Assembly (NCBI GenBank): GCA_012840465.1 | Contig: DULJ01000061.1 | Span: 30,331-94,330 of the forward strand | DNA from: Bacillales bacterium | GTDB taxonomy: Bacteria; Bacillota; Bacilli; Bacillales; Bacillaceae_J | Direction: 5' to 3' | DNA length: 64,000 nucleotides | Shown here: piece after piece, positions 1 to 64,000 of the stretch | Layout of the letters: every line of letters starts with the position of its first letter | How positions within the stretch are numbered: position 1 is the stretch's first letter | Translations under genes and position numbers: made by a program | The notes under the pieces: generated by a model | Databases searched by the model: none | Told to the model about the DNA's origin: nothing | The model's input: only the letters and a program-made list of their open reading frames with translations

Positions 1-33
1 AATAGAGTTAAAAAGACAAGGTGTTGGTTAAAA

Positions 34-705
34 ATGTTACTCCTTTTAGCAGAAGATGATAAACGATTGGGGAATCTAGTTGTTCATATGTTAAAAAAGG
101 AAAAACATCAAGTAGACTGGGTTCAAAATGGGGAAGATGCCCTCCTTTTTGCGAAAAATTCCAATTATGATTTGATCATTTTAGATTGGATGATGCCGAA
201 AAAGGATGGGATTACGGTTTGTAAAGAGCTGCGTTCATACGGATATGATGGGGCGATTCTAATGGTAACTGCAAAGGACGGATTGGAAGACCGTGTAAAA
301 GGGCTTGATTACGGTGCCGACGATTACATTGTTAAACCATTTGAATTTGCGGAGTTGTTTGCGAGAATCCGTGCTTTGCAGCGGAGAATTTCTAAACCAT
401 TGGTACAAGACGAAATTCTAACAGTTGGATCCATTCAGTTAAATGTTGTCACCCATATAGTTGAGAAGGATGGCCAGGAAATTCAATTGACTCCAAAAGA
501 ATACCAACTATTAGAACTATTTTTACGTAACCCAAACCAAACCCTACCTAGAGAGTTGTTGATCGATCGAATTTGGGGCTATGATGCTGAAGTAAATAGC
601 AATAATTTAGATGCTCTAGTACGTTTATTAAGAAAAAAAATTGAAGATGATGGCTCTCACCTCATTCATAATATCAGGGGAGTAGGTTATAAAATTGAAA
701 AATAA
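34..705 (+). CDS. OmpR/PhoB-family two-component response regulator
   Basis: N-terminal receiver motifs (LLLAEDD, DLIILDWMMPKKDG, VTAK, KPF). C-terminal winged-helix output domain (LTPKEYQLLELF, RGVGYK). Overlaps the downstream kinase gene by 11 nt. Confidence 0.9.
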   Translation: MLLLLAEDDKRLGNLVVHMLKKEKHQVDWVQNGEDALLFAKNSNYDLIILDWMMPKKDGITVCKELRSYGYDGAILMVTAKDGLEDRVKGLDYGADDYIVKPFEFAELFARIRALQRRISKPLVQDEILTVGSIQLNVVTHIVEKDGQEIQLTPKEYQLLELFLRNPNQTLPRELLIDRIWGYDAEVNSNNLDALVRLLRKKIEDDGSHLIHNIRGVGYKIEK

Positions 706-2011
706 ACTGTTTAACCACACCCAATGGCGATTAACTCTATTATTTACGAGTTTTCTCATTATTTTTCTGATTTCATTTATTTTAATCACCTATTTTTCAT
801 TGCTTTCTATTGTGACAAGTGACCAAAAAGAGAAAACAATTGCCTTAGCACATAAGGAAATGAAAGACCATCGTGAGGATTTATATGAATGGTATTTTAA
901 AAAGAAAGAAAAAAGGCATGATAAAGAAGATGTGATTGAATATAAACCGAAAGCAAGAACATTTTATTTTGTTATATCAAGAGACGGGACTTTAATTGAC
1001 GGGGATGAAAACAATCCGGCGATTCGATCTGAAATTTTATCTCAAATCAAGAACTGGCAGCCCAAAGAGGATGAAGTAAAAAAGATACGTGTTTATTTGG
1101 AAGATGGATCAAAAGAAGATTTACTTCTAACTGGCAGCCCCATCTTTGAACACGGTAGTTATTTAGGCTCTATTTATGCAGGTACCAATATATCAGAAGA
1201 GGCAGAAGTCATACAAACACTTCTATTCATATTAATCGTTCTATCAATTATCTTTATTGCCGCCTCCGCCTTACTAGGCTATTGGATGGCGGGAAGAGCG
1301 ATGGTGCCAATATCCAACGCCTTTAAAAGACAAAAAGAATTTACTGCAGATGCTTCCCATGAATTAAGGACACCGCTTAGTATTTTACAATCTTCACTGG
1401 AGGTAATTGAGGCAGAAGATCGTGAAAATCTATCACCATTTTCTGTTACGGTGTTGGAAGATTTAAAAGATGAAGTCAAACGAATGACACATCTCGTTAA
1501 TGATTTATTGCTCCTAGCCCGTTCCGATCTTAGCAAAGAACAAATTAACAAAGACTGGTTTTCGATAACAAGCGTTCTTGAAAAATTACAACGAAAATTT
1601 CAGTATGAAGCCGAAAAGGCTGGTGTTCATTTGAGTGCTGAACTTGAAAACGAAGTAATGGTCTTTGGTGATCAGGAAAAAATAACACAATTGCTGTTTA
1701 TCTTAGTGGATAATGCCATTAAATATAATGTACCGGGGGGAGATGTCCTAATCTCGTCAGTAAAGGAAAATAATCAAATTAGGATTGATGTTAAGGATAC
1801 AGGTGTAGGCATTCCGTTAGAACATCAAAAAAGAATATTTGATCGTTTTTATAGGGTAGACCAAGCAAGGTCAAGGGATAAAGGAAGCAGTGGAATTGGA
1901 TTGTCGATTGCTAATTGGATTGTGCAAGTTCATAATGGCAAATTGGAAGTAAAAAGCGGTGAAGAAGGAAAAGGGACGACATTCTCTATTCTTCTCCCAT
2001 TGACAAAATAG
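695..2011 (+). CDS. Sensor histidine kinase (HisKA + HATPase_c)
   Basis: Two TM segments flank an extracytoplasmic loop. H-box SHELRTPL and N/G boxes (DNAIKYN, DTGVGIP, GSSGIGLSIA). Translationally coupled to the regulator. Confidence 0.9.
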   Translation: MKNKLFNHTQWRLTLLFTSFLIIFLISFILITYFSLLSIVTSDQKEKTIALAHKEMKDHREDLYEWYFKKKEKRHDKEDVIEYKPKARTFYFVISRDGTLIDGDENNPAIRSEILSQIKNWQPKEDEVKKIRVYLEDGSKEDLLLTGSPIFEHGSYLGSIYAGTNISEEAEVIQTLLFILIVLSIIFIAASALLGYWMAGRAMVPISNAFKRQKEFTADASHELRTPLSILQSSLEVIEAEDRENLSPFSVTVLEDLKDEVKRMTHLVNDLLLLARSDLSKEQINKDWFSITSVLEKLQRKFQYEAEKAGVHLSAELENEVMVFGDQEKITQLLFILVDNAIKYNVPGGDVLISSVKENNQIRIDVKDTGVGIPLEHQKRIFDRFYRVDQARSRDKGSSGIGLSIANWIVQVHNGKLEVKSGEEGKGTTFSILLPLTK

Positions 2012-2031
2012 AAAAGGAGAAATGAATTAAA

Positions 2032-2607
2032 ATGAACGTTAAGACTAAAAAAATAGTGGGCAGCATTCTTGCAATATTGCTTTTGTTTATCCTATCATTT
2101 GTTGCCCAGCCAAGCTTTGCTGATGACGATGATGATCATCATAAATATCGCGAAGGTGAATCCTACAACGGCCATTATGATAAACATGATGAAAATGAAG
2201 TCCTAAAAGAAGGCGGAGAAGTATTGGGCTGGGGTACGGTGATTGCCATCGCTGGTGCAGGGGCATTAATGCCATTAAGAAGAGGTTCCCGACGTTTAAT
2301 TAAGAAATTTCCCAATGCTAAAAGCGGGATTATTTCTGCTTTAAAAATATTAGGTAAATCGCATATTTGGATCGGGGCGTTAGCCATTATATTAAGCACG
2401 ATCCATGGGATAATAATGTATATCAATGAAAGGGAATTCGAATTTGATGAAATTTCAGGGATGATTTCTGTTGGACTTATGGCCATTGCCGCTATCTTCG
2501 GTGTCCTCTTGATGAAAAATAAAGGAAGCAAACAATATCGTTCGCTTCATTTTGGCTTTATGATTGTAGCGGTCATCATTGGCGCAGCTCACGTGTTAAT
2601 TTCATAA
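2032..2607 (+). CDS. Small membrane protein with signal peptide, Asp/His-rich ectodomain and two TM HX13H motifs (possible heme-b binding)
   Basis: RBS AAGGAG lies upstream. N-terminal signal-like segment ends in SFA, followed by DDDDDHH. TM helices contain HIWIGALAIILSTIH and HFGFMIVAVIIGAAH. The gene follows the two-component system directly. Confidence 0.6.
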   Translation: MNVKTKKIVGSILAILLLFILSFVAQPSFADDDDDHHKYREGESYNGHYDKHDENEVLKEGGEVLGWGTVIAIAGAGALMPLRRGSRRLIKKFPNAKSGIISALKILGKSHIWIGALAIILSTIHGIIMYINEREFEFDEISGMISVGLMAIAAIFGVLLMKNKGSKQYRSLHFGFMIVAVIIGAAHVLIS

Positions 2608-2632
2608 TTGCCAGTGAATGGGAAATGGTATA

Positions 2633-2685
2633 TGATATCAATAGGATAGTTTTAAGATAGTAATTAGGTATCAATTTGATATCAG
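2633..2685. promoter_or_regulatory. Two copies of the 8-bp palindrome TGATATCA upstream of a small RHH-like ORF (candidate operator)
   Basis: TGATATCA occurs at 2633..2640 and 2678..2685 in the intergenic region just before the 2708 ORF. Confidence 0.25.
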
Positions 2686-2707
2686 TATCATAGCTGAAGG
2701 GCGTGTA

Positions 2708-2908
2708 ATGAAAATGACTGATCAAACAAGGGTTCAACTGAATTTAAGAGTGCCAATTGAAACGGTTCAAATGCTGGATGACATCGTTGAATTTTATCAA
2801 AAAAATACGAAATTTGGCAGGGTCTATAAAGGAGATGTGCTGGCAGACATTATTGAAAAAGCGCATGCTGCTATGGTCAAACAAAGCCATTATTCTAAGC
2901 AATATTAA
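2708..2908 (+). CDS. Small hypothetical protein, possibly a ribbon-helix-helix DNA-binding protein
   Basis: 66-aa ORF whose N-terminus (RVQLNLRVPIETVQMLDDIV) resembles an RHH beta-strand plus helix. A strong terminator follows. Confidence 0.45.
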   Translation: MKMTDQTRVQLNLRVPIETVQMLDDIVEFYQKNTKFGRVYKGDVLADIIEKAHAAMVKQSHYSKQY

Positions 2909-2923
2909 AAATGTATTAATTAT

Positions 2924-2954
2924 AGATGTAATGATAATCATTACATCTTTTTTA
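2924..2954 (+). terminator. Rho-independent terminator
   Basis: Hairpin AGATGTAATGA / TCATTACATCT followed by TTTTTT. Confidence 0.75.
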
Positions 2955-3024
2955 AGTTTCTAAATAAATAAGTTTACAAATGTGGGGGTAGATTTTATAG
3001 TATTCCTTATAACAGTTTCAACTG

Positions 3025-4272
3025 TTGGAAAGGGTGCTGTCAGTGGAAAATGAAGCAAGCGAACGAATATTCACAAAAAACTTTGTCTTATTATTTTTAA
3101 CGAATTTCTTCCTTTTTATAGTCTATTATTCATTCATTACTGCTTTACCAATCTATGTATTAGATGAATTGAAAGGCAGTGAAGCGCAGGCTGGGTTAGT
3201 TGTGACTATGTTGTTAATTTCAGCTATCATAGTTAGGCCTTTTTCCGGAAAAATATTGGAGCTGTTCGGAAGAAAAGAAACACTTATAGTGAGTTTGATT
3301 TTTTATATGATCGGGACAATTATGCACTTTTGGATCATTAACTTTTTTGCTTTAATGGCTCTTCGTTTTTTCCATGGCATTTGGTTCAGTATGATTACAA
3401 CAGCTACTTATGCGATCGCAGCGGATATCGTTCCTGAGCATAGGCGAGGGGAAGGTTTAGGCTATTTTACAATGTCCATGAATATAGCCATCGTTGCTGG
3501 TCCCTTTATTACGATAGCTCTTTTAGGACATGCGGCAAGTTTCCAAACCTTATTCATTTTACTAACTGTGTTATCGGTTGGCACGGTTTTCATAACAGCA
3601 TTCATACGGGTTCCGAAGCTTGAAATCCATCGATTACATAGTAATTTTAAATTTAGTATGAATGACTTGTTTGAAAAAAAGGCAATTCCAATTGCAATCA
3701 TGGCTCTATTACTTACTTTTGCTTATTCCAGTATACTTTCTTATATAACGATCTTTGCAAAATCTCTTGGTTTATTAGAAGCTGTTAGTTATTTCTTTAT
3801 CGTTTTTGCAACTTCCATGCTTATTGCGCGACCATTTGTTGGTCGGTTATTCGATATGAAAGGTCCAGCCATCGTTATTTATCCGTTAATTATTGTATTT
3901 TCTATCGGTTTATTATTATTAACGATTACGAAATCGGCCTTACTGCTGATCATTTCTGCAGTTTTCATTGGAATTGGTTATGGTAGTCTAGGTCCATGCC
4001 TTCAAACTTTAGCTGTTCAATTCGCTGGGAAAAACAGAAGCGGGCATGCAACCGCTACTTATTTAACTTTTTTCGATATTGGCATAGCTGTAGGGTCCTG
4101 CGTATTAGGGCTCATTGTGAGTCATTTTAGCTATTCAGGATTATTTTTATTTGCAGGTATTGTTGCGTTATCGATGCTCATCCTTTTTAAACCAGTGTAC
4201 ATTCGATCCCAAGCTTTAGTGGAAAAATCCTTTAATGAAACAGCAGTTCTTTTAGAAATGAAAATGAAATAA
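3025..4272 (+). CDS. MFS transporter (12 TM)
   Basis: Hydrophobic profile with an MFS-type loop motif (RPFSGKILELFGRK). The true start may be GTG at 3043, about 7 nt after GGAAAGGG. Confidence 0.85.
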   Translation: MERVLSVENEASERIFTKNFVLLFLTNFFLFIVYYSFITALPIYVLDELKGSEAQAGLVVTMLLISAIIVRPFSGKILELFGRKETLIVSLIFYMIGTIMHFWIINFFALMALRFFHGIWFSMITTATYAIAADIVPEHRRGEGLGYFTMSMNIAIVAGPFITIALLGHAASFQTLFILLTVLSVGTVFITAFIRVPKLEIHRLHSNFKFSMNDLFEKKAIPIAIMALLLTFAYSSILSYITIFAKSLGLLEAVSYFFIVFATSMLIARPFVGRLFDMKGPAIVIYPLIIVFSIGLLLLTITKSALLLIISAVFIGIGYGSLGPCLQTLAVQFAGKNRSGHATATYLTFFDIGIAVGSCVLGLIVSHFSYSGLFLFAGIVALSMLILFKPVYIRSQALVEKSFNETAVLLEMKMK

Positions 4273-4295
4273 AAGAAAACAGATTCATAGAATAT

Positions 4296-4341
4296 AAGGT
4301 TGTTTAAAATGTGAAATAGTCACGTTTGACAACCTTTTTTG
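4296..4341 (+). terminator. Rho-independent terminator
   Basis: AAGGTTGT ... ACAACCTT followed by TTTTGTTTT. Confidence 0.6.
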
Positions 4342-4426
4342 TTTTCAAACGGTATAATAGGTTAAGATAAGTAAGAAATAATTAATCCATTCATTTATTT
4401 AACATTATTTTGTAGGAGAAAAGTCA

Positions 4427-5215
4427 ATGATTAAGATGATAATAAGTGATTTAGATGGAACGCTGCTAAGTTTTGATAATAAGGTTCATGATGATGATAT
4501 TAACGCCATTCATGCCGCCATAGAGCATGGCATTGATTTCTGTTTAGCTTCAGGACGAAAGGATCTTGATATACAAGCAGTGGCTAAAATAATTGGAGGC
4601 AGTAAATTTCATCGCATTAGCCAAAATGGAGCTTTTGTCTTTTCTAGTGATGATTTGGAGCTTCATCGGACTTCTTTTGAACCGGCGATGGCACTAAAAT
4701 TGTATGAACGAATAATCGGTGAAGACGTCATTACAATTTTATCAACGATGGATAAGGAATATGTTGAAGTAAAAGATGAAGTAATCCGTAAAATTGAAGA
4801 AAGGCTTTTCAGCCCGATTGAAGAAGAAAAAGAATTGAAAGCAAAGATAGGAAAATCAATACATACATCGAAAATAATAATAAATGGTGCCGAAAATACA
4901 ATTAGACAATTACAAAAGAAATTAATAGATACTTTTCCAAATGAATTAGACACCTTTATTTCAGAGTCCAAAATACTAGATGTATTGCCTAAAAATATTA
5001 GTAAGGGAAATGCGATTAAAATTCTAATGGAAAACGTAGGTTTATCACCCGATGAGATTGCCTGCATTGGGGATTCCTATAATGACATTCCTATGTTCCA
5101 ATTAACAAAAAATAGCTTTGCAATGTCTTCAGCACATCCTGATGTAAAAAAAGAAGCGAATTTCGTTGTAGAAACTGTAGCTGAAGCGATTGAACAAATA
5201 CTAAAATATGTATAG
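4427..5215 (+). CDS. Cof-type HAD-IIB phosphatase
   Basis: Motif I ISDLDGTLL, ASGR, and the C-terminal GDSYNDIPMF motif. Confidence 0.85.
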   Translation: MIKMIISDLDGTLLSFDNKVHDDDINAIHAAIEHGIDFCLASGRKDLDIQAVAKIIGGSKFHRISQNGAFVFSSDDLELHRTSFEPAMALKLYERIIGEDVITILSTMDKEYVEVKDEVIRKIEERLFSPIEEEKELKAKIGKSIHTSKIIINGAENTIRQLQKKLIDTFPNELDTFISESKILDVLPKNISKGNAIKILMENVGLSPDEIACIGDSYNDIPMFQLTKNSFAMSSAHPDVKKEANFVVETVAEAIEQILKYV

Positions 5216-5239
5216 GGAGAGGCGAATAATGCCTCTCCC
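5215..5239. terminator. Hairpin between convergent genes (weak bidirectional terminator)
   Basis: GGGAGAGGC-gaataat-GCCTCTCCC. The T-tracts are poor on both sides. Confidence 0.45.
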
Positions 5240-5247
5240 TAACTATT

Positions 5248-6021
5248 TTACGAAACTTTATACTGTGTTGTTGCTTCTGCAACAGTTTCTTTAATAAAGT
5301 TTGCTGTTTGATTAACAATAGTAAATTTATCAAAATCCATGGTGGCAACATGATATGAATTCGTTAATCCGACAATTTGTTTGGACCATGATGAAACATT
5401 ATGATAAACGTAGTCTGTACTTTCAGCTGGGACTACATGATCATCTAAAGATTTAAATAGTAGAAGAGGACTTGTTATATGTGAAAGACTGTCTTTGCCA
5501 AGATCAATAAGACCGAACAGCTGCTTAATTGCATGAACAGGTATGGAAGGGTAAGTAATTTCGATTACACTGTCATCCTTAATATCAGGTTTTCCCTCAT
5601 GAACGTACTTTAGGTCATCTTCATCTTTATATAGCTCATATCCTGGGACAGAAAAGGCCGCATTAATTGTAATAATACCAGCTGGATTTACTTTGTTAGC
5701 TAAAATTAGCGATAAAACTCCTCCCATTGACTGCCCGGCAATAAAAACATGGGAACAAATTGAGTTTAGTTTGTAGTAGGCTTGTTCAAGTTCTGTGAGC
5801 CAATCATGAAAGGTAGTTCCTTCGAGCTCATTGGAATGCGTCCCATGACCTTTTAAGCGTGGGGCATAGACAGTAAACCCTTTTTCTGCAAGCTGATTTC
5901 CAACGAATTTTATACTTTGTGGCGTCCCAACAAAGCCGTGAATTAATAATATTCCAATATCATTTCCTTTTATGTAAAAGGATTCTGCACCTGGGATTAC
6001 TTCATATTTAGTCATTGTCAT
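5248..6021 (-). CDS. Alpha/beta-hydrolase carboxylesterase (Est/YvaK-like)
   Basis: HGFVGTP oxyanion region, nucleophile elbow GQSMGG, C-terminal His (SYHVAT). I place the start at ATG 6021 (MTMTKYEV) behind GGAGAG. The 30-codon upstream extension in the ORF track runs through a terminator hairpin. Confidence 0.85.
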   Translation of the reverse strand: MTMTKYEVIPGAESFYIKGNDIGILLIHGFVGTPQSIKFVGNQLAEKGFTVYAPRLKGHGTHSNELEGTTFHDWLTELEQAYYKLNSICSHVFIAGQSMGGVLSLILANKVNPAGIITINAAFSVPGYELYKDEDDLKYVHEGKPDIKDDSVIEITYPSIPVHAIKQLFGLIDLGKDSLSHITSPLLLFKSLDDHVVPAESTDYVYHNVSSWSKQIVGLTNSYHVATMDFDKFTIVNQTANFIKETVAEATTQYKVS

Positions 6022-6055
6022 TATGATCTCTCCATTTCTAAAATAATTTGGACTT

Positions 6056-6200
6056 AAAAACTCCTTCTGCTCGTTGCAAAAGGAGTTTTTATACACACTT
6101 TTATCAACCAAAGCAGGGCTTTGTTGGTAGGAGCACCTTTCCCGGTAGGGGAGGTTGCTGTGAAGTCATTGAGCCAATTCTCTCGTTCACTCTTGATAAT
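6056..6200 (-). promoter_or_regulatory. SAM-I (S-box) riboswitch with terminator expression platform
   Basis: The minus strand reads AUUAUCAAGAG-UGAAC-GAGAGAAUUGGCUCAAUGA-CUUCAC-AGCAACC-UCCCcuacCGGGAAAGGUGCU..CAAAGCccuGCUUUG-GUUGAUAA. This fits the S-box core (UUAUCAAGAG, kink-turn GA..AUGA, GCAACC, GGUGC, P1 closing UUGAUAA). It is followed by AAAAACUCCUU-13 nt-AAGGAGUUUUU. Confidence 0.65.
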
Positions 6201-6239
6201 CACCTATTCAATTTTCCCGATAAGATTACTATGTTTTAA

Positions 6240-6268
6240 ATATTATCATTTCTTTTTCAATTTGTAAA
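6240..6268 (-). promoter_or_regulatory. Sigma-A-type promoter for the riboswitch-esterase transcript
   Basis: Minus strand TTTACA (6268..6263), 17-nt spacer, TAATAT (6245..6240). Confidence 0.4.
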
Positions 6269-6273
6269 TATCT

Positions 6274-6312
6274 AAAAATAAAAAGGGCACCTTATAATTT
6301 AAAGTGCCCTTT
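6274..6312 (-). terminator. Rho-independent terminator (minus strand)
   Basis: Minus strand AAAGGGCAC-loop-GTGCCCTTT followed by TTATTTTT. Confidence 0.75.
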
Positions 6313-6404
6313 CTCGCATTGAGGCGATTGACTGCATGCCACATTCATGCATTCCCTAAAAGGACGTGTCAATCGGCTTACACAATTCAGCTCATCGCAA
6401 AAAG
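6274..6404 (-). ncRNA. Candidate small RNA (stand-alone promoter-to-terminator unit, about 125 nt)
   Basis: A strong minus-strand promoter sits at 6406..6435 and an intrinsic terminator at 6274..6312. The interior has nested stems CGATTGAC/GTCAATCG and TGCATG/CATGCA. No RBS-preceded ORF is present. Confidence 0.35.
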
Positions 6405-6405
6405 T

Positions 6406-6435
6406 ATTATACCATGTTATTCATATAGATTGCAA
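6406..6435 (-). promoter_or_regulatory. Extended -10 sigma-A promoter (minus strand)
   Basis: Minus strand TTGCAA (6435..6430), 18-nt spacer, TGgTATAAT (6414..6406). Confidence 0.5.
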
Positions 6436-6544
6436 CTTTAAAAAAATTTTCATAAAAGTCTGTTATCCTTCGCATTTTAGATTTACAATAGAAAGTGAAT
6501 TTATTTTTAATATGACTTTTTTATCGTACAAGGAGATGACACAG

Positions 6545-7618
6545 ATGCTTGATCAAACCATCAAAGTTGATTTAAGCTCGACTAAAAAACCAAAACCAGA
6601 TGCTGATAAATTGCAATTTGGTAAATTATTTACGGATCATATGTTTATTATGAATTATAAAGAAGGAAAAGGCTGGCATGATCCTCGAATCGTACCCTAT
6701 CAGCCGCTTACATTGGAACCTTCATGCGTTGTTTTTCATTATGGACAAACGGTCTTTGAAGGAATGAAAGCTTATGTCACGAAAGACGGTGAGGTTCAAT
6801 TATTTAGACCAAATAAGAACTTCGAGAGATTAAACCGTTCAAATGACAGATTAGTAATACCGCGAATTGATGAGGAATTTGCTTTAGAGGCATTAAAGCA
6901 GCTAGTTTCAATTGATAAAGACTGGGTTCCAAATGCGGGAGGAACATCCCTATATATTCGTCCATTCATCATTGCAACACAACCTTATCTAGGCGTTGCA
7001 CCATCATCAGAGTATATGTTTATTATTATCATGTCACCAGTAGGTGCTTATTATAAAGAAGGCTTAAACCCTGTCAAAATCCAAGTAGAAGATGAGTATG
7101 TTCGAACAGTCAAAGGTGGTACAGGTGAAGCAAAAACAGGTGGAAATTATGCAGCAAGCTTAAAGGCTCAAGAAATTTCCGGTGAAAAAGGATATTCCCA
7201 GGTTTTATGGCTGGACGGAAAAGAACATAAATACGTTGAAGAAGTGGGCAGTATGAACATGTTCTTCAAAATTGATGGCAAAGTCATCACACCGGCGTTG
7301 AATGGAAGTATTCTCCCAGGTATTACAAGGGACTCCATTATTCAACTTTTAAAATACTGGAATGTACCGGTAGAAGAACGTCGGATTTCTATTGAAGAGA
7401 TTTATGAGGCAGCTGCACATGGAAAGCTAGAGGAAGCGTTCGGAACAGGAACAGCTGCTGTTATTTCACCTGTTGGAGAATTTTTGTGGAAAAATGAAAA
7501 AGTTATTCTTAACGATGGAAAAACAGGCGAAATTTCCAAAAAGCTATACGATACGTTAACAGGTATCCAATATGGAACAGAACCAGATCCATTCGGTTGG
7601 ACTGTAAAAGTGGAATAG
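6545..7618 (+). CDS. ilvE: Branched-chain amino acid aminotransferase (class IV PLP enzyme)
   Basis: BCAT-type sequence (FGKLFTDHMF, EGMKAY, GTGEAKTGGNY, GITRDS). AAGGAG at 6530..6535 supports a start at ATG 6545, or 6536. The upstream part of the track ORF (6347..) is non-coding. Confidence 0.9.
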   Translation: MLDQTIKVDLSSTKKPKPDADKLQFGKLFTDHMFIMNYKEGKGWHDPRIVPYQPLTLEPSCVVFHYGQTVFEGMKAYVTKDGEVQLFRPNKNFERLNRSNDRLVIPRIDEEFALEALKQLVSIDKDWVPNAGGTSLYIRPFIIATQPYLGVAPSSEYMFIIIMSPVGAYYKEGLNPVKIQVEDEYVRTVKGGTGEAKTGGNYAASLKAQEISGEKGYSQVLWLDGKEHKYVEEVGSMNMFFKIDGKVITPALNGSILPGITRDSIIQLLKYWNVPVEERRISIEEIYEAAAHGKLEEAFGTGTAAVISPVGEFLWKNEKVILNDGKTGEISKKLYDTLTGIQYGTEPDPFGWTVKVE

Positions 7619-7627
7619 TCATGAATT

Positions 7628-7657
7628 AAAAGGAGCTGACAGGCGTCAGCTCCTTTT
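7628..7657. terminator. Bidirectional rho-independent terminator
   Basis: AAAAGGAGCTGAC-aggc-GTCAGCTCCTTTT between convergent genes. Confidence 0.8.
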
Positions 7658-7695
7658 AAATGTTAAGAGTAAGAGTATATGGCGCTTACGCTTTT

Positions 7696-8064
7696 CTAAT
7701 ATCCAACCTCAACAGCAGCAATAACGATGTACATTTGATCGTTTTTGTCGCCTTTTTCCTCTAAAACAATCCCGCTTGTTGTAAGCATGCCACCATCAAC
7801 AACTTCAACTGTTACTTTTCCGAAAGGTAGAGCTGCTTTAACGGCTTCAATGTCAAGGTTTTCTTTGTCACAAGGAACAGCGAGTCTTACATTGACGCAC
7901 ATATTGTCCAAGCTATTATTCGGCAATACAGAACGAATGCCAGGCATTGAATTATAATGGATCGCATTTTTTACAGCACGTACTGCGGCACGGGTAATAT
8001 CTTGACCATGAACATCAATACCCATCCCTGTTTCAATAAACATCATTTTTTCCAAAACTATCAA
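7696..8064 (-). CDS. Lin0512-family conserved hypothetical protein
   Basis: MMFIETGMGIDVHGQDITRAAVRAVKNAI is characteristic of the small Lin0512_fam proteins as I recall them. The start is ambiguous (TTG 8064, TTG 8055 or ATG 8046). Confidence 0.65.
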   Translation of the reverse strand: MIVLEKMMFIETGMGIDVHGQDITRAAVRAVKNAIHYNSMPGIRSVLPNNSLDNMCVNVRLAVPCDKENLDIEAVKAALPFGKVTVEVVDGGMLTTSGIVLEEKGDKNDQMYIVIAAVEVGY

Positions 8065-8211
8065 TCCTTCCTAGTATTTATATATTTATTATAGCATTCA
8101 GACTTAAATGTGAACAAAAATAGTCAAATCTGGATATTCCATTGTGGTTTGTTTAAAATATTCATATAATAAATGATTAGAATTGCTAAGAACTAAGGGG
8201 AGATCACATTT

Positions 8212-8736
8212 ATGAAAAAAATCGTAGCAATTGTTATTGTATTATTCCTAGTTTTAGTAGGGTGGCTATACTATGTTAATTTAACGAATGTCGATGAATT
8301 TAGATTAACAAACTATACGATCATTCAAAAAGATAAGGTAAAAGTAAATGAACCAATGTATTTAAGCTATGATATGCAATACCATGGAAACGCAAAGCCG
8401 GTTATTAAAGAAATTCGGTTTATTAAAACAGATGGATCTTTTTTAACGGCTGATGATGAAGCACTTTCAGTAACTGCATTTGTTGATGAAAAAGGTTCAA
8501 CCCTAGCCAATACAAATGAGGCTATCACTGAAAAAGAGGCAAAAGAATTAAATTTACTAGAAAATTATATACCTGCCGAAAATTATCAAGTAAACCAAAC
8601 GGATCTAAATGTTGTTCTAAAAGTAACAATAAAAGATGAGAATTACAAAAATAATGTAACGGCAATCGAAATTGACTATGAATTGTTAAGATCTAAAGAA
8701 ACCAAACAGATTTTGTTTTCTGGCTTTGTTGAGTAA
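8212..8736 (+). CDS. Membrane-anchored hypothetical protein
   Basis: Good RBS (GGGGAG) and a single N-terminal TM. No recognisable domain. Confidence 0.5.
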   Translation: MKKIVAIVIVLFLVLVGWLYYVNLTNVDEFRLTNYTIIQKDKVKVNEPMYLSYDMQYHGNAKPVIKEIRFIKTDGSFLTADDEALSVTAFVDEKGSTLANTNEAITEKEAKELNLLENYIPAENYQVNQTDLNVVLKVTIKDENYKNNVTAIEIDYELLRSKETKQILFSGFVE

Positions 8737-8824
8737 TCATTTTTTTAGAAGTGGTCGTTTTTTCGGTCACTCTTTTTTCATAATTTTTAGAGGAATAATG
8801 TGGAATTAATAGCTATAATAAAAG

Positions 8825-9499
8825 TTGAAATTAAAAAAAAATTTAGAGAGGTATAAAATGGGCGAATTTTCATTATCGATTCTTATTGATGTAGTAGGCG
8901 AGTTATTTTCGGATGAAACATCTATTGCAGTCTCAAATGGAGACAAGTATATATATTATCGCCCAAGTAAACGGATCAATCTTAAGATAAAGCCTGGTGA
9001 TCCGGTTAAGGAAGGGACCATTACATATAAAGCGCTGCTGAATGGGCAAAAGGTCTCCGAGTTTATCAGCAGAGATGTATTTGGTGTGCCATACTACGGG
9101 ATGGCTGTTCCTTTTTCAATAGAGGGAAAACAAGGGTGTATAACGGCTATCTTCCCAACCTTATCTAGTGCCACATCTGTTGTCACTGTAAAGATTAATG
9201 AAGGGTGGATTCCGGTCCCTTTTGAAAAAGTAATCTACTTGGAAGCAAAAAATCGCAAAACATATGTAATCACAGAGGAATGCTCTGGAACGCATAAGGA
9301 TTCCCTAAATGAATTTGATTATTACTTGCCGAAGGAAACGTTCATCAGATGCCATCGTTCCTTCATAGTGAACGTAACCCAAATTAAAATGATTCATCCT
9401 GACACACATTCGACCTTTCTGTTAGAAATGAGGGACGGAACCGAAATTCCAGTCAGTCAATCCTATTCTAGTTATTTCAGGAAATTGCTGGGTGTTTAA
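8825..9499 (+). CDS. LytTR-family DNA-binding protein with a non-receiver N-terminal domain
   Basis: C-terminal LytTR signature (VIYLEAKNRKTYVIT ... FIRCHRSFIVN). The N-terminal 110 aa or so lack receiver Asp motifs. The likely start is ATG 8858 (MGEFSL). Confidence 0.75.
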   Translation: MKLKKNLERYKMGEFSLSILIDVVGELFSDETSIAVSNGDKYIYYRPSKRINLKIKPGDPVKEGTITYKALLNGQKVSEFISRDVFGVPYYGMAVPFSIEGKQGCITAIFPTLSSATSVVTVKINEGWIPVPFEKVIYLEAKNRKTYVITEECSGTHKDSLNEFDYYLPKETFIRCHRSFIVNVTQIKMIHPDTHSTFLLEMRDGTEIPVSQSYSSYFRKLLGV

Positions 9500-9626
9500 A
9501 TCCTTCTGTTCCATCCTGATAGTTTCTGGTTTATCAGATTTTTTCGTAATTCTATCCAAAACCCAGCCTGTTTTGACGAATTTCCTGTAAAATATTTATA
9601 AAAATACATCTACAGGGGGAGTAGAA

Positions 9627-11147
9627 GTGGAGAATTTCAAGAATCGCATTCGTAATGAGGAACTTCTTAATCGAGTTGTAACTGCTGAAGAAGCTGCAAG
9701 CTGGATAGAAGATGGAATGTCATTGGGATTTAGTGGATTCACAAGAGCTGGGGATGTTAAAGTTGTACCACGTGCATTAATAAAGCGTGCTGAAACTGAA
9801 TCTTTTAAAGTAAATGTTTATTCAGGAGCTTCTTTGGGGAAAGACACTGATAAATTACTTGCTGAATCTGGAATTCTGAACAAACGTTCACCTTTCCAAG
9901 CCGATCCAACTATGCGTAAAGGTATCAATAACGGAGATTTTTATTTCGTTGACACGCATCTTTCGGAAGTGGCGGAGTTCATTCGTTCAGGCGTAGTCCC
10001 TATTGATTATGCAGTTTTGGAAGCGATTTCGATTACTGAAGACGGAATGATCATTCCAACTACCCAAGTTGGTAATTCAGCCATTTTCGCAGAACATGCT
10101 AAAAATATAATTATTGAAATTAACTTAGCACATCCAGAAACGTTGGAAGGAGTTCACGATATTTATGATACTGGAAAACAGGGTGAGCGCAAGCCCATTC
10201 CATTAATAGCTCCATCTGATCGTATCGGTACAATTGGTATTCCAGTTGATATCAATAAAATTAAAGGAATCGTAATCAGTAATGAGATGGATTCACCATC
10301 CAATATCGTACCGCCAGATGAAGAGACACAAATCATGGCTAACCATTTAATGGAGTTTCTAAGAAATGAAATTAAAGCGGGAAGATTAACTAATAGTCTT
10401 GCACCTTTACAATCAGGAATTGGATCTGTTGCAAACGCAGTCCTTCATGGTTTAGTTGAATCTGAATTTGAAGATTTAGAAGTTTATTCTGAAGTATTAC
10501 AGGATGCCGTTTTTGATCTTCTTGATGCTGGTAAAGTGAAGTTCGCTTCTTGCAGTTCGATTACAATTTCTGAAGAAAAAATGAAAGAAGTGTTCGGAAA
10601 CTTCGAAAAGTATAAAGATCGTTTAATGTTAAGACCGCAAGAAATTTCCAACCATCCTGAATTAATCCGTCGTATGGGCTTAATCTCGATTAATACAGCT
10701 CTTGAAGTTGATATTTATGGAAACGTGAATTCAACACATGTACGCGGAACCCATATGATGAATGGTATTGGTGGTTCTGGAGATTTCGCAAGAAACGCTC
10801 GTTTAGCGATATTTGTAACGAAATCGATTGCGAAAAACGGAGACATTTCTAGTATTGTTCCTTTTGTTTCACACACTGACCATACAGAACATGATGTTGA
10901 TGTTATTGTTACTGAACAAGGATATGCAGACTTACGTGGCTTGGCACCAAGAGAGCGCGTAGAACTATTGATTGAAAATTGTGCACATCCTATGTATCGT
11001 GCTCAATTACGTGATTATTATTACGAAGCACTTACAAAAGGTGGGCAAACTCCACATGTTTTAGAAAAGGCATTTTCTTGGCATACAAACTACGAAAAAA
11101 ATGGCACTATGCTTGAGCCTGTATTGGAACCCACAGTAATTAAATAA
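9627..11147 (+). CDS. Acetyl-CoA hydrolase/transferase family protein (succinyl-CoA:acetate CoA-transferase-like)
   Basis: 506 aa with family motifs (GFSGFT, SEVLQD, NGIGGSGDF, VVTEQG). GTG start behind GGGGGAG. Confidence 0.85.
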   Translation: MENFKNRIRNEELLNRVVTAEEAASWIEDGMSLGFSGFTRAGDVKVVPRALIKRAETESFKVNVYSGASLGKDTDKLLAESGILNKRSPFQADPTMRKGINNGDFYFVDTHLSEVAEFIRSGVVPIDYAVLEAISITEDGMIIPTTQVGNSAIFAEHAKNIIIEINLAHPETLEGVHDIYDTGKQGERKPIPLIAPSDRIGTIGIPVDINKIKGIVISNEMDSPSNIVPPDEETQIMANHLMEFLRNEIKAGRLTNSLAPLQSGIGSVANAVLHGLVESEFEDLEVYSEVLQDAVFDLLDAGKVKFASCSSITISEEKMKEVFGNFEKYKDRLMLRPQEISNHPELIRRMGLISINTALEVDIYGNVNSTHVRGTHMMNGIGGSGDFARNARLAIFVTKSIAKNGDISSIVPFVSHTDHTEHDVDVIVTEQGYADLRGLAPRERVELLIENCAHPMYRAQLRDYYYEALTKGGQTPHVLEKAFSWHTNYEKNGTMLEPVLEPTVIK

Positions 11148-11243
11148 TATAAGATTTTTAAAAAATTAATTTTAATGAAACCTTTCCTTTCTTATTTTCG
11201 TCTATATTAATTGTAGGAAAATATAGGAGGAGGGGTTTTTAAA

Positions 11244-13520
11244 TTGTCTATTAAAAAGGTTGGAGTTATTTACGTCTCATCGGCCCTTGCTTTATCTGCA
11301 TTGCTGCCGATTAACACTGTCCGTGCTGAGGAGATGAAAACCGTTATGGTAACAGAGCAGGGAGCTATTGTGCAGGCCTCGGAAGCTTCCGTCCAAGATG
11401 TTGATAAGGAAAAATTAATCGCAAAGGTAAAAGAATTGTTTCCAAATCAATTTGATATGGTAAGCAGCAGGGATTTCCATGTCAGTTTTAATCCGTCTAG
11501 ACCAGGAATGGGGTTGGAAACGTACGACCTTCATTTTTATAAAGAAATGGGCGCAGGGAAACAAATGAACGGCCATTTCTCATTTGCTGGTAAAGATTTG
11601 TCATTAATTTCTTTCTATTACGATCCTGCCGATAAGAAGGATGCCTTATTCCCAGCAAAGGTAACGAAGGAAGAAGCACAAAAAACAGCAACAAAGTTTT
11701 TAGAAAAAGTAAAGCTTAATGGACAATATCAATTATCAGACGAAAATTTCGACTATTATGCGAATACGAATCGGCCATTAACTGAACCTGTCATGTATCA
11801 TTTTACATATGATAAGCTTGAAAATGGGGTTCCCGTTCAATATAGAAATGCTAATATCACTGTACTTGGAAATGGTGAAGTGACACAGTTTTATATTGGC
11901 TTCTCGACTGAAAATAAGGCCAATTTCGAAAGCAAAAGTAATTTAATTGCAAAGAATGAGGCATTACAAATTCTGAAAGACAACCTACAGCTTGACTTAC
12001 GCTATCTAGTCGATTACGACTATTTAAATGACAAAGCCTCAGTTAAGCTTACCTATGTGCCAGACCCTGCTATCATGGGGATTCATGCAAAAACGAAAGA
12101 TTTCAAAATTGGTGAAAAGTTTTACAAGGATTTACCGAAAAAGCAAGAAATCAAAATGCTGAATAGTCAAAATACTGGAAAGTCAAGCAATGCGCTTACA
12201 AAGGAAGATGCAAAATTATTAGCTGAAAAAATACTTAAGCCTAAGAAGGATAATGTTAGGCTGTCAATTGAAGGAATTGAAGAGACAGAACGTGGTGGAA
12301 TAAAAACGTACAGTATCCACTTTATGTATTATGAAGGCTCAGGTGGATCTGGTTCATCACTTGAGATTAATAAAGAAACAGGTGAGATACTAAATTACTA
12401 TAATCAAAATCGGGACTTTTATTTCATGGACCTACAAGAAATGAAAGATGTGAAGCCGAAGATTACTGAAGAACAGGCTTTAAAGAAAGCAATGGAGTAT
12501 TTGAAGCAGTATGCACCATCTAATCTGAATCAATATGCCTATCCATTAGATGGAACAGGTAGCGGCTACCGGAAAGAAGGGAACGAGTATTACTTCAACT
12601 TTCCGCGCGTCAAAGACGGGATTATCGTAAGTGGCAACGAAATTAGCGTTAGTGTTTCGGCAGAAGATGGAGAGCTTTATTCTTTGAATGTTAATTACAA
12701 TAAAGTGACGGACTGGCCAGATGTAAACAAAGCAATTGACCGCGAAAAAGCATTGAAAGCCATCAAAGGAAATCTCGATCTGAAATTAATGTATACAGCG
12801 AATTCTCCAATTGGCGATGAAGATTATCGTTTAATCTATACGGTTAATCAAAAAGATGATACTACTTATTTCAATGCGATCAGTGGGGCTTGGGAAAAGT
12901 ATTCCTATGCAGGTGAAAACACAGCAAAAGAGAAGCCAACAATCAGCCATTCATGGGCAAGTGACGAATTGAACTTCCTGCTTGATGCCAATATTATCAA
13001 GGTAGAGGACCCTGCTACGTTCAATCCGGATCGCACGGTTTCAAAAGGGGAAGCATTAGAGATTTTATATAAATCGCTCGCTAATTTTTATGATTATCAA
13101 CCGCAGTTTAGAGATATAGGTCAAGATAAGCAGCAAACCTATGAAAATATTAAACCGGACCACCCATTATACAATATTATTGAACGGGCGGCCGAACAAA
13201 AGATTATTGATCCATCGATGAAGACATTTAATACAGAGGAAAAGCTGACAAAAGAAGAATTAGCATATTGGTATACACGTGCTCTTGGTCTACAGGTTGT
13301 GGCTGACCATAAAGATATCTTTGCGATGAACTTTAAAGATACAAAGGAAATGAATGAAAAATATCTAGGTCATATTGCCTTAGCCAACGGTCTTGGTATT
13401 TTTACAAAAGATGCTAACCAACAATTTCAACCGAAAAAAGAAGTTACTTTAGCAGAATTAGCAGTTTCCAATGTTCGTCTAGCGAAAATTGTGGCTGAGA
13501 TGAATGTTAATTTTAGATAA
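11244..13520 (+). CDS. Secreted surface protein with repeated PepSY/YcdB-like modules and C-terminal SLH domains
   Basis: Signal peptide (ALSALLPINTVRAEE). The C-terminus carries SLH-like repeats (SHSWASDELNFLLDANII, FNPDRTVSKGEAL, FQPKKEVTLAELA). Confidence 0.7.
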   Translation: MSIKKVGVIYVSSALALSALLPINTVRAEEMKTVMVTEQGAIVQASEASVQDVDKEKLIAKVKELFPNQFDMVSSRDFHVSFNPSRPGMGLETYDLHFYKEMGAGKQMNGHFSFAGKDLSLISFYYDPADKKDALFPAKVTKEEAQKTATKFLEKVKLNGQYQLSDENFDYYANTNRPLTEPVMYHFTYDKLENGVPVQYRNANITVLGNGEVTQFYIGFSTENKANFESKSNLIAKNEALQILKDNLQLDLRYLVDYDYLNDKASVKLTYVPDPAIMGIHAKTKDFKIGEKFYKDLPKKQEIKMLNSQNTGKSSNALTKEDAKLLAEKILKPKKDNVRLSIEGIEETERGGIKTYSIHFMYYEGSGGSGSSLEINKETGEILNYYNQNRDFYFMDLQEMKDVKPKITEEQALKKAMEYLKQYAPSNLNQYAYPLDGTGSGYRKEGNEYYFNFPRVKDGIIVSGNEISVSVSAEDGELYSLNVNYNKVTDWPDVNKAIDREKALKAIKGNLDLKLMYTANSPIGDEDYRLIYTVNQKDDTTYFNAISGAWEKYSYAGENTAKEKPTISHSWASDELNFLLDANIIKVEDPATFNPDRTVSKGEALEILYKSLANFYDYQPQFRDIGQDKQQTYENIKPDHPLYNIIERAAEQKIIDPSMKTFNTEEKLTKEELAYWYTRALGLQVVADHKDIFAMNFKDTKEMNEKYLGHIALANGLGIFTKDANQQFQPKKEVTLAELAVSNVRLAKIVAEMNVNFR

Positions 13521-13642
13521 AAGTAGAAATAGAAAAGGTGTCAAGGATCTTTTGTCCGAGACACCTTGATTTACTTAATGACACCACTGTATTCTCTAAT
13601 GTAGGAAAATGTAATACAGCTCCTGAAAGGAAGGAATAACAT

Positions 13643-13924
13643 ATGGAAATCACTAGTCATACAGTAGAAAAACTTCAAGATCCAACAGGAATTTTAGCAG
13701 GGGATCGATATGAATTTATTTTACAAATTGAAGTGCCTGAGGATGATGATTTATTTTCTGAAAAGGGTGTATATTTAAAGGCGATTATAGCTGTAGCGGA
13801 GGATGCAGTAAGGGTAGCGCAATATCAATTCTTTGAAAGTGTTACAAATGAATACATAGATCTAGAACTTGAGGATGATGAGAAAGAATTCATTGTTGAT
13901 TACTGTAAGCAGCATATAGAATAA
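13643..13924 (+). CDS. Small acidic hypothetical protein
   Basis: 93-aa ORF with RBS GGAAGGA, followed by a strong hairpin. Confidence 0.5.
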   Translation: MEITSHTVEKLQDPTGILAGDRYEFILQIEVPEDDDLFSEKGVYLKAIIAVAEDAVRVAQYQFFESVTNEYIDLELEDDEKEFIVDYCKQHIE

Positions 13925-13937
13925 TATACATACATAA

Positions 13938-13969
13938 AAGTGGCTTCACGAATAATGGGAAGCCACTTT
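13938..13969. terminator. Bidirectional terminator
   Basis: AAAGTGGCTTC-loop-GAAGCCACTTT between convergent genes. Confidence 0.7.
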
Positions 13970-13975
13970 CTCTAT

Positions 13976-15082
13976 TTATTTATATACTTTTTCAAAAACA
14001 GTGTATTCATTGACTGCATTTATATCAATATCGTAGCCAATTCCCGGACCATCAGGTACAGTAATCATTCCGTTATGAACGGTTACTTCAGGAGTTATGA
14101 TATCCTTTTCCCAATAACGAGAGGATGCGGCTGTATCTCCTGGTAAACTGAAATTAGACAGTGTCGTAAGAGCGACATTGTGGGCACGGCCGACACCGGC
14201 TTCAAGCATGCCACCGCACCATACTCCAATTCCCTTTTCCAAACAAAGATCATGGATCCGCTTTGCCTCCGTTAAACCGCCAACGCGACCGATTTTAATA
14301 TTAATAATCTTACAGCTTCCAAGCTCGATTGCTTTTCTTGCATCATCATAGGAAAGAATGCTTTCATCAAGGCAAATAGGAGTTTTGATTTGCTTTTGCA
14401 AGGCAGCGTGATCAATAATATCATCGGAAGCTAGTGGCTGTTCGATCATCATTAACTTAAATTCATCAAGCGCCTTTAATTGCTCAATATCATCCAAACG
14501 ATAGGCAGAATTGGCATCGGCCATTAACGGCAAGGTTGGAAAATGGTTGCGAATTTCTTTCAAGATTTTACTATCTTTACCTGGTTTAATTTTAACCTTA
14601 ATCCGCTTGTAGCCTTCATTTATGGCTGTTTCGATCAAGCTTATTAAATCCGCAGTGTTTTTTTGAATACCAATGCTTATGCCCACATCGATTTCTTTTT
14701 TAGGACCACCAAGTGCTGTCGCAAGCGGTTGTCCCGAACGCTTGGCATATAAATCCCAGACAGCCCCCTCAATGGCTGCTTTGGCCATATTATTTTTGCG
14801 AATGCTTAGAAACATGTCATTAACAAGATCAGGATGCTCAATGTCTTTATGTAAAATAGCGGGGATAAGAAAGTCCTCTAACACATGCCAATTTGTTTTT
14901 AATGTTTCTTCATTATACCAAGGGGCGGTGAAGGCAACGGATTCACCCCAGCCGCTCACCCCGTTTTCATCTTTTGCCTCTACTAGAATAAATTCCTTAT
15001 CCCGAATGGTTCCAAAGCTTGTTGTAAAATCAAATTTCATATTCATTTTTAGATGGCGTAACACAACTTCTTTTATTAGCAT
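13976..15082 (-). CDS. Enolase-superfamily o-succinylbenzoate synthase / N-succinylamino-acid racemase (MenC family)
   Basis: Full-length MenC/NAAAR-like sequence ([31 protein letters not shown]). Confidence 0.85.
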
Positions 15083-15109
15083 AATATTTCATCCTCACTT
15101 TAAAAATGG

Positions 15110-15967
15110 TTATCCAAAAACACGGGGTTCTTTGATCAAATCTTCCTTAACGAATAGATAATCATTGACGACATTTTCTTTATTTTTATTAACGGCAATA
15201 GCGACATAGCGATTGGAAAATAGGGTTTGAAGGATCTTTCTGCTTTTTAATCTCCAATCCAATGCAAGCTCAAAATCTTCTTTCTTTAGTTGTTGAAAAT
15301 GGGTGGGAACCGGCACAAGAATTTGTTCCAATGTTCGATTTTTTACGATCGTTTCTAGAATAGTAGTAACGTTCATTAATTTAGGTAACCCTTTTTCTGT
15401 TATTTCAATTTGAAATGGAGACTTTTCATTTTGGACTTCGATTTGCTGCTTTCCCCCAATAAACGGGCTATTGAACCACCATTCCACTTTGAATCTGTCA
15501 GATGGAAGACCAGCATTTAAATCATCAACCATGTCACCATAACAGTTCTCAACATAGGTACGGCATATTGCGTGCAGCTTCGATAAATTAAAATAACCAT
15601 TTCTGCTTTCAAGCGGGTCATACGTCCACGTCATCATCGAATAGCCCATTTCAAGCGATTTTTGACATTGCACTTCCTTTAACAGAGCCCCTATCCCTTT
15701 TTCTTGGTGTTCTGGGTGAATCCCAAGAATATGCGAGCATAAATAGGTCTTTCCATTTTTAAAACCGGCAAAGCCGTAACTAAATCCAACCAAAGCCCCA
15801 TTTATATAGGCCCCTAATATTAAACCCCCGTTTTGAATAGAGGTGAACGTTTGGTGAAGGGGAATAGGGGATTCATTCCATATTAGATTTTCAAGTCGTT
15901 GCACATCTAAAAGTTCGGAGTATGTCGTTAACTCTCGGATGTTGATTTGTGATGTATCTGCTGGCAA
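15110..15967 (-). CDS. GNAT-family N-acyltransferase (partner of the racemase)
   Basis: GNAT motif A region ([19 protein letters not shown]). I place the start at TTG 15967, 7 nt after GGGGAGGA. The longer track ORF extends into promoter DNA. Confidence 0.7.
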
Positions 15968-16027
15968 TTTATTTTCCTCCCCATTAAAAATTCTTCTTTT
16001 ATTATATATTATAGCAAAAAGGAAAAA

Positions 16028-16168
16028 TTTGATGGAGTATTTGCAGAGCTTCTCCCTGAAGATAAAGTAAATAAGATAAAAGAGTTGAAAAATAATGGAT
16101 TTAATGTTGCAATGGTAGGAGACGGTATACATGATGCCCCAGCTACTGCAATGGCAACTGCAGAATAG
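16028..16168 (+). pseudogene. Remnant of a heavy-metal P1B-type ATPase gene (internal fragment only)
   Basis: Translates to [46 protein letters not shown]-stop. This contains the P-type hinge motif VAMVGDGxNDAPAL and the upstream (E)LLPEDK motif. No start, TM or phosphorylation domains are present. Confidence 0.7.
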
Positions 16169-16193
16169 TATAAAAAGAACAGGAGCTCTTTGA

Positions 16194-16931
16194 ATGGAAC
16201 ATTGCTGTCATCATCACGATGAAAATAAGCAAGATATGAAAAGCCTTTGTATATCAATTGTCCCGATTTTTAATCATTTGCAATATGATGAGATGCTTGA
16301 AATTGTCAAAACAAGCAAAACAAAAACATTTAAAAAAGGCGAAATGGTCTTCAGGGCTGGTGAACCTTCGGAACATTTATATATTGTACACAAAGGACAG
16401 GTGAAAATATATCGCCTGTCCGAATCTGGGAAAGAACAAATAATTAGGATTATGGAGCCCGGCGACTTCATGGGGCAGCTGTCCCTTTTTACTGATGAGT
16501 CATTAACAAGCTATGCTGAGACAATGAAGGATACTGAAATTTGTGCAATTCATAAATCCGAAATGAAAGAGATGTTGTTATCAAATCCATCGATTTCATT
16601 GAAAATTATTGAAGAATTCAGTAGGAGATTAAATGAAACAGAAAAAAATATCGAAAGTATTAGCTCACAGGATTCAGAAAAACGTTTAGCCTCTTACCTA
16701 TTAGAGTTGTCAGCAGCTGATGAGAAAACTGGCTCCAAGTATGAAGCGATTCAAATTACCTTGCCCATGAGTAAAAAAGACTTAGCATCGTATATAGGAA
16801 TGACACGCGAAACGTTAAGCAGACGTTTATCATCCTTCCAAGACCAAGGTCTGATTTCTATGTCCGGTCAGCGCAAGATTACGATTTTGGATGTAGATGG
16901 TCTCAATGAAATTGAGAATGGTGAGAACTAA
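16194..16931 (+). CDS. Crp/Fnr-family transcriptional regulator with N-terminal Cys/His cluster
   Basis: cNMP-binding-like beta-barrel plus C-terminal HTH (SKKDLASYIGMTRETLSRRL). The N-terminus is MEHCCHHHDEN. Confidence 0.85.
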   Translation: MEHCCHHHDENKQDMKSLCISIVPIFNHLQYDEMLEIVKTSKTKTFKKGEMVFRAGEPSEHLYIVHKGQVKIYRLSESGKEQIIRIMEPGDFMGQLSLFTDESLTSYAETMKDTEICAIHKSEMKEMLLSNPSISLKIIEEFSRRLNETEKNIESISSQDSEKRLASYLLELSAADEKTGSKYEAIQITLPMSKKDLASYIGMTRETLSRRLSSFQDQGLISMSGQRKITILDVDGLNEIENGEN

Positions 16932-16972
16932 GGTTAAAATAAATAATAACACTAACATGAAGGAGGATCTAT

Positions 16973-17317
16973 GTGAAACCCATTAACCCTTCGGAAGTAC
17001 AAAACAAACTTGATGAATTCAATAAACAAGATCTTTATTTACATTTAGAAACAACGAATGGTGCCTATGCTTCCCATAAAGACCAATCTGTTATGACAGT
17101 AGGGGCATATATTCGGAACGGTTTAATTCGTTATCAGCATGCCAAAATCACAGGGAACGGACCCTACCGTGTCGGCATGAAAATGGAAAGCGGATGGGTA
17201 TATGCGGAAGGCTTAACCCATTGGGAGGTCGATGAAAAAAATCGTCTCTTATTAGCGGGGCACGATGCTAATGGCAAACTTGCGGTTGCCTGCCAGCTAA
17301 GTAAAGAACCGTTTTAA
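16973..17317 (+). CDS. yojF: YojF-family protein (DUF1806)
   Basis: 114 aa, GTG start behind GAAGGAGG. Lies immediately upstream of a BshB2-like gene, as in B. subtilis yojF-yojG. Confidence 0.65.
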   Translation: MKPINPSEVQNKLDEFNKQDLYLHLETTNGAYASHKDQSVMTVGAYIRNGLIRYQHAKITGNGPYRVGMKMESGWVYAEGLTHWEVDEKNRLLLAGHDANGKLAVACQLSKEPF

Positions 17318-17347
17318 CCAGAATCAGGAGAGGAGTGTGTGTAAATC

Positions 17348-18016
17348 ATGGAAATGGAAAGTCATGTTTTAGTTATTTTTCCACACCCAGATGATGAGGC
17401 ATTTGGGGCATCAGGGACAATCAGCCTACATAGTGGAAAAGGGACGCCAGTTACTTATGCTTGCTGTACTCTTGGTGAAATGGGACGTCATATGGGAAAT
17501 CCGCCGATTGCCAATCGCGAAACACTTCCATTAATTAGAAAAGGCGAGCTTATAAATGCAACTAAAGCCATTGGTATTACCGATTTAAGAATGCTCGGTT
17601 TACGTGATAAAACATTGGAATTCGAGGACATTGATGTGTTGGTCAATCGTTTTCGGGCGATTATCGAGGAAGTAAACCCATCACTCGTCATTTCATTTTA
17701 CCCAGGTTATAGTGTCCATCCTGACCATGATGCTACAGGGGTAGCAGTTGTTCAGGCAATGAAACAAATGCCAAAAGAAACCCGCCCAAAATTACAATGC
17801 ATGGCATTTTCGAATGACTGCTTTGAAAAATTAGGAGAACCTGATTTAGTTGTCGATATCACTTCTGTTCAAGATAAAAAGATTGCCTGCATTCTGTCTC
17901 ACGAAACGCAAACAAGTGCAGTAATGGATAATTTATCTGAAAAACTATTGAACAAGGACCCAGATGCATTAGCATGGGTCAGCACGGAACGCTTTTGGAC
18001 GTATAAGTTTGATTAA
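17348..18016 (+). CDS. bshB2: LmbE-family deacetylase, bacillithiol biosynthesis BshB2-like
   Basis: FPHPDDEAFG metal-binding motif and HPDH motif. Synteny with yojF. Confidence 0.8.
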   Translation: MEMESHVLVIFPHPDDEAFGASGTISLHSGKGTPVTYACCTLGEMGRHMGNPPIANRETLPLIRKGELINATKAIGITDLRMLGLRDKTLEFEDIDVLVNRFRAIIEEVNPSLVISFYPGYSVHPDHDATGVAVVQAMKQMPKETRPKLQCMAFSNDCFEKLGEPDLVVDITSVQDKKIACILSHETQTSAVMDNLSEKLLNKDPDALAWVSTERFWTYKFD

Positions 18017-18046
18017 GAGGGTTTAATTTAATAAATTTGCTAAAAT

Positions 18047-18095
18047 AAAAGCTGGGATGAATTAGTAAAATGATTCCATCCCAGCTTCTTTTTTA
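18047..18095. terminator. Bidirectional rho-independent terminator
   Basis: AAAGCTGGGATGAA-loop-TTCCATCCCAGCTT followed by CTTTTTT. Confidence 0.75.
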
Positions 18096-18107
18096 TTCAT
18101 TTTCATT

Positions 18108-18431
18108 CTATTTTCGTTGTTCGATCTGCCACTTTGTGAATTCTAAAAACTCACGAAATTGTTCTTTACTTACTCCAGATTCTGCTGCTTCCTTTGCAAG
18201 TTTAATCCATTCCGGATCTAATGAATCTTCATCGACTTCAGCATTTAAAAGTGATTGAACACTAATATCCAAAACTGCTGCGATTTTTTCTAAAAAATGT
18301 ACAGAGGGATTTGATTGAATATCCCGCTCAATCGAACTTAAATAGGATTTTGCAATACCTGCCTTTGCAGCCAAATCTGATAGTGAGAGCCCCTTCTCTT
18401 TTCTAATTGTTTGGATACGTTTCCCTATCAT
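18108..18431 (-). CDS. sinR: SinR, master biofilm repressor (XRE HTH + Sin multimerisation domain)
   Basis: Colinear with my recollection of B. subtilis SinR (MIGxRI..RKEKG.SLS.LA.KAG.AKSYLSSIER..Q.NPS..FLEK..AVLD.SV..LL ... EW..L...A..SGVSK.QFREFL...KW). Confidence 0.85.
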   Translation of the reverse strand: MIGKRIQTIRKEKGLSLSDLAAKAGIAKSYLSSIERDIQSNPSVHFLEKIAAVLDISVQSLLNAEVDEDSLDPEWIKLAKEAAESGVSKEQFREFLEFTKWQIEQRK

Positions 18432-18509
18432 TTATATCTCCCTAACCGTATGATTTATAATAGTATATTATCATAAATGTTTATTATTAGAAAGGCTCAT
18501 ATCCCACAT

Positions 18510-18665
18510 TTAATTCACGTTACTATTAGTTCTTAAAAATATCCTTATGTCCTCAACCGATAGTCCTAGTGATTTTGCATCTAAAAGCAATTGTAACCAC
18601 TCTAAATCTACTGTGGGTGGTTGAATATTTTGAGTCTGAGACGACTGTGCACTTTGAGTATCCAT
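18510..18665 (-). CDS. sinI: SinI-like SinR antagonist (51 aa, not in the ORF track)
   Basis: The minus-strand ORF encodes MDTQSAQSSQTQNIQPPTVDLEWLQLLLDAKSLGLSVEDIRIFLRTNSNVN. RBS GGGGGG lies 4 nt upstream. The Sin-domain helix-hairpin pattern LD.EW..L...AK..G.S.E.IR.FL is present, and the gene is directly upstream of sinR. Confidence 0.7.
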   Translation of the reverse strand: MDTQSAQSSQTQNIQPPTVDLEWLQLLLDAKSLGLSVEDIRIFLRTNSNVN

Positions 18666-19031
18666 ATTCCCCCCTGGTTTATTCCTTTTGGTAGCCCAGC
18701 TATCAAAGTATTACTTAGACCTGTGGCTTTGCGTCCCTGTTTCGCAAGCAGGTTTGCCTTTTTCAAAGTATGGATTTTGATTATTGAACAAATGTTTCTG
18801 TTTTGTTTACTTAATAAGAAAAAAATTTATTGGACGCATCCTCCTTGTTGTATAAATTTATTAGTGCTTTCGTTTTAGTGAATTAGGGAATTTGTAATAG
18901 TTCATCTAATTTTACTATAGGTTTTCCGATTTATTGCCACTTTTTCAGGGTGAAATATCGACAAAATAAAACGTGCTAAGCCACATTTTTCTAATTCTTA
19001 TAAAGATATGATATCATTTTAAATAATACGT

Positions 19032-19553
19032 ATGAAGGAAAGGATGTATAACTTGTCTATTGAAAATGTAAAAGCTCATTTTAAAAAGTGGAATCGTGAA
19101 AAGGACGTTATGGAATTTGATACTTCCAGTGCAACGGTTGAGAAAGCCGCTGAAACAATTGGGGTTATTCCAGCACGAATTGCAAAAACTTTATCATTCA
19201 GGGGAGAGGATGATAAAGCGATATTAATTGTTGCTGCTGGCGATGCCAAAATCGACAACAAGAAATTCCGCCAGACATTTGGTTTCAAAGCTCGAATGCT
19301 TACACCAGATGAAGTTCTTGAACAAACAGGACATGCCATCGGTGGGGTGTGCCCGTTTGGATTAGCCAATAATTTGGATGTCTATCTCGACGTCTCCATG
19401 AAACGCTTCGAGACCGTTTTCCCAGCATGCGGAAGCGCGAACTCCGCAATTAAGTTAACGATTGAGGAATTAGTTCAGTATGCCTATGCCAAAAAGTGGG
19501 TTGATGTTTGCAAAGACTGGGAAAAAGATGGATTGGAAGAAGCAGCAGTGTAA
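19032..19553 (+). CDS. YbaK/EbsC-family aminoacyl-tRNA deacylase
   Basis: YbaK-type motifs (KTLSFRGE, GHAIGGVCPFG, ACGS). Confidence 0.8.
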   Translation: MKERMYNLSIENVKAHFKKWNREKDVMEFDTSSATVEKAAETIGVIPARIAKTLSFRGEDDKAILIVAAGDAKIDNKKFRQTFGFKARMLTPDEVLEQTGHAIGGVCPFGLANNLDVYLDVSMKRFETVFPACGSANSAIKLTIEELVQYAYAKKWVDVCKDWEKDGLEEAAV

Positions 19554-19588
19554 TGTTGCTGGGAAAAAGGCAGAGGAGGAGAGGACCA

Positions 19589-19864
19589 ATGTTTTCAATA
19601 ACCGATGTGGCCAAAACAGAATTACACGGAAGATTAAATGTATCAGAAACAAAAAAGTTCATACGCCTGCAACTCCGGTTCAGTTGTTTGGTAAAGCTGA
19701 AATTAACATTGGAAGATTCCATTCAGCCAAATGACGAAGAAATTACCATCGATGGACTGGATTTTATCATTGATAAAACACAACTCCATTACTTTAGCAA
19801 TAACCAAATTAATTATGTGCCGGATCAAACTGGATTTATGGAATTTGTTGCGGAAGCGGTTTAA
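19589..19864 (+). CDS. HesB/YadR/YfhF-family (IscA-like, Cys-less) small protein
   Basis: Start ATG 19589 behind GAGGAGGAG. The 91-aa product has an IscA-like fold pattern (ITDVAKTEL...IRL..., IDGLDFIID). Confidence 0.6.
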   Translation: MFSITDVAKTELHGRLNVSETKKFIRLQLRFSCLVKLKLTLEDSIQPNDEEITIDGLDFIIDKTQLHYFSNNQINYVPDQTGFMEFVAEAV

Positions 19865-19869
19865 TCAAT

Positions 19870-19918
19870 AGTGCCCCATAGGAAGTCATTTAAACGACTC
19901 CCTATAGGGCACTTTTTA
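19870..19918 (+). terminator. Rho-independent terminator
   Basis: AGTGCCCCATAGG-loop-CCCTATAGGGCACT followed by TTTTT. Confidence 0.8.
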
Positions 19919-20045
19919 CTTCTTCTTAAAGGCCGCCTAGTGAAAGTTCGTAGAAAATCTGTGCCGATTAATAAGAGAATAAATTCAATTTGTTCTTAAA
20001 AGAAAACATAATTATTAACTATTTATATAAAATAGTAAAACACGG

Positions 20046-20074
20046 TTGTAATAGTAGGTGATTCTATATATAAT
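20046..20074 (+). promoter_or_regulatory. Sigma-A promoter of the sortase-adhesin operon
   Basis: TTGTAA, 17-nt spacer, TATAAT. Same architecture as the lasso-cluster promoter at 25106. Confidence 0.55.
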
Positions 20075-20090
20075 GTTCTTTATAGGGAAC
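20075..20090. promoter_or_regulatory. SinR-type operator (inverted GTTCTYT heptads)
   Basis: GTTCTTTATAGGGAAC abuts the -10 element. Confidence 0.55.
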
Positions 20091-20145
20091 AACTGTCGAC
20101 AGTTTAGACTTACATAAAGCACACATTATATAAAAAAAGACACTT

Positions 20146-20161
20146 GTTCTTTAAAAAGAAT
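20146..20161. promoter_or_regulatory. SinR-type operator, second site
   Basis: GTTCTTTAAAAAGAAT in the leader. Confidence 0.45.
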
Positions 20162-20283
20162 AAGATATGAGTGCGAACCTATTCCTGCGGTGGTATGGAA
20201 GGTAAGCAAATCAGAAGGAATTAGAAGTTTGATCTTTTATCGTTTTTAAAAAAATCTAATTGAAAGGAGTTTCGGAATTTAAA

Positions 20284-20940
20284 GTGAAGATTTTGTTTTC
20301 AGCTTTATATTTATTTTTGAAAAACATGGGTTCTAGAAAAATAGCGACAATCTGTATTCTAAATGGCCTCATATTAATCTTATACCCTAGTGTAGAGGAC
20401 CGTGTATTTCAAAAAAAACAAGCTGAAGTATTGAAACAATGGGAAGACGATAAACAGATTACAAATCAGATTGACAATTTATCGACAACTGCTCAACCTA
20501 CCTCAAGTACTAAAAAAGAAATACCTGTCATGATTGATGGACACGAGGTGGTCGGTGTTATTTCTATCGATAACATTGATTTACAGTCACCAATCATTAA
20601 TGGTTCAGAAGAGCAATCGTTAAAGGTAGGAATTGGGGTGGTGGAACCTGACCGAAGTCCTGGAAACGTAAATAATTATGTTTTAGCCGGCCACAACAGT
20701 GCAACGTATGGAAAACATTTTAACCGTCTCAATGAGTTAGAAGTAAATGATCGAATCATCATTAAAACTATAAATAGTGACTACATCTATAAGGTTACTT
20801 CTATTTTTGTAGTGGATCAAGATAACCTTAGTGTTTTAGAGAATAGTAATTTAGCAGAGATAACGCTTATTACGTGCGAATATGATCGAAGGAAAAAACC
20901 GATATATCGACTGATTGTAAAAGGAACATTAGTAACATAA
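20284..20940 (+). CDS. Sortase (dedicated to the adjacent LPXTG protein)
   Basis: N-terminal TM, VLAGHN catalytic His region, ITLITCE catalytic Cys, C-terminal Arg (YRLIV). The start is uncertain (GTG 20284, TTG 20260 or ATG 20326). Confidence 0.85.
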   Translation: MKILFSALYLFLKNMGSRKIATICILNGLILILYPSVEDRVFQKKQAEVLKQWEDDKQITNQIDNLSTTAQPTSSTKKEIPVMIDGHEVVGVISIDNIDLQSPIINGSEEQSLKVGIGVVEPDRSPGNVNNYVLAGHNSATYGKHFNRLNELEVNDRIIIKTINSDYIYKVTSIFVVDQDNLSVLENSNLAEITLITCEYDRRKKPIYRLIVKGTLVT

Positions 20941-20958
20941 AAAAAGAGGTGAGAATAA

Positions 20959-23900
20959 ATGAATAAGCGAAATAACCCTATTCTGATTTGGATATTGATT
21001 CTTATGCTTATAACTCAAACTTTCGCACCGATAAGTATCGTATCCGCAACGGAATCAATAGGGGGTGAGGATAGTAGTATAATTGAATCAATATCGAATT
21101 CAACTGAAAATGATGTGGAAAATAGCGATACAAGCGCAAGTGAGAATGAGAATGAGAGTAGTGATAATATCTTAACTGAAAATGGGAAGAATGGGGATAG
21201 CTCTATTACTGTTGATCATGAAAATAGTGAGGAGGGTGACCGACAAGCTAGCGAGAGCGATGAAAATAGTAAGGAAAGCGACCAACCAGTTAACGAAAAC
21301 AATAAAATTAATGAAAAGGAGGATATTTATGTAGAGGCGGATATGCCACAAAAAGAGGAGAAAATACCACCTCTTGAACAACCTCCGGGACTCACGCCAT
21401 TTTTTCAATTAAATGGCGCTCCGCAGGTCATCCCTGAAAACTTGATTACACATGTTGTAATGAAGGATGGTGAAAATGGGAATCCGATCGAAGACATTCG
21501 ACCAGAACAAGGATCTAGGGTTTGGATTGAATATACATGGGCAGTTCAAGCAGGACATGAATATGGCGCAGGCTCTGTATTTACATTTAATCTCCCAGAT
21601 AAATTTAAAACTGGAATCCCGTTGTACGGAAAATTAACCGGTGAAGTTAATGCTGTGTATTTTGTTTCACCGGAAGGTCAAGTAACTTTCACGTTTAATG
21701 AAGAAATTGACGATAGCACAACTGGAAACTTTTTTGTTTGGAGAGAGCTTGATGAGAGCAAGTTTTCAGGGGGATTAAAGCAAGAGATTTTATTTCAGCA
21801 TGGAGAGTCAATCACTGTTCATTTTTTACCCAAAAAAGGCACGAATGAAATGTCTAAATCCGGTACAGCAGATAGAAACATGAATCCAAGTAAGATTGAC
21901 TGGGTTGTAGATTTTAACAAACATGAAAAAGAGATTCATAATGCTATCTTTCAAGATACTCTCCCGGACGGTTTAGAGATTGATTTGAATTCGATTGAAG
22001 TATATGAGTTAGAGGTGCAATTGGATGGAACTGTCATACAAGGTGCTCCATATGGAAGTTTAATACGAAGTCTACGTGATAACGGTGGTGGATTTAAGCT
22101 TACCTTTATTGATAGTCCAATTAATAAGGCTTATCGCGTGAAGTATACAACTAACGTAAAGCCGATACTCGAAGCTCCTTATTTGGCTACTTTCAAAAAT
22201 AACGCATTTGTTTCAGGAAACGAAAATCCAAATTTAATGGCCGATGCTTATACAGTAAAAGTCGAATTTATCAAGCCTTTGGGTAAATCGGCAAACCATT
22301 ATGATACCACCACACAAACAATTACCTGGGCGATTCAATACAACTACAATGAACAAGTGATTGAACAAAGTAATGCGTGGGTTGTGGATACATTTGATAC
22401 GACTCCTCAAAAGCTAGTGGATAACTCATTTGAAGTATATGAAATGAAAATTGGTAATGATGGAAAAGCAACGAGAAAAACCGGAAAAAAACTAAGTAAA
22501 GGTACTGATTATGATGTTGTTGGAGAAAGCAGTGGATTTAAATTATATTTTAAAAATCAAATTAGCTCGGCTTACGAAATTTTCTACAAAACAACAGCCA
22601 TCGATCGGGTCTATGATGATGTAGACATTGTAAATATAGTAAAGATGCATGAGGGCACAGAAGTAACAGTAACAAGAAAGATTGGTCAAGTGATTTTTTC
22701 AAAAAGCTTTGTTGGAATTGATTACAATAAAGATACTATTACATGGAAAATTAGTGTAAATGGTGACAAAAAAACGATGAAAAGTGTCATCATTACAGAT
22801 TGCTATAAAAATGAAGGCTTAATCTTACAACCTGATAGTATAACAATTCCAGGCTTAACGAAGGGCACGGATTATACTGTAGTTGCAAAGCCCACATATG
22901 ACGAAGGATTTATTATTACGTTCCAAAACGATATAACAACTAATCACGATATAACGTACGAAACGACATATAATCCTACTCAATATACTCCTACAGCTAT
23001 AAAAACTATATCATATAAAAATACAGCAACAATAGAATGGAAGGAGGGAGATACTTCTCAGATTCCAATTACTAAAACTGCAACTGCAAATTTGAATAAT
23101 GACACGAAACGAAATGGAGTGAAAACCGCAAGCTACAATGTCCAAACAAAGGAAATAACTTGGACCGTTGATGTGAATTATAATCGCCACGTAATCAAGA
23201 ATGCAGTTGTTAAAGATATTTATACGGGAGACCAAACATTCCTGCTTGAATCGTTGACTGTTAATAAATTAACGATTGAAGCTAATGGTACTAAAACGGT
23301 TGATGCTCCACATATCGTCAATGACGGCGATCTCACTCCTGTCGAAGTAGAGGGCAAAGTCCAAGGCTTTACATTAAAGCTTGGTGATATTAATTCTGCT
23401 TATCGAATTACGTATAAAACGAGCCTTGATAAACATCCTGTAGCTAAACAATATTCAAATAAAGCCCTATTGTACGCTGCAAGTGATCCCGATAATTTAT
23501 TGTTTAATGAATCTGCTACTGTCGAACCAATATATGGTGGGGAATATATAAACAAGTCAGGTAGTCAAGGTAATGGTGCAGAGGCAGAATTCGCCTATTG
23601 GACTGTTAATATTAATCGCAGTCAATCCAGTATAGATGGTGCTAAGGTAACTGATATATTGTCATCGAATCAAATATTAGATAAGGACTCTGTTACATTG
23701 TATACAACAACTGTGGCAGCTGACGGTAAGATAACGAAAGCAGCTCCTGCGGTTGAATCACTATACACGGTGATGGTTAACGGTAACGAATTGACAGTAA
23801 TTTTTAACGAGGCTATTGATAGACCTTATATTTTAGAATATAAGTCGTTTATCAATGCTGGAGATAAAGAGGAAATCAGCAACCATGTTACACTTACAGG

Positions 23901-24939
23901 CCAATCCACCGGAATAGTTAACGAAAAAGATGAGATTCGGGTTCCCGTATACTTTGCAGGGGCAGGAGGAAGTGCTTCTCAAAATAAAGGAAGCATTAAA
24001 ATTATCAAAGTTGATGCCAATACGAAGGCTCCTTTAGCAGGTGCTGTTTTTGAACTTTACGACAAAACAGGGAATACACTTCTGGAATCAATTACGACAG
24101 ACGTAAAGGGGGAGGCGGTATTTAAAGGGTATAGATACGGAGCTTATCAGCTGAAGGAAAAGGTTGCACCAAATGGCTACGCCATCACTGCTGAGTATAA
24201 GGATGGTAAAGAAATTAAGCTTAATAAAGAGGTCATTGAAATTACAGTTGAGAATAAAGAACTTAAGCAGGGCTTTACATTAACAAAGATTGATAAAGAG
24301 GAGCCAACGAAAACATTAGCAGGTGCAACCTTTAAGCTACAGAAAAAAGTGGAGGGTGGAACCTACGAAGATATAGAGGAGCTAACAACGAATGCAGCTG
24401 GAATCATTGCAAAAGGTGAAGTAACACCGGGTGCTTATCAATTAATTGAAACAATAGCTCCAAAAGGCTATAAACTAGATCCAACACCAATACCATTTAC
24501 TATTGTGTCTAATCAGATAAAGATTATTGTATTAGAAAGTAAAAATGAAAAATTAACAATGACAAACGATAAAAAGCGTTCAGGCGGAAGTTCATCATCT
24601 GATTCACCAGGGGATAAAAATCCAAAACCAAAAGAAGATCCAAAAAATAATGAGGAAGAGACACCCGATGAACCTGGGAAAGAAATAGTAGACCCCGACC
24701 AAGATCATACTAATACTAATCATCTAGACGGTCAACCAGTGGATCCAATCAATCAAAAAGAAAGTCCAAAAATACTTGATCCAATTAACAATAATCCTAG
24801 TACAAACGAACAACCTACTAAACGTATCCTACCCCAAACTGGGGAATATTCATCAAAACTACCTTGGATTGGTTTGGTACTTTGTTTAATTGGGATCGCA
24901 CTTTGGATTAGACGAAGCAGATGGTTCACCAAAGAATAG
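20959..24939 (+). CDS. LPXTG-anchored collagen-adhesin-like surface protein (acidic N-terminus, repeated Cna-A-like modules, two CnaB/SpaA-fold domains)
   Basis: Signal peptide. The module marker TW.(I/V)..NYN recurs (TWAIQYNYNEQ, TWKISVNGDKK, TWTVDVNYNRH, YWTVNINRSQ). CnaB-like segments GSIKIIKVDANTKAPLAGAVFEL and GFTLTKIDKEEPTKTLAGATFKL. Pro/Asp/Asn-rich stalk, then LPQTGE + TM + RRSRW. Confidence 0.85.
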   Translation: MNKRNNPILIWILILMLITQTFAPISIVSATESIGGEDSSIIESISNSTENDVENSDTSASENENESSDNILTENGKNGDSSITVDHENSEEGDRQASESDENSKESDQPVNENNKINEKEDIYVEADMPQKEEKIPPLEQPPGLTPFFQLNGAPQVIPENLITHVVMKDGENGNPIEDIRPEQGSRVWIEYTWAVQAGHEYGAGSVFTFNLPDKFKTGIPLYGKLTGEVNAVYFVSPEGQVTFTFNEEIDDSTTGNFFVWRELDESKFSGGLKQEILFQHGESITVHFLPKKGTNEMSKSGTADRNMNPSKIDWVVDFNKHEKEIHNAIFQDTLPDGLEIDLNSIEVYELEVQLDGTVIQGAPYGSLIRSLRDNGGGFKLTFIDSPINKAYRVKYTTNVKPILEAPYLATFKNNAFVSGNENPNLMADAYTVKVEFIKPLGKSANHYDTTTQTITWAIQYNYNEQVIEQSNAWVVDTFDTTPQKLVDNSFEVYEMKIGNDGKATRKTGKKLSKGTDYDVVGESSGFKLYFKNQISSAYEIFYKTTAIDRVYDDVDIVNIVKMHEGTEVTVTRKIGQVIFSKSFVGIDYNKDTITWKISVNGDKKTMKSVIITDCYKNEGLILQPDSITIPGLTKGTDYTVVAKPTYDEGFIITFQNDITTNHDITYETTYNPTQYTPTAIKTISYKNTATIEWKEGDTSQIPITKTATANLNNDTKRNGVKTASYNVQTKEITWTVDVNYNRHVIKNAVVKDIYTGDQTFLLESLTVNKLTIEANGTKTVDAPHIVNDGDLTPVEVEGKVQGFTLKLGDINSAYRITYKTSLDKHPVAKQYSNKALLYAASDPDNLLFNESATVEPIYGGEYINKSGSQGNGAEAEFAYWTVNINRSQSSIDGAKVTDILSSNQILDKDSVTLYTTTVAADGKITKAAPAVESLYTVMVNGNELTVIFNEAIDRPYILEYKSFINAGDKEEISNHVTLTGQSTGIVNEKDEIRVPVYFAGAGGSASQNKGSIKIIKVDANTKAPLAGAVFELYDKTGNTLLESITTDVKGEAVFKGYRYGAYQLKEKVAPNGYAITAEYKDGKEIKLNKEVIEITVENKELKQGFTLTKIDKEEPTKTLAGATFKLQKKVEGGTYEDIEELTTNAAGIIAKGEVTPGAYQLIETIAPKGYKLDPTPIPFTIVSNQIKIIVLESKNEKLTMTNDKKRSGGSSSSDSPGDKNPKPKEDPKNNEEETPDEPGKEIVDPDQDHTNTNHLDGQPVDPINQKESPKILDPINNNPSTNEQPTKRILPQTGEYSSKLPWIGLVLCLIGIALWIRRSRWFTKE

Positions 24940-24955
24940 CTGTATCATAAATAAT

Positions 24956-25009
24956 CCTCCTTATACGTGTCTGTTTCAAACGCTGACACCCTGTAAGGAG
25001 GCTGTTTTT
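24956..25009 (+). terminator. Rho-independent terminator
   Basis: CCTCCTTATACGTGTC ... GACACCCTGTAAGGAGG followed by CTGTTTTT. Confidence 0.7.
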
Positions 25010-25105
25010 ATATCTATCCATTGTAATAGTATCATTGATAAATTGCGGCCGGAACAAGATTATAAAAAGTCAAAAATTTAATTAACAAAATACTAAAAAT
25101 AGTAG

Positions 25106-25134
25106 TTGAAATGTTAGGGAACTTCACGTAATAT
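25106..25134 (+). promoter_or_regulatory. Sigma-A promoter of the lasso peptide operon
   Basis: TTGAAA, 17-nt spacer, TAATAT. Confidence 0.55.
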
Positions 25135-25150
25135 ATTCTTTATAAAGAAC
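25135..25150. promoter_or_regulatory. SinR-type operator
   Basis: ATTCTTTATAAAGAAC directly after the -10 element. Confidence 0.55.
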
Positions 25151-25287
25151 AAAATTAGTTAATATTGACTATATAGAGTACGAAGGTGTTTTAAATATAG
25201 AATAATTTGCCACTCTATAGGACGAAAAAACGAGATTAGGAACATGCTGCTACGGCGGTATGAAAGGGAAACAAAGCAGGAGGAATT

Positions 25288-27219
25288 ATGAGTGCAATAG
25301 TTGGGATCTATCAAATGAATAATGAACCGGTATCGTCTGAACACGGAACTCAAATGATGAAAGCTCTAGAAAAATTTCCAGCGGATGATATTCAAGTATG
25401 GAAAAAAGAGAATATCTTTCTAGGATGCCATGCCCAATGGATTACTCCAGAGTCGATTGGAGAGCAATTGCCGTATTATGATGATCAGAGACAATTAGCG
25501 ATAACAGCTGATGCCATCATTGATAATCGTGATGAATTGTTTTCCATGCTTCAAGTCGATTATGAAGATCGAAAAACGATGCCTGATAGCCAATTAATTC
25601 TGCTTGCCTATTCCAAATGGGGTGAAGAGACACCGAAGTATTTGGTTGGGGATTTTGCATTTATGATTTGGGATGAACGGGAGCAAAAGCTGTTTGGTGC
25701 TCGGGATTTTTCAGGAGCAAGGACGCTTTACTTTTTCAAAAATGAACAAAGATTTTCGTTTTCTACGACAATTAAATCATTACTTACATTGCCTTATATT
25801 GAAAAAAAATTAAATGAACAGTGGATTGCAGAGTTTTTGGCAAATCCGGGGATGTTTGAGTCTCTTGATACATCGTCAACAGTGTATAACAGTATTCAAC
25901 AATTGTCTCCATCCCATTCTTTAACGATTGTGAATGGGAACATGTCATTAAAAAGATATTGCCATTTATATGAAGGAAAAAAACTAAAATTAAAATCAAA
26001 TGATGAATATGTAGAGGCATTTCGTGAAGTGTTTCAAAATACTGTTCGATCAAAGATGCGTACCCGTATGAAAGTAGGAGGCCATTTAAGTGGGGGGCTT
26101 GATTCTGGGTCAGTTGCTGCTTTTGCAGCTAAAGAGTTAAGAAAGAAAGGTCAACAGCTTCATACCTTTAGCTATGTACCCGTTGCTGATTTTGTTGATT
26201 GGACACATAAAAGCAGGATTGCGAATGAAAAACCATTAATTGAATCCACAGTAAATTATGTTGGGAATATCTCGCCAAACTATTTGAGCTTGCCGGAAAG
26301 AAACCCTTATTCGGAAATTGATGAATGGGTAGAAACAATGGAGACGCCTTATAAATTCTTCGAAAATACATTTTGGCTAAGGGGAATTTATGAAGAGGCT
26401 AGCCAACAGGGGGTTGGAGTCTTATTAAACGGGCAAAGAGGGAATTGGACAATATCATGGGGTCCAGTTTTTGACTATTATGCTCTTTTAATCAAAAAAA
26501 TGAAGTGGATCAGCCTTAACCAACAAATGAAAGAATATATGCATAAGGCTGGTACGGGAAGAAGGCGTATTTTATCTACAGTAAATAGAAAACTAATGCC
26601 TTTTATTTATGAAAGGACGATTGACAAAAACTCAGACTTTCCTATGTTTTTTAATCGGAACTTGGCGCTAAGAACAAATGTATTGGAAAAACTGAACGAG
26701 CATGGCATTGATCCTAGAGGTAGAATAGGGCCAAATTCATATAAAATAAGAAATGATCAGTTTCAACACTTATACTATTGGCTTAATACTGGTACATATG
26801 GGTCTAAGCTGTCATTGCGCTATGGAATAGTAGACCGCGATCCAACCAATGATTTACGTGTCATTCGTTTTTGTTTATCCGTTCCAGATGAGCAATTTGT
26901 TTTGAATGGATTTGATCGGGCTTTAATTAGAAGAGCGACAGAAGGATATTTACCTGATGATATACGCTTGAATATGCTTAGGAGAGGTGTCCAAGGTGCT
27001 GATGGTGTTCATCGAATGAAACTAGTTTGGGGAAAATTTCTGGATGAATGTAACGAGTTAAAAGGCGAACCCCTAATAAAGGAATTTTTGGACATCAATG
27101 TAATAGAAAAATGCATCAATCTTATGAAGAATGATCCAAAGCCTGAATTTGCATTTGCATTTGAATTTAAAGTTCTAATGAGAAGTTTGATCTTCTATCG
27201 ATTTTTAAAAAGTTTTTAA
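25288..27219 (+). CDS. Lasso peptide cyclase (asparagine synthetase B homolog, C protein)
   Basis: AsnB-like protein with N-terminus MSAIVG (no catalytic Cys2, as I recall is typical of lasso cyclases). PP-loop HLSGGLDSGS. Lies directly upstream of a lasso-type precursor. Confidence 0.85.
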   Translation: MSAIVGIYQMNNEPVSSEHGTQMMKALEKFPADDIQVWKKENIFLGCHAQWITPESIGEQLPYYDDQRQLAITADAIIDNRDELFSMLQVDYEDRKTMPDSQLILLAYSKWGEETPKYLVGDFAFMIWDEREQKLFGARDFSGARTLYFFKNEQRFSFSTTIKSLLTLPYIEKKLNEQWIAEFLANPGMFESLDTSSTVYNSIQQLSPSHSLTIVNGNMSLKRYCHLYEGKKLKLKSNDEYVEAFREVFQNTVRSKMRTRMKVGGHLSGGLDSGSVAAFAAKELRKKGQQLHTFSYVPVADFVDWTHKSRIANEKPLIESTVNYVGNISPNYLSLPERNPYSEIDEWVETMETPYKFFENTFWLRGIYEEASQQGVGVLLNGQRGNWTISWGPVFDYYALLIKKMKWISLNQQMKEYMHKAGTGRRRILSTVNRKLMPFIYERTIDKNSDFPMFFNRNLALRTNVLEKLNEHGIDPRGRIGPNSYKIRNDQFQHLYYWLNTGTYGSKLSLRYGIVDRDPTNDLRVIRFCLSVPDEQFVLNGFDRALIRRATEGYLPDDIRLNMLRRGVQGADGVHRMKLVWGKFLDECNELKGEPLIKEFLDINVIEKCINLMKNDPKPEFAFAFEFKVLMRSLIFYRFLKSF

Positions 27220-27238
27220 CTGAAGGGAGGTGACAAAA

Positions 27239-27364
27239 ATGAAAAAGAATTGGCAGAAACCAGAATTAGAAGTGCTGGATGTTAATATGACAATGGCTGG
27301 GCCAGGGCATAGAATTCCTGATGCCATACAGCCTGATCCAGATGATCCTGTTAAATATAGTTAA
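27239..27364 (+). CDS. Lasso peptide precursor, paeninodin-type (41 aa, not in the ORF track)
   Basis: GGGAGG lies 7 nt upstream. Product: MKKNWQKPELEVLDVNMTM-AGPGHRIPDAIQPDPDDPVKYS. Thr is at -2. In the core, A1 and D9 can form a 9-residue macrolactam. C-terminal Ser. Confidence 0.8.
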   Translation: MKKNWQKPELEVLDVNMTMAGPGHRIPDAIQPDPDDPVKYS

Positions 27365-27392
27365 GTCTTAAGTTTTTATTAATTTACTTAGG

Positions 27393-27430
27393 TTAACGCC
27401 CTCGTACTATCTTTGTGGTGAGGGCGTTAA
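27393..27430 (+). promoter_or_regulatory. Stem-loop after the precursor gene (partial terminator / transcript-stabilising hairpin)
   Basis: TTAACGCCCTC-16 nt-GAGGGCGTTAA with no T-tract. Confidence 0.5.
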
Positions 27431-27461
27431 GAATCAAGAACATTGGAGGCATTATGTAAGG

Positions 27462-28391
27462 ATGACCCAAAAAATGATTTATAAAGCATTTGGTTTAAAT
27501 GTGTGTAGTGATCTCCCTTTACCGGAATTACCAAAATTAAATAGTAAAGAAGAAAAAGTTGATATTTTTATTGAATTGTGTGATTTAACTTGTTTATGGA
27601 GTGAATTAGGTGAACCGGATCGTTTTTGCATTGTAAAAGGGAATTCAGTGATAATACATATACCCAATATAGCCATCTACTGTATAGAAAATGGAAATAA
27701 CATCTTAATTTCCCCTTTGAATGATACATGCGAAGATCAAGTTCGACTTTATGTTTTAGGTTCTTGTATGGGTGCCCTGTTAATGCAAAGAAGAATTTTG
27801 CCTTTACATGGTAGTGCAATCGTAATAAATGACAAGGCATACGCAATCGTTGGAGATTCGGGTGCTGGAAAGTCAACTCTAGCATCAGCCTTTTTAAGTA
27901 AAGGGTATCAGCTTTTAAGCGATGATGTTATTCCTATTTCTCTTTCTAATGAAAATTTTCCATTGGTAAATCCCGCCTATCCCCAGCAAAAACTCTGGCA
28001 AGAAAGCCTAGATGCATTCGGGATGGCTTCAAATGATTACCGACCGATTTTTGATCGGGAGACAAAATTTACGATTCCAGTAGCTTCACAGTTTTCATCT
28101 AAGACATTACCTTTAGCAGGTGTTTTCGAGTTAATAAAAACAGAAGCGGATGAAATTGAAATCTTGCCTACTATATCAGGCCTTCAACGATTACATACCC
28201 TATATTCACATACATATAGGAACTTTTTAATTGACCGTTTAGGAATAAGAGAATGGCATTTTAATATGACAGCAAAGATTGCAGATCAAATTGGGGTTTA
28301 CCAATTGCAGCGACCTATGAATCGATTTACGGCACATGAACTAACATCCCTGATACTAAATACGATCAATAAGGAAGTGATTAAGATATGA
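27462..28391 (+). CDS. HPr-kinase-like lasso precursor Ser kinase (K protein)
   Basis: P-loop VGDSGAGKSTLA in an HprK C-terminal-like fold. Occupies the kinase position of paeninodin-type clusters. Confidence 0.75.
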   Translation: MTQKMIYKAFGLNVCSDLPLPELPKLNSKEEKVDIFIELCDLTCLWSELGEPDRFCIVKGNSVIIHIPNIAIYCIENGNNILISPLNDTCEDQVRLYVLGSCMGALLMQRRILPLHGSAIVINDKAYAIVGDSGAGKSTLASAFLSKGYQLLSDDVIPISLSNENFPLVNPAYPQQKLWQESLDAFGMASNDYRPIFDRETKFTIPVASQFSSKTLPLAGVFELIKTEADEIEILPTISGLQRLHTLYSHTYRNFLIDRLGIREWHFNMTAKIADQIGVYQLQRPMNRFTAHELTSLILNTINKEVIKI

Positions 28392-28705
28392 CTACAAATC
28401 AAAAGTTCTCATTAAACCAAGAAGTTGTCCAAGGTAAAAATAATATTGTCAGTGAAATGGGCGAAGAGAAAGTGATGTTAAGTATCGAAAACGGTAAGTA
28501 TTACAACTTAGGTGAAATTGGCGGTGAAATTTGGGACTTAATGCAGGAGCCAATTAAAGGTGATCAGGTGGTATCCATCTTAATGTCAAAATACGATGTT
28601 GAACAAACGGAATGTGAGGAGCATGTCATCTCCTTCCTAAATCAATTAAATGAAGAAAGTTTAATTGAAATTGTTGCAAATGCAATGCAATGGTCAACTA
28701 ATTAA
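28388..28705 (+). CDS. PqqD-family RiPP recognition element (lasso B1)
   Basis: 105 aa, PqqD-like (VMLSIENGKYYNLGEIGGEIWDLM). Start overlaps the kinase stop. Confidence 0.8.
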   Translation: MTTNQKFSLNQEVVQGKNNIVSEMGEEKVMLSIENGKYYNLGEIGGEIWDLMQEPIKGDQVVSILMSKYDVEQTECEEHVISFLNQLNEESLIEIVANAMQWSTN

Positions 28706-28714
28706 GGAGAATAA

Positions 28715-29200
28715 ATGATGAGAGTGTTATCTAAGCTAATTACATTTTTTTCTCAACGTCCAAAAACAATTCTCCTTTTGATGGAAGCGTATCTTTTTTT
28801 AGGATTGGCTCGCATTCTTAAAATGATGCCGTTTTCTAAAGTGGCCCCATTGTTGGGTGATCACATGAAGGAAACCTCTCATATCGATTTGGATAGGAAC
28901 AATAGAATGATTAAAAATGTCTCCCATGCAGTCCATATTATGAGCCGTTATACTTTTTGGGAGAGTCATTGCCTAGTTAAGGCCATTGCTGGGATGAAAA
29001 TGCTTGAAAGACGGGGAATCGATAGCACCCTTTATCTAGGGACTGCGAAAGATGAAGAAGGCAAAATGATTGCTCATGCTTGGCTACGAAGCGGTCCATT
29101 TTATATTTCAGGCGCAGAAGGGATGGACCGATTTGCGGTAGTAAGTAAGTTTGCCAAGAGGATAGGCGATAATCTATTAGAAGGGGAAAGCGATGAATAA
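28715..29200 (+). CDS. Transglutaminase-like leader peptidase (lasso B2)
   Basis: Catalytic Cys (ESHCLVKA) and His (IAHAWL) in the usual lasso B2 spacing. Confidence 0.8.
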   Translation: MMRVLSKLITFFSQRPKTILLLMEAYLFLGLARILKMMPFSKVAPLLGDHMKETSHIDLDRNNRMIKNVSHAVHIMSRYTFWESHCLVKAIAGMKMLERRGIDSTLYLGTAKDEEGKMIAHAWLRSGPFYISGAEGMDRFAVVSKFAKRIGDNLLEGESDE

Positions 29201-30365
29201 TACTGTTGATCTTAATCTGACAAAGATTCCGCAGGAATTAAAATTAATACTTGCAATAATAAAGGATGTAAATAATGGTAGTGTTCTAAAGGAATACAAC
29301 CATAATATTAACTGGGATGTATTTCTGAAACTTGCCTTTCATCATCGTCTCTACCCATTGTTATATTTAAATCTTGTGCGGATGGAAAATAATTGGATTC
29401 CCGCCAATGTTCTTCAAACCCTTTCACACTCCTATAAAAAAAATACCTTTAAAATGCTTCACTTAAGTGGGGAAATGGAAAAACTCAGCAAGTTATTTAT
29501 GGAACATGAAATACGTTCTCTGGTCCTTAAGGGACCTGTTCTTGCAAAAGATCTTTACGGGGATCTGTCTATGCGAACTTGCGGAGACTTGGATATTCTA
29601 ATTTCAATTGATGATTTGGAGAAGGTTGATAAATTGCTTGTCGGTTTAGGCTATGAAAAAGATGAATATATCCAAACCCTATTAAATGATTGGAAATGGA
29701 GACATCATCATTTCACATACTATCATCCGATTAAGGGGACCAAAATTGAAATACACTGGAGACTGAACCCTTCTCCAAGCAAGGAACCGAATTTTAATGA
29801 GTTATGGGAAAGAAAACGACAAAGTGAAATTACAAGTTACCCAATCTATATATTGAGTGAAGAAGACTTATTTTATTTTCTTGTAACACACGGAGCCCGT
29901 CATGGATGGTCGCGACTGCGCTGGTTGGTAGATATTCATCAAATAGTACAAAAAAAGTTGAATTGGGACATCGTCCAAAAACTATTAAAGAAATATCAAT
30001 GTCAAAAAATAGGGGGGCAATCCCTCATTCTCTCAAAGCAGCTTCTGCTTACAATTTTACCAAAGGAAATAAGAATACTCACTACATCTAAAAGATCAAG
30101 AAAGCTAGCCAGTGAAGCGATTTTTTATTTAGAGAGAATGGTCAACTTACATTCAGATCCTGTCCCAAGAGATGTGGCAAAATACCATGCAAGTCACTTG
30201 TTTTCCTTACTGTCATTTCAGCAAAAAGTGGTCTATTTCTTGAGTGTGCTACACCCGTTTTATACCGATGTCGAGACATTCCCATTACCGAAGAAACTAC
30301 ATTTTTTATATTTTCCGCTTCGTCCATTTTTAATGATTTGGAGAAAAGCCAGAAAAGCGGCTTGA
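29193..30365 (+). CDS. Nucleotidyltransferase-family tailoring protein (N protein of Firmicutes lasso clusters)
   Basis: GDLDIL nucleotidyltransferase motif and HW..NP region. Position is conserved in paeninodin/pseudomycoidin-type clusters, from memory. Confidence 0.65.
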   Translation: MNNTVDLNLTKIPQELKLILAIIKDVNNGSVLKEYNHNINWDVFLKLAFHHRLYPLLYLNLVRMENNWIPANVLQTLSHSYKKNTFKMLHLSGEMEKLSKLFMEHEIRSLVLKGPVLAKDLYGDLSMRTCGDLDILISIDDLEKVDKLLVGLGYEKDEYIQTLLNDWKWRHHHFTYYHPIKGTKIEIHWRLNPSPSKEPNFNELWERKRQSEITSYPIYILSEEDLFYFLVTHGARHGWSRLRWLVDIHQIVQKKLNWDIVQKLLKKYQCQKIGGQSLILSKQLLLTILPKEIRILTTSKRSRKLASEAIFYLERMVNLHSDPVPRDVAKYHASHLFSLLSFQQKVVYFLSVLHPFYTDVETFPLPKKLHFLYFPLRPFLMIWRKARKAA

Positions 30366-30384
30366 CCTTTGGAGGACTTTAGTT

Positions 30385-32187
30385 ATGAAACAGGTCTTAT
30401 ACTTTTTTAATCAATTATACTCTTATTCCGGGAATAAACTATTTACCAATCTCCTAGGAATGATCTTCATTAGCCTATTGGATGGTATGGCCTTACTATT
30501 ATTGATTCCCGTTATTAGTTATAGTGGAATCTTTCGATTAGATGAAAGTACGATGCCTTTCATTAAGGGTCTTGCCTTGCTTAGTCAATTACCTACTACA
30601 GTAGGTCTTTCACTTATCTTGGTGTTATTTTTGATTGTTAACATTGTCCAAAATCTGTTTCAGCGGTATGTAACCATCGAAAATGTCAAGATTCAGCATG
30701 GTTTTGCCCGATATTTGCGCGGAGAGATTTATGAAGATTTACTTCGTGCGAATTGGGACTTTTATATAAAAAGAAGAAAGTCTGATCTGGTTAATACAAT
30801 CACAGCTGAACTTGCCCGTGTAAGTGCGGGAACCAATACTTTTATACAATTTATAACTGCCATCATTTTTACAATAATTCAAATAGGAATTGCTTTTTTG
30901 TTATCTCCTGAAATTACCTTGTTTGTTTTATTAAGTGGGGGCATTTTAGCGATTTTTTCTCAGGGATTCATAAAAAGGTCACGATTACTTGGAAGTAGAA
31001 CATCTGAGAATGGGAAAAACTTTTTAGCGGGTATAACAGATAATTTTAATGGGATAAAGGATATTAAAAGTAATACATTGGAACCATCTCGTGTGGACTG
31101 GTTTCAATCAATAACTAAGCGTATGTATGATGAACAAATGGAGTATATCAAATTAAAAATGGCTTCCCAGTTTTATTATAAAATCGCTTCTGCCGTTTTA
31201 ATCACCGTTTTTATTTTTTTATCTGTGAAGTTATTTCATGCACAGGCTGCGCAATTAATGATTGTTGTCGTAATCTTTACTAGATTATGGCCAAGGGTAA
31301 CAGGGATCCAGTCAAGTCTGGAGCAAATTGCTATCACAGTTCCGGCGCTAAAAGCTGTTATTAGCTTAAAAATGGAATCCCAAGCTGCAAAGGAATGTGA
31401 TCATTTAGATGGATCTGATATCATCCCAATCGATATTCAAAAAGAGATTGAGTGTCGTAATGTGTACTTTAGGTACGATCAAAATGAAAGTTCATATGCA
31501 TTAAAGGGTATAAATGTTAGCTTCCCTGCGAACCGCATGACGGCCGTCGTTGGGCGATCAGGTGCAGGAAAAAGTACGTTGATTGACCTTTTAATGGGAC
31601 TGAATCTTCCTGAAAAAGGGGAGGTTCTTTTGGATGGGATACCGTTAACAAAGAAAAAACTTTTGTCATTTCGGCGGTCAATTAGTTATGTGCCACAAGA
31701 TCCCTTTTTATTTAATGCTACGATAAAAGAAAACTTATTAATGATTGAACCTTCAGCAAGTGATGAACGAATGTGGGAGGCACTTGAATTCTCTTCAGCG
31801 GTAGAGTTCGTCCAAAAACTTCCACAGGGACTTGACACATTTATTGGTGACCGTGGAGTAAGATTATCCGGTGGAGAAAGGCAAAGGATTGTCCTTGCTA
31901 GGGCAATATTACGAAATCCATGCATTCTTGTATTAGATGAAGCAACTAGTGCGTTAGATACTGAAAATGAATCGAAAATTCAGGCTGCATTGGAAAGATT
32001 AAAAGGGAAAATGACGATAATAGTGATTGCACATCGTTTATCAACGATTCATAATGCGGAACAAGTAATCGTATTAGAGCAAGGAGAAATTATTCAAAAA
32101 GGTGGATTTAATCAGCTCGCAAAAGAAAAAAGAGGGGTATTTAGCCATCTATTAGATAGCCAGCGGAAGTTAGCCATTAGGGAATAA
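30385..32187 (+). CDS. ABC exporter, fused TMD-NBD (lasso D protein)
   Basis: Six TM segments plus Walker A GRSGAGKST, signature LSGGERQR, Walker B ILVLDEATS. Confidence 0.9.
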   Translation: MKQVLYFFNQLYSYSGNKLFTNLLGMIFISLLDGMALLLLIPVISYSGIFRLDESTMPFIKGLALLSQLPTTVGLSLILVLFLIVNIVQNLFQRYVTIENVKIQHGFARYLRGEIYEDLLRANWDFYIKRRKSDLVNTITAELARVSAGTNTFIQFITAIIFTIIQIGIAFLLSPEITLFVLLSGGILAIFSQGFIKRSRLLGSRTSENGKNFLAGITDNFNGIKDIKSNTLEPSRVDWFQSITKRMYDEQMEYIKLKMASQFYYKIASAVLITVFIFLSVKLFHAQAAQLMIVVVIFTRLWPRVTGIQSSLEQIAITVPALKAVISLKMESQAAKECDHLDGSDIIPIDIQKEIECRNVYFRYDQNESSYALKGINVSFPANRMTAVVGRSGAGKSTLIDLLMGLNLPEKGEVLLDGIPLTKKKLLSFRRSISYVPQDPFLFNATIKENLLMIEPSASDERMWEALEFSSAVEFVQKLPQGLDTFIGDRGVRLSGGERQRIVLARAILRNPCILVLDEATSALDTENESKIQAALERLKGKMTIIVIAHRLSTIHNAEQVIVLEQGEIIQKGGFNQLAKEKRGVFSHLLDSQRKLAIRE

Positions 32188-32201
32188 TAAGGAGAAACAT
32201 A

Positions 32202-32807
32202 GTGGTTAATAAAAGGTTTATAAGCATTACAATAATAGCAATTTTTATAATGATACTAGTGGCAACGATGATGCTGACAAAAGCAGGTGAATTTCTTGTT
32301 ATAAATGAAAAACCAATAAAATCAGATGTCATCATTATGCTAAGTGGCGGGGGAATAGAGCGTTTAGAAAAAAGTGTCGAGTTGTATCAACAGAAGTACG
32401 CCCCTTTTTTAATCATATCGAATGGCAGTGAGGACAATTTAGCCCTCGCGGCACAAACCATAGGGGTCGAGTGCGAATCACTGATTTTAGAAAATAGGGC
32501 CAAAAGTACGAGGGATAATGCATTCTATACGAAAGAACTGATGGAAAAGTATCAATTTGATTCTGCAATTGTCGTTTCCTCCGATTATCATATGAGGAGA
32601 GTCAAAAGTAATTTTGCCCACGCCTTCCGGGGTAGTGGGATACGACTAACCTATGCATCTGCATCAAGCCCTGGGTATGATCCGGAACGGTGGTGGTCAA
32701 CAAAAACTGATCGCCGGATAACGGTTATTGAGTATATAAAACTGGTGGGAAATTTTTTTGGAATTCATGGAAAGAGTGCGAAGGAGAAATTGGAAGAATT
32801 ATCTTGA
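32202..32807 (+). CDS. DUF218 / YdcF-SanA-family membrane-anchored protein
   Basis: N-terminal TM, then a DUF218-like core (VIIMLSGG, STRDNA, VVSSDYHMRR). GTG start behind AAGGAG, 15 nt after the exporter stop. Confidence 0.7.
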   Translation: MVNKRFISITIIAIFIMILVATMMLTKAGEFLVINEKPIKSDVIIMLSGGGIERLEKSVELYQQKYAPFLIISNGSEDNLALAAQTIGVECESLILENRAKSTRDNAFYTKELMEKYQFDSAIVVSSDYHMRRVKSNFAHAFRGSGIRLTYASASSPGYDPERWWSTKTDRRITVIEYIKLVGNFFGIHGKSAKEKLEELS

Positions 32808-32832
32808 CTTGTTCTTTATAAAGAATTATAAT
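32804..32832 (+). promoter_or_regulatory. Near-consensus sigma-A promoter of the eps-like operon
   Basis: TTGACT, 17-nt spacer, TATAAT. The spacer itself is a SinR-type box. Confidence 0.6.
32811..32826. promoter_or_regulatory. SinR-type operator inside the promoter spacer
   Basis: GTTCTTTATAAAGAAT. Confidence 0.6.
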
Positions 32833-32920
32833 TTAGTTATAATGAAACGTAGTTCCAAAAGATTAGGTCTTTATAATTAAAGAATGCGTATTATGTAGTG
32901 CTATTTTTTTTGGATACTTT

Positions 32921-32936
32921 GTTCCTTATAAAGAAC
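32921..32936. promoter_or_regulatory. SinR-type operator in the eps leader
   Basis: GTTCCTTATAAAGAAC. Confidence 0.55.
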
Positions 32937-32969
32937 AAAAATAACCACCTAATCTAGCAATAAGAAAGT

Positions 32970-33668
32970 ATGGAGGAAATCATGCAAAAAGAAATTAACT
33001 TAAAGGTGTTATTTGATGTTATCAAAAGGCATATATGGCTAATTTTTATAATTACTGGCATTACAGCTATGGCAAGCGGCTTATTAAGTTTTATTTCAGA
33101 GGAGCCTTCAGCAGTTTACCAATCCTCAACTAGCATTTTACTAAACTCAAATGAAAATGACTCCACGAGTACGTTGGAGGTCATTTTAAGAGATCGTACT
33201 GTATTAAGCAGTGTAATCACAGAACTAGGACTCCATCAAACAACGAATAAATTAAATGAACAAATTACTTTTATTGATCAAGGCGGAAAGATTGTTAAAA
33301 TTGCTGTTCAGGATACGAATCCGGAACTGGCCGCTGACATCGCCAATACAACTGCAGCGATCTTTATAAAACAAATAGGAAATATTCTTGGAATATACGA
33401 TACGAGAATTGTATCAGAGGCGCTAGTAAGTAATCTCCCTATTTCTACCAAGGAGGGGGGCTCCTTAGTTAAAAATATCATGCTTGGGGTTGCGGCAGGA
33501 ATTGTCGTTGGAATTGGCATCGTTCTTTTTCTCGATAGCTTGGATGACTCCATACAATCAGAAAATGAAATTGAACAATTGCTTGAACTTCAAGTTATTG
33601 GTTCAGTCTCAAAAATCACGAAAGTAAATGTGCAAAATAAGCCTGGTGAGCGATTAAGGAAGAGGTGA
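32970..33668 (+). CDS. epsA: Wzz/YveK-type chain-length determinant, transmembrane modulator of the BY-kinase (EpsA-like)
   Basis: N- and C-terminal TM segments and a Wzz-like ectodomain. Paired with the kinase gene. An alternative start is ATG 32982. Confidence 0.8.
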   Translation: MEEIMQKEINLKVLFDVIKRHIWLIFIITGITAMASGLLSFISEEPSAVYQSSTSILLNSNENDSTSTLEVILRDRTVLSSVITELGLHQTTNKLNEQITFIDQGGKIVKIAVQDTNPELAADIANTTAAIFIKQIGNILGIYDTRIVSEALVSNLPISTKEGGSLVKNIMLGVAAGIVVGIGIVLFLDSLDDSIQSENEIEQLLELQVIGSVSKITKVNVQNKPGERLRKR

Positions 33669-33672
33669 AAAA

Positions 33673-34314
33673 ATGGCACTTAAATTAAAAGGGAAGGGTG
33701 GATTAGTTTCTTTTTCTCACCCTGAATCAATCATTTCTGAACAATATCGTACGATTCGAGCTAATATTCAATTTTTATTTCCCCACCATCAACAACAGAC
33801 GCTTCTTGTCACCTCACCAGGGTATGGGGAGGGGAAATCGATAACAGTAGCTAACCTAGCTATATCAATGGCACAGCTGGGGAAAAAGATATTATTAGTG
33901 GACGCTGATTTAAGAAAACCAAGCATACATACATTATTTCAATTGGATCACTCACCAGGGTTAGCGGATGTCTTAACAGGTGAAACAACCGTAGAAGGGG
34001 CAGTTCTTCAAACAGAGGTTCAAGGATTGGAGATTGTAACGAGCGGCCTTGCCACTAATCATCCAGCTGAGCTCCTCTCCTCTCCAAAACTGGAGCAAAT
34101 GATTGATGCAGCAAAAAAAAAGTATGATTTCGTTCTATTTGACTCTTCACCAATTTTAGATGTTACAGATAGCCGATTACTCGCAAATCAGTGTGAAGGA
34201 ACAATTTTAGTCATTCGCAACGGCAAGACAAGGACAAATGAAGCAACGGAAGCAAAGAGGTTATTGAACTTAGCGCAAGCAACGTGCTTGGGAGTAATTT
34301 TTAATTATAAGTAA
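33673..34314 (+). CDS. epsB: Bacterial tyrosine kinase, CpsD/CapB/EpsB family
   Basis: Walker A SPGYGEGKS, Walker A-prime LLVDADLRKP, Walker B FVLFDSSP. Confidence 0.85.
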   Translation: MALKLKGKGGLVSFSHPESIISEQYRTIRANIQFLFPHHQQQTLLVTSPGYGEGKSITVANLAISMAQLGKKILLVDADLRKPSIHTLFQLDHSPGLADVLTGETTVEGAVLQTEVQGLEIVTSGLATNHPAELLSSPKLEQMIDAAKKKYDFVLFDSSPILDVTDSRLLANQCEGTILVIRNGKTRTNEATEAKRLLNLAQATCLGVIFNYK

Positions 34315-34358
34315 GCATGTATCCACCTAGTAAAAAGTTACTTTTTTTTTGACTTTGT

Positions 34359-34374
34359 GTTCTTTATTAAGGAT
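34359..34374. promoter_or_regulatory. SinR-type operator (degenerate) in the epsB-epsC spacer
   Basis: GTTCTTTATTAAGGAT, with an inverted ATAAAGAAT about 20 nt downstream. Preceded by TTGACT. Confidence 0.35.
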
Positions 34375-34404
34375 ACAAATGGATTGTATAAAGAATTGCA
34401 GATT

Positions 34405-34520
34405 TTTGGTGATGTCTCCTAGCCGTTATCAATGGAGGCACTCGGTCACGCTGTGGGTTTAAATGAACCTTAGACGCCAGTCGTCGAAAGTGTAACGTGA
34501 GGGAGGGTTGGATGCCCTAT
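34405..34520 (+). ncRNA. Structured RNA candidate in the position of EAR (eps-associated RNA antitermination element)
   Basis: A 305-nt gap lies between the epsB-like and epsC-like genes. It holds a locally GC-rich segment with nested helices TCACG(34446)/CGTGA(34496), GGGTT(34455)/AACCT(34466), GACG(34473)/CGTC(34482) and CTCC/GGAG (34417/34434). Confidence 0.45.
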
Positions 34521-34619
34521 TCTATTAAAATATTTACTTATAAATCCTTAGATAAGGGTATATAGGTAAATGTTTTAATAAAAATGCGTTTTAGTTAACT
34601 AGTTATTGGAAAGGGGTGA

Positions 34620-36452
34620 GTGAAAATGACGTATTATCAGAGAGTGTTCTTTTTAACTTTTATAGATTCCGCTATTGTATTAACAGCCATATTCTTTAGC
34701 AGTTTTTTAGTTAATGCGGATATTCATGTATTTACGATGCCTATTCTTGTTTACTCCTTAACCCTATTAGTCGGCCATCATATTTTTTCCTATCGCTTCA
34801 AGCTATACAAAAAGGCTTGGGAATACGCTAGCATCGGGGAGCTGTGGATTATCTTTAAAGTGATTACATTTTCAATTTTGTTGACAGCTGTCGTGCAGAT
34901 AGCGGTTAGTCAGACGGTTCATTTTCGGATGCTTGCAGTTACTTGGATGCTGCATGTGTTATTGATTGGTTGTTCGCGCTTTTTCTGGAGAATCTTTCGG
35001 GATAACTATTTTAGAAAGGATGAAAACGAGAAACGTACATTAATTGTCGGAGCTGGGGCCGCGGGAACGATGGTAGCAAGGCAGCTGCTCCATAATGATT
35101 ATGCTGAGCTAGTCCCCGTTGCTTTTATTGATGATGATTTCAAAAAAAAACATCTCGATATCCTTGGAATTCCTGTTGTGGGTGGGGTAGACCAAATAGA
35201 AAGAGCCGTTCAAGAATTTAAGATTGATAATATTGTTATCGCTATTCCGTCCCTTAGTAAAAAGGAACTGAACGTTATTTTCCAAGAGTGTGCCAAGACC
35301 AGAGCGAAGACGAAAATTCTACCAATGATTGAGGATTTGGCGACTGGAAAAATTTCCGTCAATCAATTTCGGGATGTTCAAGTAGAGGATTTACTTGGAA
35401 GAAAGCCAGTTGAATTAGATATTGACAGCATCTCTGAATATGTGACAGACAAAGTGGTATTAGTTACAGGTGCGGGAGGATCGATTGGTTCTGAAATCTG
35501 TCGGCAAATTTCAAAGTTTTATCCGAAACAGCTGATTTTATTGGGGCATGGAGAAAATAGTATCTATTCGATCGAAGTAGAATTAAGGGATTTATATAAA
35601 AATGGAGATATTGAATTTATCTCTGTGATTGCTGATTTACAGGACGAAGAAAAAATGGAAATGGTGATGAAAACCTACCGTCCACAGGTGGTTTATCATG
35701 CAGCTGCACATAAACATGTTCCTTTGATGGAACGAAATCCGGAGGAAGCGGTAAAAAATAATATTATTGGAACGCGAAATGTGGCAAGGGCTGCTAGTTT
35801 ATACGAGGTTGACACGTTTGTCATGATTTCGACTGATAAAGCGGTAAATCCAACGAGTGTGATGGGATCGACGAAACGAATTGCTGAAATGATTATTCAG
35901 CACATGGACAAACGAAGTCACACAAAGTTTGTTGTTGTACGATTTGGAAATGTTTTGGGAAGCCGTGGAAGCGTGATTCCTCGTTTTAAAGAACAAATAC
36001 AAAAGGGAGGTCCCGTCACCGTTACACACCCGGACATGATTCGTTATTTTATGACGATTCCGGAGGCATCAAGACTAGTGATTCAAGCAGGTGCCCTAGC
36101 CCGAGGTGGGGAAATCTTTGTGCTGGATATGGGGGAACCGGTTAAAATTGTAGACTTGGCAAAAAATCTAATCAAATTATCAGGGAATTCAGTAGAGGAT
36201 ATAGAAATTGAGTTTACTGGCATCAGACCAGGGGAGAAGCTCTTCGAAGAACTCTTTAAAGAACATGAAATTGGGGACAAACAAATTTATCCAAAGATCT
36301 ATATAGGGAAGCCGGTAAATTTGTCCATTGATGTTGTTGAAAATTTAATTTCCTCTTTCCAAATTCTTGACAGGGGTCATTTAAGAAATGAGCTATTAGG
36401 GTTAGCCAATAAACAAGAAGTTACTCATAACAAAGTACCGATATTGGGTTGA
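34620..36452 (+). CDS. epsC: Membrane-bound UDP-sugar 4,6-dehydratase/epimerase (CapD/EpsC family)
   Basis: Four N-terminal TM segments, two Rossmann motifs (VGAGAAG, VTGAGGSIG) and the SDR catalytic region. Confidence 0.9.
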   Translation: MKMTYYQRVFFLTFIDSAIVLTAIFFSSFLVNADIHVFTMPILVYSLTLLVGHHIFSYRFKLYKKAWEYASIGELWIIFKVITFSILLTAVVQIAVSQTVHFRMLAVTWMLHVLLIGCSRFFWRIFRDNYFRKDENEKRTLIVGAGAAGTMVARQLLHNDYAELVPVAFIDDDFKKKHLDILGIPVVGGVDQIERAVQEFKIDNIVIAIPSLSKKELNVIFQECAKTRAKTKILPMIEDLATGKISVNQFRDVQVEDLLGRKPVELDIDSISEYVTDKVVLVTGAGGSIGSEICRQISKFYPKQLILLGHGENSIYSIEVELRDLYKNGDIEFISVIADLQDEEKMEMVMKTYRPQVVYHAAAHKHVPLMERNPEEAVKNNIIGTRNVARAASLYEVDTFVMISTDKAVNPTSVMGSTKRIAEMIIQHMDKRSHTKFVVVRFGNVLGSRGSVIPRFKEQIQKGGPVTVTHPDMIRYFMTIPEASRLVIQAGALARGGEIFVLDMGEPVKIVDLAKNLIKLSGNSVEDIEIEFTGIRPGEKLFEELFKEHEIGDKQIYPKIYIGKPVNLSIDVVENLISSFQILDRGHLRNELLGLANKQEVTHNKVPILG

Positions 36453-36470
36453 AGGGATGAGAAGGAGTGT

Positions 36471-37364
36471 ATGAAAATGAAGATAAAAAAAGCAATTATT
36501 CCAGCGGCCGGTCTTGGTACACGGTTTCTTCCTGCAACAAAGGCGATGCCAAAAGAGATGTTGCCAATTGTCGACAAGCCCACGATTCAATTTATTATCG
36601 AAGAAGCTGTGGAGTCGGGAATTGAAGACATTATTATTGTCACAGGAAAAGGAAAAAGGGCGATTGAAGACCATTTTGACCATTCATTTGAATTAGAGCA
36701 TAGTTTATTGGAAAAGGGCAAACTCGACTTGTTGGACGAAGTTCAAAAGGCCTCCAAGCTAGTTGATATCCATTATATTCGTCAAAAAGAGCCGTTAGGA
36801 TTAGGGCATGCGATTTGGTGTGCACGTAAATTTATCGGGAATGAACCGTTTGCTGTTTTACTTGGGGATGACATTGTCCGGGCTGAAAAACCTTGTCTAA
36901 GGCAAATGATCGAACAATATGAACGGCATAATTCTTCGATTATTGGGGTTCAACATGTAGAAGATGAAGAAGTCTCCCGGTATGGTATCGTCGATGGGCA
37001 AATGATTAGTGACCGTTTCTATCAAGTGAAGAATCTGGTTGAGAAACCAAAAAGGGAAGAAGCTCCATCGAATTTAGCTATTTTAGGTCGTTATGTTTTA
37101 AATCCTAGAATTTTTGAAATCTTGGGCAACCAGTCAGTAGGCACTGGTGGAGAAATTCAATTAACGGATGCGATTGCAACGTTAAATATGGATGAAGCCG
37201 TTTTTGCCTATGACTTTGAAGGTATTCGTTATGACGTGGGTGAAAAGTTTGGCTTTATCAAAACAACGATTGATTTTGCATTGCAGCATCCAAGTTTAAG
37301 AAAGGATGTACTTGCTTATTTATCAACAATTATGGAAAAAGAACTTGTAAATACGATCCCATAA
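36471..37364 (+). CDS. galU: UTP-glucose-1-phosphate uridylyltransferase
   Basis: [30 protein letters not shown], the classic GalU/GtaB N-terminus. Confidence 0.9.
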
Positions 37365-37398
37365 AAGTCGTAGCAAGGCAGTTGAAGGAGAGAAAATT

Positions 37399-38658
37399 AT
37401 GATAATAAAAAAACTTGCATATCCAACTCTTTCGATTCTCCTCTTAAGTGGATTTGTTTCAGGGACGCAAGCGAATCCAATTGAGAGTTATGCGGAATCA
37501 AGAAATTCTTCGCAGGAGGAACTTATTTTAAGCGGCCGTGCACAGCCATATCAAGAAGTGATCGTTTCAACAGCGATGGAAGGTACGTTTAAAGGTATTT
37601 ATAAAGAAATCGGTGCTTATGTAGTAGCAGGGGAAAAACTAGCAGAGTTAGATGAAGGAAACTTGGCTGAGCTTGTGCAGCGCGCGAAAGACCAAGTCAA
37701 AATGGTAGAAGCACAAGGAAATTTAACAGCGATGGAGCAGCAAATTGCACTGAATCAAACGCTAGCAGGTATTAATTATTCGGCCGTAAGTATGAAAATT
37801 GCTCCGCCTATAGCTCCAACCCGCCCTGAAATGCCGGGATATTCAGAGTTGGAGGCTACTCAAAAAGCATTGAAAGATGCAGAACTTATATTGGATAATA
37901 AAAATAAAGAGTTGGATGAGGCAATGGAATTATTTGAAGAAGGTATTCTTTCTCAAAAAGAGTTTGATACGATGACTGTTGCAAAAGCAAGGGCTGAACA
38001 GAATGTTGCAAGCTCCCAAGAGAAAGTCGCCAGAGAGATGGAAAAGATTGAACTGCTGAAAGAGTATGAAAAGGAAAAAGCGGAATATGAAAAAGAAAAA
38101 GCAAATTATGACCAGCAAATGAAAGGTTCTTTACAAGAAACACAAGTATCTGCCGAAGATACATTAAGACTTCAAAAGCAGTCTGCTGCAGTGACTGATA
38201 AAATGAAACAAATTGCTATTATAAATGCTAAGTCGGAGCTAGAAGCTGTGAAAAATCAATATGATAAACTACCCATTGTTGCACCAGTGAATGGATTCAT
38301 TACTGAATTGAATGGAAGAATTGGCGAAATGGTATCACCTGGGGAAACTCTATTTCTTATCACAAATCTTGATCAGCTGTATATTACCATAAATGTTCCA
38401 GAAGCAATAGTTAACAAATGGAAAAAGGGACAGACGGTGTCTGTCAATTTCCCAACACAAGGTATTGAAAAGAATGGAAAGGTTGTTTATGTCGGTTTGA
38501 TGCCTAATCGTGGAGAAAACACGTATCCGGTAAAGATCATTGTTGAGAATAAAGATCACAACATTCGCGGAGGAATGCGAGCAGTCGCCACCTTAAAAAT
38601 GGATAATGAAACTAATGAGACTTCTGAATCGGCTAATCTGCTGGAAAATAAGGAGTGA
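37399..38658 (+). CDS. HlyD/membrane-fusion-protein-like periplasmic adaptor (lipoyl-like + long coiled coil + beta-barrel)
   Basis: Signal/anchor segment, a split lipoyl-like hairpin (VVAGEKLAELD ... IVAPVNGFITEL), a Glu/Lys-rich coiled coil of about 190 aa, and a C-terminal barrel (GQTVSVNF, YPVKIIV). Confidence 0.7.
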   Translation: MIIKKLAYPTLSILLLSGFVSGTQANPIESYAESRNSSQEELILSGRAQPYQEVIVSTAMEGTFKGIYKEIGAYVVAGEKLAELDEGNLAELVQRAKDQVKMVEAQGNLTAMEQQIALNQTLAGINYSAVSMKIAPPIAPTRPEMPGYSELEATQKALKDAELILDNKNKELDEAMELFEEGILSQKEFDTMTVAKARAEQNVASSQEKVAREMEKIELLKEYEKEKAEYEKEKANYDQQMKGSLQETQVSAEDTLRLQKQSAAVTDKMKQIAIINAKSELEAVKNQYDKLPIVAPVNGFITELNGRIGEMVSPGETLFLITNLDQLYITINVPEAIVNKWKKGQTVSVNFPTQGIEKNGKVVYVGLMPNRGENTYPVKIIVENKDHNIRGGMRAVATLKMDNETNETSESANLLENKE

Positions 38659-38663
38659 TTGCT

Positions 38664-39818
38664 TTGCCAAGGAAAGTCCTATTCTGTGCAACGGTCGATT
38701 ACCATTTTAAAGCTTTTCATCTTCCGTATTTGAAATGGTTTAAGGATCAAGGATGGGAGGTTCACATTGCCGCAAGCGGGGGGATGGATCTTCCATATGT
38801 TGATGAAAAATTTGATCTACCGATTCAAAGGTCTCCTTTTAATCGGGAAAATTTAAGAGCCTATAAGGAACTTCAAGCAATCATACATCGACACCAGTAC
38901 CGAATCATCCACTGTCATACCCCAATGGGCGGAGTACTTGGACGTTTGGCTGCAAGACAGGCTAGAAAAAAAGGGACGAAGATCATTTATACAGCCCATG
39001 GTTTTCACTTTTGTAAAGGAGCTCCATTGTTGAATTGGATTGTTTATTATCCGATAGAAAAAGGGTTGGCGCGCTTTACCGATTGTTTGATTACAATTAA
39101 CGAAGAAGACTATTCTCTAGCTGTTCAAAGGAAATTTAGCGCTAAACGAATAGAGCATATTCATGGCGTGGGGATTGACCTAACTCTATTTAAGCTAATC
39201 AGTTTAGAGGATAAAAAGGAAAGAAGAAAATCGTACGGATATAATCCGGACGATTTTTTGCTTTTTTATGCAGCCGAATTTAATAAAAACAAAAATCAGC
39301 AAATGCTAATTGAAATGATAGCGCTAATAAAAAGTGAAGTACCCAATGTCCAATTGCTGTTGGCGGGCGAAGGAGTTCTATTTGATGAATGTAGAAGCCT
39401 TGCTAAAAAAATAGGTGTAGAAAAAAATGTTCATTTCTTGGGATTTCGAAAAGATATTCAGCCGCTTCTTTCGATTACCGATGTAGCTGTGGCTTCCAGT
39501 CTGCGTGAAGGGCTTCCAGTAAATATTATGGAAGCAATGGCTACGGGGATTCCCATCGTGGCTAGTGATAATAGAGGACACAGAGAGCTTGTTTTAAATA
39601 ATGAAAATGGTTGGGTAATAGATCGTGATGATAAAGATGGGTTTGCCAGGAAAGTAATTCTATTGGCCCATAATAAAGATTTAAGAATAAAACTTGGAGC
39701 TAATGGTCGTAAGATGATGGAACGTAAATATGGCACAAATCAAATCCTGCTAGAAAAAAGTCGTATTTACACTACGTATATGAAAGAACAGGAGGAAATG
39801 AAGTGGGCTCTCCACTAA
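38664..39818 (+). CDS. GT4-family glycosyltransferase (EpsD-like)
   Basis: GT-B fold with E(x7)E region (SLREGLPVNIMEAMATGIPIVAS). Start TTG 38664, 7 nt after AAGGAG. Confidence 0.8.
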   Translation: MPRKVLFCATVDYHFKAFHLPYLKWFKDQGWEVHIAASGGMDLPYVDEKFDLPIQRSPFNRENLRAYKELQAIIHRHQYRIIHCHTPMGGVLGRLAARQARKKGTKIIYTAHGFHFCKGAPLLNWIVYYPIEKGLARFTDCLITINEEDYSLAVQRKFSAKRIEHIHGVGIDLTLFKLISLEDKKERRKSYGYNPDDFLLFYAAEFNKNKNQQMLIEMIALIKSEVPNVQLLLAGEGVLFDECRSLAKKIGVEKNVHFLGFRKDIQPLLSITDVAVASSLREGLPVNIMEAMATGIPIVASDNRGHRELVLNNENGWVIDRDDKDGFARKVILLAHNKDLRIKLGANGRKMMERKYGTNQILLEKSRIYTTYMKEQEEMKWALH

Positions 39819-40909
39819 GAGTTTTACATGTGGTCGTTAATATGAACCGTGGCGGTGCGGAAACCTTAATTATGAATCTGTATCGGAACATCGATCGTTC
39901 AAAAGTCCAGTTTGATTTCCTTACTTGTAAAAAAGGTGACTTCGATGAGGAGATTATAGAACTTGGTGGTAGTATTCACAGAATTCCTTATATAACGGAT
40001 GTTGGTCATTTTGGCTATGGAAAGGGGTTGGATCATTTCTTTGCGGTTCATCCGGAATATCAAATTGTTCATTCTCACATGGATAAGATGAGTGGATTCG
40101 TTTTGCGTGCAGCAAAGAAACGGGGAATTCCCGTTCGCATGGCTCATTGTCATAGTACCGAAAGTGAAGGAGGAATTGTTTCTAGAACATATAAGTCTTA
40201 TGCAGGAAAATTCATCTCACAAAGCGCAACACATTTAGTGGCATGCTCTGATAGTGCTGCTAATTGGTTATTTGCTGATGACGCCAAGAAGGCATTCATA
40301 ATAAAAAATGGCATAGAGTGTGAAAAATATGTTTTCTCCCAAACATTAAGAGAGAAAATTAGAGAAGAATTAGGAATTTCACCGGAAAGTTTTGTCGTAG
40401 GGCATGTAGGGAGATTTTCACCCCCAAAGAATCATACTTTTCTTCTGGATGTGTTTGCAAAGTTAGCGAACATTCGGTCTGATGCCATTTTACTTTTAGC
40501 TGGAGATGGTCCATTACGCTTTGAGATTGAAGAGAAAATTAAGAGGCTTAATTTAACGGATAAGGTAAAGCTTCTTGGAGTAAGACATGATATTCATCTT
40601 GTACTTCAAGCTTTTGACGTATTTGTGTTCCCATCTTTGTATGAAGGGTTACCTGTTTCTCTTATAGAGGCTCAAGGTACGGGATTAAATTGCGTTATTT
40701 CAGATGTAATTACAAATGAAGTTGATTTGGGCGTTGACCTTATAGAATATTGTTCATTAAAAAATATGGATGTTTGGCTTGAAAAAATAATAAACAATCC
40801 AAAAAAGTTAACACGTGAAATCACTAAAGATGCGCTATCAAGCCAAGGATATGATATTAAATACACGGCACTAGAAATTGAAAAGCAATACTTGGCTTTA
40901 ACGAGGTGA
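39803..40909 (+). CDS. GT1/GT4-family glycosyltransferase (EpsF-like), paralog A
   Basis: LRVLHVVVNMNRGGAETLIMNLYRNIDRSKVQFDF and SLYEGLPVSLIEAQGTG. Paralog of the 42923 gene. Confidence 0.8.
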   Translation: MGSPLRVLHVVVNMNRGGAETLIMNLYRNIDRSKVQFDFLTCKKGDFDEEIIELGGSIHRIPYITDVGHFGYGKGLDHFFAVHPEYQIVHSHMDKMSGFVLRAAKKRGIPVRMAHCHSTESEGGIVSRTYKSYAGKFISQSATHLVACSDSAANWLFADDAKKAFIIKNGIECEKYVFSQTLREKIREELGISPESFVVGHVGRFSPPKNHTFLLDVFAKLANIRSDAILLLAGDGPLRFEIEEKIKRLNLTDKVKLLGVRHDIHLVLQAFDVFVFPSLYEGLPVSLIEAQGTGLNCVISDVITNEVDLGVDLIEYCSLKNMDVWLEKIINNPKKLTREITKDALSSQGYDIKYTALEIEKQYLALTR

Positions 40910-41802
40910 AAGGTTTGAAGGAATTAACTATTTTTACACCCTCATATAATAGAGCCTACTGTCTTCATAATTGTTATCAGAGTTTGAAACGTCAAACCTG
41001 TAAGGATTTTGTATGGCTAATTATAGATGATGGTTCTACAGATCATACAAAAGATTTAGTACAAGAATGGATAAATGAAAATTCTATTGAAATACGATAT
41101 CAGTGGCAAGAAAACCAAGGAATGCACGGGGCGCACAACACAGCCTATGAACTAATGGATACAGAATTAAATGTATGTATTGATTCTGATGACTATATGC
41201 CAAATGATGCTGTGGAAAAAATTCTTTCTTTCTGGAATAGATTTGGCAGTAAAGATGTTAGTGGAATAATCGGGCTGGATGCATTTCATGATGGTAAAAT
41301 TATTGGAACACGCTTGCCTGAGGATAAAGACACCTCAACGCTGTTTCATCTTTACAACAAATACGGGGTTACTGGAGATAAAAAACTTGTTTATCGGACA
41401 GAACTGACGAAGAGATATCCTTATCCGGTTTTTAAAGATGAAAAGTACGTTGGTTTAGCCTACAAGTACTATATGCTTGATAAACAATTTGAGTTGTTGT
41501 TAATGAACGAAGTAATTTGTTGTGTGGAGTATTTGCCAGACGGTTCATCTTTAAATATGTTGAAACAATACCGAAAAAATCCTAAGGGTTTTTCATTTTA
41601 TCGTAAGGAATTAATGAAATTGCCATTTGCAAGCACCTCTTTTAAATTTAAGCAGGCAATCCATTATGTTTCAAGTAGTTTGATTTCAAATAATCGGCGT
41701 TTTTTATATGAAACTCCGTACAAGGCTTTTACCATATTTGCATTTCCTTTTGGGCTTTTACTGTATTTTTATATTTTAAGTAAAACAAGAATATCATATT
41801 GA
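40906..41802 (+). CDS. GT2-family glycosyltransferase
   Basis: TPSYNRAYCL, IDDGSTD and DSDD motifs. Confidence 0.8.
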   Translation: MKGLKELTIFTPSYNRAYCLHNCYQSLKRQTCKDFVWLIIDDGSTDHTKDLVQEWINENSIEIRYQWQENQGMHGAHNTAYELMDTELNVCIDSDDYMPNDAVEKILSFWNRFGSKDVSGIIGLDAFHDGKIIGTRLPEDKDTSTLFHLYNKYGVTGDKKLVYRTELTKRYPYPVFKDEKYVGLAYKYYMLDKQFELLLMNEVICCVEYLPDGSSLNMLKQYRKNPKGFSFYRKELMKLPFASTSFKFKQAIHYVSSSLISNNRRFLYETPYKAFTIFAFPFGLLLYFYILSKTRISY

Positions 41803-41826
41803 TTGTGTTTGAAGGGAACTAAAGGA

Positions 41827-42888
41827 ATGACTGTTCTTTGGATTCATCTTGTTTTTGTCTATGTATGTTCATTTTTATCAAGGTATTTTTCAGTACCAGA
41901 ATTAAAAAATATTAATTATATTAAACCAAATAGATGGATGACTTTTTTAGTGATACTATCTTTTGTAATCGTATCAGGGCTTAGAAGAAATATTGGGGAT
42001 ACATATTTCTATAAACATATTTATGAGAGTAATGAATTTACATGGGACTATATATTTGCCCATGGGGATATTGGGTTTGGCATATTACAAAAGATTCTTA
42101 AGCTGTTTACTGATGATTCGCAGGTTTTGATTTTTATTACTGCACTCATCACAAATGTATTGATCATAGTTATTTTATATAAATATTCCAGACTGCCGGA
42201 ATTAAGTATGTATGTGTTTATCACATCCGGTATGCAAATAGTATCAATGAATGGAATTAGACAATTTTTAGCGGCTTCCATCCTTTTTACTGCAATAAAG
42301 TATTTAATTGAAGGAAATTGGATCAAGTATAGCCTAATCGTTTTGTTCGCTTCATTTTTCCATCAGAGTGCAATCATTATGATTCCCGTTTATTTTATTG
42401 TAAGGAGAAAAGCATGGACAGGAGCAACATTAATGATGTTACTGCTATCTGTATTCTTCACCTTCGGATTCGATAAGTTTTCCCAAATCCTGTTTGGGGC
42501 AATGGGAGATTCTCATTATAGTGTTTATCAAGGATCCACTGAAGGTGGCGCGAATATTCTTAGGGTTGCAGTGTATGCTGCTCCAGTTATTCTAGCCTAT
42601 ATTGGAAGAGAGAGGCTTAGGGAAATTTTTCCCCAAGGGGATTTCATTGTAAATATGTCCTTACTAGCTGTTGTATTTATGATTATATCGACCCAAAATT
42701 GGATTTTTGCAAGATTTACTATTTACTTTGGATTATACCAATTAATTTTAATTTCTTGGATTCCTAAACTATTCACTGAAAAATTTCAGAGACTAGTCTA
42801 TTATGCTATAATAATTTGTTATTTTATTTATTTTTATTATGATAGCGTCATTACCTTGAATATTCAGTACCGTAGTAATTTTTTCTGA
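41827..42888 (+). CDS. epsG: EpsG-family polysaccharide polymerase (Wzy-like, about 10 TM)
   Basis: Polytopic membrane protein with EpsG-like conserved stretches (RRNIGDTYFY, NGIRQFLAASI). Start ATG 41827 behind AAAGGA. Confidence 0.75.
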   Translation: MTVLWIHLVFVYVCSFLSRYFSVPELKNINYIKPNRWMTFLVILSFVIVSGLRRNIGDTYFYKHIYESNEFTWDYIFAHGDIGFGILQKILKLFTDDSQVLIFITALITNVLIIVILYKYSRLPELSMYVFITSGMQIVSMNGIRQFLAASILFTAIKYLIEGNWIKYSLIVLFASFFHQSAIIMIPVYFIVRRKAWTGATLMMLLLSVFFTFGFDKFSQILFGAMGDSHYSVYQGSTEGGANILRVAVYAAPVILAYIGRERLREIFPQGDFIVNMSLLAVVFMIISTQNWIFARFTIYFGLYQLILISWIPKLFTEKFQRLVYYAIIICYFIYFYYDSVITLNIQYRSNFF

Positions 42889-42922
42889 TAAACAAAAATT
42901 ATAGAAATAAGGTGGTGGAACA

Positions 42923-44056
42923 TTGTTGGAAGATGCAAATCCCAAAAGGGTCCTTCACGTTGTTAGCGCGATGAATCGTGGTGGAACTGAAACCTTATTA
43001 ATGAATGTATATAGAAATTTGGATAGGTCAAAAATCCAATTTGATTTTATCTCTCATCGAAACGAGAAATGTGATTATGATGATGAAATAACCTCGTTGG
43101 GTGGGAAGATTTTTAGAATTCAAAGCCTGGGGCAACTGGGGCCGGCGGGATATATGAAGGAATTAAAAAAAGTGATGCTAACCAATTCATATGTGGCTGT
43201 TCATGCACATACAGATTATCAATCGGGTTTTCCAGCGTTTGCTGCCAAATTAGTTGGAATAAAAAGAAGGATTTGTCACTCTCATAGTAACCATTTCCCC
43301 ATAGGAAACGGGATGAAGGAAAAAACAATGCTAAGATTCTTACAAAGTATTATTAAATATGCGGCAACGGATTATGCAGCATGCAGCAAGGAAGCTGCGC
43401 TTTTTTTATTTGGAAAAAAAACAATAGAGGATCAAAAATTCCACGTATTAAAGAATGGAATTGAAATCACTGCATTCGTAAATGGAGATGAGGATTGCAA
43501 TTTAAAGGTAAAACAGGAATTGAATATCCCTTATAATGCGAAAATAATAGGTCACATAGGAACATTTTCGGAGTCAAAGAACCATAAGTTTATATTGAAA
43601 GTTCTAAAAAGAATGGTGGAAAAGAATAACAATATTTATGTTGTTCTAGTGGGGGATGGGCCTTTAAAACAACAAATTGAGGAAGATGCAAAAGAGCAAG
43701 GGGTTTACGATCATATTCGTTTCTTAGGGGTTCGCGGAGATGTCCCAAGAGTAATGAAAGCATTTGATGTGTTCCTATTTCCATCTATATATGAAGGATT
43801 TGGAATTGTCATGATTGAAGCCCAAAGCTCTGGTATACCTTGCGTTGTATCAGATGGAGTTCCCAAAAGTACTGATATGGGCTTGGAGCTGGTGTCGTTT
43901 GTCAGCCTTACAGATAATCTTGATACATGGACGGATGCAATTGATGAATCTTTCGCGAAAGTGAAACCTTTAAAAGAATTGGTACTAAACCATATTTCCA
44001 AGCAGGGTTTTGATATTAAGAGCAATGTTCCGAAATGGGTTGAACTTTATGAATAA
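42923..44056 (+). CDS. GT1/GT4-family glycosyltransferase (EpsF-like), paralog B
   Basis: KRVLHVVSAMNRGGTETLLMNVYRNLDRSKIQFDF and SIYEGFGIVMIEAQSSG. Confidence 0.8.
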   Translation: MLEDANPKRVLHVVSAMNRGGTETLLMNVYRNLDRSKIQFDFISHRNEKCDYDDEITSLGGKIFRIQSLGQLGPAGYMKELKKVMLTNSYVAVHAHTDYQSGFPAFAAKLVGIKRRICHSHSNHFPIGNGMKEKTMLRFLQSIIKYAATDYAACSKEAALFLFGKKTIEDQKFHVLKNGIEITAFVNGDEDCNLKVKQELNIPYNAKIIGHIGTFSESKNHKFILKVLKRMVEKNNNIYVVLVGDGPLKQQIEEDAKEQGVYDHIRFLGVRGDVPRVMKAFDVFLFPSIYEGFGIVMIEAQSSGIPCVVSDGVPKSTDMGLELVSFVSLTDNLDTWTDAIDESFAKVKPLKELVLNHISKQGFDIKSNVPKWVELYE

Positions 44057-45251
44057 GAAGAAAAAAATTCTCATCACTTCATTCGACATGGCTATTGGTG
44101 GGGTAGAAAGAAGTTTGCTTGGGATGCTTAGCCAAATAGACTACAGCAAATATGATGTTGATTTACTGTTGTTTAAACATGAAGGTGAGTTTCTTCCATT
44201 ATTACCAAAGGGACCTAGTTTACTTCAAGAAATTCCGCAGTATGCAACATTTAGAAAATCAATTGGTGAAACCTTAAAAGCTAAACAATATTCAATTGCG
44301 TTGACAAGAATTTTATCTAAGTTCCACGCTGACCTTACAGGAAGGGTTAAAAGAATAGCTGAGCCAGGATATTATCAAATGCAGTTAATGTGGAAAAATG
44401 CTTTACCGTTCCTACCTAAATTGAAAAAAGAATACGATGTAGCCATCAGTTATTTATGGCCCCATTATTTTGTTGGAGAAAAAGTACGGGCTAAAAAGAA
44501 AATTGCATGGATCCACACAGATTATTCAACCGTTGATACAAATGTAAAGATGGACCTCAAAATGTGGAATAAGTTTGACCATATCGCAGCGGTATCCGAT
44601 GCGTGCAGGCAATCATTTCTAACAAAATATCGTCAATTAAGGAATAAGGTAGTCGTGATTGAAAATATTACTTCACCAGACTTTATCAGAAAAATGGCTG
44701 ATGAAGCGGTTGACAATCCAATGATTCATGACAATCGATTCAAAGTTGTAACAGTAGCTAGACTATCTCATGCAAAAGGAATTGATCAAGCTGTTAATGC
44801 TTTAAAAAAGTTAAAAGATAAGGGTTATGATGATATATGCTGGTATGTCGTTGGCTATGGCGGAGACGAACCAATGGTCAAGGACTTGATCAAGGAATTG
44901 AAATTAGAAGATTGTTTTATCTTGTTAGGGAAGCAAACGAATCCTTATCCATTTATGAAAACTTGTGATCTCTACGTCCAACCCTCCAGATACGAGGGGA
45001 AAGCTGTGACAGTAGCGGAAGCTCAAATCCTTTCAAAGCCAGTGGTAATTACGAACTATACAACGGCAAAAAGTCAGCTGAAAGATGGATTCGATGGATA
45101 CATTACTGAACTGTCTGTTGAAGGACTTGCTGATGGGATTGAAAAGGCATATAAGGATCCCGGAATGAGAAACGAGTTAATGAACAATTGTAGGGAAACA
45201 AAATACGGGAACAGTAGTGAGATTGAAAAGCTATATGCAATGATTGATTAA
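44049..45251 (+). CDS. GT4-family glycosyltransferase (same paralog family as 48067, 49291 and 50544)
   Basis: KKILITSFDMAIGGVERSL, ARLSHAKGID, NPYPFMKTCDLYVQPSRYEGKAVTVAEA. ATG overlaps the previous stop (ATGAATAA). Confidence 0.8.
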   Translation: MNKKKKILITSFDMAIGGVERSLLGMLSQIDYSKYDVDLLLFKHEGEFLPLLPKGPSLLQEIPQYATFRKSIGETLKAKQYSIALTRILSKFHADLTGRVKRIAEPGYYQMQLMWKNALPFLPKLKKEYDVAISYLWPHYFVGEKVRAKKKIAWIHTDYSTVDTNVKMDLKMWNKFDHIAAVSDACRQSFLTKYRQLRNKVVVIENITSPDFIRKMADEAVDNPMIHDNRFKVVTVARLSHAKGIDQAVNALKKLKDKGYDDICWYVVGYGGDEPMVKDLIKELKLEDCFILLGKQTNPYPFMKTCDLYVQPSRYEGKAVTVAEAQILSKPVVITNYTTAKSQLKDGFDGYITELSVEGLADGIEKAYKDPGMRNELMNNCRETKYGNSSEIEKLYAMID

Positions 45252-45290
45252 CGTTTGCAGGATCATTTAAGGGCGGGAAAGGAAAAAAAG

Positions 45291-46370
45291 ATGTTACCAA
45301 AGGTAAGTATTGTTGTTCCCATCTATAAGGTTGAGAAGTATCTTCATAGATGTGTGGATAGTATCTTAAATCAAATATATTCAAATACGGAGATTATTTT
45401 AGTAGATGACGGTTCCCCAGATCATTGCGGACAAATTGCTGATGAATATCAGGAAATGGATAGCCGAATAAAGGCGGTTCACAAAGAAAATGGTGGGTTG
45501 TCCGATGCTAGAAATTATGGAATGCAGTTTGTGACAGGGGAATATACAATTTTTCTTGACAGTGACGATTGGTTGGAATGCAATATGATTGAAGAGATGG
45601 TCCAACAAAGTCTTAAATTCAACGCAGGTATCGTACAAACAGCCTTTTATTATGCATATGATGACTATTATCTCTTTGATAATCGCTATTATTCAAAACA
45701 TGCTCCGCCTGTCATTTTAGATAATAAATCACTGATGTTTGAACTCGTGAAAAATGAAAAAGTGAAAAACTTTGCCTGGGGAAAACTTTATAAAACCAAC
45801 CTTATTAAAAATATCCCATTTGAAAACGGGGTTTTGTTTGAAGATGTATTTTGGGCGCATCAGGTGATGCACCGGGTAAAAACATTTGTACTAATGAATC
45901 AGCCTATGTGCTATTACTATCAGCGTAATGACAGTATTGTTGCTACCTATACGCCAAGAAATTTGGATATTCTGAAAGGTCTCAAAGAAAGGCATTCTTT
46001 TCTTGAAACATTCTACAAAGATTTAGTTGATGAATCGTATAAGAATATCGTAAAGACTAGTCTAATCCATTATAATTTGCTGCTCATGAACCGAAAAAAA
46101 GATACAGGTGGGCTGCATCGGAAAGAAATCCAATTATATATAGGTAGAAACTTTCAATCATTAAAGAAAGCAGTTGAAGATGAAAAGGAGTTAAAGAAAC
46201 AATTGTTGTTATTTAAAGTCCATCCATTTTTGAATGTCATGTATCTTTTTATAAGGAAGATACTCAGAAAAACGAAGTTAGTGCCACAACCGCTTGGATT
46301 AGAGCGTATGGATATTCTGACCCAAAGACAAAATCATATTGGATTAACACTCCCGATTAGACGGCGATGA
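45291..46370 (+). CDS. GT2-family glycosyltransferase (EpsJ/H-like)
   Basis: KVSIVVPIYKVEKYLHRCVDSIL, VDDGSPD, DSDDW. Confidence 0.8.
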   Translation: MLPKVSIVVPIYKVEKYLHRCVDSILNQIYSNTEIILVDDGSPDHCGQIADEYQEMDSRIKAVHKENGGLSDARNYGMQFVTGEYTIFLDSDDWLECNMIEEMVQQSLKFNAGIVQTAFYYAYDDYYLFDNRYYSKHAPPVILDNKSLMFELVKNEKVKNFAWGKLYKTNLIKNIPFENGVLFEDVFWAHQVMHRVKTFVLMNQPMCYYYQRNDSIVATYTPRNLDILKGLKERHSFLETFYKDLVDESYKNIVKTSLIHYNLLLMNRKKDTGGLHRKEIQLYIGRNFQSLKKAVEDEKELKKQLLLFKVHPFLNVMYLFIRKILRKTKLVPQPLGLERMDILTQRQNHIGLTLPIRRR

Positions 46371-46433
46371 TCTAGCAGCAGAAAGCAGATTTGCCCAAAG
46401 GGAGTTTTTTTATTGGAGGAGATACTGACCTAA

Positions 46434-47621
46434 ATGAATGACCTAATCGGAAAAATAAAAAGATGTATATCCCTTGTCATTATATATATTTTCAATTGTT
46501 TTCCTATTAAGAAGAACAAACTATTTTTGTTTAGTTATTATGGGAGCCAATATGGGTGTAATCCCAAATATATTACTGAATATATTCTAGAAAACTATCC
46601 AAAAGGCCAATTTGATCTCGTTTGGGCATTCAATGATCTCAAATCAAAAAAGCATTTAACAGGGTTTAGAAAAGTGAAGACAATGTCATTAAAGTATTTT
46701 TATGAGCTTTGTACCTCTAAAGTAATTATTACAAACTTTAGAACTACAGATTTATTTATAAAAAGAAAAGATCAGTATTACATCCAAACATGGCATAGCT
46801 CTTTACGCCTAAAGCAGATTGAAGAAGATGCAATGGACGCACTTCCTTACCATTATGTTGAGATGGCTAAAAAGGATTCTTTAAAGTGTGACTTGTTGTT
46901 ATCTGGATGTAAGTATAGTTCAGAAATTTTTAAACGAGCGTTTTGGTATGATGGGGAAATTTTAGAAAGTGGAACACCTAGAAATGATGAACTTTTTCAA
47001 AATCGTTTGGTTGAGAAATATGAAATATTAGAAAGAGTAAACATACCTAGGAACCGGAAAATCGTTTTGTATGCTCCAACATTTAGAAAAGACAACAGCC
47101 TTGAGGTATATGACTTAGACTATTCGAAGGTTTTGGAAAAATTACGGGAAAGGTTTGGTGGGACTTGGACATTTTTAGTCAAGCTGCATCCGCACTTAAT
47201 GTCCCAATCAAACCAATTAATATATGGGGACAATGTATTGGATGTCACCTCCTATGATGATATCCAAGAGTTATTGAGTATTTCAGATGTATTAATTTCT
47301 GATTATTCCTCCCTCATGTTTGATTTTTCAATTACCGAACGACCTTGTTTCTTATATGTTCCAGATTTCATAGATTATGTTAAGCAGGATCGGAAATTAT
47401 ATTTTGATATAGCCGAACTACCATTCATCAATGTAGCTAGCAATCATGAATTATTGAATAAGATTGAAGGCTTTAATTTTGAAGAATACAGCCATAATTT
47501 AAGTGCGTTTTTGAAAACAATCGGCTCTTTCGAAGATGGCAAGGCAAACGAGAGCCTACTTAAAAAAATAAATGAAGTTTGCTGTAACAAGAAAAGGAGT
47601 GAACGCTATGAAGCAGTTTAA
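46434..47621 (+). CDS. CDP-glycerol glycerophosphotransferase (TagB/TagF family)
   Basis: LYAPTFR, KLHP and DVLISDYSSLMFDF motifs. Confidence 0.8.
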   Translation: MNDLIGKIKRCISLVIIYIFNCFPIKKNKLFLFSYYGSQYGCNPKYITEYILENYPKGQFDLVWAFNDLKSKKHLTGFRKVKTMSLKYFYELCTSKVIITNFRTTDLFIKRKDQYYIQTWHSSLRLKQIEEDAMDALPYHYVEMAKKDSLKCDLLLSGCKYSSEIFKRAFWYDGEILESGTPRNDELFQNRLVEKYEILERVNIPRNRKIVLYAPTFRKDNSLEVYDLDYSKVLEKLRERFGGTWTFLVKLHPHLMSQSNQLIYGDNVLDVTSYDDIQELLSISDVLISDYSSLMFDFSITERPCFLYVPDFIDYVKQDRKLYFDIAELPFINVASNHELLNKIEGFNFEEYSHNLSAFLKTIGSFEDGKANESLLKKINEVCCNKKRSERYEAV

Positions 47622-48024
47622 AATAGGATACACTGCTGGGGTTTTTGATTTATTTCATGTTGGACATTTAAATATTTTAAACAGAGCAAAAGAACAGTGT
47701 GAGTATCTAATTGTGGGAGTTAGTACCGATGAACTGGTAATGGAATACAAAAATAAGCAACCGGTAATTCCTTATGATGAAAGAAAAGAAATTGTTGAAT
47801 CAATTAAATATGTAGATCAGGTGGTTCCTCAAATGAACAGGGATAAATTTGCTGCATGGGAAAAGCTGAATTTTAATGCCATGTTTGTCGGGGATGATTG
47901 GAAGGGTCATGCATTATTTGAAGAAGTGGAAAGAAAATTAAATGAGGTTGGGGTTGAAGTGGTTTATTTTCCATATACACTTGGAGTATCTTCAACGATT
48001 GTCAAAGAAAAAATAAAAGTCTAG
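47608..48024 (+). CDS. tagD: Glycerol-3-phosphate cytidylyltransferase
   Basis: GYTAGVFDLFHVGHLNIL (HxGH) and the C-terminal RTxGVSST-like motif (TLGVSST). Start ATG 47608 behind AAGGAG. Overlaps the tagF-like gene by 14 nt. Confidence 0.9.
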   Translation: MKQFKIGYTAGVFDLFHVGHLNILNRAKEQCEYLIVGVSTDELVMEYKNKQPVIPYDERKEIVESIKYVDQVVPQMNRDKFAAWEKLNFNAMFVGDDWKGHALFEEVERKLNEVGVEVVYFPYTLGVSSTIVKEKIKV

Positions 48025-48066
48025 TAAAAGTCTTTTATGAAATTTTGAAAAGTGAAGTGACAAAAT

Positions 48067-49260
48067 ATGAAAAAAAGTCTTTTATTTGTAATAGATTCTT
48101 TGGAATCTGCGGGAGCAGAGAAAAGTTTAGTTACATTATTAAATTTGCTTGATTATTCTAAGTTTGAAGTGGATTTAGTTTTGTTTGCACATGGTGGTTT
48201 ACTTGAAGAGTTGCTACCAAATAAAGTTCATATTTTAAAGCCATTTAAGTACACGGAATTTACACGGTTGGGAATAAAAGATGCTGTAATACAGTCATTA
48301 AAGGAATCAAAAAAATTTACAATGCTTTACTCAAGAATAAAATATTCAGCTAGTATTCGAAAGCAAAAATATAGTAACGCTCAAAAGGCAAGAGTATATT
48401 GGCAAAGCGTTTCCAATGTAATAGAAGATAATCTAAAAACATACGATATTGCTATTAGTTATGCTCAAGGGGTCCCTACATTTTATGTGGCGGAAAAAGT
48501 AAAGGCTAAGAAAAAGTTTGCATGGGTAAATGTGAGTTATCGATTGGATGAAAATGACAAAGCTTTCCAAAAAGGATATTATGATCAATATGACAAGATC
48601 GTTGCTGTTTCCGACTCAACTAAGGAGATATTATTGGAGACATTCCCTTGTTATTCCGATAAGGTTAATGTTATTTATGATATTAATAACCCTCAATTCA
48701 TTTCTGACATGGCTGCTATAGGTGAGAAAGATGATGCTCCGTTTGGGGGGATAAAAATACTCACTATTGGAAGATTAGCCCATCAAAAAGGATATGATAT
48801 TGCTCTTGAAGCATGTAAAAAATTGAAAGAAAAAGGCATTGATTTTAAATGGTATGCATTAGGAAAAGGACCTTTGGAGTCCGAAATAAGAGAGTATATT
48901 AAACAAAATGACTTATCAGATTATTTCATTTTATTAGGGGTAAAAGCCAACCCCTATCCATATATTAAAAATTCAGATATATATGTACAAACTTCAAGGT
49001 TTGAGGGGTTTGGACTTGCGATTGCAGAGGCCCGGATGCTAAATGTCCCGGTAGTAACAACAAGATTTGATGCAGTATACAATCAAATGGTCGACGGTAA
49101 GAATGGTCTTGTTGTGGAGATGGCTGCGGATGCCGTTTGTGATGGAGTATTAAAGTTGATAAACGATGTGAATTTAAAAGATGATATTATCCAGTATCTG
49201 CAATCAGAGAAAAAAGGGAATGTTGAAGAAATAGAGAAGTTTTATCAGTTAATTGGGTAA
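48067..49260 (+). CDS. GT4-family glycosyltransferase, tandem paralog 1
   Basis: LLFVIDSLESAGAEKSL, GRLAHQKGYD, NPYPYIKNSDIYVQTSRFEGFGLAIAEA. Confidence 0.8.
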   Translation: MKKSLLFVIDSLESAGAEKSLVTLLNLLDYSKFEVDLVLFAHGGLLEELLPNKVHILKPFKYTEFTRLGIKDAVIQSLKESKKFTMLYSRIKYSASIRKQKYSNAQKARVYWQSVSNVIEDNLKTYDIAISYAQGVPTFYVAEKVKAKKKFAWVNVSYRLDENDKAFQKGYYDQYDKIVAVSDSTKEILLETFPCYSDKVNVIYDINNPQFISDMAAIGEKDDAPFGGIKILTIGRLAHQKGYDIALEACKKLKEKGIDFKWYALGKGPLESEIREYIKQNDLSDYFILLGVKANPYPYIKNSDIYVQTSRFEGFGLAIAEARMLNVPVVTTRFDAVYNQMVDGKNGLVVEMAADAVCDGVLKLINDVNLKDDIIQYLQSEKKGNVEEIEKFYQLIG

Positions 49261-49290
49261 TCCTAGCTAGTTCGAAAGTGAGTAATCATA

Positions 49291-50490
49291 ATGAAGAAAA
49301 AGATATTATTTATGGTAATTAATATGAATATAGGTGGTACTGAAAAAGCATTGCTCAACATGATTGCTGCGATGCCGAAAGAAAAATATGATATTACCAT
49401 TTTAATGTTGGAGGAATACGGTGGATTCTTAAATGCTATACCTGAGGATGTTCATATAGAATATGTGAAGGGGTATAACGGGTTTAAGGACATACTCAAT
49501 AAACCACCAAGGGAAGTGGCCTTACATTTTCTCAGACAAGGTAAAGTCATAAAAGCATTCAATCTAATAAACATTCATTTATTGTCAAAAGTTTTGAATG
49601 ATAGAAGAGCATTCTTTAAATATATTTTAAAAAACCACCCAATAGCTGATATTGAATATGATGTTGCCGTAGCTTATGCAGGTCCAATGGATTTCATAAG
49701 CTTTTTTATTGCAGAAAAAATTAAAGCAAGAAGAAAGGTGCAATGGATCCATTTTGATATTACAAGAGTTGGATTTAATCGGAGCTTCGCATCTAAAATA
49801 TACGGGGAATTTGACAAACTTTTTGTTGTATCTGATGGTGGAAAAGAGAAGGTAACTAACATACTGCCACATTTAAAAGGGAAAACAGAAAGATTTCTTA
49901 ATATTATCTCTCCTGAACTTATAACCGAGATGGCAGATAAAAACCCCGGGTTTGATGACAAGTTTTGTGGAACAAGGATTCTTACCGTTGGGCGATTGAG
50001 TATAGAAAAAGGGCAGGATTTAACAATCGCCGTATTAGCTAAATTAAAAGAAGCGGGATATAACGTAAAGTGGTATTGCATAGGGGATGGAGGCGCAAGA
50101 GAGGAATATGAAAAATTAATTAAAAAGCATAATGTCGAAAATGATTATATTCTTTTGGGTGCTACTCCTAATCCCTATCCATATATGAAACAGTGCGATA
50201 TGTATGTTCAATCATCCCGTCACGAAGGGTACTGTATTACTTTGGCAGAAGCAAAATGTTTTGATAACCCCATTGTCAGTACAAATTTTACTGGTGCAAG
50301 TGAGCAAATAGCTAATGGTCAAACAGGCTTAATAGTGAATTTTGATGAATTACAAATGTTTAATGCGATTAAGAACTTATTAGATGATAAAAGCCTAAAG
50401 TATAAGTTAAGAAGTAATTTAAGAAATGAAATTGTAAACACTGCAAATGAAATGGATAAATTTTATAATATTGCAGATAGTTTAAGTTAA
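49291..50490 (+). CDS. GT4-family glycosyltransferase, tandem paralog 2
   Basis: KKILFMVINMNIGGTEKAL, GRLSIEKGQD, NPYPYMKQCDMYVQSSRHEGYCITLAEA. Confidence 0.8.
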   Translation: MKKKILFMVINMNIGGTEKALLNMIAAMPKEKYDITILMLEEYGGFLNAIPEDVHIEYVKGYNGFKDILNKPPREVALHFLRQGKVIKAFNLINIHLLSKVLNDRRAFFKYILKNHPIADIEYDVAVAYAGPMDFISFFIAEKIKARRKVQWIHFDITRVGFNRSFASKIYGEFDKLFVVSDGGKEKVTNILPHLKGKTERFLNIISPELITEMADKNPGFDDKFCGTRILTVGRLSIEKGQDLTIAVLAKLKEAGYNVKWYCIGDGGAREEYEKLIKKHNVENDYILLGATPNPYPYMKQCDMYVQSSRHEGYCITLAEAKCFDNPIVSTNFTGASEQIANGQTGLIVNFDELQMFNAIKNLLDDKSLKYKLRSNLRNEIVNTANEMDKFYNIADSLS

Positions 50491-50543
50491 CGTCTCATGT
50501 TTTGCTTGAGGCTATTTTTATTGGAAAAATAAGGGGGGACAAA

Positions 50544-51731
50544 ATGAAGAAAATATTGTTTATGGTTACCAGTATGAATATTGGTGGTGTAGAAAAATCA
50601 TTGCTTTCCCTACTATCAGTTATTCCAAAAGAAAAATACGATATTACTATTTTGTTGTTAGAAAAAAAGGGTGGGTTTCTAGAATACATTCCCGCTTGGG
50701 TAAAAATTGAAGAAGCTACATGGTTTAAAGGAGTTAAGCCTATAATCATGCAGCCGCCCCAACAAACAATTCGAAATTATTACCAAAATAAGCAGTATTC
50801 CAAAATACCTTCTTTTTTGGGGGCATATTTCATCGCTAAACATTTCAACAACAGATATGTTTTTTATAAAGAGGTTTTTAAGAATGTGCCAGCAAATCCG
50901 GATCAATATGACATTGCCATAGCTTACCAGGGTCCTACGGATACGATTGATTACTATATAGCTAATAAAGTAAAAGCAAAGAAAAAAATTTCCTGGGTGC
51001 ATTTTGATGTCTCAAAGCATCTTATTAATGATAAATTATACAGCAAACTGTATGAAAACATCGATAAAGTTTTTGTTGTTTCAAAAGAGGCTAGAAAACG
51101 TTTAATAGAAAAAGTGCCCACAGTGGAAAAGAAAACAGAGGTTTTTCTAAACATAATTCCAAATCAATTAATCAATAATCTGGCAAAAGAAAAGGTAGAA
51201 TTCGATGATGATTATGAAGGGACACAGATTGTTACCGTCGGAAGGCTTTCAAAGGAAAAAGGGCAGGATATGGCAATTAAAGTTCTGTCAAGATTACGCA
51301 ATGAAGGTTATAAAGTTCGATGGTATTGTATTGGAGAGGGAAATAATAGAAAAGAATTTGAAATCTTAATAGACCGATATGGTTTAAAGGATGAGTTTGT
51401 TTTATTGGGAGCAAAACCAAATCCCTATCCTTATATGGCTAAAGCAGATGTCTATGTTCAAACGTCCAGACATGAGGGATATTGTCTTACCTTAGCTGAA
51501 GCAAAGTGCTTAGCCAAACCAATTGTAACAACTAATTTCATAGGAGCCTATGAACAGATTGAAGATGGGCATACGGGACATATTGTTGATTGTAATGAAG
51601 AAGAAATTTTTATAAAAATTAAATATCTTTTGGATAATAAAATAGCACAGGATTGGCTACGTAGTAATTTAACGAAGGATGTTTTTTATACAAAGGATGA
51701 GTTACATAACATCTTTAATAATATCATGTAG
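50544..51731 (+). CDS. GT4-family glycosyltransferase, tandem paralog 3
   Basis: KKILFMVTSMNIGGVEKSL, GRLSKEKGQD, NPYPYMAKADVYVQTSRHEGYCLTLAEA. Start ATG 50544 behind GGGGGG. Confidence 0.8.
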   Translation: MKKILFMVTSMNIGGVEKSLLSLLSVIPKEKYDITILLLEKKGGFLEYIPAWVKIEEATWFKGVKPIIMQPPQQTIRNYYQNKQYSKIPSFLGAYFIAKHFNNRYVFYKEVFKNVPANPDQYDIAIAYQGPTDTIDYYIANKVKAKKKISWVHFDVSKHLINDKLYSKLYENIDKVFVVSKEARKRLIEKVPTVEKKTEVFLNIIPNQLINNLAKEKVEFDDDYEGTQIVTVGRLSKEKGQDMAIKVLSRLRNEGYKVRWYCIGEGNNRKEFEILIDRYGLKDEFVLLGAKPNPYPYMAKADVYVQTSRHEGYCLTLAEAKCLAKPIVTTNFIGAYEQIEDGHTGHIVDCNEEEIFIKIKYLLDNKIAQDWLRSNLTKDVFYTKDELHNIFNNIM

Positions 51732-51746
51732 AAGGGACCATGGGAT

Positions 51747-52751
51747 ATGAACCCTAAAATAAGTATTATTGTTCCGGTATATAAAGTTGAGCCATATATA
51801 CACAAATGTGTGGATTCGATACTGGGACAAACATTTACAGATTTTGAAGTGATACTTGTGGATGATGGATCGCCTGATAATTGCGGGGAAATATGCGATG
51901 AATATGCGCAAAAGGATAGTAGGGTAAAAGTAATACATAAAGAAAACGGTGGGCTCTCAGATGCTAGAAATGCAGGGATAGATAGGGCAAGAGGAGATTA
52001 TATAGGCTTTGTTGACAGCGATGATTGGATTGAACCTGATATGTATGAATTACTCTATGGTATGTGCATTGAAAATAATTGTGAAATAGCATGCTGCACG
52101 AGTATCATTCATTTTAAAAATAAAACAGTAGTCAATGGTACTCATTCACTAACTGTACACGATAGAAATCATGCAATGAGAACGATGCTTGAGGGAGAAC
52201 TATTCGATGAAGTGGTATGGACCAAGTTGTTTAAACGTAGCTTGTTGAAAGATATCCGTTTTACTGTTGGTATAGTTTATGAAGATACCGCATTTACTTA
52301 TAAGGTGATTCATGAAAGTAATCAAGTTTGCTGTATTGGTGCACCAAAATATAATTATCTAAAACGTGATGATAGTGTAATGGACAATGCTGTGAAAAAT
52401 ATAAGAATTGATGCGGTATTCATTTACGATGAAATGTATAAATTTATAGAAAAATATTATCAGGAATTAAGCAATTTAGTGGCATTAAAACTGGCTAATA
52501 GTTCAATGTCAACATTAAATTTACTATCATCTAGACAGAAATATAAGGAAAATAAAGAAAAGTATTTTACGGTTACAAGTATCTTAAATAAATACTTTCA
52601 TAAAACAATAATGTTGAAAGACTATCCCAAAACTGTGAAAATATTGCTTACGGCTACTAAAATTCATCCATTACTGTATAAAGTGCTCATTCTAAATTCA
52701 TTAAAAAGGAGGGTTACAAAGGACGACGGAGAAACGTCCAGTAAAGAATAA
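51747..52751 (+). CDS. GT2-family glycosyltransferase (paralog of 45291)
   Basis: KISIIVPVYKVEPYIHKCVDSIL, VDDGSPD, DSDDW. Confidence 0.8.
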   Translation: MNPKISIIVPVYKVEPYIHKCVDSILGQTFTDFEVILVDDGSPDNCGEICDEYAQKDSRVKVIHKENGGLSDARNAGIDRARGDYIGFVDSDDWIEPDMYELLYGMCIENNCEIACCTSIIHFKNKTVVNGTHSLTVHDRNHAMRTMLEGELFDEVVWTKLFKRSLLKDIRFTVGIVYEDTAFTYKVIHESNQVCCIGAPKYNYLKRDDSVMDNAVKNIRIDAVFIYDEMYKFIEKYYQELSNLVALKLANSSMSTLNLLSSRQKYKENKEKYFTVTSILNKYFHKTIMLKDYPKTVKILLTATKIHPLLYKVLILNSLKRRVTKDDGETSSKE

Positions 52752-52776
52752 ATAGATTGGTGAAATTGAGGATGAT

Positions 52777-54921
52777 ATGAGAACAAAAAACTCAATGAAA
52801 AATATATCAATAGGCGTTTTTTCTCAAATTATTATTGTTTTACTTGGGCTAATATCCAGAAAGGTTTTTGTAGATAGCCTTGGAATTGACTATTTAGGAA
52901 TTGATGGTTTACTAACCAACGTCATAGCTATTATGGCACTGGTTGAGAGTGGAATTGGAATAAGCATCGTCTATAACCTTTATAAACCACTGGCTGAGAA
53001 TGATAAGGATAAAGTTACCGCCTTAATTCAACTATACAAAAAGGCATATAAAGTATTAGCTATCATTATTTTAGTTATCAGTATTGTTCTTTTTCCATTT
53101 TTAATGAACATACTAAAAGATGCAGATTTTATATCTAATATTTCATTTATTTATTTCCTGTTCGTTGTAAAGAATATGATATCCTATTTAAACGCCCATA
53201 AGTGGTCTTTAATTAATGCGGATCAAAAAGGGTATGTATTAGCAAGAATGAATCTTTTATTTCAAGTATCCACAACAATAGCTAAAATTATTATTTTGGT
53301 TTTGACACAAAATTATATTCTTTACTTAATCATTGAGCTTTTCATTTACTTACTTCAAAATATCGTTAATGGTGCCATTGTTAATAAAAGATACCCGTAT
53401 ATTAAAACCAAAGTAAAATATTTTGTTGATAAAAGTACAATGGATAACCTGGTGAAAAATGTAAAGGCTATGTTTTTACACAACATTGGGGGATTTCTTG
53501 TATTTGGAACGGACAATATTCTGATAGCATCATTCATAAGTGTTGCAACTGTAGGGCTTTACTCTAACTATACAATGATCATAAACCAATTATCAGCCCT
53601 AGTAAAACCTATTCTTGGTGGAATTGGAGCCAGTGTCGGAAATCTCATTACTACCGAAAGCAATGAGAAAACCTACTCTATATTTAAAATTGTTTACTTA
53701 GTAAACTTCTGGATATTTTCATTGTGTGTAATATTTTTATATAACTTACTCGAACCTTTTATTACCTGGTGGCTTGGAAAAGAACTTCTTTTGGAAAAGA
53801 CAGTGTTTATTGTAATTTTACTAAATTTCTATCTAACCGGGATGCGTACCGCCATAGCCACTTTTAAAGATAAAGCAGGATTATTTGTTCAAGATAAATA
53901 TGCCCCGCTAATTGAAGGAGGTATTAACCTAATTTCGTCACTGGTTTTAGTGAAGTATTATGGGTTAGCAGGTATTTTTATGGGGACTACTATAAGTACT
54001 ATTACTACTATTTTTTGGACACAGCCGTGCATAGTTTATAAACATGTTTTTATGAAACCCGTACAGTCATATTTTATAAAATATGGCTTTTTTGCGATGT
54101 TAACATTTGGAGCATGTTTTGCAACAACATTTATATGTACTATTATTGTAGCCGGAAATGACTTTATATCTTTGGTTATTAAGGGGATGATTTGCCTAAT
54201 TGTTCCTAATCTTATTTACATCTGCATCTTTTATAAAAATGCAGAATTTCAATATTTGAAAAATATATTTACCCGCATATTTACAGGGTTAAAGGTTTGG
54301 ATAAAAATGAAAAGGATTTTTGACTTGTTTGTATCACTGTCATGCTTACTGACTTTTTCATTGATTATGGTTGTTATAGCCATTATTGTTCGATTTAAAC
54401 TCGGATCGCCGATTATTTTTAAACAGCAGCGTCCGGGTCTGTATGGGAAACCTTTTTTTGTGTATAAATTCCGAACGATGACGGAGGAGCGTGACAGCAA
54501 GGGTGTTTTGTTGTCGGATCAACTTCGGCTTACTTCTTTTGGTCAATTTCTTCGCAAATATAGTTTAGATGAATTGCCTCAACTTATCAATGTAATAAAA
54601 GGAGATTTAAGCCTAGTCGGGCCGAGACCGCTTTTAATGGAATACTTGCCGTTATACACAGAGGAGCAAGCAAAGCGGCATCATGTTAGGCCTGGAATTA
54701 CAGGATGGGCCCAGGTGAATGGCAGGAATGCAATTACATGGGAAGATAAATTTAAACTAGATGTCTGGTATGTTGAGAATCAATCATTTTCACTTGATTT
54801 AAAGATTATATATTTAACTATAGTTAAAGTTTTTAAATCGGAGGGAATCAGTCAGGATGGTCATACAACGGTGGAAAAGTATTATGGTACAAAACCAGGA
54901 GTGAAAGAGGGAAATGGATGA
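52777..54921 (+). CDS. In-frame fusion: Wzx/MOP-family flippase (EpsK-like, about 510 aa) + undecaprenyl-phosphate sugar phosphotransferase (EpsL-like, about 204 aa)
   Basis: About 14 TM segments of MOP flippase type. From residue 511 onward comes [11 protein letters not shown]...[24 protein letters not shown]...[21 protein letters not shown] (bacterial sugar transferase domain). No stop codon separates them. An internal ATG at 54307 has only a weak AAAGG upstream. Confidence 0.75.
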
Positions 54922-55568
54922 ATATTGCTCTTATCGGCAAGGGTGGACATAGTAAAGTTGTTGAAGATATCATTCTTTCAAATAAAGATTATGTGATTGT
55001 TGCTTATTTAGATGATCAATATGAGGAATTCCATCATAACAACGGAAGGTACTTTGGTCCAATAGATGAAATCGACAAGCTGCGGAGCATTTTTTTTGAC
55101 TTGGTGTTCGTTATAACGATTGGCAACAACTCTATTAGAAAACAGATTGCCCAGCGACTATGTCTTTCAAAGCATGAATATGCCACATTAATTCATGAAA
55201 AAGCGGTTGTTAGCCCAAATGCAAAGCTTGGCCAAGGTACAGTTGTCATGGCTTCAGCTGTTATTAATGCAGATGCAAAAATTGGTGATCACGTCATTAT
55301 TAATTCAGGCGCGGTAGTGGAGCATGACAATGTCATTGGTGATTTTGTCCATATTTCACCAGGTGTGGTGTTAACCGGAATAGTCTTGATAGGTGAAGGA
55401 AGCCATATCGGAGCCGGCTCCGTCATTATTCCTAGCGTCCATGTTGGGGAATGGTCCATTTTGGGAGCTGGAGCAACGGCGATATCAGATATACCCGACA
55501 ACTGTACTGCTGTTGGGGTTCCAGCGAAAATAGTTCAAAAAAATAGTTCGGAGGTGTCTAAAATTTGA
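54918..55568 (+). CDS. epsM: NeuD/PglB-type hexapeptide-repeat sugar N-acetyltransferase (EpsM-like)
   Basis: N-terminal Rossmann-like segment [13 protein letters not shown] plus left-handed beta-helix repeats. Start overlaps the previous stop. Confidence 0.8.
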
Positions 55569-56743
55569 TGGATATAAATCAGCGTAAAAGAATTTTTCTT
55601 TCCTCCCCTCATATGAGCGGGAATGAGCAAAAATATATAAATGAAGCATTCACTACAAACTGGATTGCCCCACTTGGTCCTAATGTCGATGCCTTTGAGC
55701 GCGAACTTGCCGCATATATCGGCAGTAAAGATGCTGCAGCAGTAAGCTCAGGCACTGCTGCTATTCATTTAGCCCTTAGATTATTAGATATACAAAAAGA
55801 GGATAAGGTATTTTGTTCTTCTCTTACATTTGTAGCTAGCGCGAACCCTATTTTATATATGGGAGCGGAACCTGTATTTATTGACTCAGAACCTGAAACC
55901 TGGAATATGTCACCGCAGGCATTGGAACGAGCATTGGCTGATGCTGTCAAGGAAGGAGAAATCCCAAAAGCAGTTATTGTAGTTCATTTATATGGACAAA
56001 GCGCAAATATGGACGAGATTCTTTCGATATGTAATCAATATGAAGTACCCGTTATAGAGGATGCAGCCGAATCGCTTGGTTCCACTTATAAAGGGAAAGC
56101 AAGTGGTACCTTTGGTAGGTTTGGGGTCTATTCTTTTAATGGTAATAAAATCATTACCACTTCTGGCGGCGGCATGCTTGTGTCAGATGATACGGAAGCA
56201 TTGGCGAAAGCGCGATTTTTGGCCACTCAAGCAAGGGACCTGGCCCCTCATTATCAGCATAGTACGGAGGGATACAATTACAGAATGAGTAATATTTTAG
56301 CAGGGGTAGGCAGGGCGCAGTTGGAGGTACTGGAAGACAGGGTTAGAGCGAGAAGATTAATATTTCAGCGGTACTGCCAAGAATTAGCTTCTATACCAGG
56401 CATTCAATTTATGCCAGAGCTAGAGAATACCAGCTCTAACCGGTGGCTTACAGCTCTAACAATAAACGAAAAAATATCGGGTTTCTCTGTATGTTCTTTG
56501 CTAAAATCTTTAGCTGAAGAAAATATTGAAGCCCGTCCAGTTTGGAAACCTCTTCATATGCAGCCACTTTTTGAAGGGAAATCCTACTATTCACATAATG
56601 AATTTGAAAATGTGTCTGAACAATTGTTTCATTCGGGGATTTGTCTTCCATCAGCTTCAAATATGACAGAAGAAGATCAAGCAAGAGTGATTGAGTGTAT
56701 AAAAAAATTTTACGCGACTTATGAAATACCTTCATTCTTTTAG
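55565..56743 (+). CDS. epsN: DegT/DnrJ/EryC1-family PLP sugar aminotransferase (EpsN-like)
   Basis: SGTAAIHLAL, and SFNGNKIITTSGGG with the PLP lysine. Confidence 0.85.
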   Translation: MMDINQRKRIFLSSPHMSGNEQKYINEAFTTNWIAPLGPNVDAFERELAAYIGSKDAAAVSSGTAAIHLALRLLDIQKEDKVFCSSLTFVASANPILYMGAEPVFIDSEPETWNMSPQALERALADAVKEGEIPKAVIVVHLYGQSANMDEILSICNQYEVPVIEDAAESLGSTYKGKASGTFGRFGVYSFNGNKIITTSGGGMLVSDDTEALAKARFLATQARDLAPHYQHSTEGYNYRMSNILAGVGRAQLEVLEDRVRARRLIFQRYCQELASIPGIQFMPELENTSSNRWLTALTINEKISGFSVCSLLKSLAEENIEARPVWKPLHMQPLFEGKSYYSHNEFENVSEQLFHSGICLPSASNMTEEDQARVIECIKKFYATYEIPSFF

Positions 56744-56804
56744 TTGTTGAAGGAGATATAGGATAGGTTTTGGACAATGCCGAAGTAAAAAAGAGGTATC
56801 AAAA

Positions 56805-57149
56805 ATGATTGGTGAAAATATTAGTAATCTTAGAAAACAAAGAGGTCTAACATTATCAGAGCTTGCGGAAAAAGCACTTATTTCCAAGTCGTATTTAAGC
56901 AATATTGAGCGGAGTTTAAACAAAAATCCGTCGATTCATGTATTAGAGAAAATTGCCGGTGTTTTGCAAGTGGATCTTCAAAAGTTAATAAAATCTAAAA
57001 AGGAGATGGAAGAATCTAGGCCGCTAATTGATGAAGAATGGATGAGTTTAGTTAAGGAATTTAAAGAAGTGGGCATCGAAAAAGAAAATGCTCAGAACTA
57101 TAAAATACTTTTTGAATTTATAAAATGGCAACAAGAGAAAAATAAATGA
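56805..57149 (+). CDS. Second SinR-family regulator (SlrR-like paralog)
   Basis: MIGENISNLRKQRGLTLSELAEKALISKSYLSNIERSLNKNPSIHVLEKIAGVL aligns with the SinR HTH. The C-terminus has a Sin-type helix pair (DEEWMSLVKEFKEVGI ... FEFIKWQ). Confidence 0.8.
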   Translation: MIGENISNLRKQRGLTLSELAEKALISKSYLSNIERSLNKNPSIHVLEKIAGVLQVDLQKLIKSKKEMEESRPLIDEEWMSLVKEFKEVGIEKENAQNYKILFEFIKWQQEKNK

Positions 57150-57337
57150 AATATTGAATAAAGGTCTGTTATTACGATTCAGTATTCTTTTAGCTGGAAG
57201 ATCCTTATGATCACCTCCCCATTATACTCAGCAGTTCCATTACTTTTTACTATTTAACGAACCTTTTTATAGCTTGTCACATAAAACATAGCAATACAGA
57301 AAATATATTTAAGAAATCTAATAAAAGGAATGATGAC

Positions 57338-59383
57338 ATGAACAGTTCTGTATATGAGCTGGAACTGAGTCGATGGGGAGTTTACAATAATGGTTCACAT
57401 CCAATTGAAACAACGAAAGGGATTAATGCTGCACTTGTTTGGGCAAAAGACAATGGTTTTAAAACATTCAAAATTCCCGATGGCACTTATTTAATTGCTA
57501 AAGGGACACAACAGGGAGATCCCGAATCTAGAATAAATATGGTTAGTGATATGGATCTACTCTTAAGCGACAAAACTATCCTTCGAAAGGAAAGTAATGA
57601 ATTTGAAATGTATTCAGTTTTGTATCTCGGTGTTGAAGTGAAAAATGTAACTATTAAAGGCGGTACGGTCCAGGGGGATCGTGACACCCATGATTATTCA
57701 AAAAAAGGGGCACATACAGCAGGAACACATGAATGGGGATATGGGATTGAGCTTGTTGGAGTTAAGAATGTCGTTGTCGACGGTGTTAAGTTAGAAAAGT
57801 TCACTGGTGATGGATTAATTGTATCTGGTACGACTATCACGGGAACCTATATTACTGAATCTCAATTAGAATCTGGTGGAATCGATGATAATGGAAATCC
57901 CATTGCAAAGGCAGGGAAGGTACGTTCAAACAGTAGAAGTGTAACCAATTTTGATAATCCAGTATACCAAAAATATCGAAATATTTATTTTTGGTTTCCA
58001 GAAGGAGTTACACCAGACAGTACGGTCGATGTTTATTATTATCGAAAAGATGGAAGCTTTATAAAAACAGATAAAGATCTAAGGTATTTTAATGGAGAAT
58101 CTATAATTCCAACCGGAGCGGATTATTTTCGTGCGGTATTTGATGCCCCCTCAACGAAAGGTGTTAAAGTTAATCGAATGACGGTCGATATTTCAAAACA
58201 TGTTACGATTAAAAATTGCGACATTGGCTATAACAGGAGACAGGGAATAAGTCTGGTCGGTTCAGATAGTGTGGAAATTCTTCAGAATCATATCCACCAT
58301 ACAAGTGGAACGGCTCCACAAAGCGGAATTGATATTGAGCCAGGTTTTTATCCCGGAAATAATACTGTCATTAAGTGGAATAAATTTGCAGAAAATAAAA
58401 TTCAAATCGTTCTTGCGTATGGTGAAAATGCCTTAATCGAAGGTAACACATTAAATCAAACGATTGACGGAGGTGTTGGAGTTCATGTGCATGAAGGGTT
58501 TCGAGGAGATATCTATGTAAATAAAAATAGATTCAATGGTTCGGGGCTGACGCTTAAAGCAGATAACATTACCTCAAACCAAAACACTTTCTTAAATTGT
58601 CAGGTAAGCTTACAAGGGAAAAATAATATAATTAGTAATTCAAAATTTATGGATGCAAGCTTAGCTATTGGGAATGCTGAGAATCAAAAAGCTGTTAATT
58701 TATCCATTCAACATAATGGTGTACGTTCAAGTCTTTATCTTGGGGATCAATCTGTCCATTTGAAAAATGTACACATAAAAGCAAAATCGAATGGTAAAGG
58801 TCTTATAAGTGGAGTAGGGAATAACAATAATGTTTATGAAGGTATATCTGTAGAGGATAGTGATCAAAAAGGAACATTACTTCCTGCAGGAGCGTATCAC
58901 CAGTCCTTCTTTGATGCAGGTTGCCTTACTATCAATCGTGTTGGAAGATACGAACTGAATGATTGTATTATAAAAAGTACCGGTAATCTGCTTTCTGTTA
59001 ATAGCACTTATGGAAAACCTGATGTAATAGTTAGTCGCTCAAACCTAGAAATCACAGAAAATATAGGCTATGGTGCTGCTATCTATATTTTGGGTGCGGG
59101 GGGATTTGAATTATTAAATTCTATCCTAATAGCACAAAATAATACTATAAATACTCCCCTAATCAAAATCGGACCGTATGGATACCCATTGCCTACAAAA
59201 GTATTTACTGCATCAATAAAGGAAAATGTGATTATTACTAAAATCAATATTTCTGGAATAGATACTTCAAACGCGGGAACAGATGCCCCTCCATACCTTA
59301 TTGAAAATAACACTCTTTATAATGCAAAATTGAGTTTAAAAACAAATGATATTAATCAGAATAACCAGCGACTGACTGAATAG
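57338..59383 (+). CDS. Right-handed parallel beta-helix repeat protein (pectate-lyase fold, putative polysaccharide depolymerase)
   Basis: N-terminus resembles the pectate_lyase_3 / tailspike-type segment (GINAALVWAKDNGFKTFKIPDGTYLI). Repeated PbH1-like turns (VTIKNCDIGYNRRQGISLVGSDSVEILQNHIHH, NTVIKWNKFAEN, IEGNTLN). No signal peptide is evident. Confidence 0.65.
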   Translation: MNSSVYELELSRWGVYNNGSHPIETTKGINAALVWAKDNGFKTFKIPDGTYLIAKGTQQGDPESRINMVSDMDLLLSDKTILRKESNEFEMYSVLYLGVEVKNVTIKGGTVQGDRDTHDYSKKGAHTAGTHEWGYGIELVGVKNVVVDGVKLEKFTGDGLIVSGTTITGTYITESQLESGGIDDNGNPIAKAGKVRSNSRSVTNFDNPVYQKYRNIYFWFPEGVTPDSTVDVYYYRKDGSFIKTDKDLRYFNGESIIPTGADYFRAVFDAPSTKGVKVNRMTVDISKHVTIKNCDIGYNRRQGISLVGSDSVEILQNHIHHTSGTAPQSGIDIEPGFYPGNNTVIKWNKFAENKIQIVLAYGENALIEGNTLNQTIDGGVGVHVHEGFRGDIYVNKNRFNGSGLTLKADNITSNQNTFLNCQVSLQGKNNIISNSKFMDASLAIGNAENQKAVNLSIQHNGVRSSLYLGDQSVHLKNVHIKAKSNGKGLISGVGNNNNVYEGISVEDSDQKGTLLPAGAYHQSFFDAGCLTINRVGRYELNDCIIKSTGNLLSVNSTYGKPDVIVSRSNLEITENIGYGAAIYILGAGGFELLNSILIAQNNTINTPLIKIGPYGYPLPTKVFTASIKENVIITKINISGIDTSNAGTDAPPYLIENNTLYNAKLSLKTNDINQNNQRLTE

Positions 59384-59444
59384 AATTAGAATCTTGAATA
59401 TACCTTGCCCTTTATTAAGAATAAGTGAAGCGCAGATATATATT

Positions 59445-59468
59445 TATCCACTTAGTGGATATTTTTTT
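59445..59468 (+). terminator. Short rho-independent terminator
   Basis: TATCCA-cttag-TGGATA followed by TTTTTTT. Confidence 0.5.
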
Positions 59469-59522
59469 ATCTATTTTGTCTTTTTTAACGAATAAAAGAA
59501 GTTTGAAAAAGGGGAGCAATTC

Positions 59523-60185
59523 ATGTATGAAATCGTTAAGTCAGTAAGACAGCAAAAACAATTTAAGAATACGTGGGAGTATTTTTGTGATTTTTATGGG
59601 TGGCACAATGACCCATATGCGAAAAACGGGATCCGGTATAATCTTTTATTGCCTAGTAAGAGAAAAAAGGTCATTGGTACGATTGAGTTTATTCCCTACA
59701 ATTCAATGAATCCGGATAGTACTGTTGAAGGGAAATTTCAGTTTTCTAGATTTGATTTCATAATGTCCCATCCAAATCGGGTTTGGGAGATTGATAAGCT
59801 ATGTCTGCATGGGGACTTTCATCGCCAAGGATATTTTGAGAACTTTATGCATGTTTTTTATGACCATTCAAAAAGACATCAGCCTAAATACTATATAGGA
59901 CTTATGGAGAAGCGTTTGTTTAGAATGCTCAGAATTTCATTTGGTTTAGGTCTGAAACAAGCGGGAGAAGCACTTGTTGGCCCTAGCACTGCTCTGATTC
60001 CATTTGTTTTCGATATAGAGGTGCTGCTGCAAGATAAAGAAACAGTAAGAATGTTGCTGTCTAAATCAAAGTTTTCTGAGAAGGACAAAGTCCCAAAATC
60101 CCCTAGGGTCTCCTTATTTAATATACATAGTACAAATAACCTCTTCAGAAGGTTGTTTAATCATATCGACAAAAAACTGGATTGA
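59523..60185 (+). CDS. Hypothetical protein, possible GNAT-fold acyltransferase
   Basis: RBS GGGGAG. The segment VWEIDKLCLHGDFHRQGYFENFMHVFYDH resembles GNAT beta4-alpha3 (motif A, R/Q-x-x-G-x-G/A relaxed). No other recognisable domain. Confidence 0.4.
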   Translation: MYEIVKSVRQQKQFKNTWEYFCDFYGWHNDPYAKNGIRYNLLLPSKRKKVIGTIEFIPYNSMNPDSTVEGKFQFSRFDFIMSHPNRVWEIDKLCLHGDFHRQGYFENFMHVFYDHSKRHQPKYYIGLMEKRLFRMLRISFGLGLKQAGEALVGPSTALIPFVFDIEVLLQDKETVRMLLSKSKFSEKDKVPKSPRVSLFNIHSTNNLFRRLFNHIDKKLD

Positions 60186-60210
60186 CTATTTTTCAAACAG
60201 GGTATATATT
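60182..60210 (+). promoter_or_regulatory. Sigma-A promoter of the orphan precursor-exporter unit
   Basis: TTGACT, 17-nt spacer, TATATT. Overlaps the stop of the upstream gene. Confidence 0.45.
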
Positions 60211-60220
60211 AAAAACGGTG

Positions 60221-60236
60221 GTTCTCTATTAAGAAT
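60221..60236. promoter_or_regulatory. SinR-type operator
   Basis: GTTCTCTATTAAGAAT. A further half site, ATTCTTTAT, lies at 60250. Confidence 0.5.
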
Positions 60237-60325
60237 AATGCAATTCTAGATTCTTTATTAATCAAGGGGAACCCAAGATAATTTACTAGAAATATAGTGA
60301 ATTATGGAGAAAAACACACTATGGT

Positions 60326-60341
60326 GTTCTTTATTAAGAAT
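60326..60341. promoter_or_regulatory. SinR-type operator next to the precursor RBS
   Basis: GTTCTTTATTAAGAAT, 10 nt upstream of GGAGG. Confidence 0.5.
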
Positions 60342-60362
60342 ACATTAAAGGGAGGTGTTAAT

Positions 60363-60536
60363 TTGAAAAAACAATGGAGAAAACCCAACCTAGAGGCTTT
60401 GGAAGTAAAAATGACAATGAAAGGATGGAAACCTTTTTGTCCCCCTGGTAAAGGTGGAGGGACCCCCGGTGGTGGCAATGGGAATGAAAACCACGATGAC
60501 AATAATGACATCCCTGATTTAGGCCTTGATAGCTAA
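60363..60536 (+). CDS. Orphan lasso-type precursor-like peptide (57 aa) with atypical Gly-rich core
   Basis: TTG start 7 nt after GGAGG. Product: (M)KKQWRKPNLEALEVKMTM-KGWKPFCPPGKGGGTPGGGNGNENHDDNNDIPDLGLDS. The leader is colinear with the 27239 precursor leader, and the C-terminal residue is Ser. Confidence 0.7.
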   Translation: MKKQWRKPNLEALEVKMTMKGWKPFCPPGKGGGTPGGGNGNENHDDNNDIPDLGLDS

Positions 60537-60551
60537 GACTTAAGTGATTCG

Positions 60552-60590
60552 AAAGCCTCTTATACAATTAATAGAAGTATAGGGGGCTTT
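60552..60590 (+). promoter_or_regulatory. Stem-loop after the precursor gene (analogous to 27393)
   Basis: AAAGCCTCTTATAC-11 nt-GTATAGGGGGCTTT (14 bp including G-U pairs) with no T-tract. Confidence 0.5.
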
Positions 60591-60666
60591 GGATTTGAAC
60601 TAGTATCGGTTATTTTAACAACGATTAATATGTAGTGTCTTTAATGGAAAATAGGAGAGATGATTT

Positions 60667-62469
60667 TTGAAATACCTCATGTACTATTTCAAACAATTGC
60701 ATACATATGCGGGGAAGATTCTGTATATCAATCTCCTAGGGATGATGGCCATTAGTGTTTTTGAGGGTCTCGCGATTCTATTAATTATCCCCATGATCAA
60801 TGTTAGTGGTGTAATTGATATGAATACCCAAACGATTCCTTTTTTGCATCACTTGGATTTCATGAAAGACAATCCGATGGAGCTTGTACTCCCTATTTTA
60901 CTCGGAGGCTACGTCTTAATCATTCTTGTTCAGCAAATATTGCAAAATAAGCTTACCATACAGATGACCCGTATTAAAGTCGGATTTATCAATTCCTTAC
61001 GATTGAAAATCTATCATTCCGTTCTACAGGTAAAATGGGAGTTCTTTATCAAAAGGAGAAAATCCGATTTAATAAGTGCATTAACAAATGCCCTTGGACG
61101 GGTAAATAGCGGAATTAGCCAGCTGTTAAACTTAATCTCTGCAATCATACATACTATCATTCAGATTGGGATCGCATTTGTATTATCGCCGCAAATAACA
61201 GTATTTGTGTTGACCTGTGGATTCATTATCAGTATTTTTACTAGAAGATACATAACCAAATCCCAAATAATTGGAATTAACACGTCGGAGATTGGCAAAA
61301 GTTATTATGCTGGACTCACAGATCATTTTAATGGGATGAAGGAAATTAAGAGCAATAGGTTAGAAAAAACAATGCATAATTGGCTTGATTCCTTAAATAA
61401 TAGAATTGTTCATGAAAAAATAGAAAATGTTAAATTGCGCAATGAGTCACAGTTGTTCTACAAAGCCGCTTCATCCATTCTCATTGCATTCTTTATTTTT
61501 TTATCACTGAAATTGTTTCATTCAAAGCCTGAGCAATTATTAATTATCGTTTTAATATTTTCCAATCTATGGCCAAAGTTTGCAGGAATACAGCAAAATA
61601 TCGAGATTATAGCATCAGCGATTCCAGCATGTGAGTCATTATTCAACTTGCAAGGAGAATGCGGAATGGAGAGAGAAAGCAATGGCTTCAATCGAAATTC
61701 CAAAAGCGGCCATCACTTGCAAATAGAAAATGGGATTGAGTGTAAGGATGTATATTTCCGATATAATAAAAACGAATCGAATCTTAACTTGCAAAATATC
61801 AGCTTGAATATTCCAGCTAACTGTACAACTGCGATTGTAGGCCGTTCAGGTGCAGGAAAGAGCACACTGATTGATATTTTAATGGGATTACTAAAGCCAG
61901 ATCATGGTCAAGTTGTGATCGATGGGACCCCGATCACTGGTGAAAATGTTTATCAGTTAAGAAAATTAATCAGTTATGTTCCCCAGGATCCATTTCTTTT
62001 TAATGGAAGTATTAGGGATAATCTAATACTGGTTCGTCCCAATGCAAATGAAGAGGAAATGTGGGAAGCCCTAACTTTTGCAGCTGCAGATGAATTTGTG
62101 AAAAGGCTCCCGCAAGGGTTAGATACGATGATCGGTGATAGGGGGATTAGACTTTCAGGTGGAGAACGCCAGCGTCTTGTATTAGCTAGAGCGATATTAA
62201 GAAAACCTTCGATTCTCATTTTAGATGAAGCAACGAGTGCGTTGGATACTGAAAATGAGGCAAAAGTTCAAGAAGCACTTGACCGGTTAAAAGGAACGAT
62301 GACCATCATTGTGATTGCTCATCGCTTTTCGACCATACGCAACGTTGATCAGGTCATCGTTCTTGACAAAGGAGAGCTGATTCAACAAGGAGATTTCGAT
62401 GATTTGGCGCAAGAGAAAAGAGGAGTGTTTAGCCACTTATTAGGGAAACAATTAGAAGTGAGCCGTTAG
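60667..62469 (+). CDS. ABC exporter, fused TMD-NBD, paralog of the lasso D protein at 30385
   Basis: Same length (600 aa) and colinear with 30385..32187 throughout (for example FIKRRKSDL, IIQIGIAF, GRSGAGKSTLID, LSGGERQR, KRGVFSHLL). TTG start behind GGAGAG. Confidence 0.9.
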   Translation: MKYLMYYFKQLHTYAGKILYINLLGMMAISVFEGLAILLIIPMINVSGVIDMNTQTIPFLHHLDFMKDNPMELVLPILLGGYVLIILVQQILQNKLTIQMTRIKVGFINSLRLKIYHSVLQVKWEFFIKRRKSDLISALTNALGRVNSGISQLLNLISAIIHTIIQIGIAFVLSPQITVFVLTCGFIISIFTRRYITKSQIIGINTSEIGKSYYAGLTDHFNGMKEIKSNRLEKTMHNWLDSLNNRIVHEKIENVKLRNESQLFYKAASSILIAFFIFLSLKLFHSKPEQLLIIVLIFSNLWPKFAGIQQNIEIIASAIPACESLFNLQGECGMERESNGFNRNSKSGHHLQIENGIECKDVYFRYNKNESNLNLQNISLNIPANCTTAIVGRSGAGKSTLIDILMGLLKPDHGQVVIDGTPITGENVYQLRKLISYVPQDPFLFNGSIRDNLILVRPNANEEEMWEALTFAAADEFVKRLPQGLDTMIGDRGIRLSGGERQRLVLARAILRKPSILILDEATSALDTENEAKVQEALDRLKGTMTIIVIAHRFSTIRNVDQVIVLDKGELIQQGDFDDLAQEKRGVFSHLLGKQLEVSR

Positions 62470-62569
62470 AATATTTAATAGTACTTTTCCTAAAACCCCC
62501 ATAAACAGTAAGAGGATACGAATTTTGTATATAGAGGATAATCTTTTTAATTTTGGGGAGGAAAATGAA

Positions 62570-64000
62570 ATGAACAAATGGGTGAAGAAATCATTACCGT
62601 TAGCTGTAGCAACAAGTATGGCATTTACAGTTATTCCAGGTGCAGTAGATGCAAAGTCTGATCATGGCAAAGGTAATAACGGAAAAGACAATAACAAAAA
62701 GGTAGAGCAAATAATTAAAAAAACAGACAAGAAGAAATATTATCTTAAAGATGTTGAAACGCATTGGGCGAATCAAGACATTTATAAAATGTACTCGTTA
62801 GGACTAATGTCCGGCTACGATGATTTTACATATCAGCCCAATAAGCCTGTTACTCAACTAGAGGTTATTTCATCACTTGTCAGAGTGTTGGAACTGGACG
62901 GGAAAGACCGGACTCCAAAACTTTCTAATAAAGATTTAAAAGATGTACCTACTTGGGCAAAGACAAGTGTGGCGATTGCAATTGAAGAAAATTTACTTGA
63001 CGGCAAGAAATTTCAACCAAATAAACCGGCAACCCGCTTGTTTATTACAAATTTAATTGTTCAATTAGCAGGGAATAACATTGATGAGAAATGGCGAGAT
63101 GCAACGCCATTATTTAAAGATGTTGATAACTTAAACAAAGAAGAAAAAGCAATTCTGGCATTTGCAGCATTAACCAAACTAGTAAGTGGCTACAACGATA
63201 ACACGTTCCAACCAAATAAACCAGTCACACGCGCTGAAATGGCTGTGTTTATCAATCGTTTATTAAGTTATAAAGAAGAACTGGGTGACTACTATAATGA
63301 ATCTGGTAGTGGAACAATTGTATCCACAGATTCTAGATATTCCGAGATTACTATTAAACAAAGAGTGAAAACGAACGGCGAATGGAAGTATGTAAATAAA
63401 GAGTATACAGTTGATGATGATGCCAAGATTTATATAGATGGCAAAGCAACGACACTTTCAAAATTAACAGCCGCTATGGGTATCGAATTTACGATTGACA
63501 ATTATGGTGACATTATCTTTATTAAGGCTAAGTCTGTAGATAAAGAGGTCAAGGACTATACTTATAACGGTGTCATTACAAAAATTGATAATAATATTGT
63601 CTGGGTCAAAGTGGATCTCGTAACTGTACCGTTTTTAATTAACGGTAATGTTAAAATCACCACGAAATCAGGTACAAAAGCTGTTATTGGCGACTTAAAA
63701 GTGAACCAAAAGATCGCATTCAACTTAAATGCGTCTGGAGCGGTATCAGAAATTCTAGTTGACGGTCAATCTACAGCTACAAATGATGAAATTAAAAAAT
63801 TGATAGCTAAACTTGATGATCTTGAAAAGTTTACAATGGAAATGAACGGCGATAATAATTTCAAAGCTAACCTTTCTTATGAAAAGAAATCAGACAATGA
63901 TTATGTAGCTAGTGTTAAGCTTGAAGGGAAAACAGAATATGACCAAGTCGGTCGCCCTGCACTTAAATACTTAGTGGACCTTTTTGAAAAGAATAGGATT
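62570..64000 (+). CDS. Secreted SLH-domain protein (partial, runs off the window end)
   Basis: ATG 62570 behind GGGGAGGAA. Signal peptide (AFTVIPGAVDA) and three SLH-like repeats (HWANQDIYKMYSLGLMSGYDDFTYQPNKPVTQLE; VPTWAKTSVAIAIEENLL..FQPNKPATR; LAFAALTKLVSGYNDNTFQPNKPVTRAEMA). I read it as an open frame to 64000. Confidence 0.75.
   Translation, partial: MNKWVKKSLPLAVATSMAFTVIPGAVDAKSDHGKGNNGKDNNKKVEQIIKKTDKKKYYLKDVETHWANQDIYKMYSLGLMSGYDDFTYQPNKPVTQLEVISSLVRVLELDGKDRTPKLSNKDLKDVPTWAKTSVAIAIEENLLDGKKFQPNKPATRLFITNLIVQLAGNNIDEKWRDATPLFKDVDNLNKEEKAILAFAALTKLVSGYNDNTFQPNKPVTRAEMAVFINRLLSYKEELGDYYNESGSGTIVSTDSRYSEITIKQRVKTNGEWKYVNKEYTVDDDAKIYIDGKATTLSKLTAAMGIEFTIDNYGDIIFIKAKSVDKEVKDYTYNGVITKIDNNIVWVKVDLVTVPFLINGNVKITTKSGTKAVIGDLKVNQKIAFNLNASGAVSEILVDGQSTATNDEIKKLIAKLDDLEKFTMEMNGDNNFKANLSYEKKSDNDYVASVKLEGKTEYDQVGRPALKYLVDLFEKNRI

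Follow-up and report, generated by a model that had tools for sequence, protein, structure and literature searches.

The window considered here, i.e., the whole 64-kb stretch of Bacillales DNA that was analyzed, contains on its minus strand a sinR gene (18108–18431), whose 107-residue product combines an HTH_3 domain (Pfam, 3.6e-16) with a SinI-type oligomerisation domain (SinI, 2.2e-14). This protein aligns with B. subtilis SinR (PDB 1b0n and 3zkc) with an E-value of 2.5e-37, and the recognition helix, AKSYLSSIER, is identical. Adjoining sinR on the same strand is the gene for the antirepressor SinI (18510–18665, 51 residues, Pfam SinI 1.1e-9), and the leader of the pair matches a c-di-GMP-I-GGC riboswitch aptamer (18686–18767, minus strand; 64.8 bits with Rfam RF03167, whose gathering score is 59), an arrangement also found in five of the seven other sinR-bearing loci. 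A SinR paralog of 114 residues, 48% identical to SinR, is encoded on the plus strand at 56805–57149, 62 nt past the last eps gene. The Pfam hits, the PDB alignment and this level of identity confirmed that the window encodes sinI, sinR and a second SinR-like protein, as the original prediction had proposed.

Four units and their promoters

All four units described below are encoded on the plus strand. A sigma-A-like promoter at 20046–20074 (TTGTAA-17-TATAAT, 10 of the 12 consensus positions) precedes genes for a class D sortase (20326–20940) and a 1326-residue adhesin with collagen-binding and SpaA domains (20959–24939), both recognized by Pfam. A palindromic box, GTTCTTTATAGGGAAC (20075–20090), abuts its −10 hexamer, and a second one, GTTCTTTAAAAAGAAT (20146–20161), lies in the leader 71 nt past the first and aligns with the second box of lasso promoters from other species; each shows one mismatch to the degenerate pattern given below. 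The leader also contains a 39-nt block (20185–20223), including a relic ribosome-binding site, that is the counterpart of the lasso leader at 25250–25288, with 32 of the 39 positions identical and a local alignment z of 9.3 (1000 shuffles), the copy having been made from or to the lasso leader. No boxes were found at the nearest sortase relatives (Brevibacillus and one metagenomic contig). The proposal that the sortase-adhesin operon belongs to the regulon therefore stands as far as the presence of boxes and promoter is concerned, but not for conservation of the sites in those relatives; as judged from these alignments, the adhesin boxes are specific to this organism and stem from a duplicated lasso promoter and leader.

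The lasso cluster itself (25288–32187) is of the paeninodin type and, according to Pfam and to homologous clusters in 80 loci, comprises a cyclase (C), the precursor (A, 27239–27364), an HPr-kinase-like protein (K), an RRE protein (B1), a protease (B2), an NTP_transf_5 protein (N) and an ABC exporter (D). The precursor has a WxxP leader and a C-terminal Ser. Its sigma-A-like promoter (25106–25134, TTGAAA-17-TAATAT) is followed by the box ATTCTTTATAAAGAAC (25135–25150), which abuts the −10 hexamer.

The eps promoter (32804–32832, TTGACT-17-TATAAT) fits 11 of the 12 consensus positions and is the best promoter-like site of the region; here, the box (32811–32826) constitutes the spacer. It had been predicted that this promoter overlaps the 3′ end of a DUF218 gene, which is true of the −35 hexamer, but the box falls after the stop codon (32805–32807). 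A second box, GTTCCTTATAAAGAAC (32921–32936), is found 110 nt past the first, and a third, weaker one (34359–34374) lies 49 nt upstream of the eps-associated RNA, also named epsC RNA (34407–34518, plus strand; Rfam RF01735, 112.7 bits). The operon (32970–56743) starts with a Wzz-like epsA, a tyrosine-kinase-like epsB and epsC, the part covered by the Pfam scan (32970–36452), and continues as an uninterrupted run of same-strand open reading frames (36471–56743), the first of which, at 36471, was labelled galU-like by tblastn. Orthologous eps loci (L208–L210) suggest that this run includes glycosyltransferase and aminotransferase functions.

The fourth unit follows a gene for a GNAT-like protein (59523–60185, plus strand), from a family linked to precursors of a second type. 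Pfam returned no hit for this protein; it has 95 homologs, some named GNAT in their source records, and members of the family adjoin similar precursors in three loci (L085–L087). The promoter (60182–60210, TTGACT-17-TATATT) is followed, 10 nt past the −10 hexamer, by the box GTTCTCTATTAAGAAT (60221–60236) and, 105 nt further on and just ahead of the ribosome-binding site, by GTTCTTTATTAAGAAT (60326–60341). The precursor (60363–60536) has a WxxP leader and a core that starts with K and ends in DS, and an ABC exporter is encoded at 60667–62469. The precursor had been regarded as an orphan, a view that has to be abandoned because it represents a conserved family, linked to the GNAT-like gene and usually with an ABC exporter nearby. 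The geometries of all four promoters were exactly as predicted.

The palindromic box within the window and across genera

The consensus of the box is T-GTTCTTT-AT-AAAGAAC-A, an inverted repeat with a 7+2+7 arrangement. When the window was searched with the 16-mer GTTCTTTATAAAGAAC, allowing up to three mismatches, 12 matches were found, compared to 0.76 ± 0.91 expected from dinucleotide shuffles, and this count was reached in none of 100 shuffles. All eight sites that had been listed beforehand (20075, 20146, 25135, 32811, 32921, 34359, 60221 and 60326) were recovered at this tolerance, 60221 and 34359 with three mismatches each and 60326 with two. With the degenerate pattern GTTCTYT-NN-ARAGAAC, scored alongside, the five sites with at most one mismatch were all intergenic, while 60221 and 60326 have two mismatches each. 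The additional weak or half sites claimed at 19992, 59407, 60250 and about 18985 were seen as degenerate matches only, and nothing was found in their support. Four further three-mismatch matches (37594, 38126, 50859 and 53160), absent from the original list, fall within genes and look like noise.

The comparative set consisted of the 80 loci with paeninodin-type lasso clusters, from many genera of Bacillales, and boxes were called at a cut-off of two mismatches unless otherwise indicated; 1.6 Mb of flanking DNA served to gauge how often the box occurs at unrelated promoters. A box was found in 72 of the 102 regions upstream of lasC, against a background of 0.073 per 450 nt, and the operon-internal controls gave 1 of 77 for lasD and 7 of 81 for lasK. 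At one mismatch or less, 110 of 120 boxes were located in non-coding DNA, which makes up 16% of the sequence, and this non-coding set included 62 boxes preceding lasC, 17 preceding epsA, 4 preceding lasK and 2 preceding epsC. When lasso promoters were aligned (mean identity, 45%), the columns without variation were concentrated in the two boxes, and TTGACA was the recurrent −35 hexamer of the seven promoters from other species. The AT dinucleotide of the spacer is also kept across loci, even though the search left those positions free. The box was absent from about 30% of the 102 lasC upstream regions, among them those of five of the six Paenibacillus and Cohnella loci, and thus control of lasso clusters by the box is not universal; it was likewise missing from both Salipaludibacillus loci that lack a second cyclase gene, and, where cyclase genes are paired in tandem, from the second of them.

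Conservation of position extends to eps. A box is present in 16 of 17 epsA upstream regions, and in the 16 box-bearing loci, as in the window, it fills exactly the 17-nt spacer, starting 1 nt after TTGACW and ending at the −10 hexamer. Fifteen of these 16 promoters have a second box, and in 16 of the 19 loci bearing the eps-associated RNA a box with up to three mismatches is found within about 140 nt (mostly 20–70) upstream of the RNA. Lasso and eps boxes thus recur across dozens of genera of bacilli, and a box was also detected ahead of an LPP-like cluster. An unbiased metagenome scan for the exact 16-mer yielded lasK, eps or sinR contexts in 6 of 80 matches.

The regulator and the candidate regulon

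The GTTCTYT half-site in an inverted 7+2+7 arrangement was confirmed to be the duplex bound most strongly by B. subtilis SinR: the Kd for GTTCTCT-AA-AGAGAAC is 300 nM, tenfold tighter than for tandem or single sites (PMC3163267). Moreover, 13 of the 80 loci have sinR or the paralog no more than 10 kb away from their lasso cluster: in eight, besides the window, it is sinR (L027, L037, L040, L046, L059–L061 and L073), and in L016, L017, L022, L023 and L053 it is the paralog, L022 and L023 being duplicate copies of one region from a single genome. Every in silico test performed supported the proposal of a SinR-type operator marking one regulon, and we consider it probable that the palindrome is a SinR-family operator on the four units, so that matrix, peptides and adhesin would be made together.

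The identity of the protein that reads the operator deserves consideration, as it may be SinR or the conserved, eps-linked paralog. Proteins of the paralog type make up a conserved clade of their own, marked by Asn instead of Ser33 in the recognition helix and by an insert of three residues in the C-terminal domain, and a change at residue 33 has been proposed to alter the specificity of SlrR (PMC3163267). They are encoded directly next to lasso clusters in B. pseudomycoides, B. rhizoplanae and B. yunxiaonensis; in the eps operons of B. dakarensis, a B. fengqiuensis-like contig and P. alginolyticus, their position is at or past the DegT-family gene. The paralog might thus be the main reader in place of canonical SinR and, as a product encoded at the end of the eps operon, could exert negative feedback or form an SlrR-like heteromer with SinR. 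We regard this as possible but doubtful, given that the inverted repeat seen here is the canonical one for SinR, that the recognition helix of the canonical protein is unchanged, and that the window and eight other loci show linkage of sinR-sinI to the lasso cluster; in any event, both proteins could act. A regulator outside the SinR family, or a structural promoter element working without any repressor, seems very improbable. Other XRE-type proteins, or nucleoid proteins, can make use of AT-rich palindromes, but half-site, spacing and symmetry are those of the high-affinity SinR duplex, eps, the canonical SinR target, carries the box, and there is physical linkage between sinR genes and the clusters, while the different register of the box relative to the −10 hexamer in lasso and eps promoters indicates that it is not itself a promoter element.

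It is also unlikely, although somewhat less so, that function is confined to the eps and lasso sites, those of the other two units being inert relics of duplication or weak chance matches. The sortase promoter and leader are indeed a copy of the lasso ones, its nearest relatives lack boxes, and 60221 and 60326 deviate from the 16-mer by three and two mismatches; however, the sortase copy keeps two one-mismatch boxes at canonical positions (abutting the −10 hexamer and 71 nt downstream), and in three further genera, represented by Jeotgalibacillus soli, Cytobacillus purgationiresistens and Bacillus sp. FJAT-50079, second-type precursor units have boxes even though their genes are ordered differently. 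Finally, a genome of about 36% G+C, and the noise-like matches within genes, could evoke chance recurrence in AT-rich intergenic DNA, an explanation to which we give virtually no credence: it is refuted by the enrichment over shuffles and by the extreme positional conservation across genera at lasC and epsA.

On the reading we prefer, that of a SinR-family operator shared by the four units, we infer the following mechanism. SinR, and possibly also or instead the paralog, would bind the box, which overlaps or immediately follows the core promoter of eps, the lasso cluster, the sortase-adhesin operon and the second precursor-exporter unit, so that the bound repressor would block RNA polymerase. 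At most promoters a second box is found 60–150 bp downstream, and the pairs would fit a SinR tetramer bridging two dyads by DNA looping; the helical phasing of the pairs is weakly significant (Rayleigh p ~0.003, the loci being non-independent). The duplicated lasso promoter and leader would now drive the class D sortase and the collagen-binding adhesin. Titration of SinR by SinI would cause derepression, with the c-di-GMP-type riboswitch in the sinI leader as a putative input, and cells turning to biofilm growth would make the exopolysaccharide and, along with it, the lasso peptide, the second peptide and the adhesin. The prediction is that these functionally unexplained peptides are co-produced with the biofilm matrix.

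Comparison with known systems

The closest parallel is the SinR/SinI-epsA-O system of B. subtilis, which shares with the window the half-site and the 7+2+7 inverted repeat, the orthologous repressor and antirepressor, and, as a target, an eps operon with the eps-associated RNA. It differs in that the eps promoter here has a near-perfect 16-bp palindrome built into its −35/−10 spacer, without variation in all 17 of 17 promoters, in that a c-di-GMP-type riboswitch is located in the sinI leader, and in that the predicted regulon adds the lasso cluster, the second precursor-exporter unit and the sortase-adhesin operon. To our knowledge, B. subtilis has no such lasso cluster.

In Bacillus methanolicus, a riboswitch of the c-di-GMP class was described upstream of sinI (Irla 2015, PMC4342826), the same arrangement as in the window and five other loci; here, the match is to the GGC variant family RF03167, and that report draws no onward link to lasso clusters. 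In B. thuringiensis, SinR represses the kurstakin lipopeptide genes along with biofilm genes (Fagerlund 2014, PMC3909190), which shows that natural-product genes can be recruited into SinR regulons. The SinR regulon of this species is very unlike the B. subtilis one (PMC3909190), and homology is thus no basis for assuming which genes such a regulon contains. In that case, the metabolite is non-ribosomal and eps is not under SinR, whereas here a ribosomal lasso peptide shares its operator with eps; the terms "consensus", "motif", "binding site", "GTTCT" and "palindrom" are absent from PMC3909190.

The paeninodin and pseudomycoidin clusters (PMC13381572; PMC6993621) have the same genes as the window (C, A, K, B1, B2, N and D) and precursors with the WxxP leader and C-terminal Ser. 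Co-location of paeninodin-type clusters with polysaccharide loci has been reported, as has the joint up-regulation of the lasso cluster and epsG in P. alginolyticus (Popov 2026, PMC13381572); no product of the pseudomycoidin cluster could be detected in the native host (Zyubko 2019, PMC6993621). We count the joint up-regulation and the missing product in favor of the shared operator. Both papers state that the biological role of these peptides is unknown. The original prediction knew of no described link between SinR and lasso peptides, and we found no paper reporting one. PMC13381572 and PMC6993621 name no regulator or operator, and what is new here is the SinR-type box conserved at the lasso cluster promoter.

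Distribution of the box in the window and in other lasso loci

The original prediction placed a 16-bp palindrome, built of two inverted GTTCTYT half-sites with a 2-bp spacer, at eight positions of the window. This 7+2+7 arrangement was confirmed, and every listed box contains at least one exact or one-mismatch copy of the half-site. A search with the 16-mer GTTCTTTATAAAGAAC, allowing up to three mismatches, retrieved 12 matches, compared to 0.76 ± 0.91 in dinucleotide shuffles, none of 100 of which attained 12. All eight predicted positions are among these matches; the remaining four (37594, 38126, 50859 and 53160) carry three mismatches each and lie within genes. When the degenerate pattern GTTCTYT-NN-ARAGAAC was used with at most one mismatch, five sites were obtained (20075, 20146, 25135, 32811 and 32921), all of them intergenic. 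The weak or half sites that had also been proposed at 19992, 59407, 60250 and about 18985 turned out to be degenerate matches only, with no comparative support.

The comparative material was collected with the lasso kinase as the query, taking the best 80 of 394 tblastn-confirmed relatives with about 20 kb each, and the homologues of the window proteins were mapped onto these 80 loci. Many genera are covered, namely Bacillus sensu lato, Lederbergia, Neobacillus, Aquibacillus, Oceanobacillus, Virgibacillus, Salipaludibacillus, Alkalihalobacterium, Evansella, Sutcliffiella, Cytobacillus, Metabacillus, Brevibacillus, Ammoniphilus, Paenibacillus and Cohnella. Almost all of these best 80 loci show the C-A-K-B1-B2-N-D setting (cyclase, precursor, HPr-kinase-like protein, RRE, protease, NTP_transf_5 and ABC exporter), and in at least 16 loci an epsA-epsB-epsC-galU operon lies directly downstream of the lasso cluster.

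Box positions cluster at fixed offsets across the loci. Scoring boxes with up to two mismatches within 450 nt upstream of a gene, one was found for 72 of 102 lasC and 16 of 17 epsA regions, for 1 of 77 regions of lasD, which served as an operon-internal control, and for 7 of 81 regions of lasK, several of which belong to kinases starting their own transcription unit; the overall density was 0.073 per 450 nt, with the true sites already included. At the stricter limit of one mismatch, 110 of the 120 boxes in 1.59 Mb fell in non-coding DNA, which makes up 16% of the sequence, and the genes downstream of these 110 were lasC (62), epsA (17), lasK (4), epsC (2), a beta-helix gene (1) and others (24). 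By sequence inspection only, several of the latter resemble polysaccharide-synthesis enzymes. Neutral intergenic DNA should be randomised among these loci, because their proteins are only 50–70% identical; nine promoters align at a mean identity of 45%, with the invariant columns concentrated in the two boxes, and the TTGACA -35 hexamer recurs in all seven sequences from other species. The matrix derived from 206 intergenic sites reads T-GTTCTTT-AT-AAAGAAC-A, in which G1 T2 T3 C4 T5 T6 T7 predominate in sites that had been pre-selected on that pattern; the spacer was left free in the search, and its two positions are nonetheless A in 182 and T in 172 of the 206 sites, respectively. The claim that the eps operon and the lasso cluster share a SinR-type operator is thus much strengthened for both units, and this reading is supported by the conservation of the predicted sites.

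A metagenome scan for the exact 16-mer, which gives no genome-wide frequency and serves as an unbiased recovery, placed 6 of the 80 matches listed in lasK, eps or sinR contexts, most of the 80 being unrelated chance matches from many habitats. One metagenome contig of 57% G+C (L100) carries an exact and a two-mismatch box upstream of a lasK-lasD pair (1324-4451), and the link between operator and cluster may therefore extend beyond low-GC Bacillaceae.

As a separate observation, there are two cyclase genes in tandem in many loci (L001-L004, L008, L012, L015, L021, L024, L025, L027, L028, L031-L034, L036, L040, L062 and L066), most of these genes next to a precursor, and a single kinase/B1/B2/N/D set that both share follows them. 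Boxes stand at the first pair only in the loci that are most window-like; elsewhere they are found at both, or only at the second.

Geometry of promoters and boxes

The proposed promoter geometries were borne out by reading of the sequence and by a consensus scan. The eps promoter (TTGACT-17-TATAAT at 32804), which is the best promoter-like match in 16.6 kb, has the box as its spacer. The sortase (TTGTAA-17-TATAAT at 20046) and lasso (TTGAAA-17-TAATAT at 25106) promoters abut the box, and the promoter of the second precursor (TTGACT-17-TATATT at 60182) has it 10 nt downstream. Overall, promoter-like matches were not enriched in the scan (51 observed versus 60.7 expected), so that the promoter calls gain weight only from cross-species conservation.

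Such conservation is most evident at eps, where the box begins exactly one base past TTGACW and ends at the -10 hexamer in 16 of 16 box-bearing loci and in the window, as would correspond to an operator built into the promoter spacer in a register that never varies. In the window and in 15 of these 16 loci, a second box comes 73–115 nt further downstream. Of 19 loci carrying the eps-associated RNA, 16, including the window (34359), have a third, weaker box with one to three mismatches upstream of it, at a distance within about 140 nt and mostly of 20–70 nt. It was also observed that this third box stands between epsB and epsC (window 34359-34518; for example, L001 at about 16329 and L077 at about 16946). 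Its position hints at an internal operator, or a promoter, ahead of the antitermination element represented by the eps-associated RNA.

In the commonest layout of the lasso promoters, TTGACA-17-TAATTT is followed by a box 6–14 nt past the -10 hexamer, which means that the box covers the start-site region, and a second box is usually found 60–150 nt beyond the first. The lasso box of the window, unlike this commonest layout, abuts the -10 hexamer. Box-to-box distances display weak 10.5-bp phasing (Rayleigh p ~0.003) across loci that are related and not independent, and this helical phasing is suggestive only; a SinR tetramer bridging two dyads on one helix face would fit it.

The units headed by the box

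The lasso cluster of the window (25288-32187) encodes, according to Pfam, a cyclase, a precursor, a kinase, a PqqD-type protein, a protease, an NTP_transf_5 protein and an ABC exporter. The cyclase matches Asn_synthase/GATase_7, the split B1 is PqqD (RRE), and B2 is a transglutaminase-like protease (Transglut_core3); NTP_transf_5 (E 1.7e-66) and the ABC_tran/ABC_membrane exporter are clear matches. The kinase match to Hpr_kinase_C (29.2 bits, E 8e-7) is below the Pfam gathering cutoff of 33.3 bits, and the HPr-kinase-like call is backed by the 394 tblastn-confirmed relatives. The precursor of 41 residues, MKKNWQKPELEVLDVNMTMAGPGHRIPDAIQPDPDDPVKYS, has a WxxP leader and a C-terminal Ser (MKKNWQKPELEVLDVNMTM-AGPGHRIPDAIQPDPDDPVKYS). 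This precursor motif, and the paeninodin/pseudomycoidin type, were defined previously (PMC13381572), and the window cluster is assigned to that type, with a predicted lasso product. A 20.6-kb stretch of the window was found identical in a public run assembly; among species-representative genomes no close relative was found, the top kinase identity being 72% (Bacillus aerolatus).

A DUF218 gene is listed between the lasso cluster and the eps operon (32970-56743), whose first three genes (to 36452) were domain-scanned and which contains the eps-associated RNA recognised by Rfam (34407-34518). Elsewhere in the window, on the minus strand (6098-6398), a strong BsrF sRNA match (6286-6398) is directly followed, on the same strand, by a SAM riboswitch (6098-6202), both upstream of a gene at 5248-6111; the mechanical ORF start at 6111 is probably too far upstream, because it overlaps the SAM aptamer.

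The third unit (20326-24939) encodes a class D sortase and an adhesin of 1326 residues with collagen-binding and SpaA domains (Pfam). Its promoter and leader (20030-20260) share 74% identity with the lasso cluster's promoter and leader (25090-25290), the likeness spanning the -35, the -10, box 1 and a 39-nt block. The latter, which is identical at 32 of 39 positions (z = 9.3 versus 1000 shuffles), contains the lasso ribosome-binding site, of which a relic is present in the sortase leader. A second box was kept in the sortase copy (20146) and lost from the lasso leader of the window. A known RNA family was considered as the cause of the likeness, and a permissive-threshold Rfam search of both leaders gave nothing relevant. 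The similarity was not found in lasso leaders of other species, and it reads as a local duplication. We infer that a promoter cassette was duplicated in this lineage and so brought the adhesin operon into the regulon, which would illustrate how such a regulon grows. The sortase has few relatives, the nearest (42–47% identical) being in Brevibacillus borstelensis and on one metagenomic contig, and no boxes are present at either, so conservation cannot back the adhesin sites. The predicted membership of the adhesin in the regulon is thus favored by strong sites at the promoter, but not by conservation in the nearest sortase relatives.

The fourth unit comprises a second precursor (60363-60536) with a second ABC exporter (60667-62469), and it is preceded by a gene for a 220-residue GNAT-like protein without any Pfam match (59523-60185); a beta-helix protein gene is listed between the SinR paralog and the 59523 gene. 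The original prediction regarded this precursor as an orphan, a view that does not hold. At least 95 proteins of Bacillaceae make up the family of the 59523 protein, some of them named GNAT by their sources, and the corresponding gene of Bacillus sp. FJAT-50079, Cytobacillus purgationiresistens and Jeotgalibacillus soli is preceded by a precursor-like ORF of 46–48 residues (pairs at 59523-60536 in the window and at L085 4754-5624, L086 4764-5609 and L087 4750-5627). The leader of the window peptide, KKQWRKPNLEALEV, is of the lasso WxxP type. The tryptophan, a downstream LExLD stretch and an MT(M/L) end are present in all four second-type peptides (46–58 residues), although the proline is replaced in that of Cytobacillus (WKSL). 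Their core begins with K, its middle part is rich in Pro, Gly and Asp, and its C-terminus is DS or GS; positions 7–9 do not consistently include an acidic residue. These peptides may represent an undescribed class that shares its recognition machinery with the lasso cluster. Boxes head the units in all three species, and in J. soli an eps operon with its own box set follows directly downstream. Given these boxes and conserved units, the sites at 60221 and 60326, though imperfect, appear to indicate a conserved kind of unit governed by the same operator, a reading that is moderately supported.

The assignment of the second precursor to the linear polyphosphorylated peptides (LPPs) was also considered, taking as diagnostic a SipW-like signal peptidase and a YxxPxVLxHQxIxFETxxS leader. 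Neither was found: the leader is of the WxxP type, and none of the ORFs from 59523 to 62469 and the next one (GNAT-like protein, precursor, ABC exporter and a secreted repeat protein, the last judged by eye only) is peptidase-like, which argues against the assignment, and it was rejected. The secreted repeat protein, encoded on the plus strand right after the exporter (62568-64000) and running off the window, shows in its translation what look by eye like S-layer-homology repeats; it is a further cell-surface component beside the regulon, with no box upstream. In another locus (L209, 14572-16348), an LPP-like or lasso-like unit was noticed, in which ScmC/kinase-like and PqqD genes diverge from a 78-residue ORF, an ABC exporter and an NTP_transf_5 gene, with four boxes in the 430-nt divergent promoter region.

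Taken together, the proposal of a single regulon stands for eps and the lasso cluster and moderately for the second precursor, but the adhesin is unsupported by conservation.

SinR, its paralog and comparison with known systems

The window does encode, as predicted, sinI-sinR and a second SinR-like protein. On the minus strand, Pfam identified sinR (18108-18431) and sinI (18510-18665), an ORF of 51 residues (SinI, 1.1e-9), and a c-di-GMP-I-GGC riboswitch (RF03167; 64.8 bits versus a gathering threshold of 59) lies directly upstream of sinI, at 18686-18767 on the same strand. SinR matches the crystallised B. subtilis protein (1b0n/3zkc) over its full length (E 2.5e-37), and the recognition helix AKSYLSSIER is identical in both. 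L027, L037, L040, L046, L059, L060, L061 and L073 each have a canonical sinR no more than 10 kb away from the lasso cluster, and the sinI-sinR leader carries the riboswitch both in the window and in 5 of the 7 other lasso loci with sinR (L027 16658-16742; L040 16388-16492; L059 20141-20231; L060 17372-17463; L073 15942-16031), which suggests cyclic-dinucleotide control of the SinI antirepressor.

The paralog (56805-57149) is 48% identical to SinR and belongs to a clade of about 113 residues in which Ser33 is changed to Asn and the C-terminal domain has a three-residue insert. Five loci from the B. pseudomycoides group have a member beside the lasso cluster (L016, L017, L022, L023 and L053, of which L022 and L023 represent a region duplicated within one genome); other members are found at or after a DegT-family gene at the end or in the interior of the eps operon in B. 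dakarensis, a B. fengqiuensis-like contig and P. alginolyticus (L208 8001-8345; L209 8001-8348; L210 10001-10339). In P. alginolyticus, two SinR-like genes occupy this DegT position. By analogy with slrR, a box was sought before the paralog gene, and none was found in the window, L208 or L209. Residue 33 also differs between SlrR and SinR and was proposed to alter specificity (PMC3163267); for this reason, we commit only to a SinR-family repressor as the probable binder, whether SinR, the paralog or a heteromer, canonical SinR being the more likely. We infer that this repressor would bind and repress at the boxes, that SinI would relieve it and that the riboswitch would provide an input.

The original prediction cited no described case of this link for lasso peptides, and among the papers of the library searched none connected SinR with them, the only two co-mentions being irrelevant. 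Popov et al. 2026 reported that clusters of the paeninodin-like and LPP types occur together with capsular polysaccharide loci, and that epsG of P. alginolyticus goes up in stationary phase along with a lasso gene and an lpp gene; these authors name no regulator, state that the biological roles "remain unknown" and find a role in biofilms, untested there, "tempting to speculate" (PMC13381572). An operator shared by the lasso and the neighbouring eps core promoters would offer a concrete regulatory mechanism for this joint expression and yields the testable hypothesis that the lasso peptide is part of the matrix programme. Zyubko et al. 2019 found no pseudomycoidin-cluster product in B. pseudomycoides (PMC6993621), the one native host for which such a test was found reported; this is consistent with repression, but not proof of it. 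It is conceivable, though on balance rather doubtful, that paeninodin-type lasso and GNAT-linked peptides are not antibiotics but components or signals of the biofilm matrix, made only on SinR inactivation, with the cyclic-dinucleotide riboswitch on sinI as the trigger and phospho-glycosyl C-termini perhaps tied to the co-expressed exopolysaccharide. If this were true, sinR deletion would be a general switch-on for a large family of silent clusters. Paeninodin-type lasso clusters are present in hundreds of Bacilli genomes, and the conserved operator would offer a simple means of activating them, either by sinR deletion or by sinI overexpression.

Several elements have precedents. B. subtilis SinR recognises GTTCTYT and binds the inverted duplex TTTGTTCTCTAAAGAGAACTTA with a Kd of 300 nM, tandem or single sites being bound ten times less tightly (PMC3163267), and this duplex has the same half-site, symmetry and 2-bp spacer as the boxes described here. 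The genes for the kurstakin lipopeptide and the Hbl toxin, but not eps, are under SinR control in B. thuringiensis (Fagerlund et al. 2014, PMC3909190), so that SinR regulons are plastic and can take in natural-product genes. In 2015, sinI of B. methanolicus was listed with a c-di-GMP riboswitch upstream of it (PMC4342826), whereas that of the window belongs to the GGC variant family RF03167. The operator and its mode of action are, therefore, already known in kind; what is new is the inclusion in such a regulon of widespread and unexplained peptide clusters, together with the fixed promoter-operator design predicted for them.

Follow-up and report, generated by a model that had tools for sequence, protein, structure and literature searches.

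A sortase-adhesin operon behind a probable resident lasso-peptide promoter with SinR-type operators in Schinkia

Gene content of the locus

The stretch of DNA analysed here (64 kb, referred to as the window) comes from Schinkia (Bacillus azotoformans group). Within it, a sortase-adhesin unit and a lasso-peptide operon follow each other on the plus strand downstream of a gene for Fe-S biogenesis (19553-19864). The latter gene ends in an intrinsic terminator (19870..19913, plus strand), consisting of a hairpin of -24.5 kcal/mol (z = -7.1) and a U run. Beyond this terminator lies a sigma-A-type promoter, S (TTGTAA-17-TATAAT, 20046..20074, plus strand), which is now located 5' of the sortase operon. 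Promoter S agrees with the consensus at 10/12 positions and is the sole plus-strand promoter-like site in 19800-20400. Its hexamers align with the -35 and -10 elements of the lasso leaders of three other genomic loci, L059, L089 and L092, and with those of the lasso promoter at 25106-25134. Since shuffled sequences yield 2.6 chance promoter-like matches per region, the weight given to promoter S derives from its conservation in these four other leaders.

The sortase gene (20326..20940, plus strand; Pfam Sortase, 4.6e-29) encodes 204 aa when read from the ATG at 20326, the start that is favoured by the gene call and by the N-termini of the homologs. This ATG has no SD sequence of its own, so that efficient translation of the sortase from the presumably captured leader is not assured. 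The first-pass annotation had regarded the sortase start as badly placed with respect to the upstream RBS, which is true of the ATG, 57 nt past that site, but not of an in-frame GTG at 20284, only 14 nt past it. The protein scores below every NCBIfam cut-off for a sortase class and passes only the general sortase family model; an assignment to class D was considered and rejected (93.7 bits with the SrtD model, cut-off 140, and 81 bits with the class D model, cut-off 165). The best homolog in a collection of 5.8 billion proteins, the window's own contig excepted, is 47% identical, and the closest relative, in Brevibacillus, is also paired with a giant downstream protein, in an unrelated context.

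The surface adhesin (20959..24939, plus strand; 1,326 aa) contains a signal peptide, five collagen-binding domains and two SpaA domains, and has a C-terminal sorting signal formed by LPQTG at residue 1291, a transmembrane segment and a basic tail. With a sortase domain adjoining an LPXTG-type protein, the two genes have the make-up of a sortase and its sorted substrate. The unit ends at an intrinsic terminator (24956..25001, plus strand), a hairpin of -21.3 kcal/mol (z = -4.9) with a U run behind it. The pair looks foreign to this locus: among 80 lasso loci there is none with a sortase or adhesin within 10 kb of the cyclase. No compositional sign of foreign DNA was found in the block 20,224-25,287.

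A second lasso-type promoter and leader, Lw (25060..25287, plus strand), follows the adhesin terminator, with TTGAAA-17-TAATAT at 25106-25134 and one SinR-type box. It leads into the lasso cyclase gene (25288..27219, plus strand) and the precursor gene (27239..27364, plus strand), which encodes the paeninodin-family peptide MKKNWQKPELEVLDVNMTMAGPGHRIPDAIQPDPDDPVKYS (NCBIfam NF033524, 71.1 bits against a cut-off of 27). The cluster comprises an Asn-synthetase-like cyclase, a PqqD-type B1 protein, a transglutaminase-type B2 protein and an ABC exporter, all of which pass the Pfam cut-offs, and it also holds a nucleotidyltransferase. The cyclase reaches 403 bits on the NCBIfam model, under the strict cut-off of 525. 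A putative HPr-kinase-like protein scores 29.2 bits with Hpr_kinase_C, against a cut-off of 33.3, and its position in the cluster fits.

Leader homology and the cyclase relic

As described in the first-pass annotation, three blocks upstream of the sortase gene match the lasso locus in the same order. Block 1 (20069-20092 against 25129-25152) is identical at 19/24 positions. Block 2 (20185..20223, plus strand) corresponds in leader alignments to the conserved 3' end of the lasso leader, including a decayed cyclase RBS, and pairs with 25247-25288, of which the last nucleotide is the A of the cyclase ATG, the start of the ORF at 25288. Block 3 (20224..20269, plus strand) pairs with 27182-27229, the 3' end of the lasso cyclase with the RBS that follows it; a recount agrees with the 29 identities reported earlier for its first 31 columns. 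A distance of 1,894 nt separates blocks 2 and 3 at the lasso locus, in line with the earlier estimate of about 1.9 kb, and at 20.2 kb they abut. In a blastn comparison within the window, blocks 1 and 2 merge into a single match (19993-20228 against 25060-25293, 62% over 243 nt, E = 3e-14), and block 3 is recovered at 20219-20269 against 27177-27229 (83% over 53 nt, E = 2e-7); no further site in the whole 64 kb comes near these matches. Smith-Waterman scores were compared with those of 500 dinucleotide-preserving shuffles. The leader scores 43 (shuffles: mean 23.1, sd 2.9, maximum 34; z = 6.9) and block 3 scores 57 (mean 19.9, sd 2.9, maximum 34; z = 12.9), both far above the shuffles, while the highest scores among other 311-nt stretches of the window are 34 and 36, respectively. 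The relatedness of the two leaders, as claimed earlier, is upheld by these results, and the homology of the sortase-side and lasso-side blocks is almost certainly genuine.

Block 3 combines a cyclase relic, which reads RSLIFYRF-stop in the cyclase frame, with a precursor RBS (AAAGGAG). It resembles the cyclase 3' end and precursor RBS in the loci of more than 20 other genomes, with the top matches among Schinkia-type sequences (43/48 in L092, 29/31 in L089 and 41/49 in the window's own cyclase). Homology to cyclase coding sequence, an order that agrees with the flanks and a recognisable frame give it the character of a pseudogene, and its earlier identification as the last cyclase codons plus the precursor RBS stands. 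Remains of a precursor gene were looked for downstream of the relic RBS, up to the start of the sortase, and are not significant beyond about 15 nt. Weak similarity past block 3 may reach approximately 20288, with ATT at 20277-20279 in the place of the precursor ATG.

The origin of the sortase leader is indicated by comparison with the relatives L059 and L089. The flanking genes crp, DUF1806, pigL, sinR, sinI and the Fe-S gene are common to both (76-95% aa identity), and ybaK is also common to L059. In both relatives the Fe-S terminator hairpin is likewise present 5' of the lasso leader, and a homologous leader runs directly into an intact cyclase, with no sortase or adhesin at this site. These are relatives of the kind that the first-pass annotation had proposed to look for, with the cyclase preserved behind the same leader. 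Computed from the -35 element to the leader's end, leader S is 76% identical to that of L089, 76% to that of L059 and 71% to that of L092. Leader Lw is 61.6% identical to S, 65.2% to L089, 61.2% to L059 and 61.4% to L092. All 2,000 bootstrap replicates place S nearer to the L059 and L089 leaders than to Lw, and bootstrap support for the four-point grouping (S,Lw) is 6%. The out-of-place promoter is the one that now precedes the cyclase, Lw, which is the outlier among the leaders. Its excess divergence (about 35% versus 24% differences, with a standard error of about 4%) could be due to faster drift and not to foreign origin.

The final ~45 nt of the leader are conserved in all five leaders, and the cyclase RBS has decayed in the sortase leader only (GAAGG versus GGAGG in the other four). 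No RNA family was found in the sortase leader by an Rfam gathering scan of the window and an E-value scan of 19900-20400 (E up to 5), and for the lasso leader a scan of 25000-25350 returned nothing beyond two hits at chance level (E = 3.5), one to a nematode snoRNA model and one to a fly lncRNA model. Single-sequence folds of the leaders are mutually discordant, and RNAalifold on four leaders, a sample of low power, gives a consensus of -3.7 kcal/mol with 0 compensatory pairs. The sequence ATGAGTGC at 20168 was considered as a remnant of a cyclase start and rejected as a chance occurrence, because the aligned relatives read CACGTGTG and CACATGTG at this position.

The best explanation of these observations is that 19,993-20,223 represents the original lasso promoter and leader at its ancestral place, directly after the Fe-S terminator, which bounds the ancestral lasso promoter region on its left. 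This stretch comprises a sigma-A-type promoter with three SinR-type operators and a ~140-nt leader. We consider it very probable, taking both together, that the leader ahead of the sortase is the resident lasso promoter and that block 3 is a cyclase relic. The cyclase itself is 86% identical in aa and 84.6% in nt sequence to that of L089, comparable to the flanking genes (83-91% nt), and shows no mosaic structure relative to L089. A mosaic was found in the L059 cyclase, of which the first 420 nt match the window cyclase at 83-97% in 60-nt bins and the rest is foreign. Judging from these identities, the present cyclase is resident in the lineage.

SinR-type operators

Three SinR-type boxes accompany promoter S. 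Box 1 (GTTCTTTATAGGGAAC, 20075..20090) adjoins the -10 hexamer and spans the predicted transcription start, and box 2 (GTTCTTTAAAAAGAAT, 20146..20161) lies within the leader, at a distance from the leader's end similar to that of the second box in L059 (-78) and in many other lasso loci. Box 0 (GTTCTTAAAAGAAAAC, 19992..20007), located 5' of the -35 hexamer, was found by pattern scan with 2 mismatches, and its sequence is conserved in the alignment with L089. In Lw the position equivalent to box 2 is degenerate, which leaves the box at 25135-25150 as its only operator. The boxes at 20075-20090, 20146-20161 and 25135-25150 each deviate by 1 mismatch from the inverted repeat GTTCTYT-N2-ARAGAAC that was used as search pattern. 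This pattern agrees with the known SinR consensus GTTCTYT, which is bound most tightly as an inverted repeat (PMC3163267).

The window contains 13 such boxes, where 1.2 are expected, grouped at the promoters of the sortase, lasso and eps operons and around 60.2 kb; two (32811 and 32921) lie 5' of an eps operon of the Wzz/tyrosine-kinase/EpsC type, and more are found at 60221 and 60326. In 63/80 lasso loci, belonging to many genera, one or more boxes lie in the 400 nt preceding the cyclase; the expectation from shuffling is 0.7, and a box occurs in 6.5% of AT-rich control windows. Many of these lasso loci adjoin eps genes. A literature search yielded no paper linking lasso peptides with SinR. 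The genes for the regulators themselves, sinR (18108-18431, minus strand; Pfam HTH_3 and SinI domains) and sinI (18510-18665, minus strand; Pfam SinI domain), are situated 1.6 kb upstream of the operator-bearing promoter, and a c-di-GMP-I-type riboswitch aptamer (18686-18767, minus strand; Rfam RF03167, 64.8 bits) is found directly 5' of sinI. From the operator sequences, SinR control of the captured promoter is predicted, and is likely. With the sortase-adhesin pair behind the old lasso promoter, SinR would therefore repress it and SinI would lift the repression, in concert with the lasso and eps operons, and the adhesin operon is predicted to have joined the SinI/SinR biofilm regulon.

Origin of the arrangement and relation to known systems

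A block of 5,064 bp (20,224-25,287) separates the old leader from the cyclase and contains, in this order, the 46-65-nt cyclase relic with the precursor RBS, the sortase, the adhesin, the terminator and Lw. The overall explanation that we favour, with some reservation, is that the resident lasso promoter, with its SinR-type control, was captured by an imported sortase-adhesin block. Promoter capture, one of the outcomes suggested in the first-pass annotation, is an apt description of the result. A single recombination event may have brought in the whole block from a diverged lasso locus that carried the sortase-adhesin pair downstream of a cyclase gene and ahead of the following lasso promoter. 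Internal promoters of this kind are frequent in two-cyclase clusters of the family: in 9 of the 12 listed a second SinR-box promoter lies between the first precursor and the second cyclase. The right junction would then lie in homology at the conserved leader end or the cyclase 5' end, and the left junction would be an illegitimate join at ATGAG microhomology, so that the relic may be the left end of the imported block rather than what is left of a cyclase deleted in this genome. The sortase-adhesin pair would be transcribed from the old lasso promoter, and the new promoter supplied by Lw would keep the lasso operon active despite the inserted terminator. No donor carrying the sortase-adhesin pair or the junction was found in the 80 genome loci, the protein collection or a scan of metagenome junctions.

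ATGAG is indeed present at both lasso-side junctions (GGAATT-ATGAG-TGC and CTA-ATGAG-AAG), in agreement with the earlier proposal of a deletion between short direct repeats. The observed junction, GGAATTAGAAG, does not have the clean form expected of it: an ATGAG-to-ATGAG deletion predicts GGAATTATGAGAAG, which is 3 nt longer (e.g. ATG). In the import route these nucleotides would have been lost during the join or later. A degenerate junction pattern compared with metagenome contigs gave two unrelated chance matches only, and no second instance of the scar.

The first-pass annotation had considered the sortase leader to be a copy of the present lasso promoter. Read literally, a recent copy of the present leader, cyclase and precursor RBS would have suffered an internal deletion, which would account for the homology and the order of the three blocks. 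A recent copy should form the closest pair of leaders, but the two in this genome, at ~62%, are among the most distant pairs, and the sortase leader has its 76% counterparts at the same chromosomal position, behind the same terminator, in two other genomes; it is a positional ortholog of the relatives' lasso leaders, and the copy reading is very unlikely. Even less probable is that blocks 2 and 3 do not share common descent and are independently kept signals, or a conserved regulatory RNA preceding unrelated genes. The block 1 operator is indeed found again at unrelated promoters (those with boxes at 32811 and 32921, and at 60221 and 60326), and the conservation of the last ~45 nt in all five leaders could be read in the same way. 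Against this, blocks 2 and 3 are absent elsewhere in the window and occur in other genomes only 5' of lasso cyclases or at their ends, block 3 retains the cyclase frame, and the leaders have neither a credible Rfam match nor a consensus fold with compensatory pairs.

A history in place, the former additional lasso module of the first-pass annotation, deserves more weight, although we consider it rather improbable. Here a segment comprising terminator, promoter, leader, cyclase and RBS would have been duplicated in tandem, or two modules would already have existed; the sortase-adhesin pair would have landed at the precursor position of the first module, the first cyclase would have lost everything from the start codon up to 37 nt short of its stop, and Lw would have diverged fast. 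Two-cyclase clusters are common (12/80 loci plus L093). The ATGAG repeats flanking the putative deletion also suit this history, as does the loss of operator 2 from Lw, which makes relaxed constraint on Lw plausible. In addition, Schinkia-type cyclase ends are the best matches of block 3 (84-94%), which has two synonymous states in common with L089; with Lw as the outlier this fits a single import less neatly, and its 49 nt are indecisive. The adhesin terminator region is weakly similar to the Fe-S stop codon plus terminator (5/1,000 shuffles reach the score), as would be expected had this region been part of the duplicated segment. The adhesin terminator was also examined as the precursor terminator of the first module of a two-module donor and rejected, with no significant similarity to any locus. 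On the other hand, S resembles Lw no more than other genomes' leaders do, the support for (S,Lw) is low, and additive distances make the divergence of S and Lw as old as the separation from L059 and L089, or older. A divergence of that age would require each relative to have lost the second copy independently. Moreover, the window cyclase is as close as core genes are to the L089 cyclase, which stands behind an S-type leader, and is therefore not like an old second-module paralog; in relatives with two cyclases the second is only 51-55% identical. Our preference for import over duplication in place is a tentative one.

More generally, the observations can be joined in a reading that we put forward with caution. 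Paeninodin-family operons of Bacillaceae and Paenibacillaceae, which often adjoin eps genes or sinR/sinI, may be regular members of the SinI/SinR regulon, typically with a two-operator promoter. The promoter-leader of these operons may serve as a SinR-responsive cassette that can be carried over to other genes, reused here for a new sortase-anchored adhesin, and in Schinkia the circuit may be fed by the c-di-GMP-type riboswitch on sinI. Such a regulon membership, if true, would imply a biofilm-related role for a family of lasso peptides. If the SinR link holds, it offers a testable handle on the purpose of these peptides and predicts that adhesin, lasso peptide and exopolysaccharide are produced together. 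The locus would in addition be a clean, datable example of a horizontally acquired adhesin operon wired into an existing regulon, with the displaced lasso operon rescued by a second promoter and the seam still readable; as an example it is useful, though unsurprising in principle.

Homology-facilitated illegitimate recombination and promoter capture by insertion are general mechanisms, and promoter capture is a well-documented, ordinary kind of regulatory rewiring. The proposed import resembles the former in having one junction in homology and the other at a 5-nt microhomology, ATGAG, and the latter in placing an apparently foreign operon behind a resident promoter; it departs from illegitimate recombination in the 3 nt missing at the junction, and duplication in place followed by deletion yields the same map.

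The SinR operators of the Bacillus subtilis eps, tapA (yqxM) and aprE promoters (PMC3163267) have the same 7-bp half-site, arranged as an inverted repeat with a 2-bp spacer. As in B. subtilis, several boxes occur per promoter, overlapping or downstream of the -10 element, an eps-type operon is among the box-bearing units and sinI-sinR is nearby. Unlike the B. subtilis targets, the boxes in Schinkia precede lasso and sortase-adhesin operons, which the literature searched does not describe as SinR targets. The gene content of the window's lasso cluster, counting the putative HPr-kinase-like protein, matches that of the paeninodin-type Bacillales clusters padeC-A-K-B1-B2-D (PMC5067487), but here the probable original promoter is split from the cluster by the apparently foreign operon, and the present results bear on promoter, leader and gene relic rather than on the peptide chemistry. 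A parallel to the adhesin is provided by Cap and CbpA of Bacillus thuringiensis (PMC4933901, PMC7423583), which are likewise large LPXTG-type collagen-binding proteins and are linked to the switch between biofilm and motile states. In Cap and CbpA a c-di-GMP riboswitch is located in the adhesin's own 5' UTR, whereas the 5' UTR of the Schinkia adhesin operon would be the captured lasso leader with its SinR-type boxes. The riboswitch lies here upstream of sinI, and any c-di-GMP input to the adhesin would therefore be indirect.

Homology between the sortase leader and the lasso locus

Downstream of sinR, sinI, a ybaK-like gene and an Fe-S-biogenesis gene with a terminator, the forward strand of the window carries a leader (S, about 19993-20223), a sortase gene directly behind it, and a gene for a surface protein of 1,326 aa with a signal peptide, five collagen-binding domains, two SpaA domains and an LPQTG sorting signal. 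The sortase-adhesin operon is closed by a strong terminator (24956-25001, +). Downstream of the adhesin and behind a second leader (Lw, 25060-25287), the lasso cyclase gene (25288-27219, +) opens a paeninodin-type cluster, comprising in addition the precursor gene (after the cyclase, +; NF033524, 71 bits) and genes for an HPr-kinase-like protein, a PqqD-type B1 protein, a transglutaminase-type B2 protein, a nucleotidyltransferase, an ABC exporter and a DUF218 protein. Downstream of the cluster lies an eps-type operon containing an EAR/epsC RNA (34407-34518, +; 112.7 bits). Homologs of the Fe-S protein assign the organism to the Schinkia azotoformans group, and the window is contained in a Logan assembly of run DRR066655.

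The first-pass annotation had described three blocks upstream of the sortase gene that recur in the lasso locus, and these are found exactly where it had placed them: promoter and operator (block 1), the 3′ end of the leader (block 2), and 20224-20269 (block 3), which corresponds to the cyclase end and precursor ribosome-binding site (RBS) at 27182-27229. In a blastn search within the window, blocks 1 and 2 fuse into a single match (19993-20228 versus 25060-25293; 62% over 243 nt, E = 3e-14), block 3 gives another (20219-20269 versus 27177-27229; 83% over 53 nt, E = 2e-7), and no comparable matches occur elsewhere in the 64 kb. The similarity also stands up against shuffled controls, with local alignment scores 6.9 (leader) and 12.9 (block 3) SD above the mean of 500 dinucleotide-preserving shuffles; no other stretch of the window reaches either score. 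In the lasso locus blocks 2 and 3 are parted by 1,894 nt, the cyclase ORF, while at 20.2 kb they are adjacent.

Block 3 is the relic of a lasso cyclase gene. More than 20 loci of different genera match it at the cyclase 3′ end and precursor RBS (75-79% over about 52 nt), and its cyclase frame reads RSLIFYRF-stop, the early stop being made by a 1-nt deletion. The closest sequences are Schinkia-type cyclases, i.e., those of the relatives L092 (43/48) and L089 (29/31) and the window's own (41/49). Weak similarity possibly extends about 15 nt further, where ATT (20277-20279) stands in place of the precursor ATG; the 40 nt left before the sortase start show no similarity to a precursor gene.

The resident leader and cyclase

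According to the first-pass annotation the sortase leader is a copy of the lasso promoter and leader, but comparison with related loci reverses this polarity. A cyclase-protein scan, taking one genome per species, yielded 80 lasso loci, none of which has a sortase, or the adhesin of the window, within 10 kb. The neighbourhood upstream of S is shared, at 76-95% aa identity, with L059 (a metagenome-assembled genome whose record is labelled Alkalihalobacillus macyae) and L089 (from Logan, located via its Fe-S protein). In each, this Fe-S terminator precedes a homologous promoter and leader that continue without interruption into an intact cyclase, the arrangement that the annotation had suggested seeking in related genomes. 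The entire L059 intergenic region aligns with window positions 19870-20228 (66% over 378 nt, E = 4e-33). Measured from the -35 hexamer through the end of the leader, S is 76% identical to the leaders of both L089 and L059 and 71% identical to that of L092, whereas Lw is only 61-65% identical to each of the other leaders. In none of 2,000 bootstrap replicates does Lw come nearer to S than the L089 or L059 leader does, and the four-point grouping of S with Lw receives 6% (2,000 replicates). S is therefore the lasso promoter resident at this site, still at its ancestral position, and Lw is the outlier.

The present cyclase of the window is resident as well. Its identity to the L089 cyclase, 86% (aa) and 84.6% (nt), is at the level of the flanking core genes (83-91% nt), and the comparison shows no mosaic pattern. 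The L059 cyclase (6945-8891), compared in 60-nt bins, is 83-97% identical to that of the window over its first ~420 nt and 50-77% identical in the later bins listed; aa identity is only 54-61% for the rest of the L059 lasso genes, against 76-94% for the flanking genes. The drop within the cyclase and the low identity of the remaining lasso genes show that the L059 cyclase is chimeric, the cluster having been replaced by recombination with a breakpoint inside this gene. This breakpoint marks the leader and the cyclase 5′ end as the vertically inherited anchor of the site, and the replacement shows that lasso loci of this group do recombine internally. The most fitting reading of the window's map is that a 5,064-bp block, made up of the relic, sortase, adhesin, terminator and Lw, separates the resident leader from the resident cyclase.

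Origin of the 5,064-bp block

A single import of the block is tentatively favoured. The donor would have been a diverged lasso locus whose sortase-adhesin pair had a cyclase on one side and the following lasso promoter on the other. On the left, the block would have joined at the ATGAG microhomology, 3 nt (e.g., ATG) being lost during the event or afterwards; on the right, it would have joined within the conserved leader end or the cyclase 5′ end. A single event of this kind would explain why S and the cyclase are resident and Lw is divergent. Tandem cyclases, with the precursor gene after the first, are present in 12 of the 80 loci (L002, L004, L005, L040, L042, L043, L052, L063, L064, L070, L073, L076) and in one further locus, L093; in nine of the 12 two-cyclase clusters the second module has a promoter of its own, located between the modules and bearing a SinR-type box. 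The main rival, which we consider less likely, is an old duplication in place, after which the sortase-adhesin pair was inserted, the first cyclase was deleted and Lw drifted fast. Although the sequence similarity of block 3 to Schinkia-type cyclase ends would suit such a history, as would a weak resemblance between the adhesin terminator region and the region of the Fe-S stop and terminator (score reached by 5 of 1,000 shuffles), it is at odds with the lack of any specific relationship of Lw to S and needs repeated losses in relatives. No donor or intermediate for the block was found among the loci, proteins and metagenome contigs compared, and its base composition is uninformative on origin.

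The site itself varies among relatives. The contigs of L089, L090 and L091, from three samples, all end 92 nt past the cyclase stop, and these last 92 nt are unrelated to the expected precursor RBS and gene; this looks like a repeat or insertion sequence between cyclase and precursor, near the start of the foreign DNA in the window. In Schinkia azotoformans and relatives (L083-L088), which are close to the window (core genes 79-90% nt identity), the site downstream of the Fe-S gene is without a lasso cluster and carries a minus-strand sortase gene (28-31% identical to that of the window) and a TasA/camelysin-like (Peptidase_M73) operon; an additional SinR-like HTH gene adjoins sinR. The site is a variable island of biofilm genes.

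SinR-type operators and predicted expression

The SinR consensus is GTTCTYT, bound with highest affinity as an inverted repeat (PMC3163267). The window contains 20 TTCTTTATAAAGAACAA-like sites versus 1.3 expected, and 13 inverted repeats GTTCTYT-N2-ARAGAAC (≤2 mismatches) versus 1.2 expected. S has three such boxes and Lw has one; a pair precedes the eps-type operon and another pair is at 60.2-60.3 kb. The sinR and sinI genes lie 1.6 kb upstream. Directly behind the last two boxes (60221, 60326) is a second paeninodin-family precursor gene (60363-60536; TTG start, 57 aa, NF033524 34 bits, cut-off 27), followed by an ABC exporter (60667-62469) and without an adjoining cyclase. Among the 80 paeninodin-type lasso loci (L002-L081), 63, from many genera, have at least one box within 400 nt upstream of the cyclase, compared with 0.7 loci in shuffles and 6.5% of AT-rich control windows. 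The usual layout, which S has kept, is two boxes, one around -150 to -240 and the other around -60 to -90; Lw retains only the box at the -10 hexamer. In many of these loci, eps genes (Wzz/tyrosine-kinase/EpsC) adjoin on the downstream side or a homolog of sinR/sinI is present within 10 kb. One of them, L003 (JAGGRA010000044.1), bears the title Pseudomonas sp. ISL-84 although its lasso-eps locus is of Bacillus type and its cyclase shares 71% identity with that of the window; its label or assembly is probably wrong. No known RNA family or conserved fold was found in the leader, and no paper connecting lasso peptides with SinR was found.

Transcription of the sortase and adhesin genes is predicted to start from TTGTAA-17-TATAAT (20046-20074), to proceed through a leader of ~245 nt and to end at 25001. 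SinR would repress it at the predicted boxes, with relief by SinI, and the inserted terminator would insulate the lasso operon, leaving it reliant on the Lw promoter TTGAAA-17-TAATAT. For the sortase, ATG 20326 is the most likely start codon, given the N-termini and lengths (201-212 aa) of homologs; it has no SD sequence and lies 57 nt past the relic RBS. An alternative in-frame GTG (20284) lies 14 nt past it.

A c-di-GMP-I-type riboswitch aptamer (18686-18767, -; Rfam RF03167, GGC variant, 64.8 bits) ends 21 nt ahead of the start codon of sinI (18510-18665, -). Each of the five related loci scanned (L059, L089, L085, L087, L088) has a riboswitch of this clan at the corresponding position, on the strand of sinI, and no paper tying a c-di-GMP riboswitch to sinI was found. 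A SAM riboswitch and a match to the BsrF sRNA are present at 6098-6398 (-). The SinR-lasso and c-di-GMP riboswitch-sinI associations, by-products of this analysis, may matter more than the promoter capture itself. The SinR-type operators, the paeninodin-type cluster, the sortase-substrate pair and promoter capture are all elements of known kinds; the case adds a well-preserved example but no new mechanism. In B. thuringiensis, c-di-GMP riboswitches directly control collagen adhesins (PMC4933901, PMC7423583), whereas in the window any c-di-GMP input would go through sinI.
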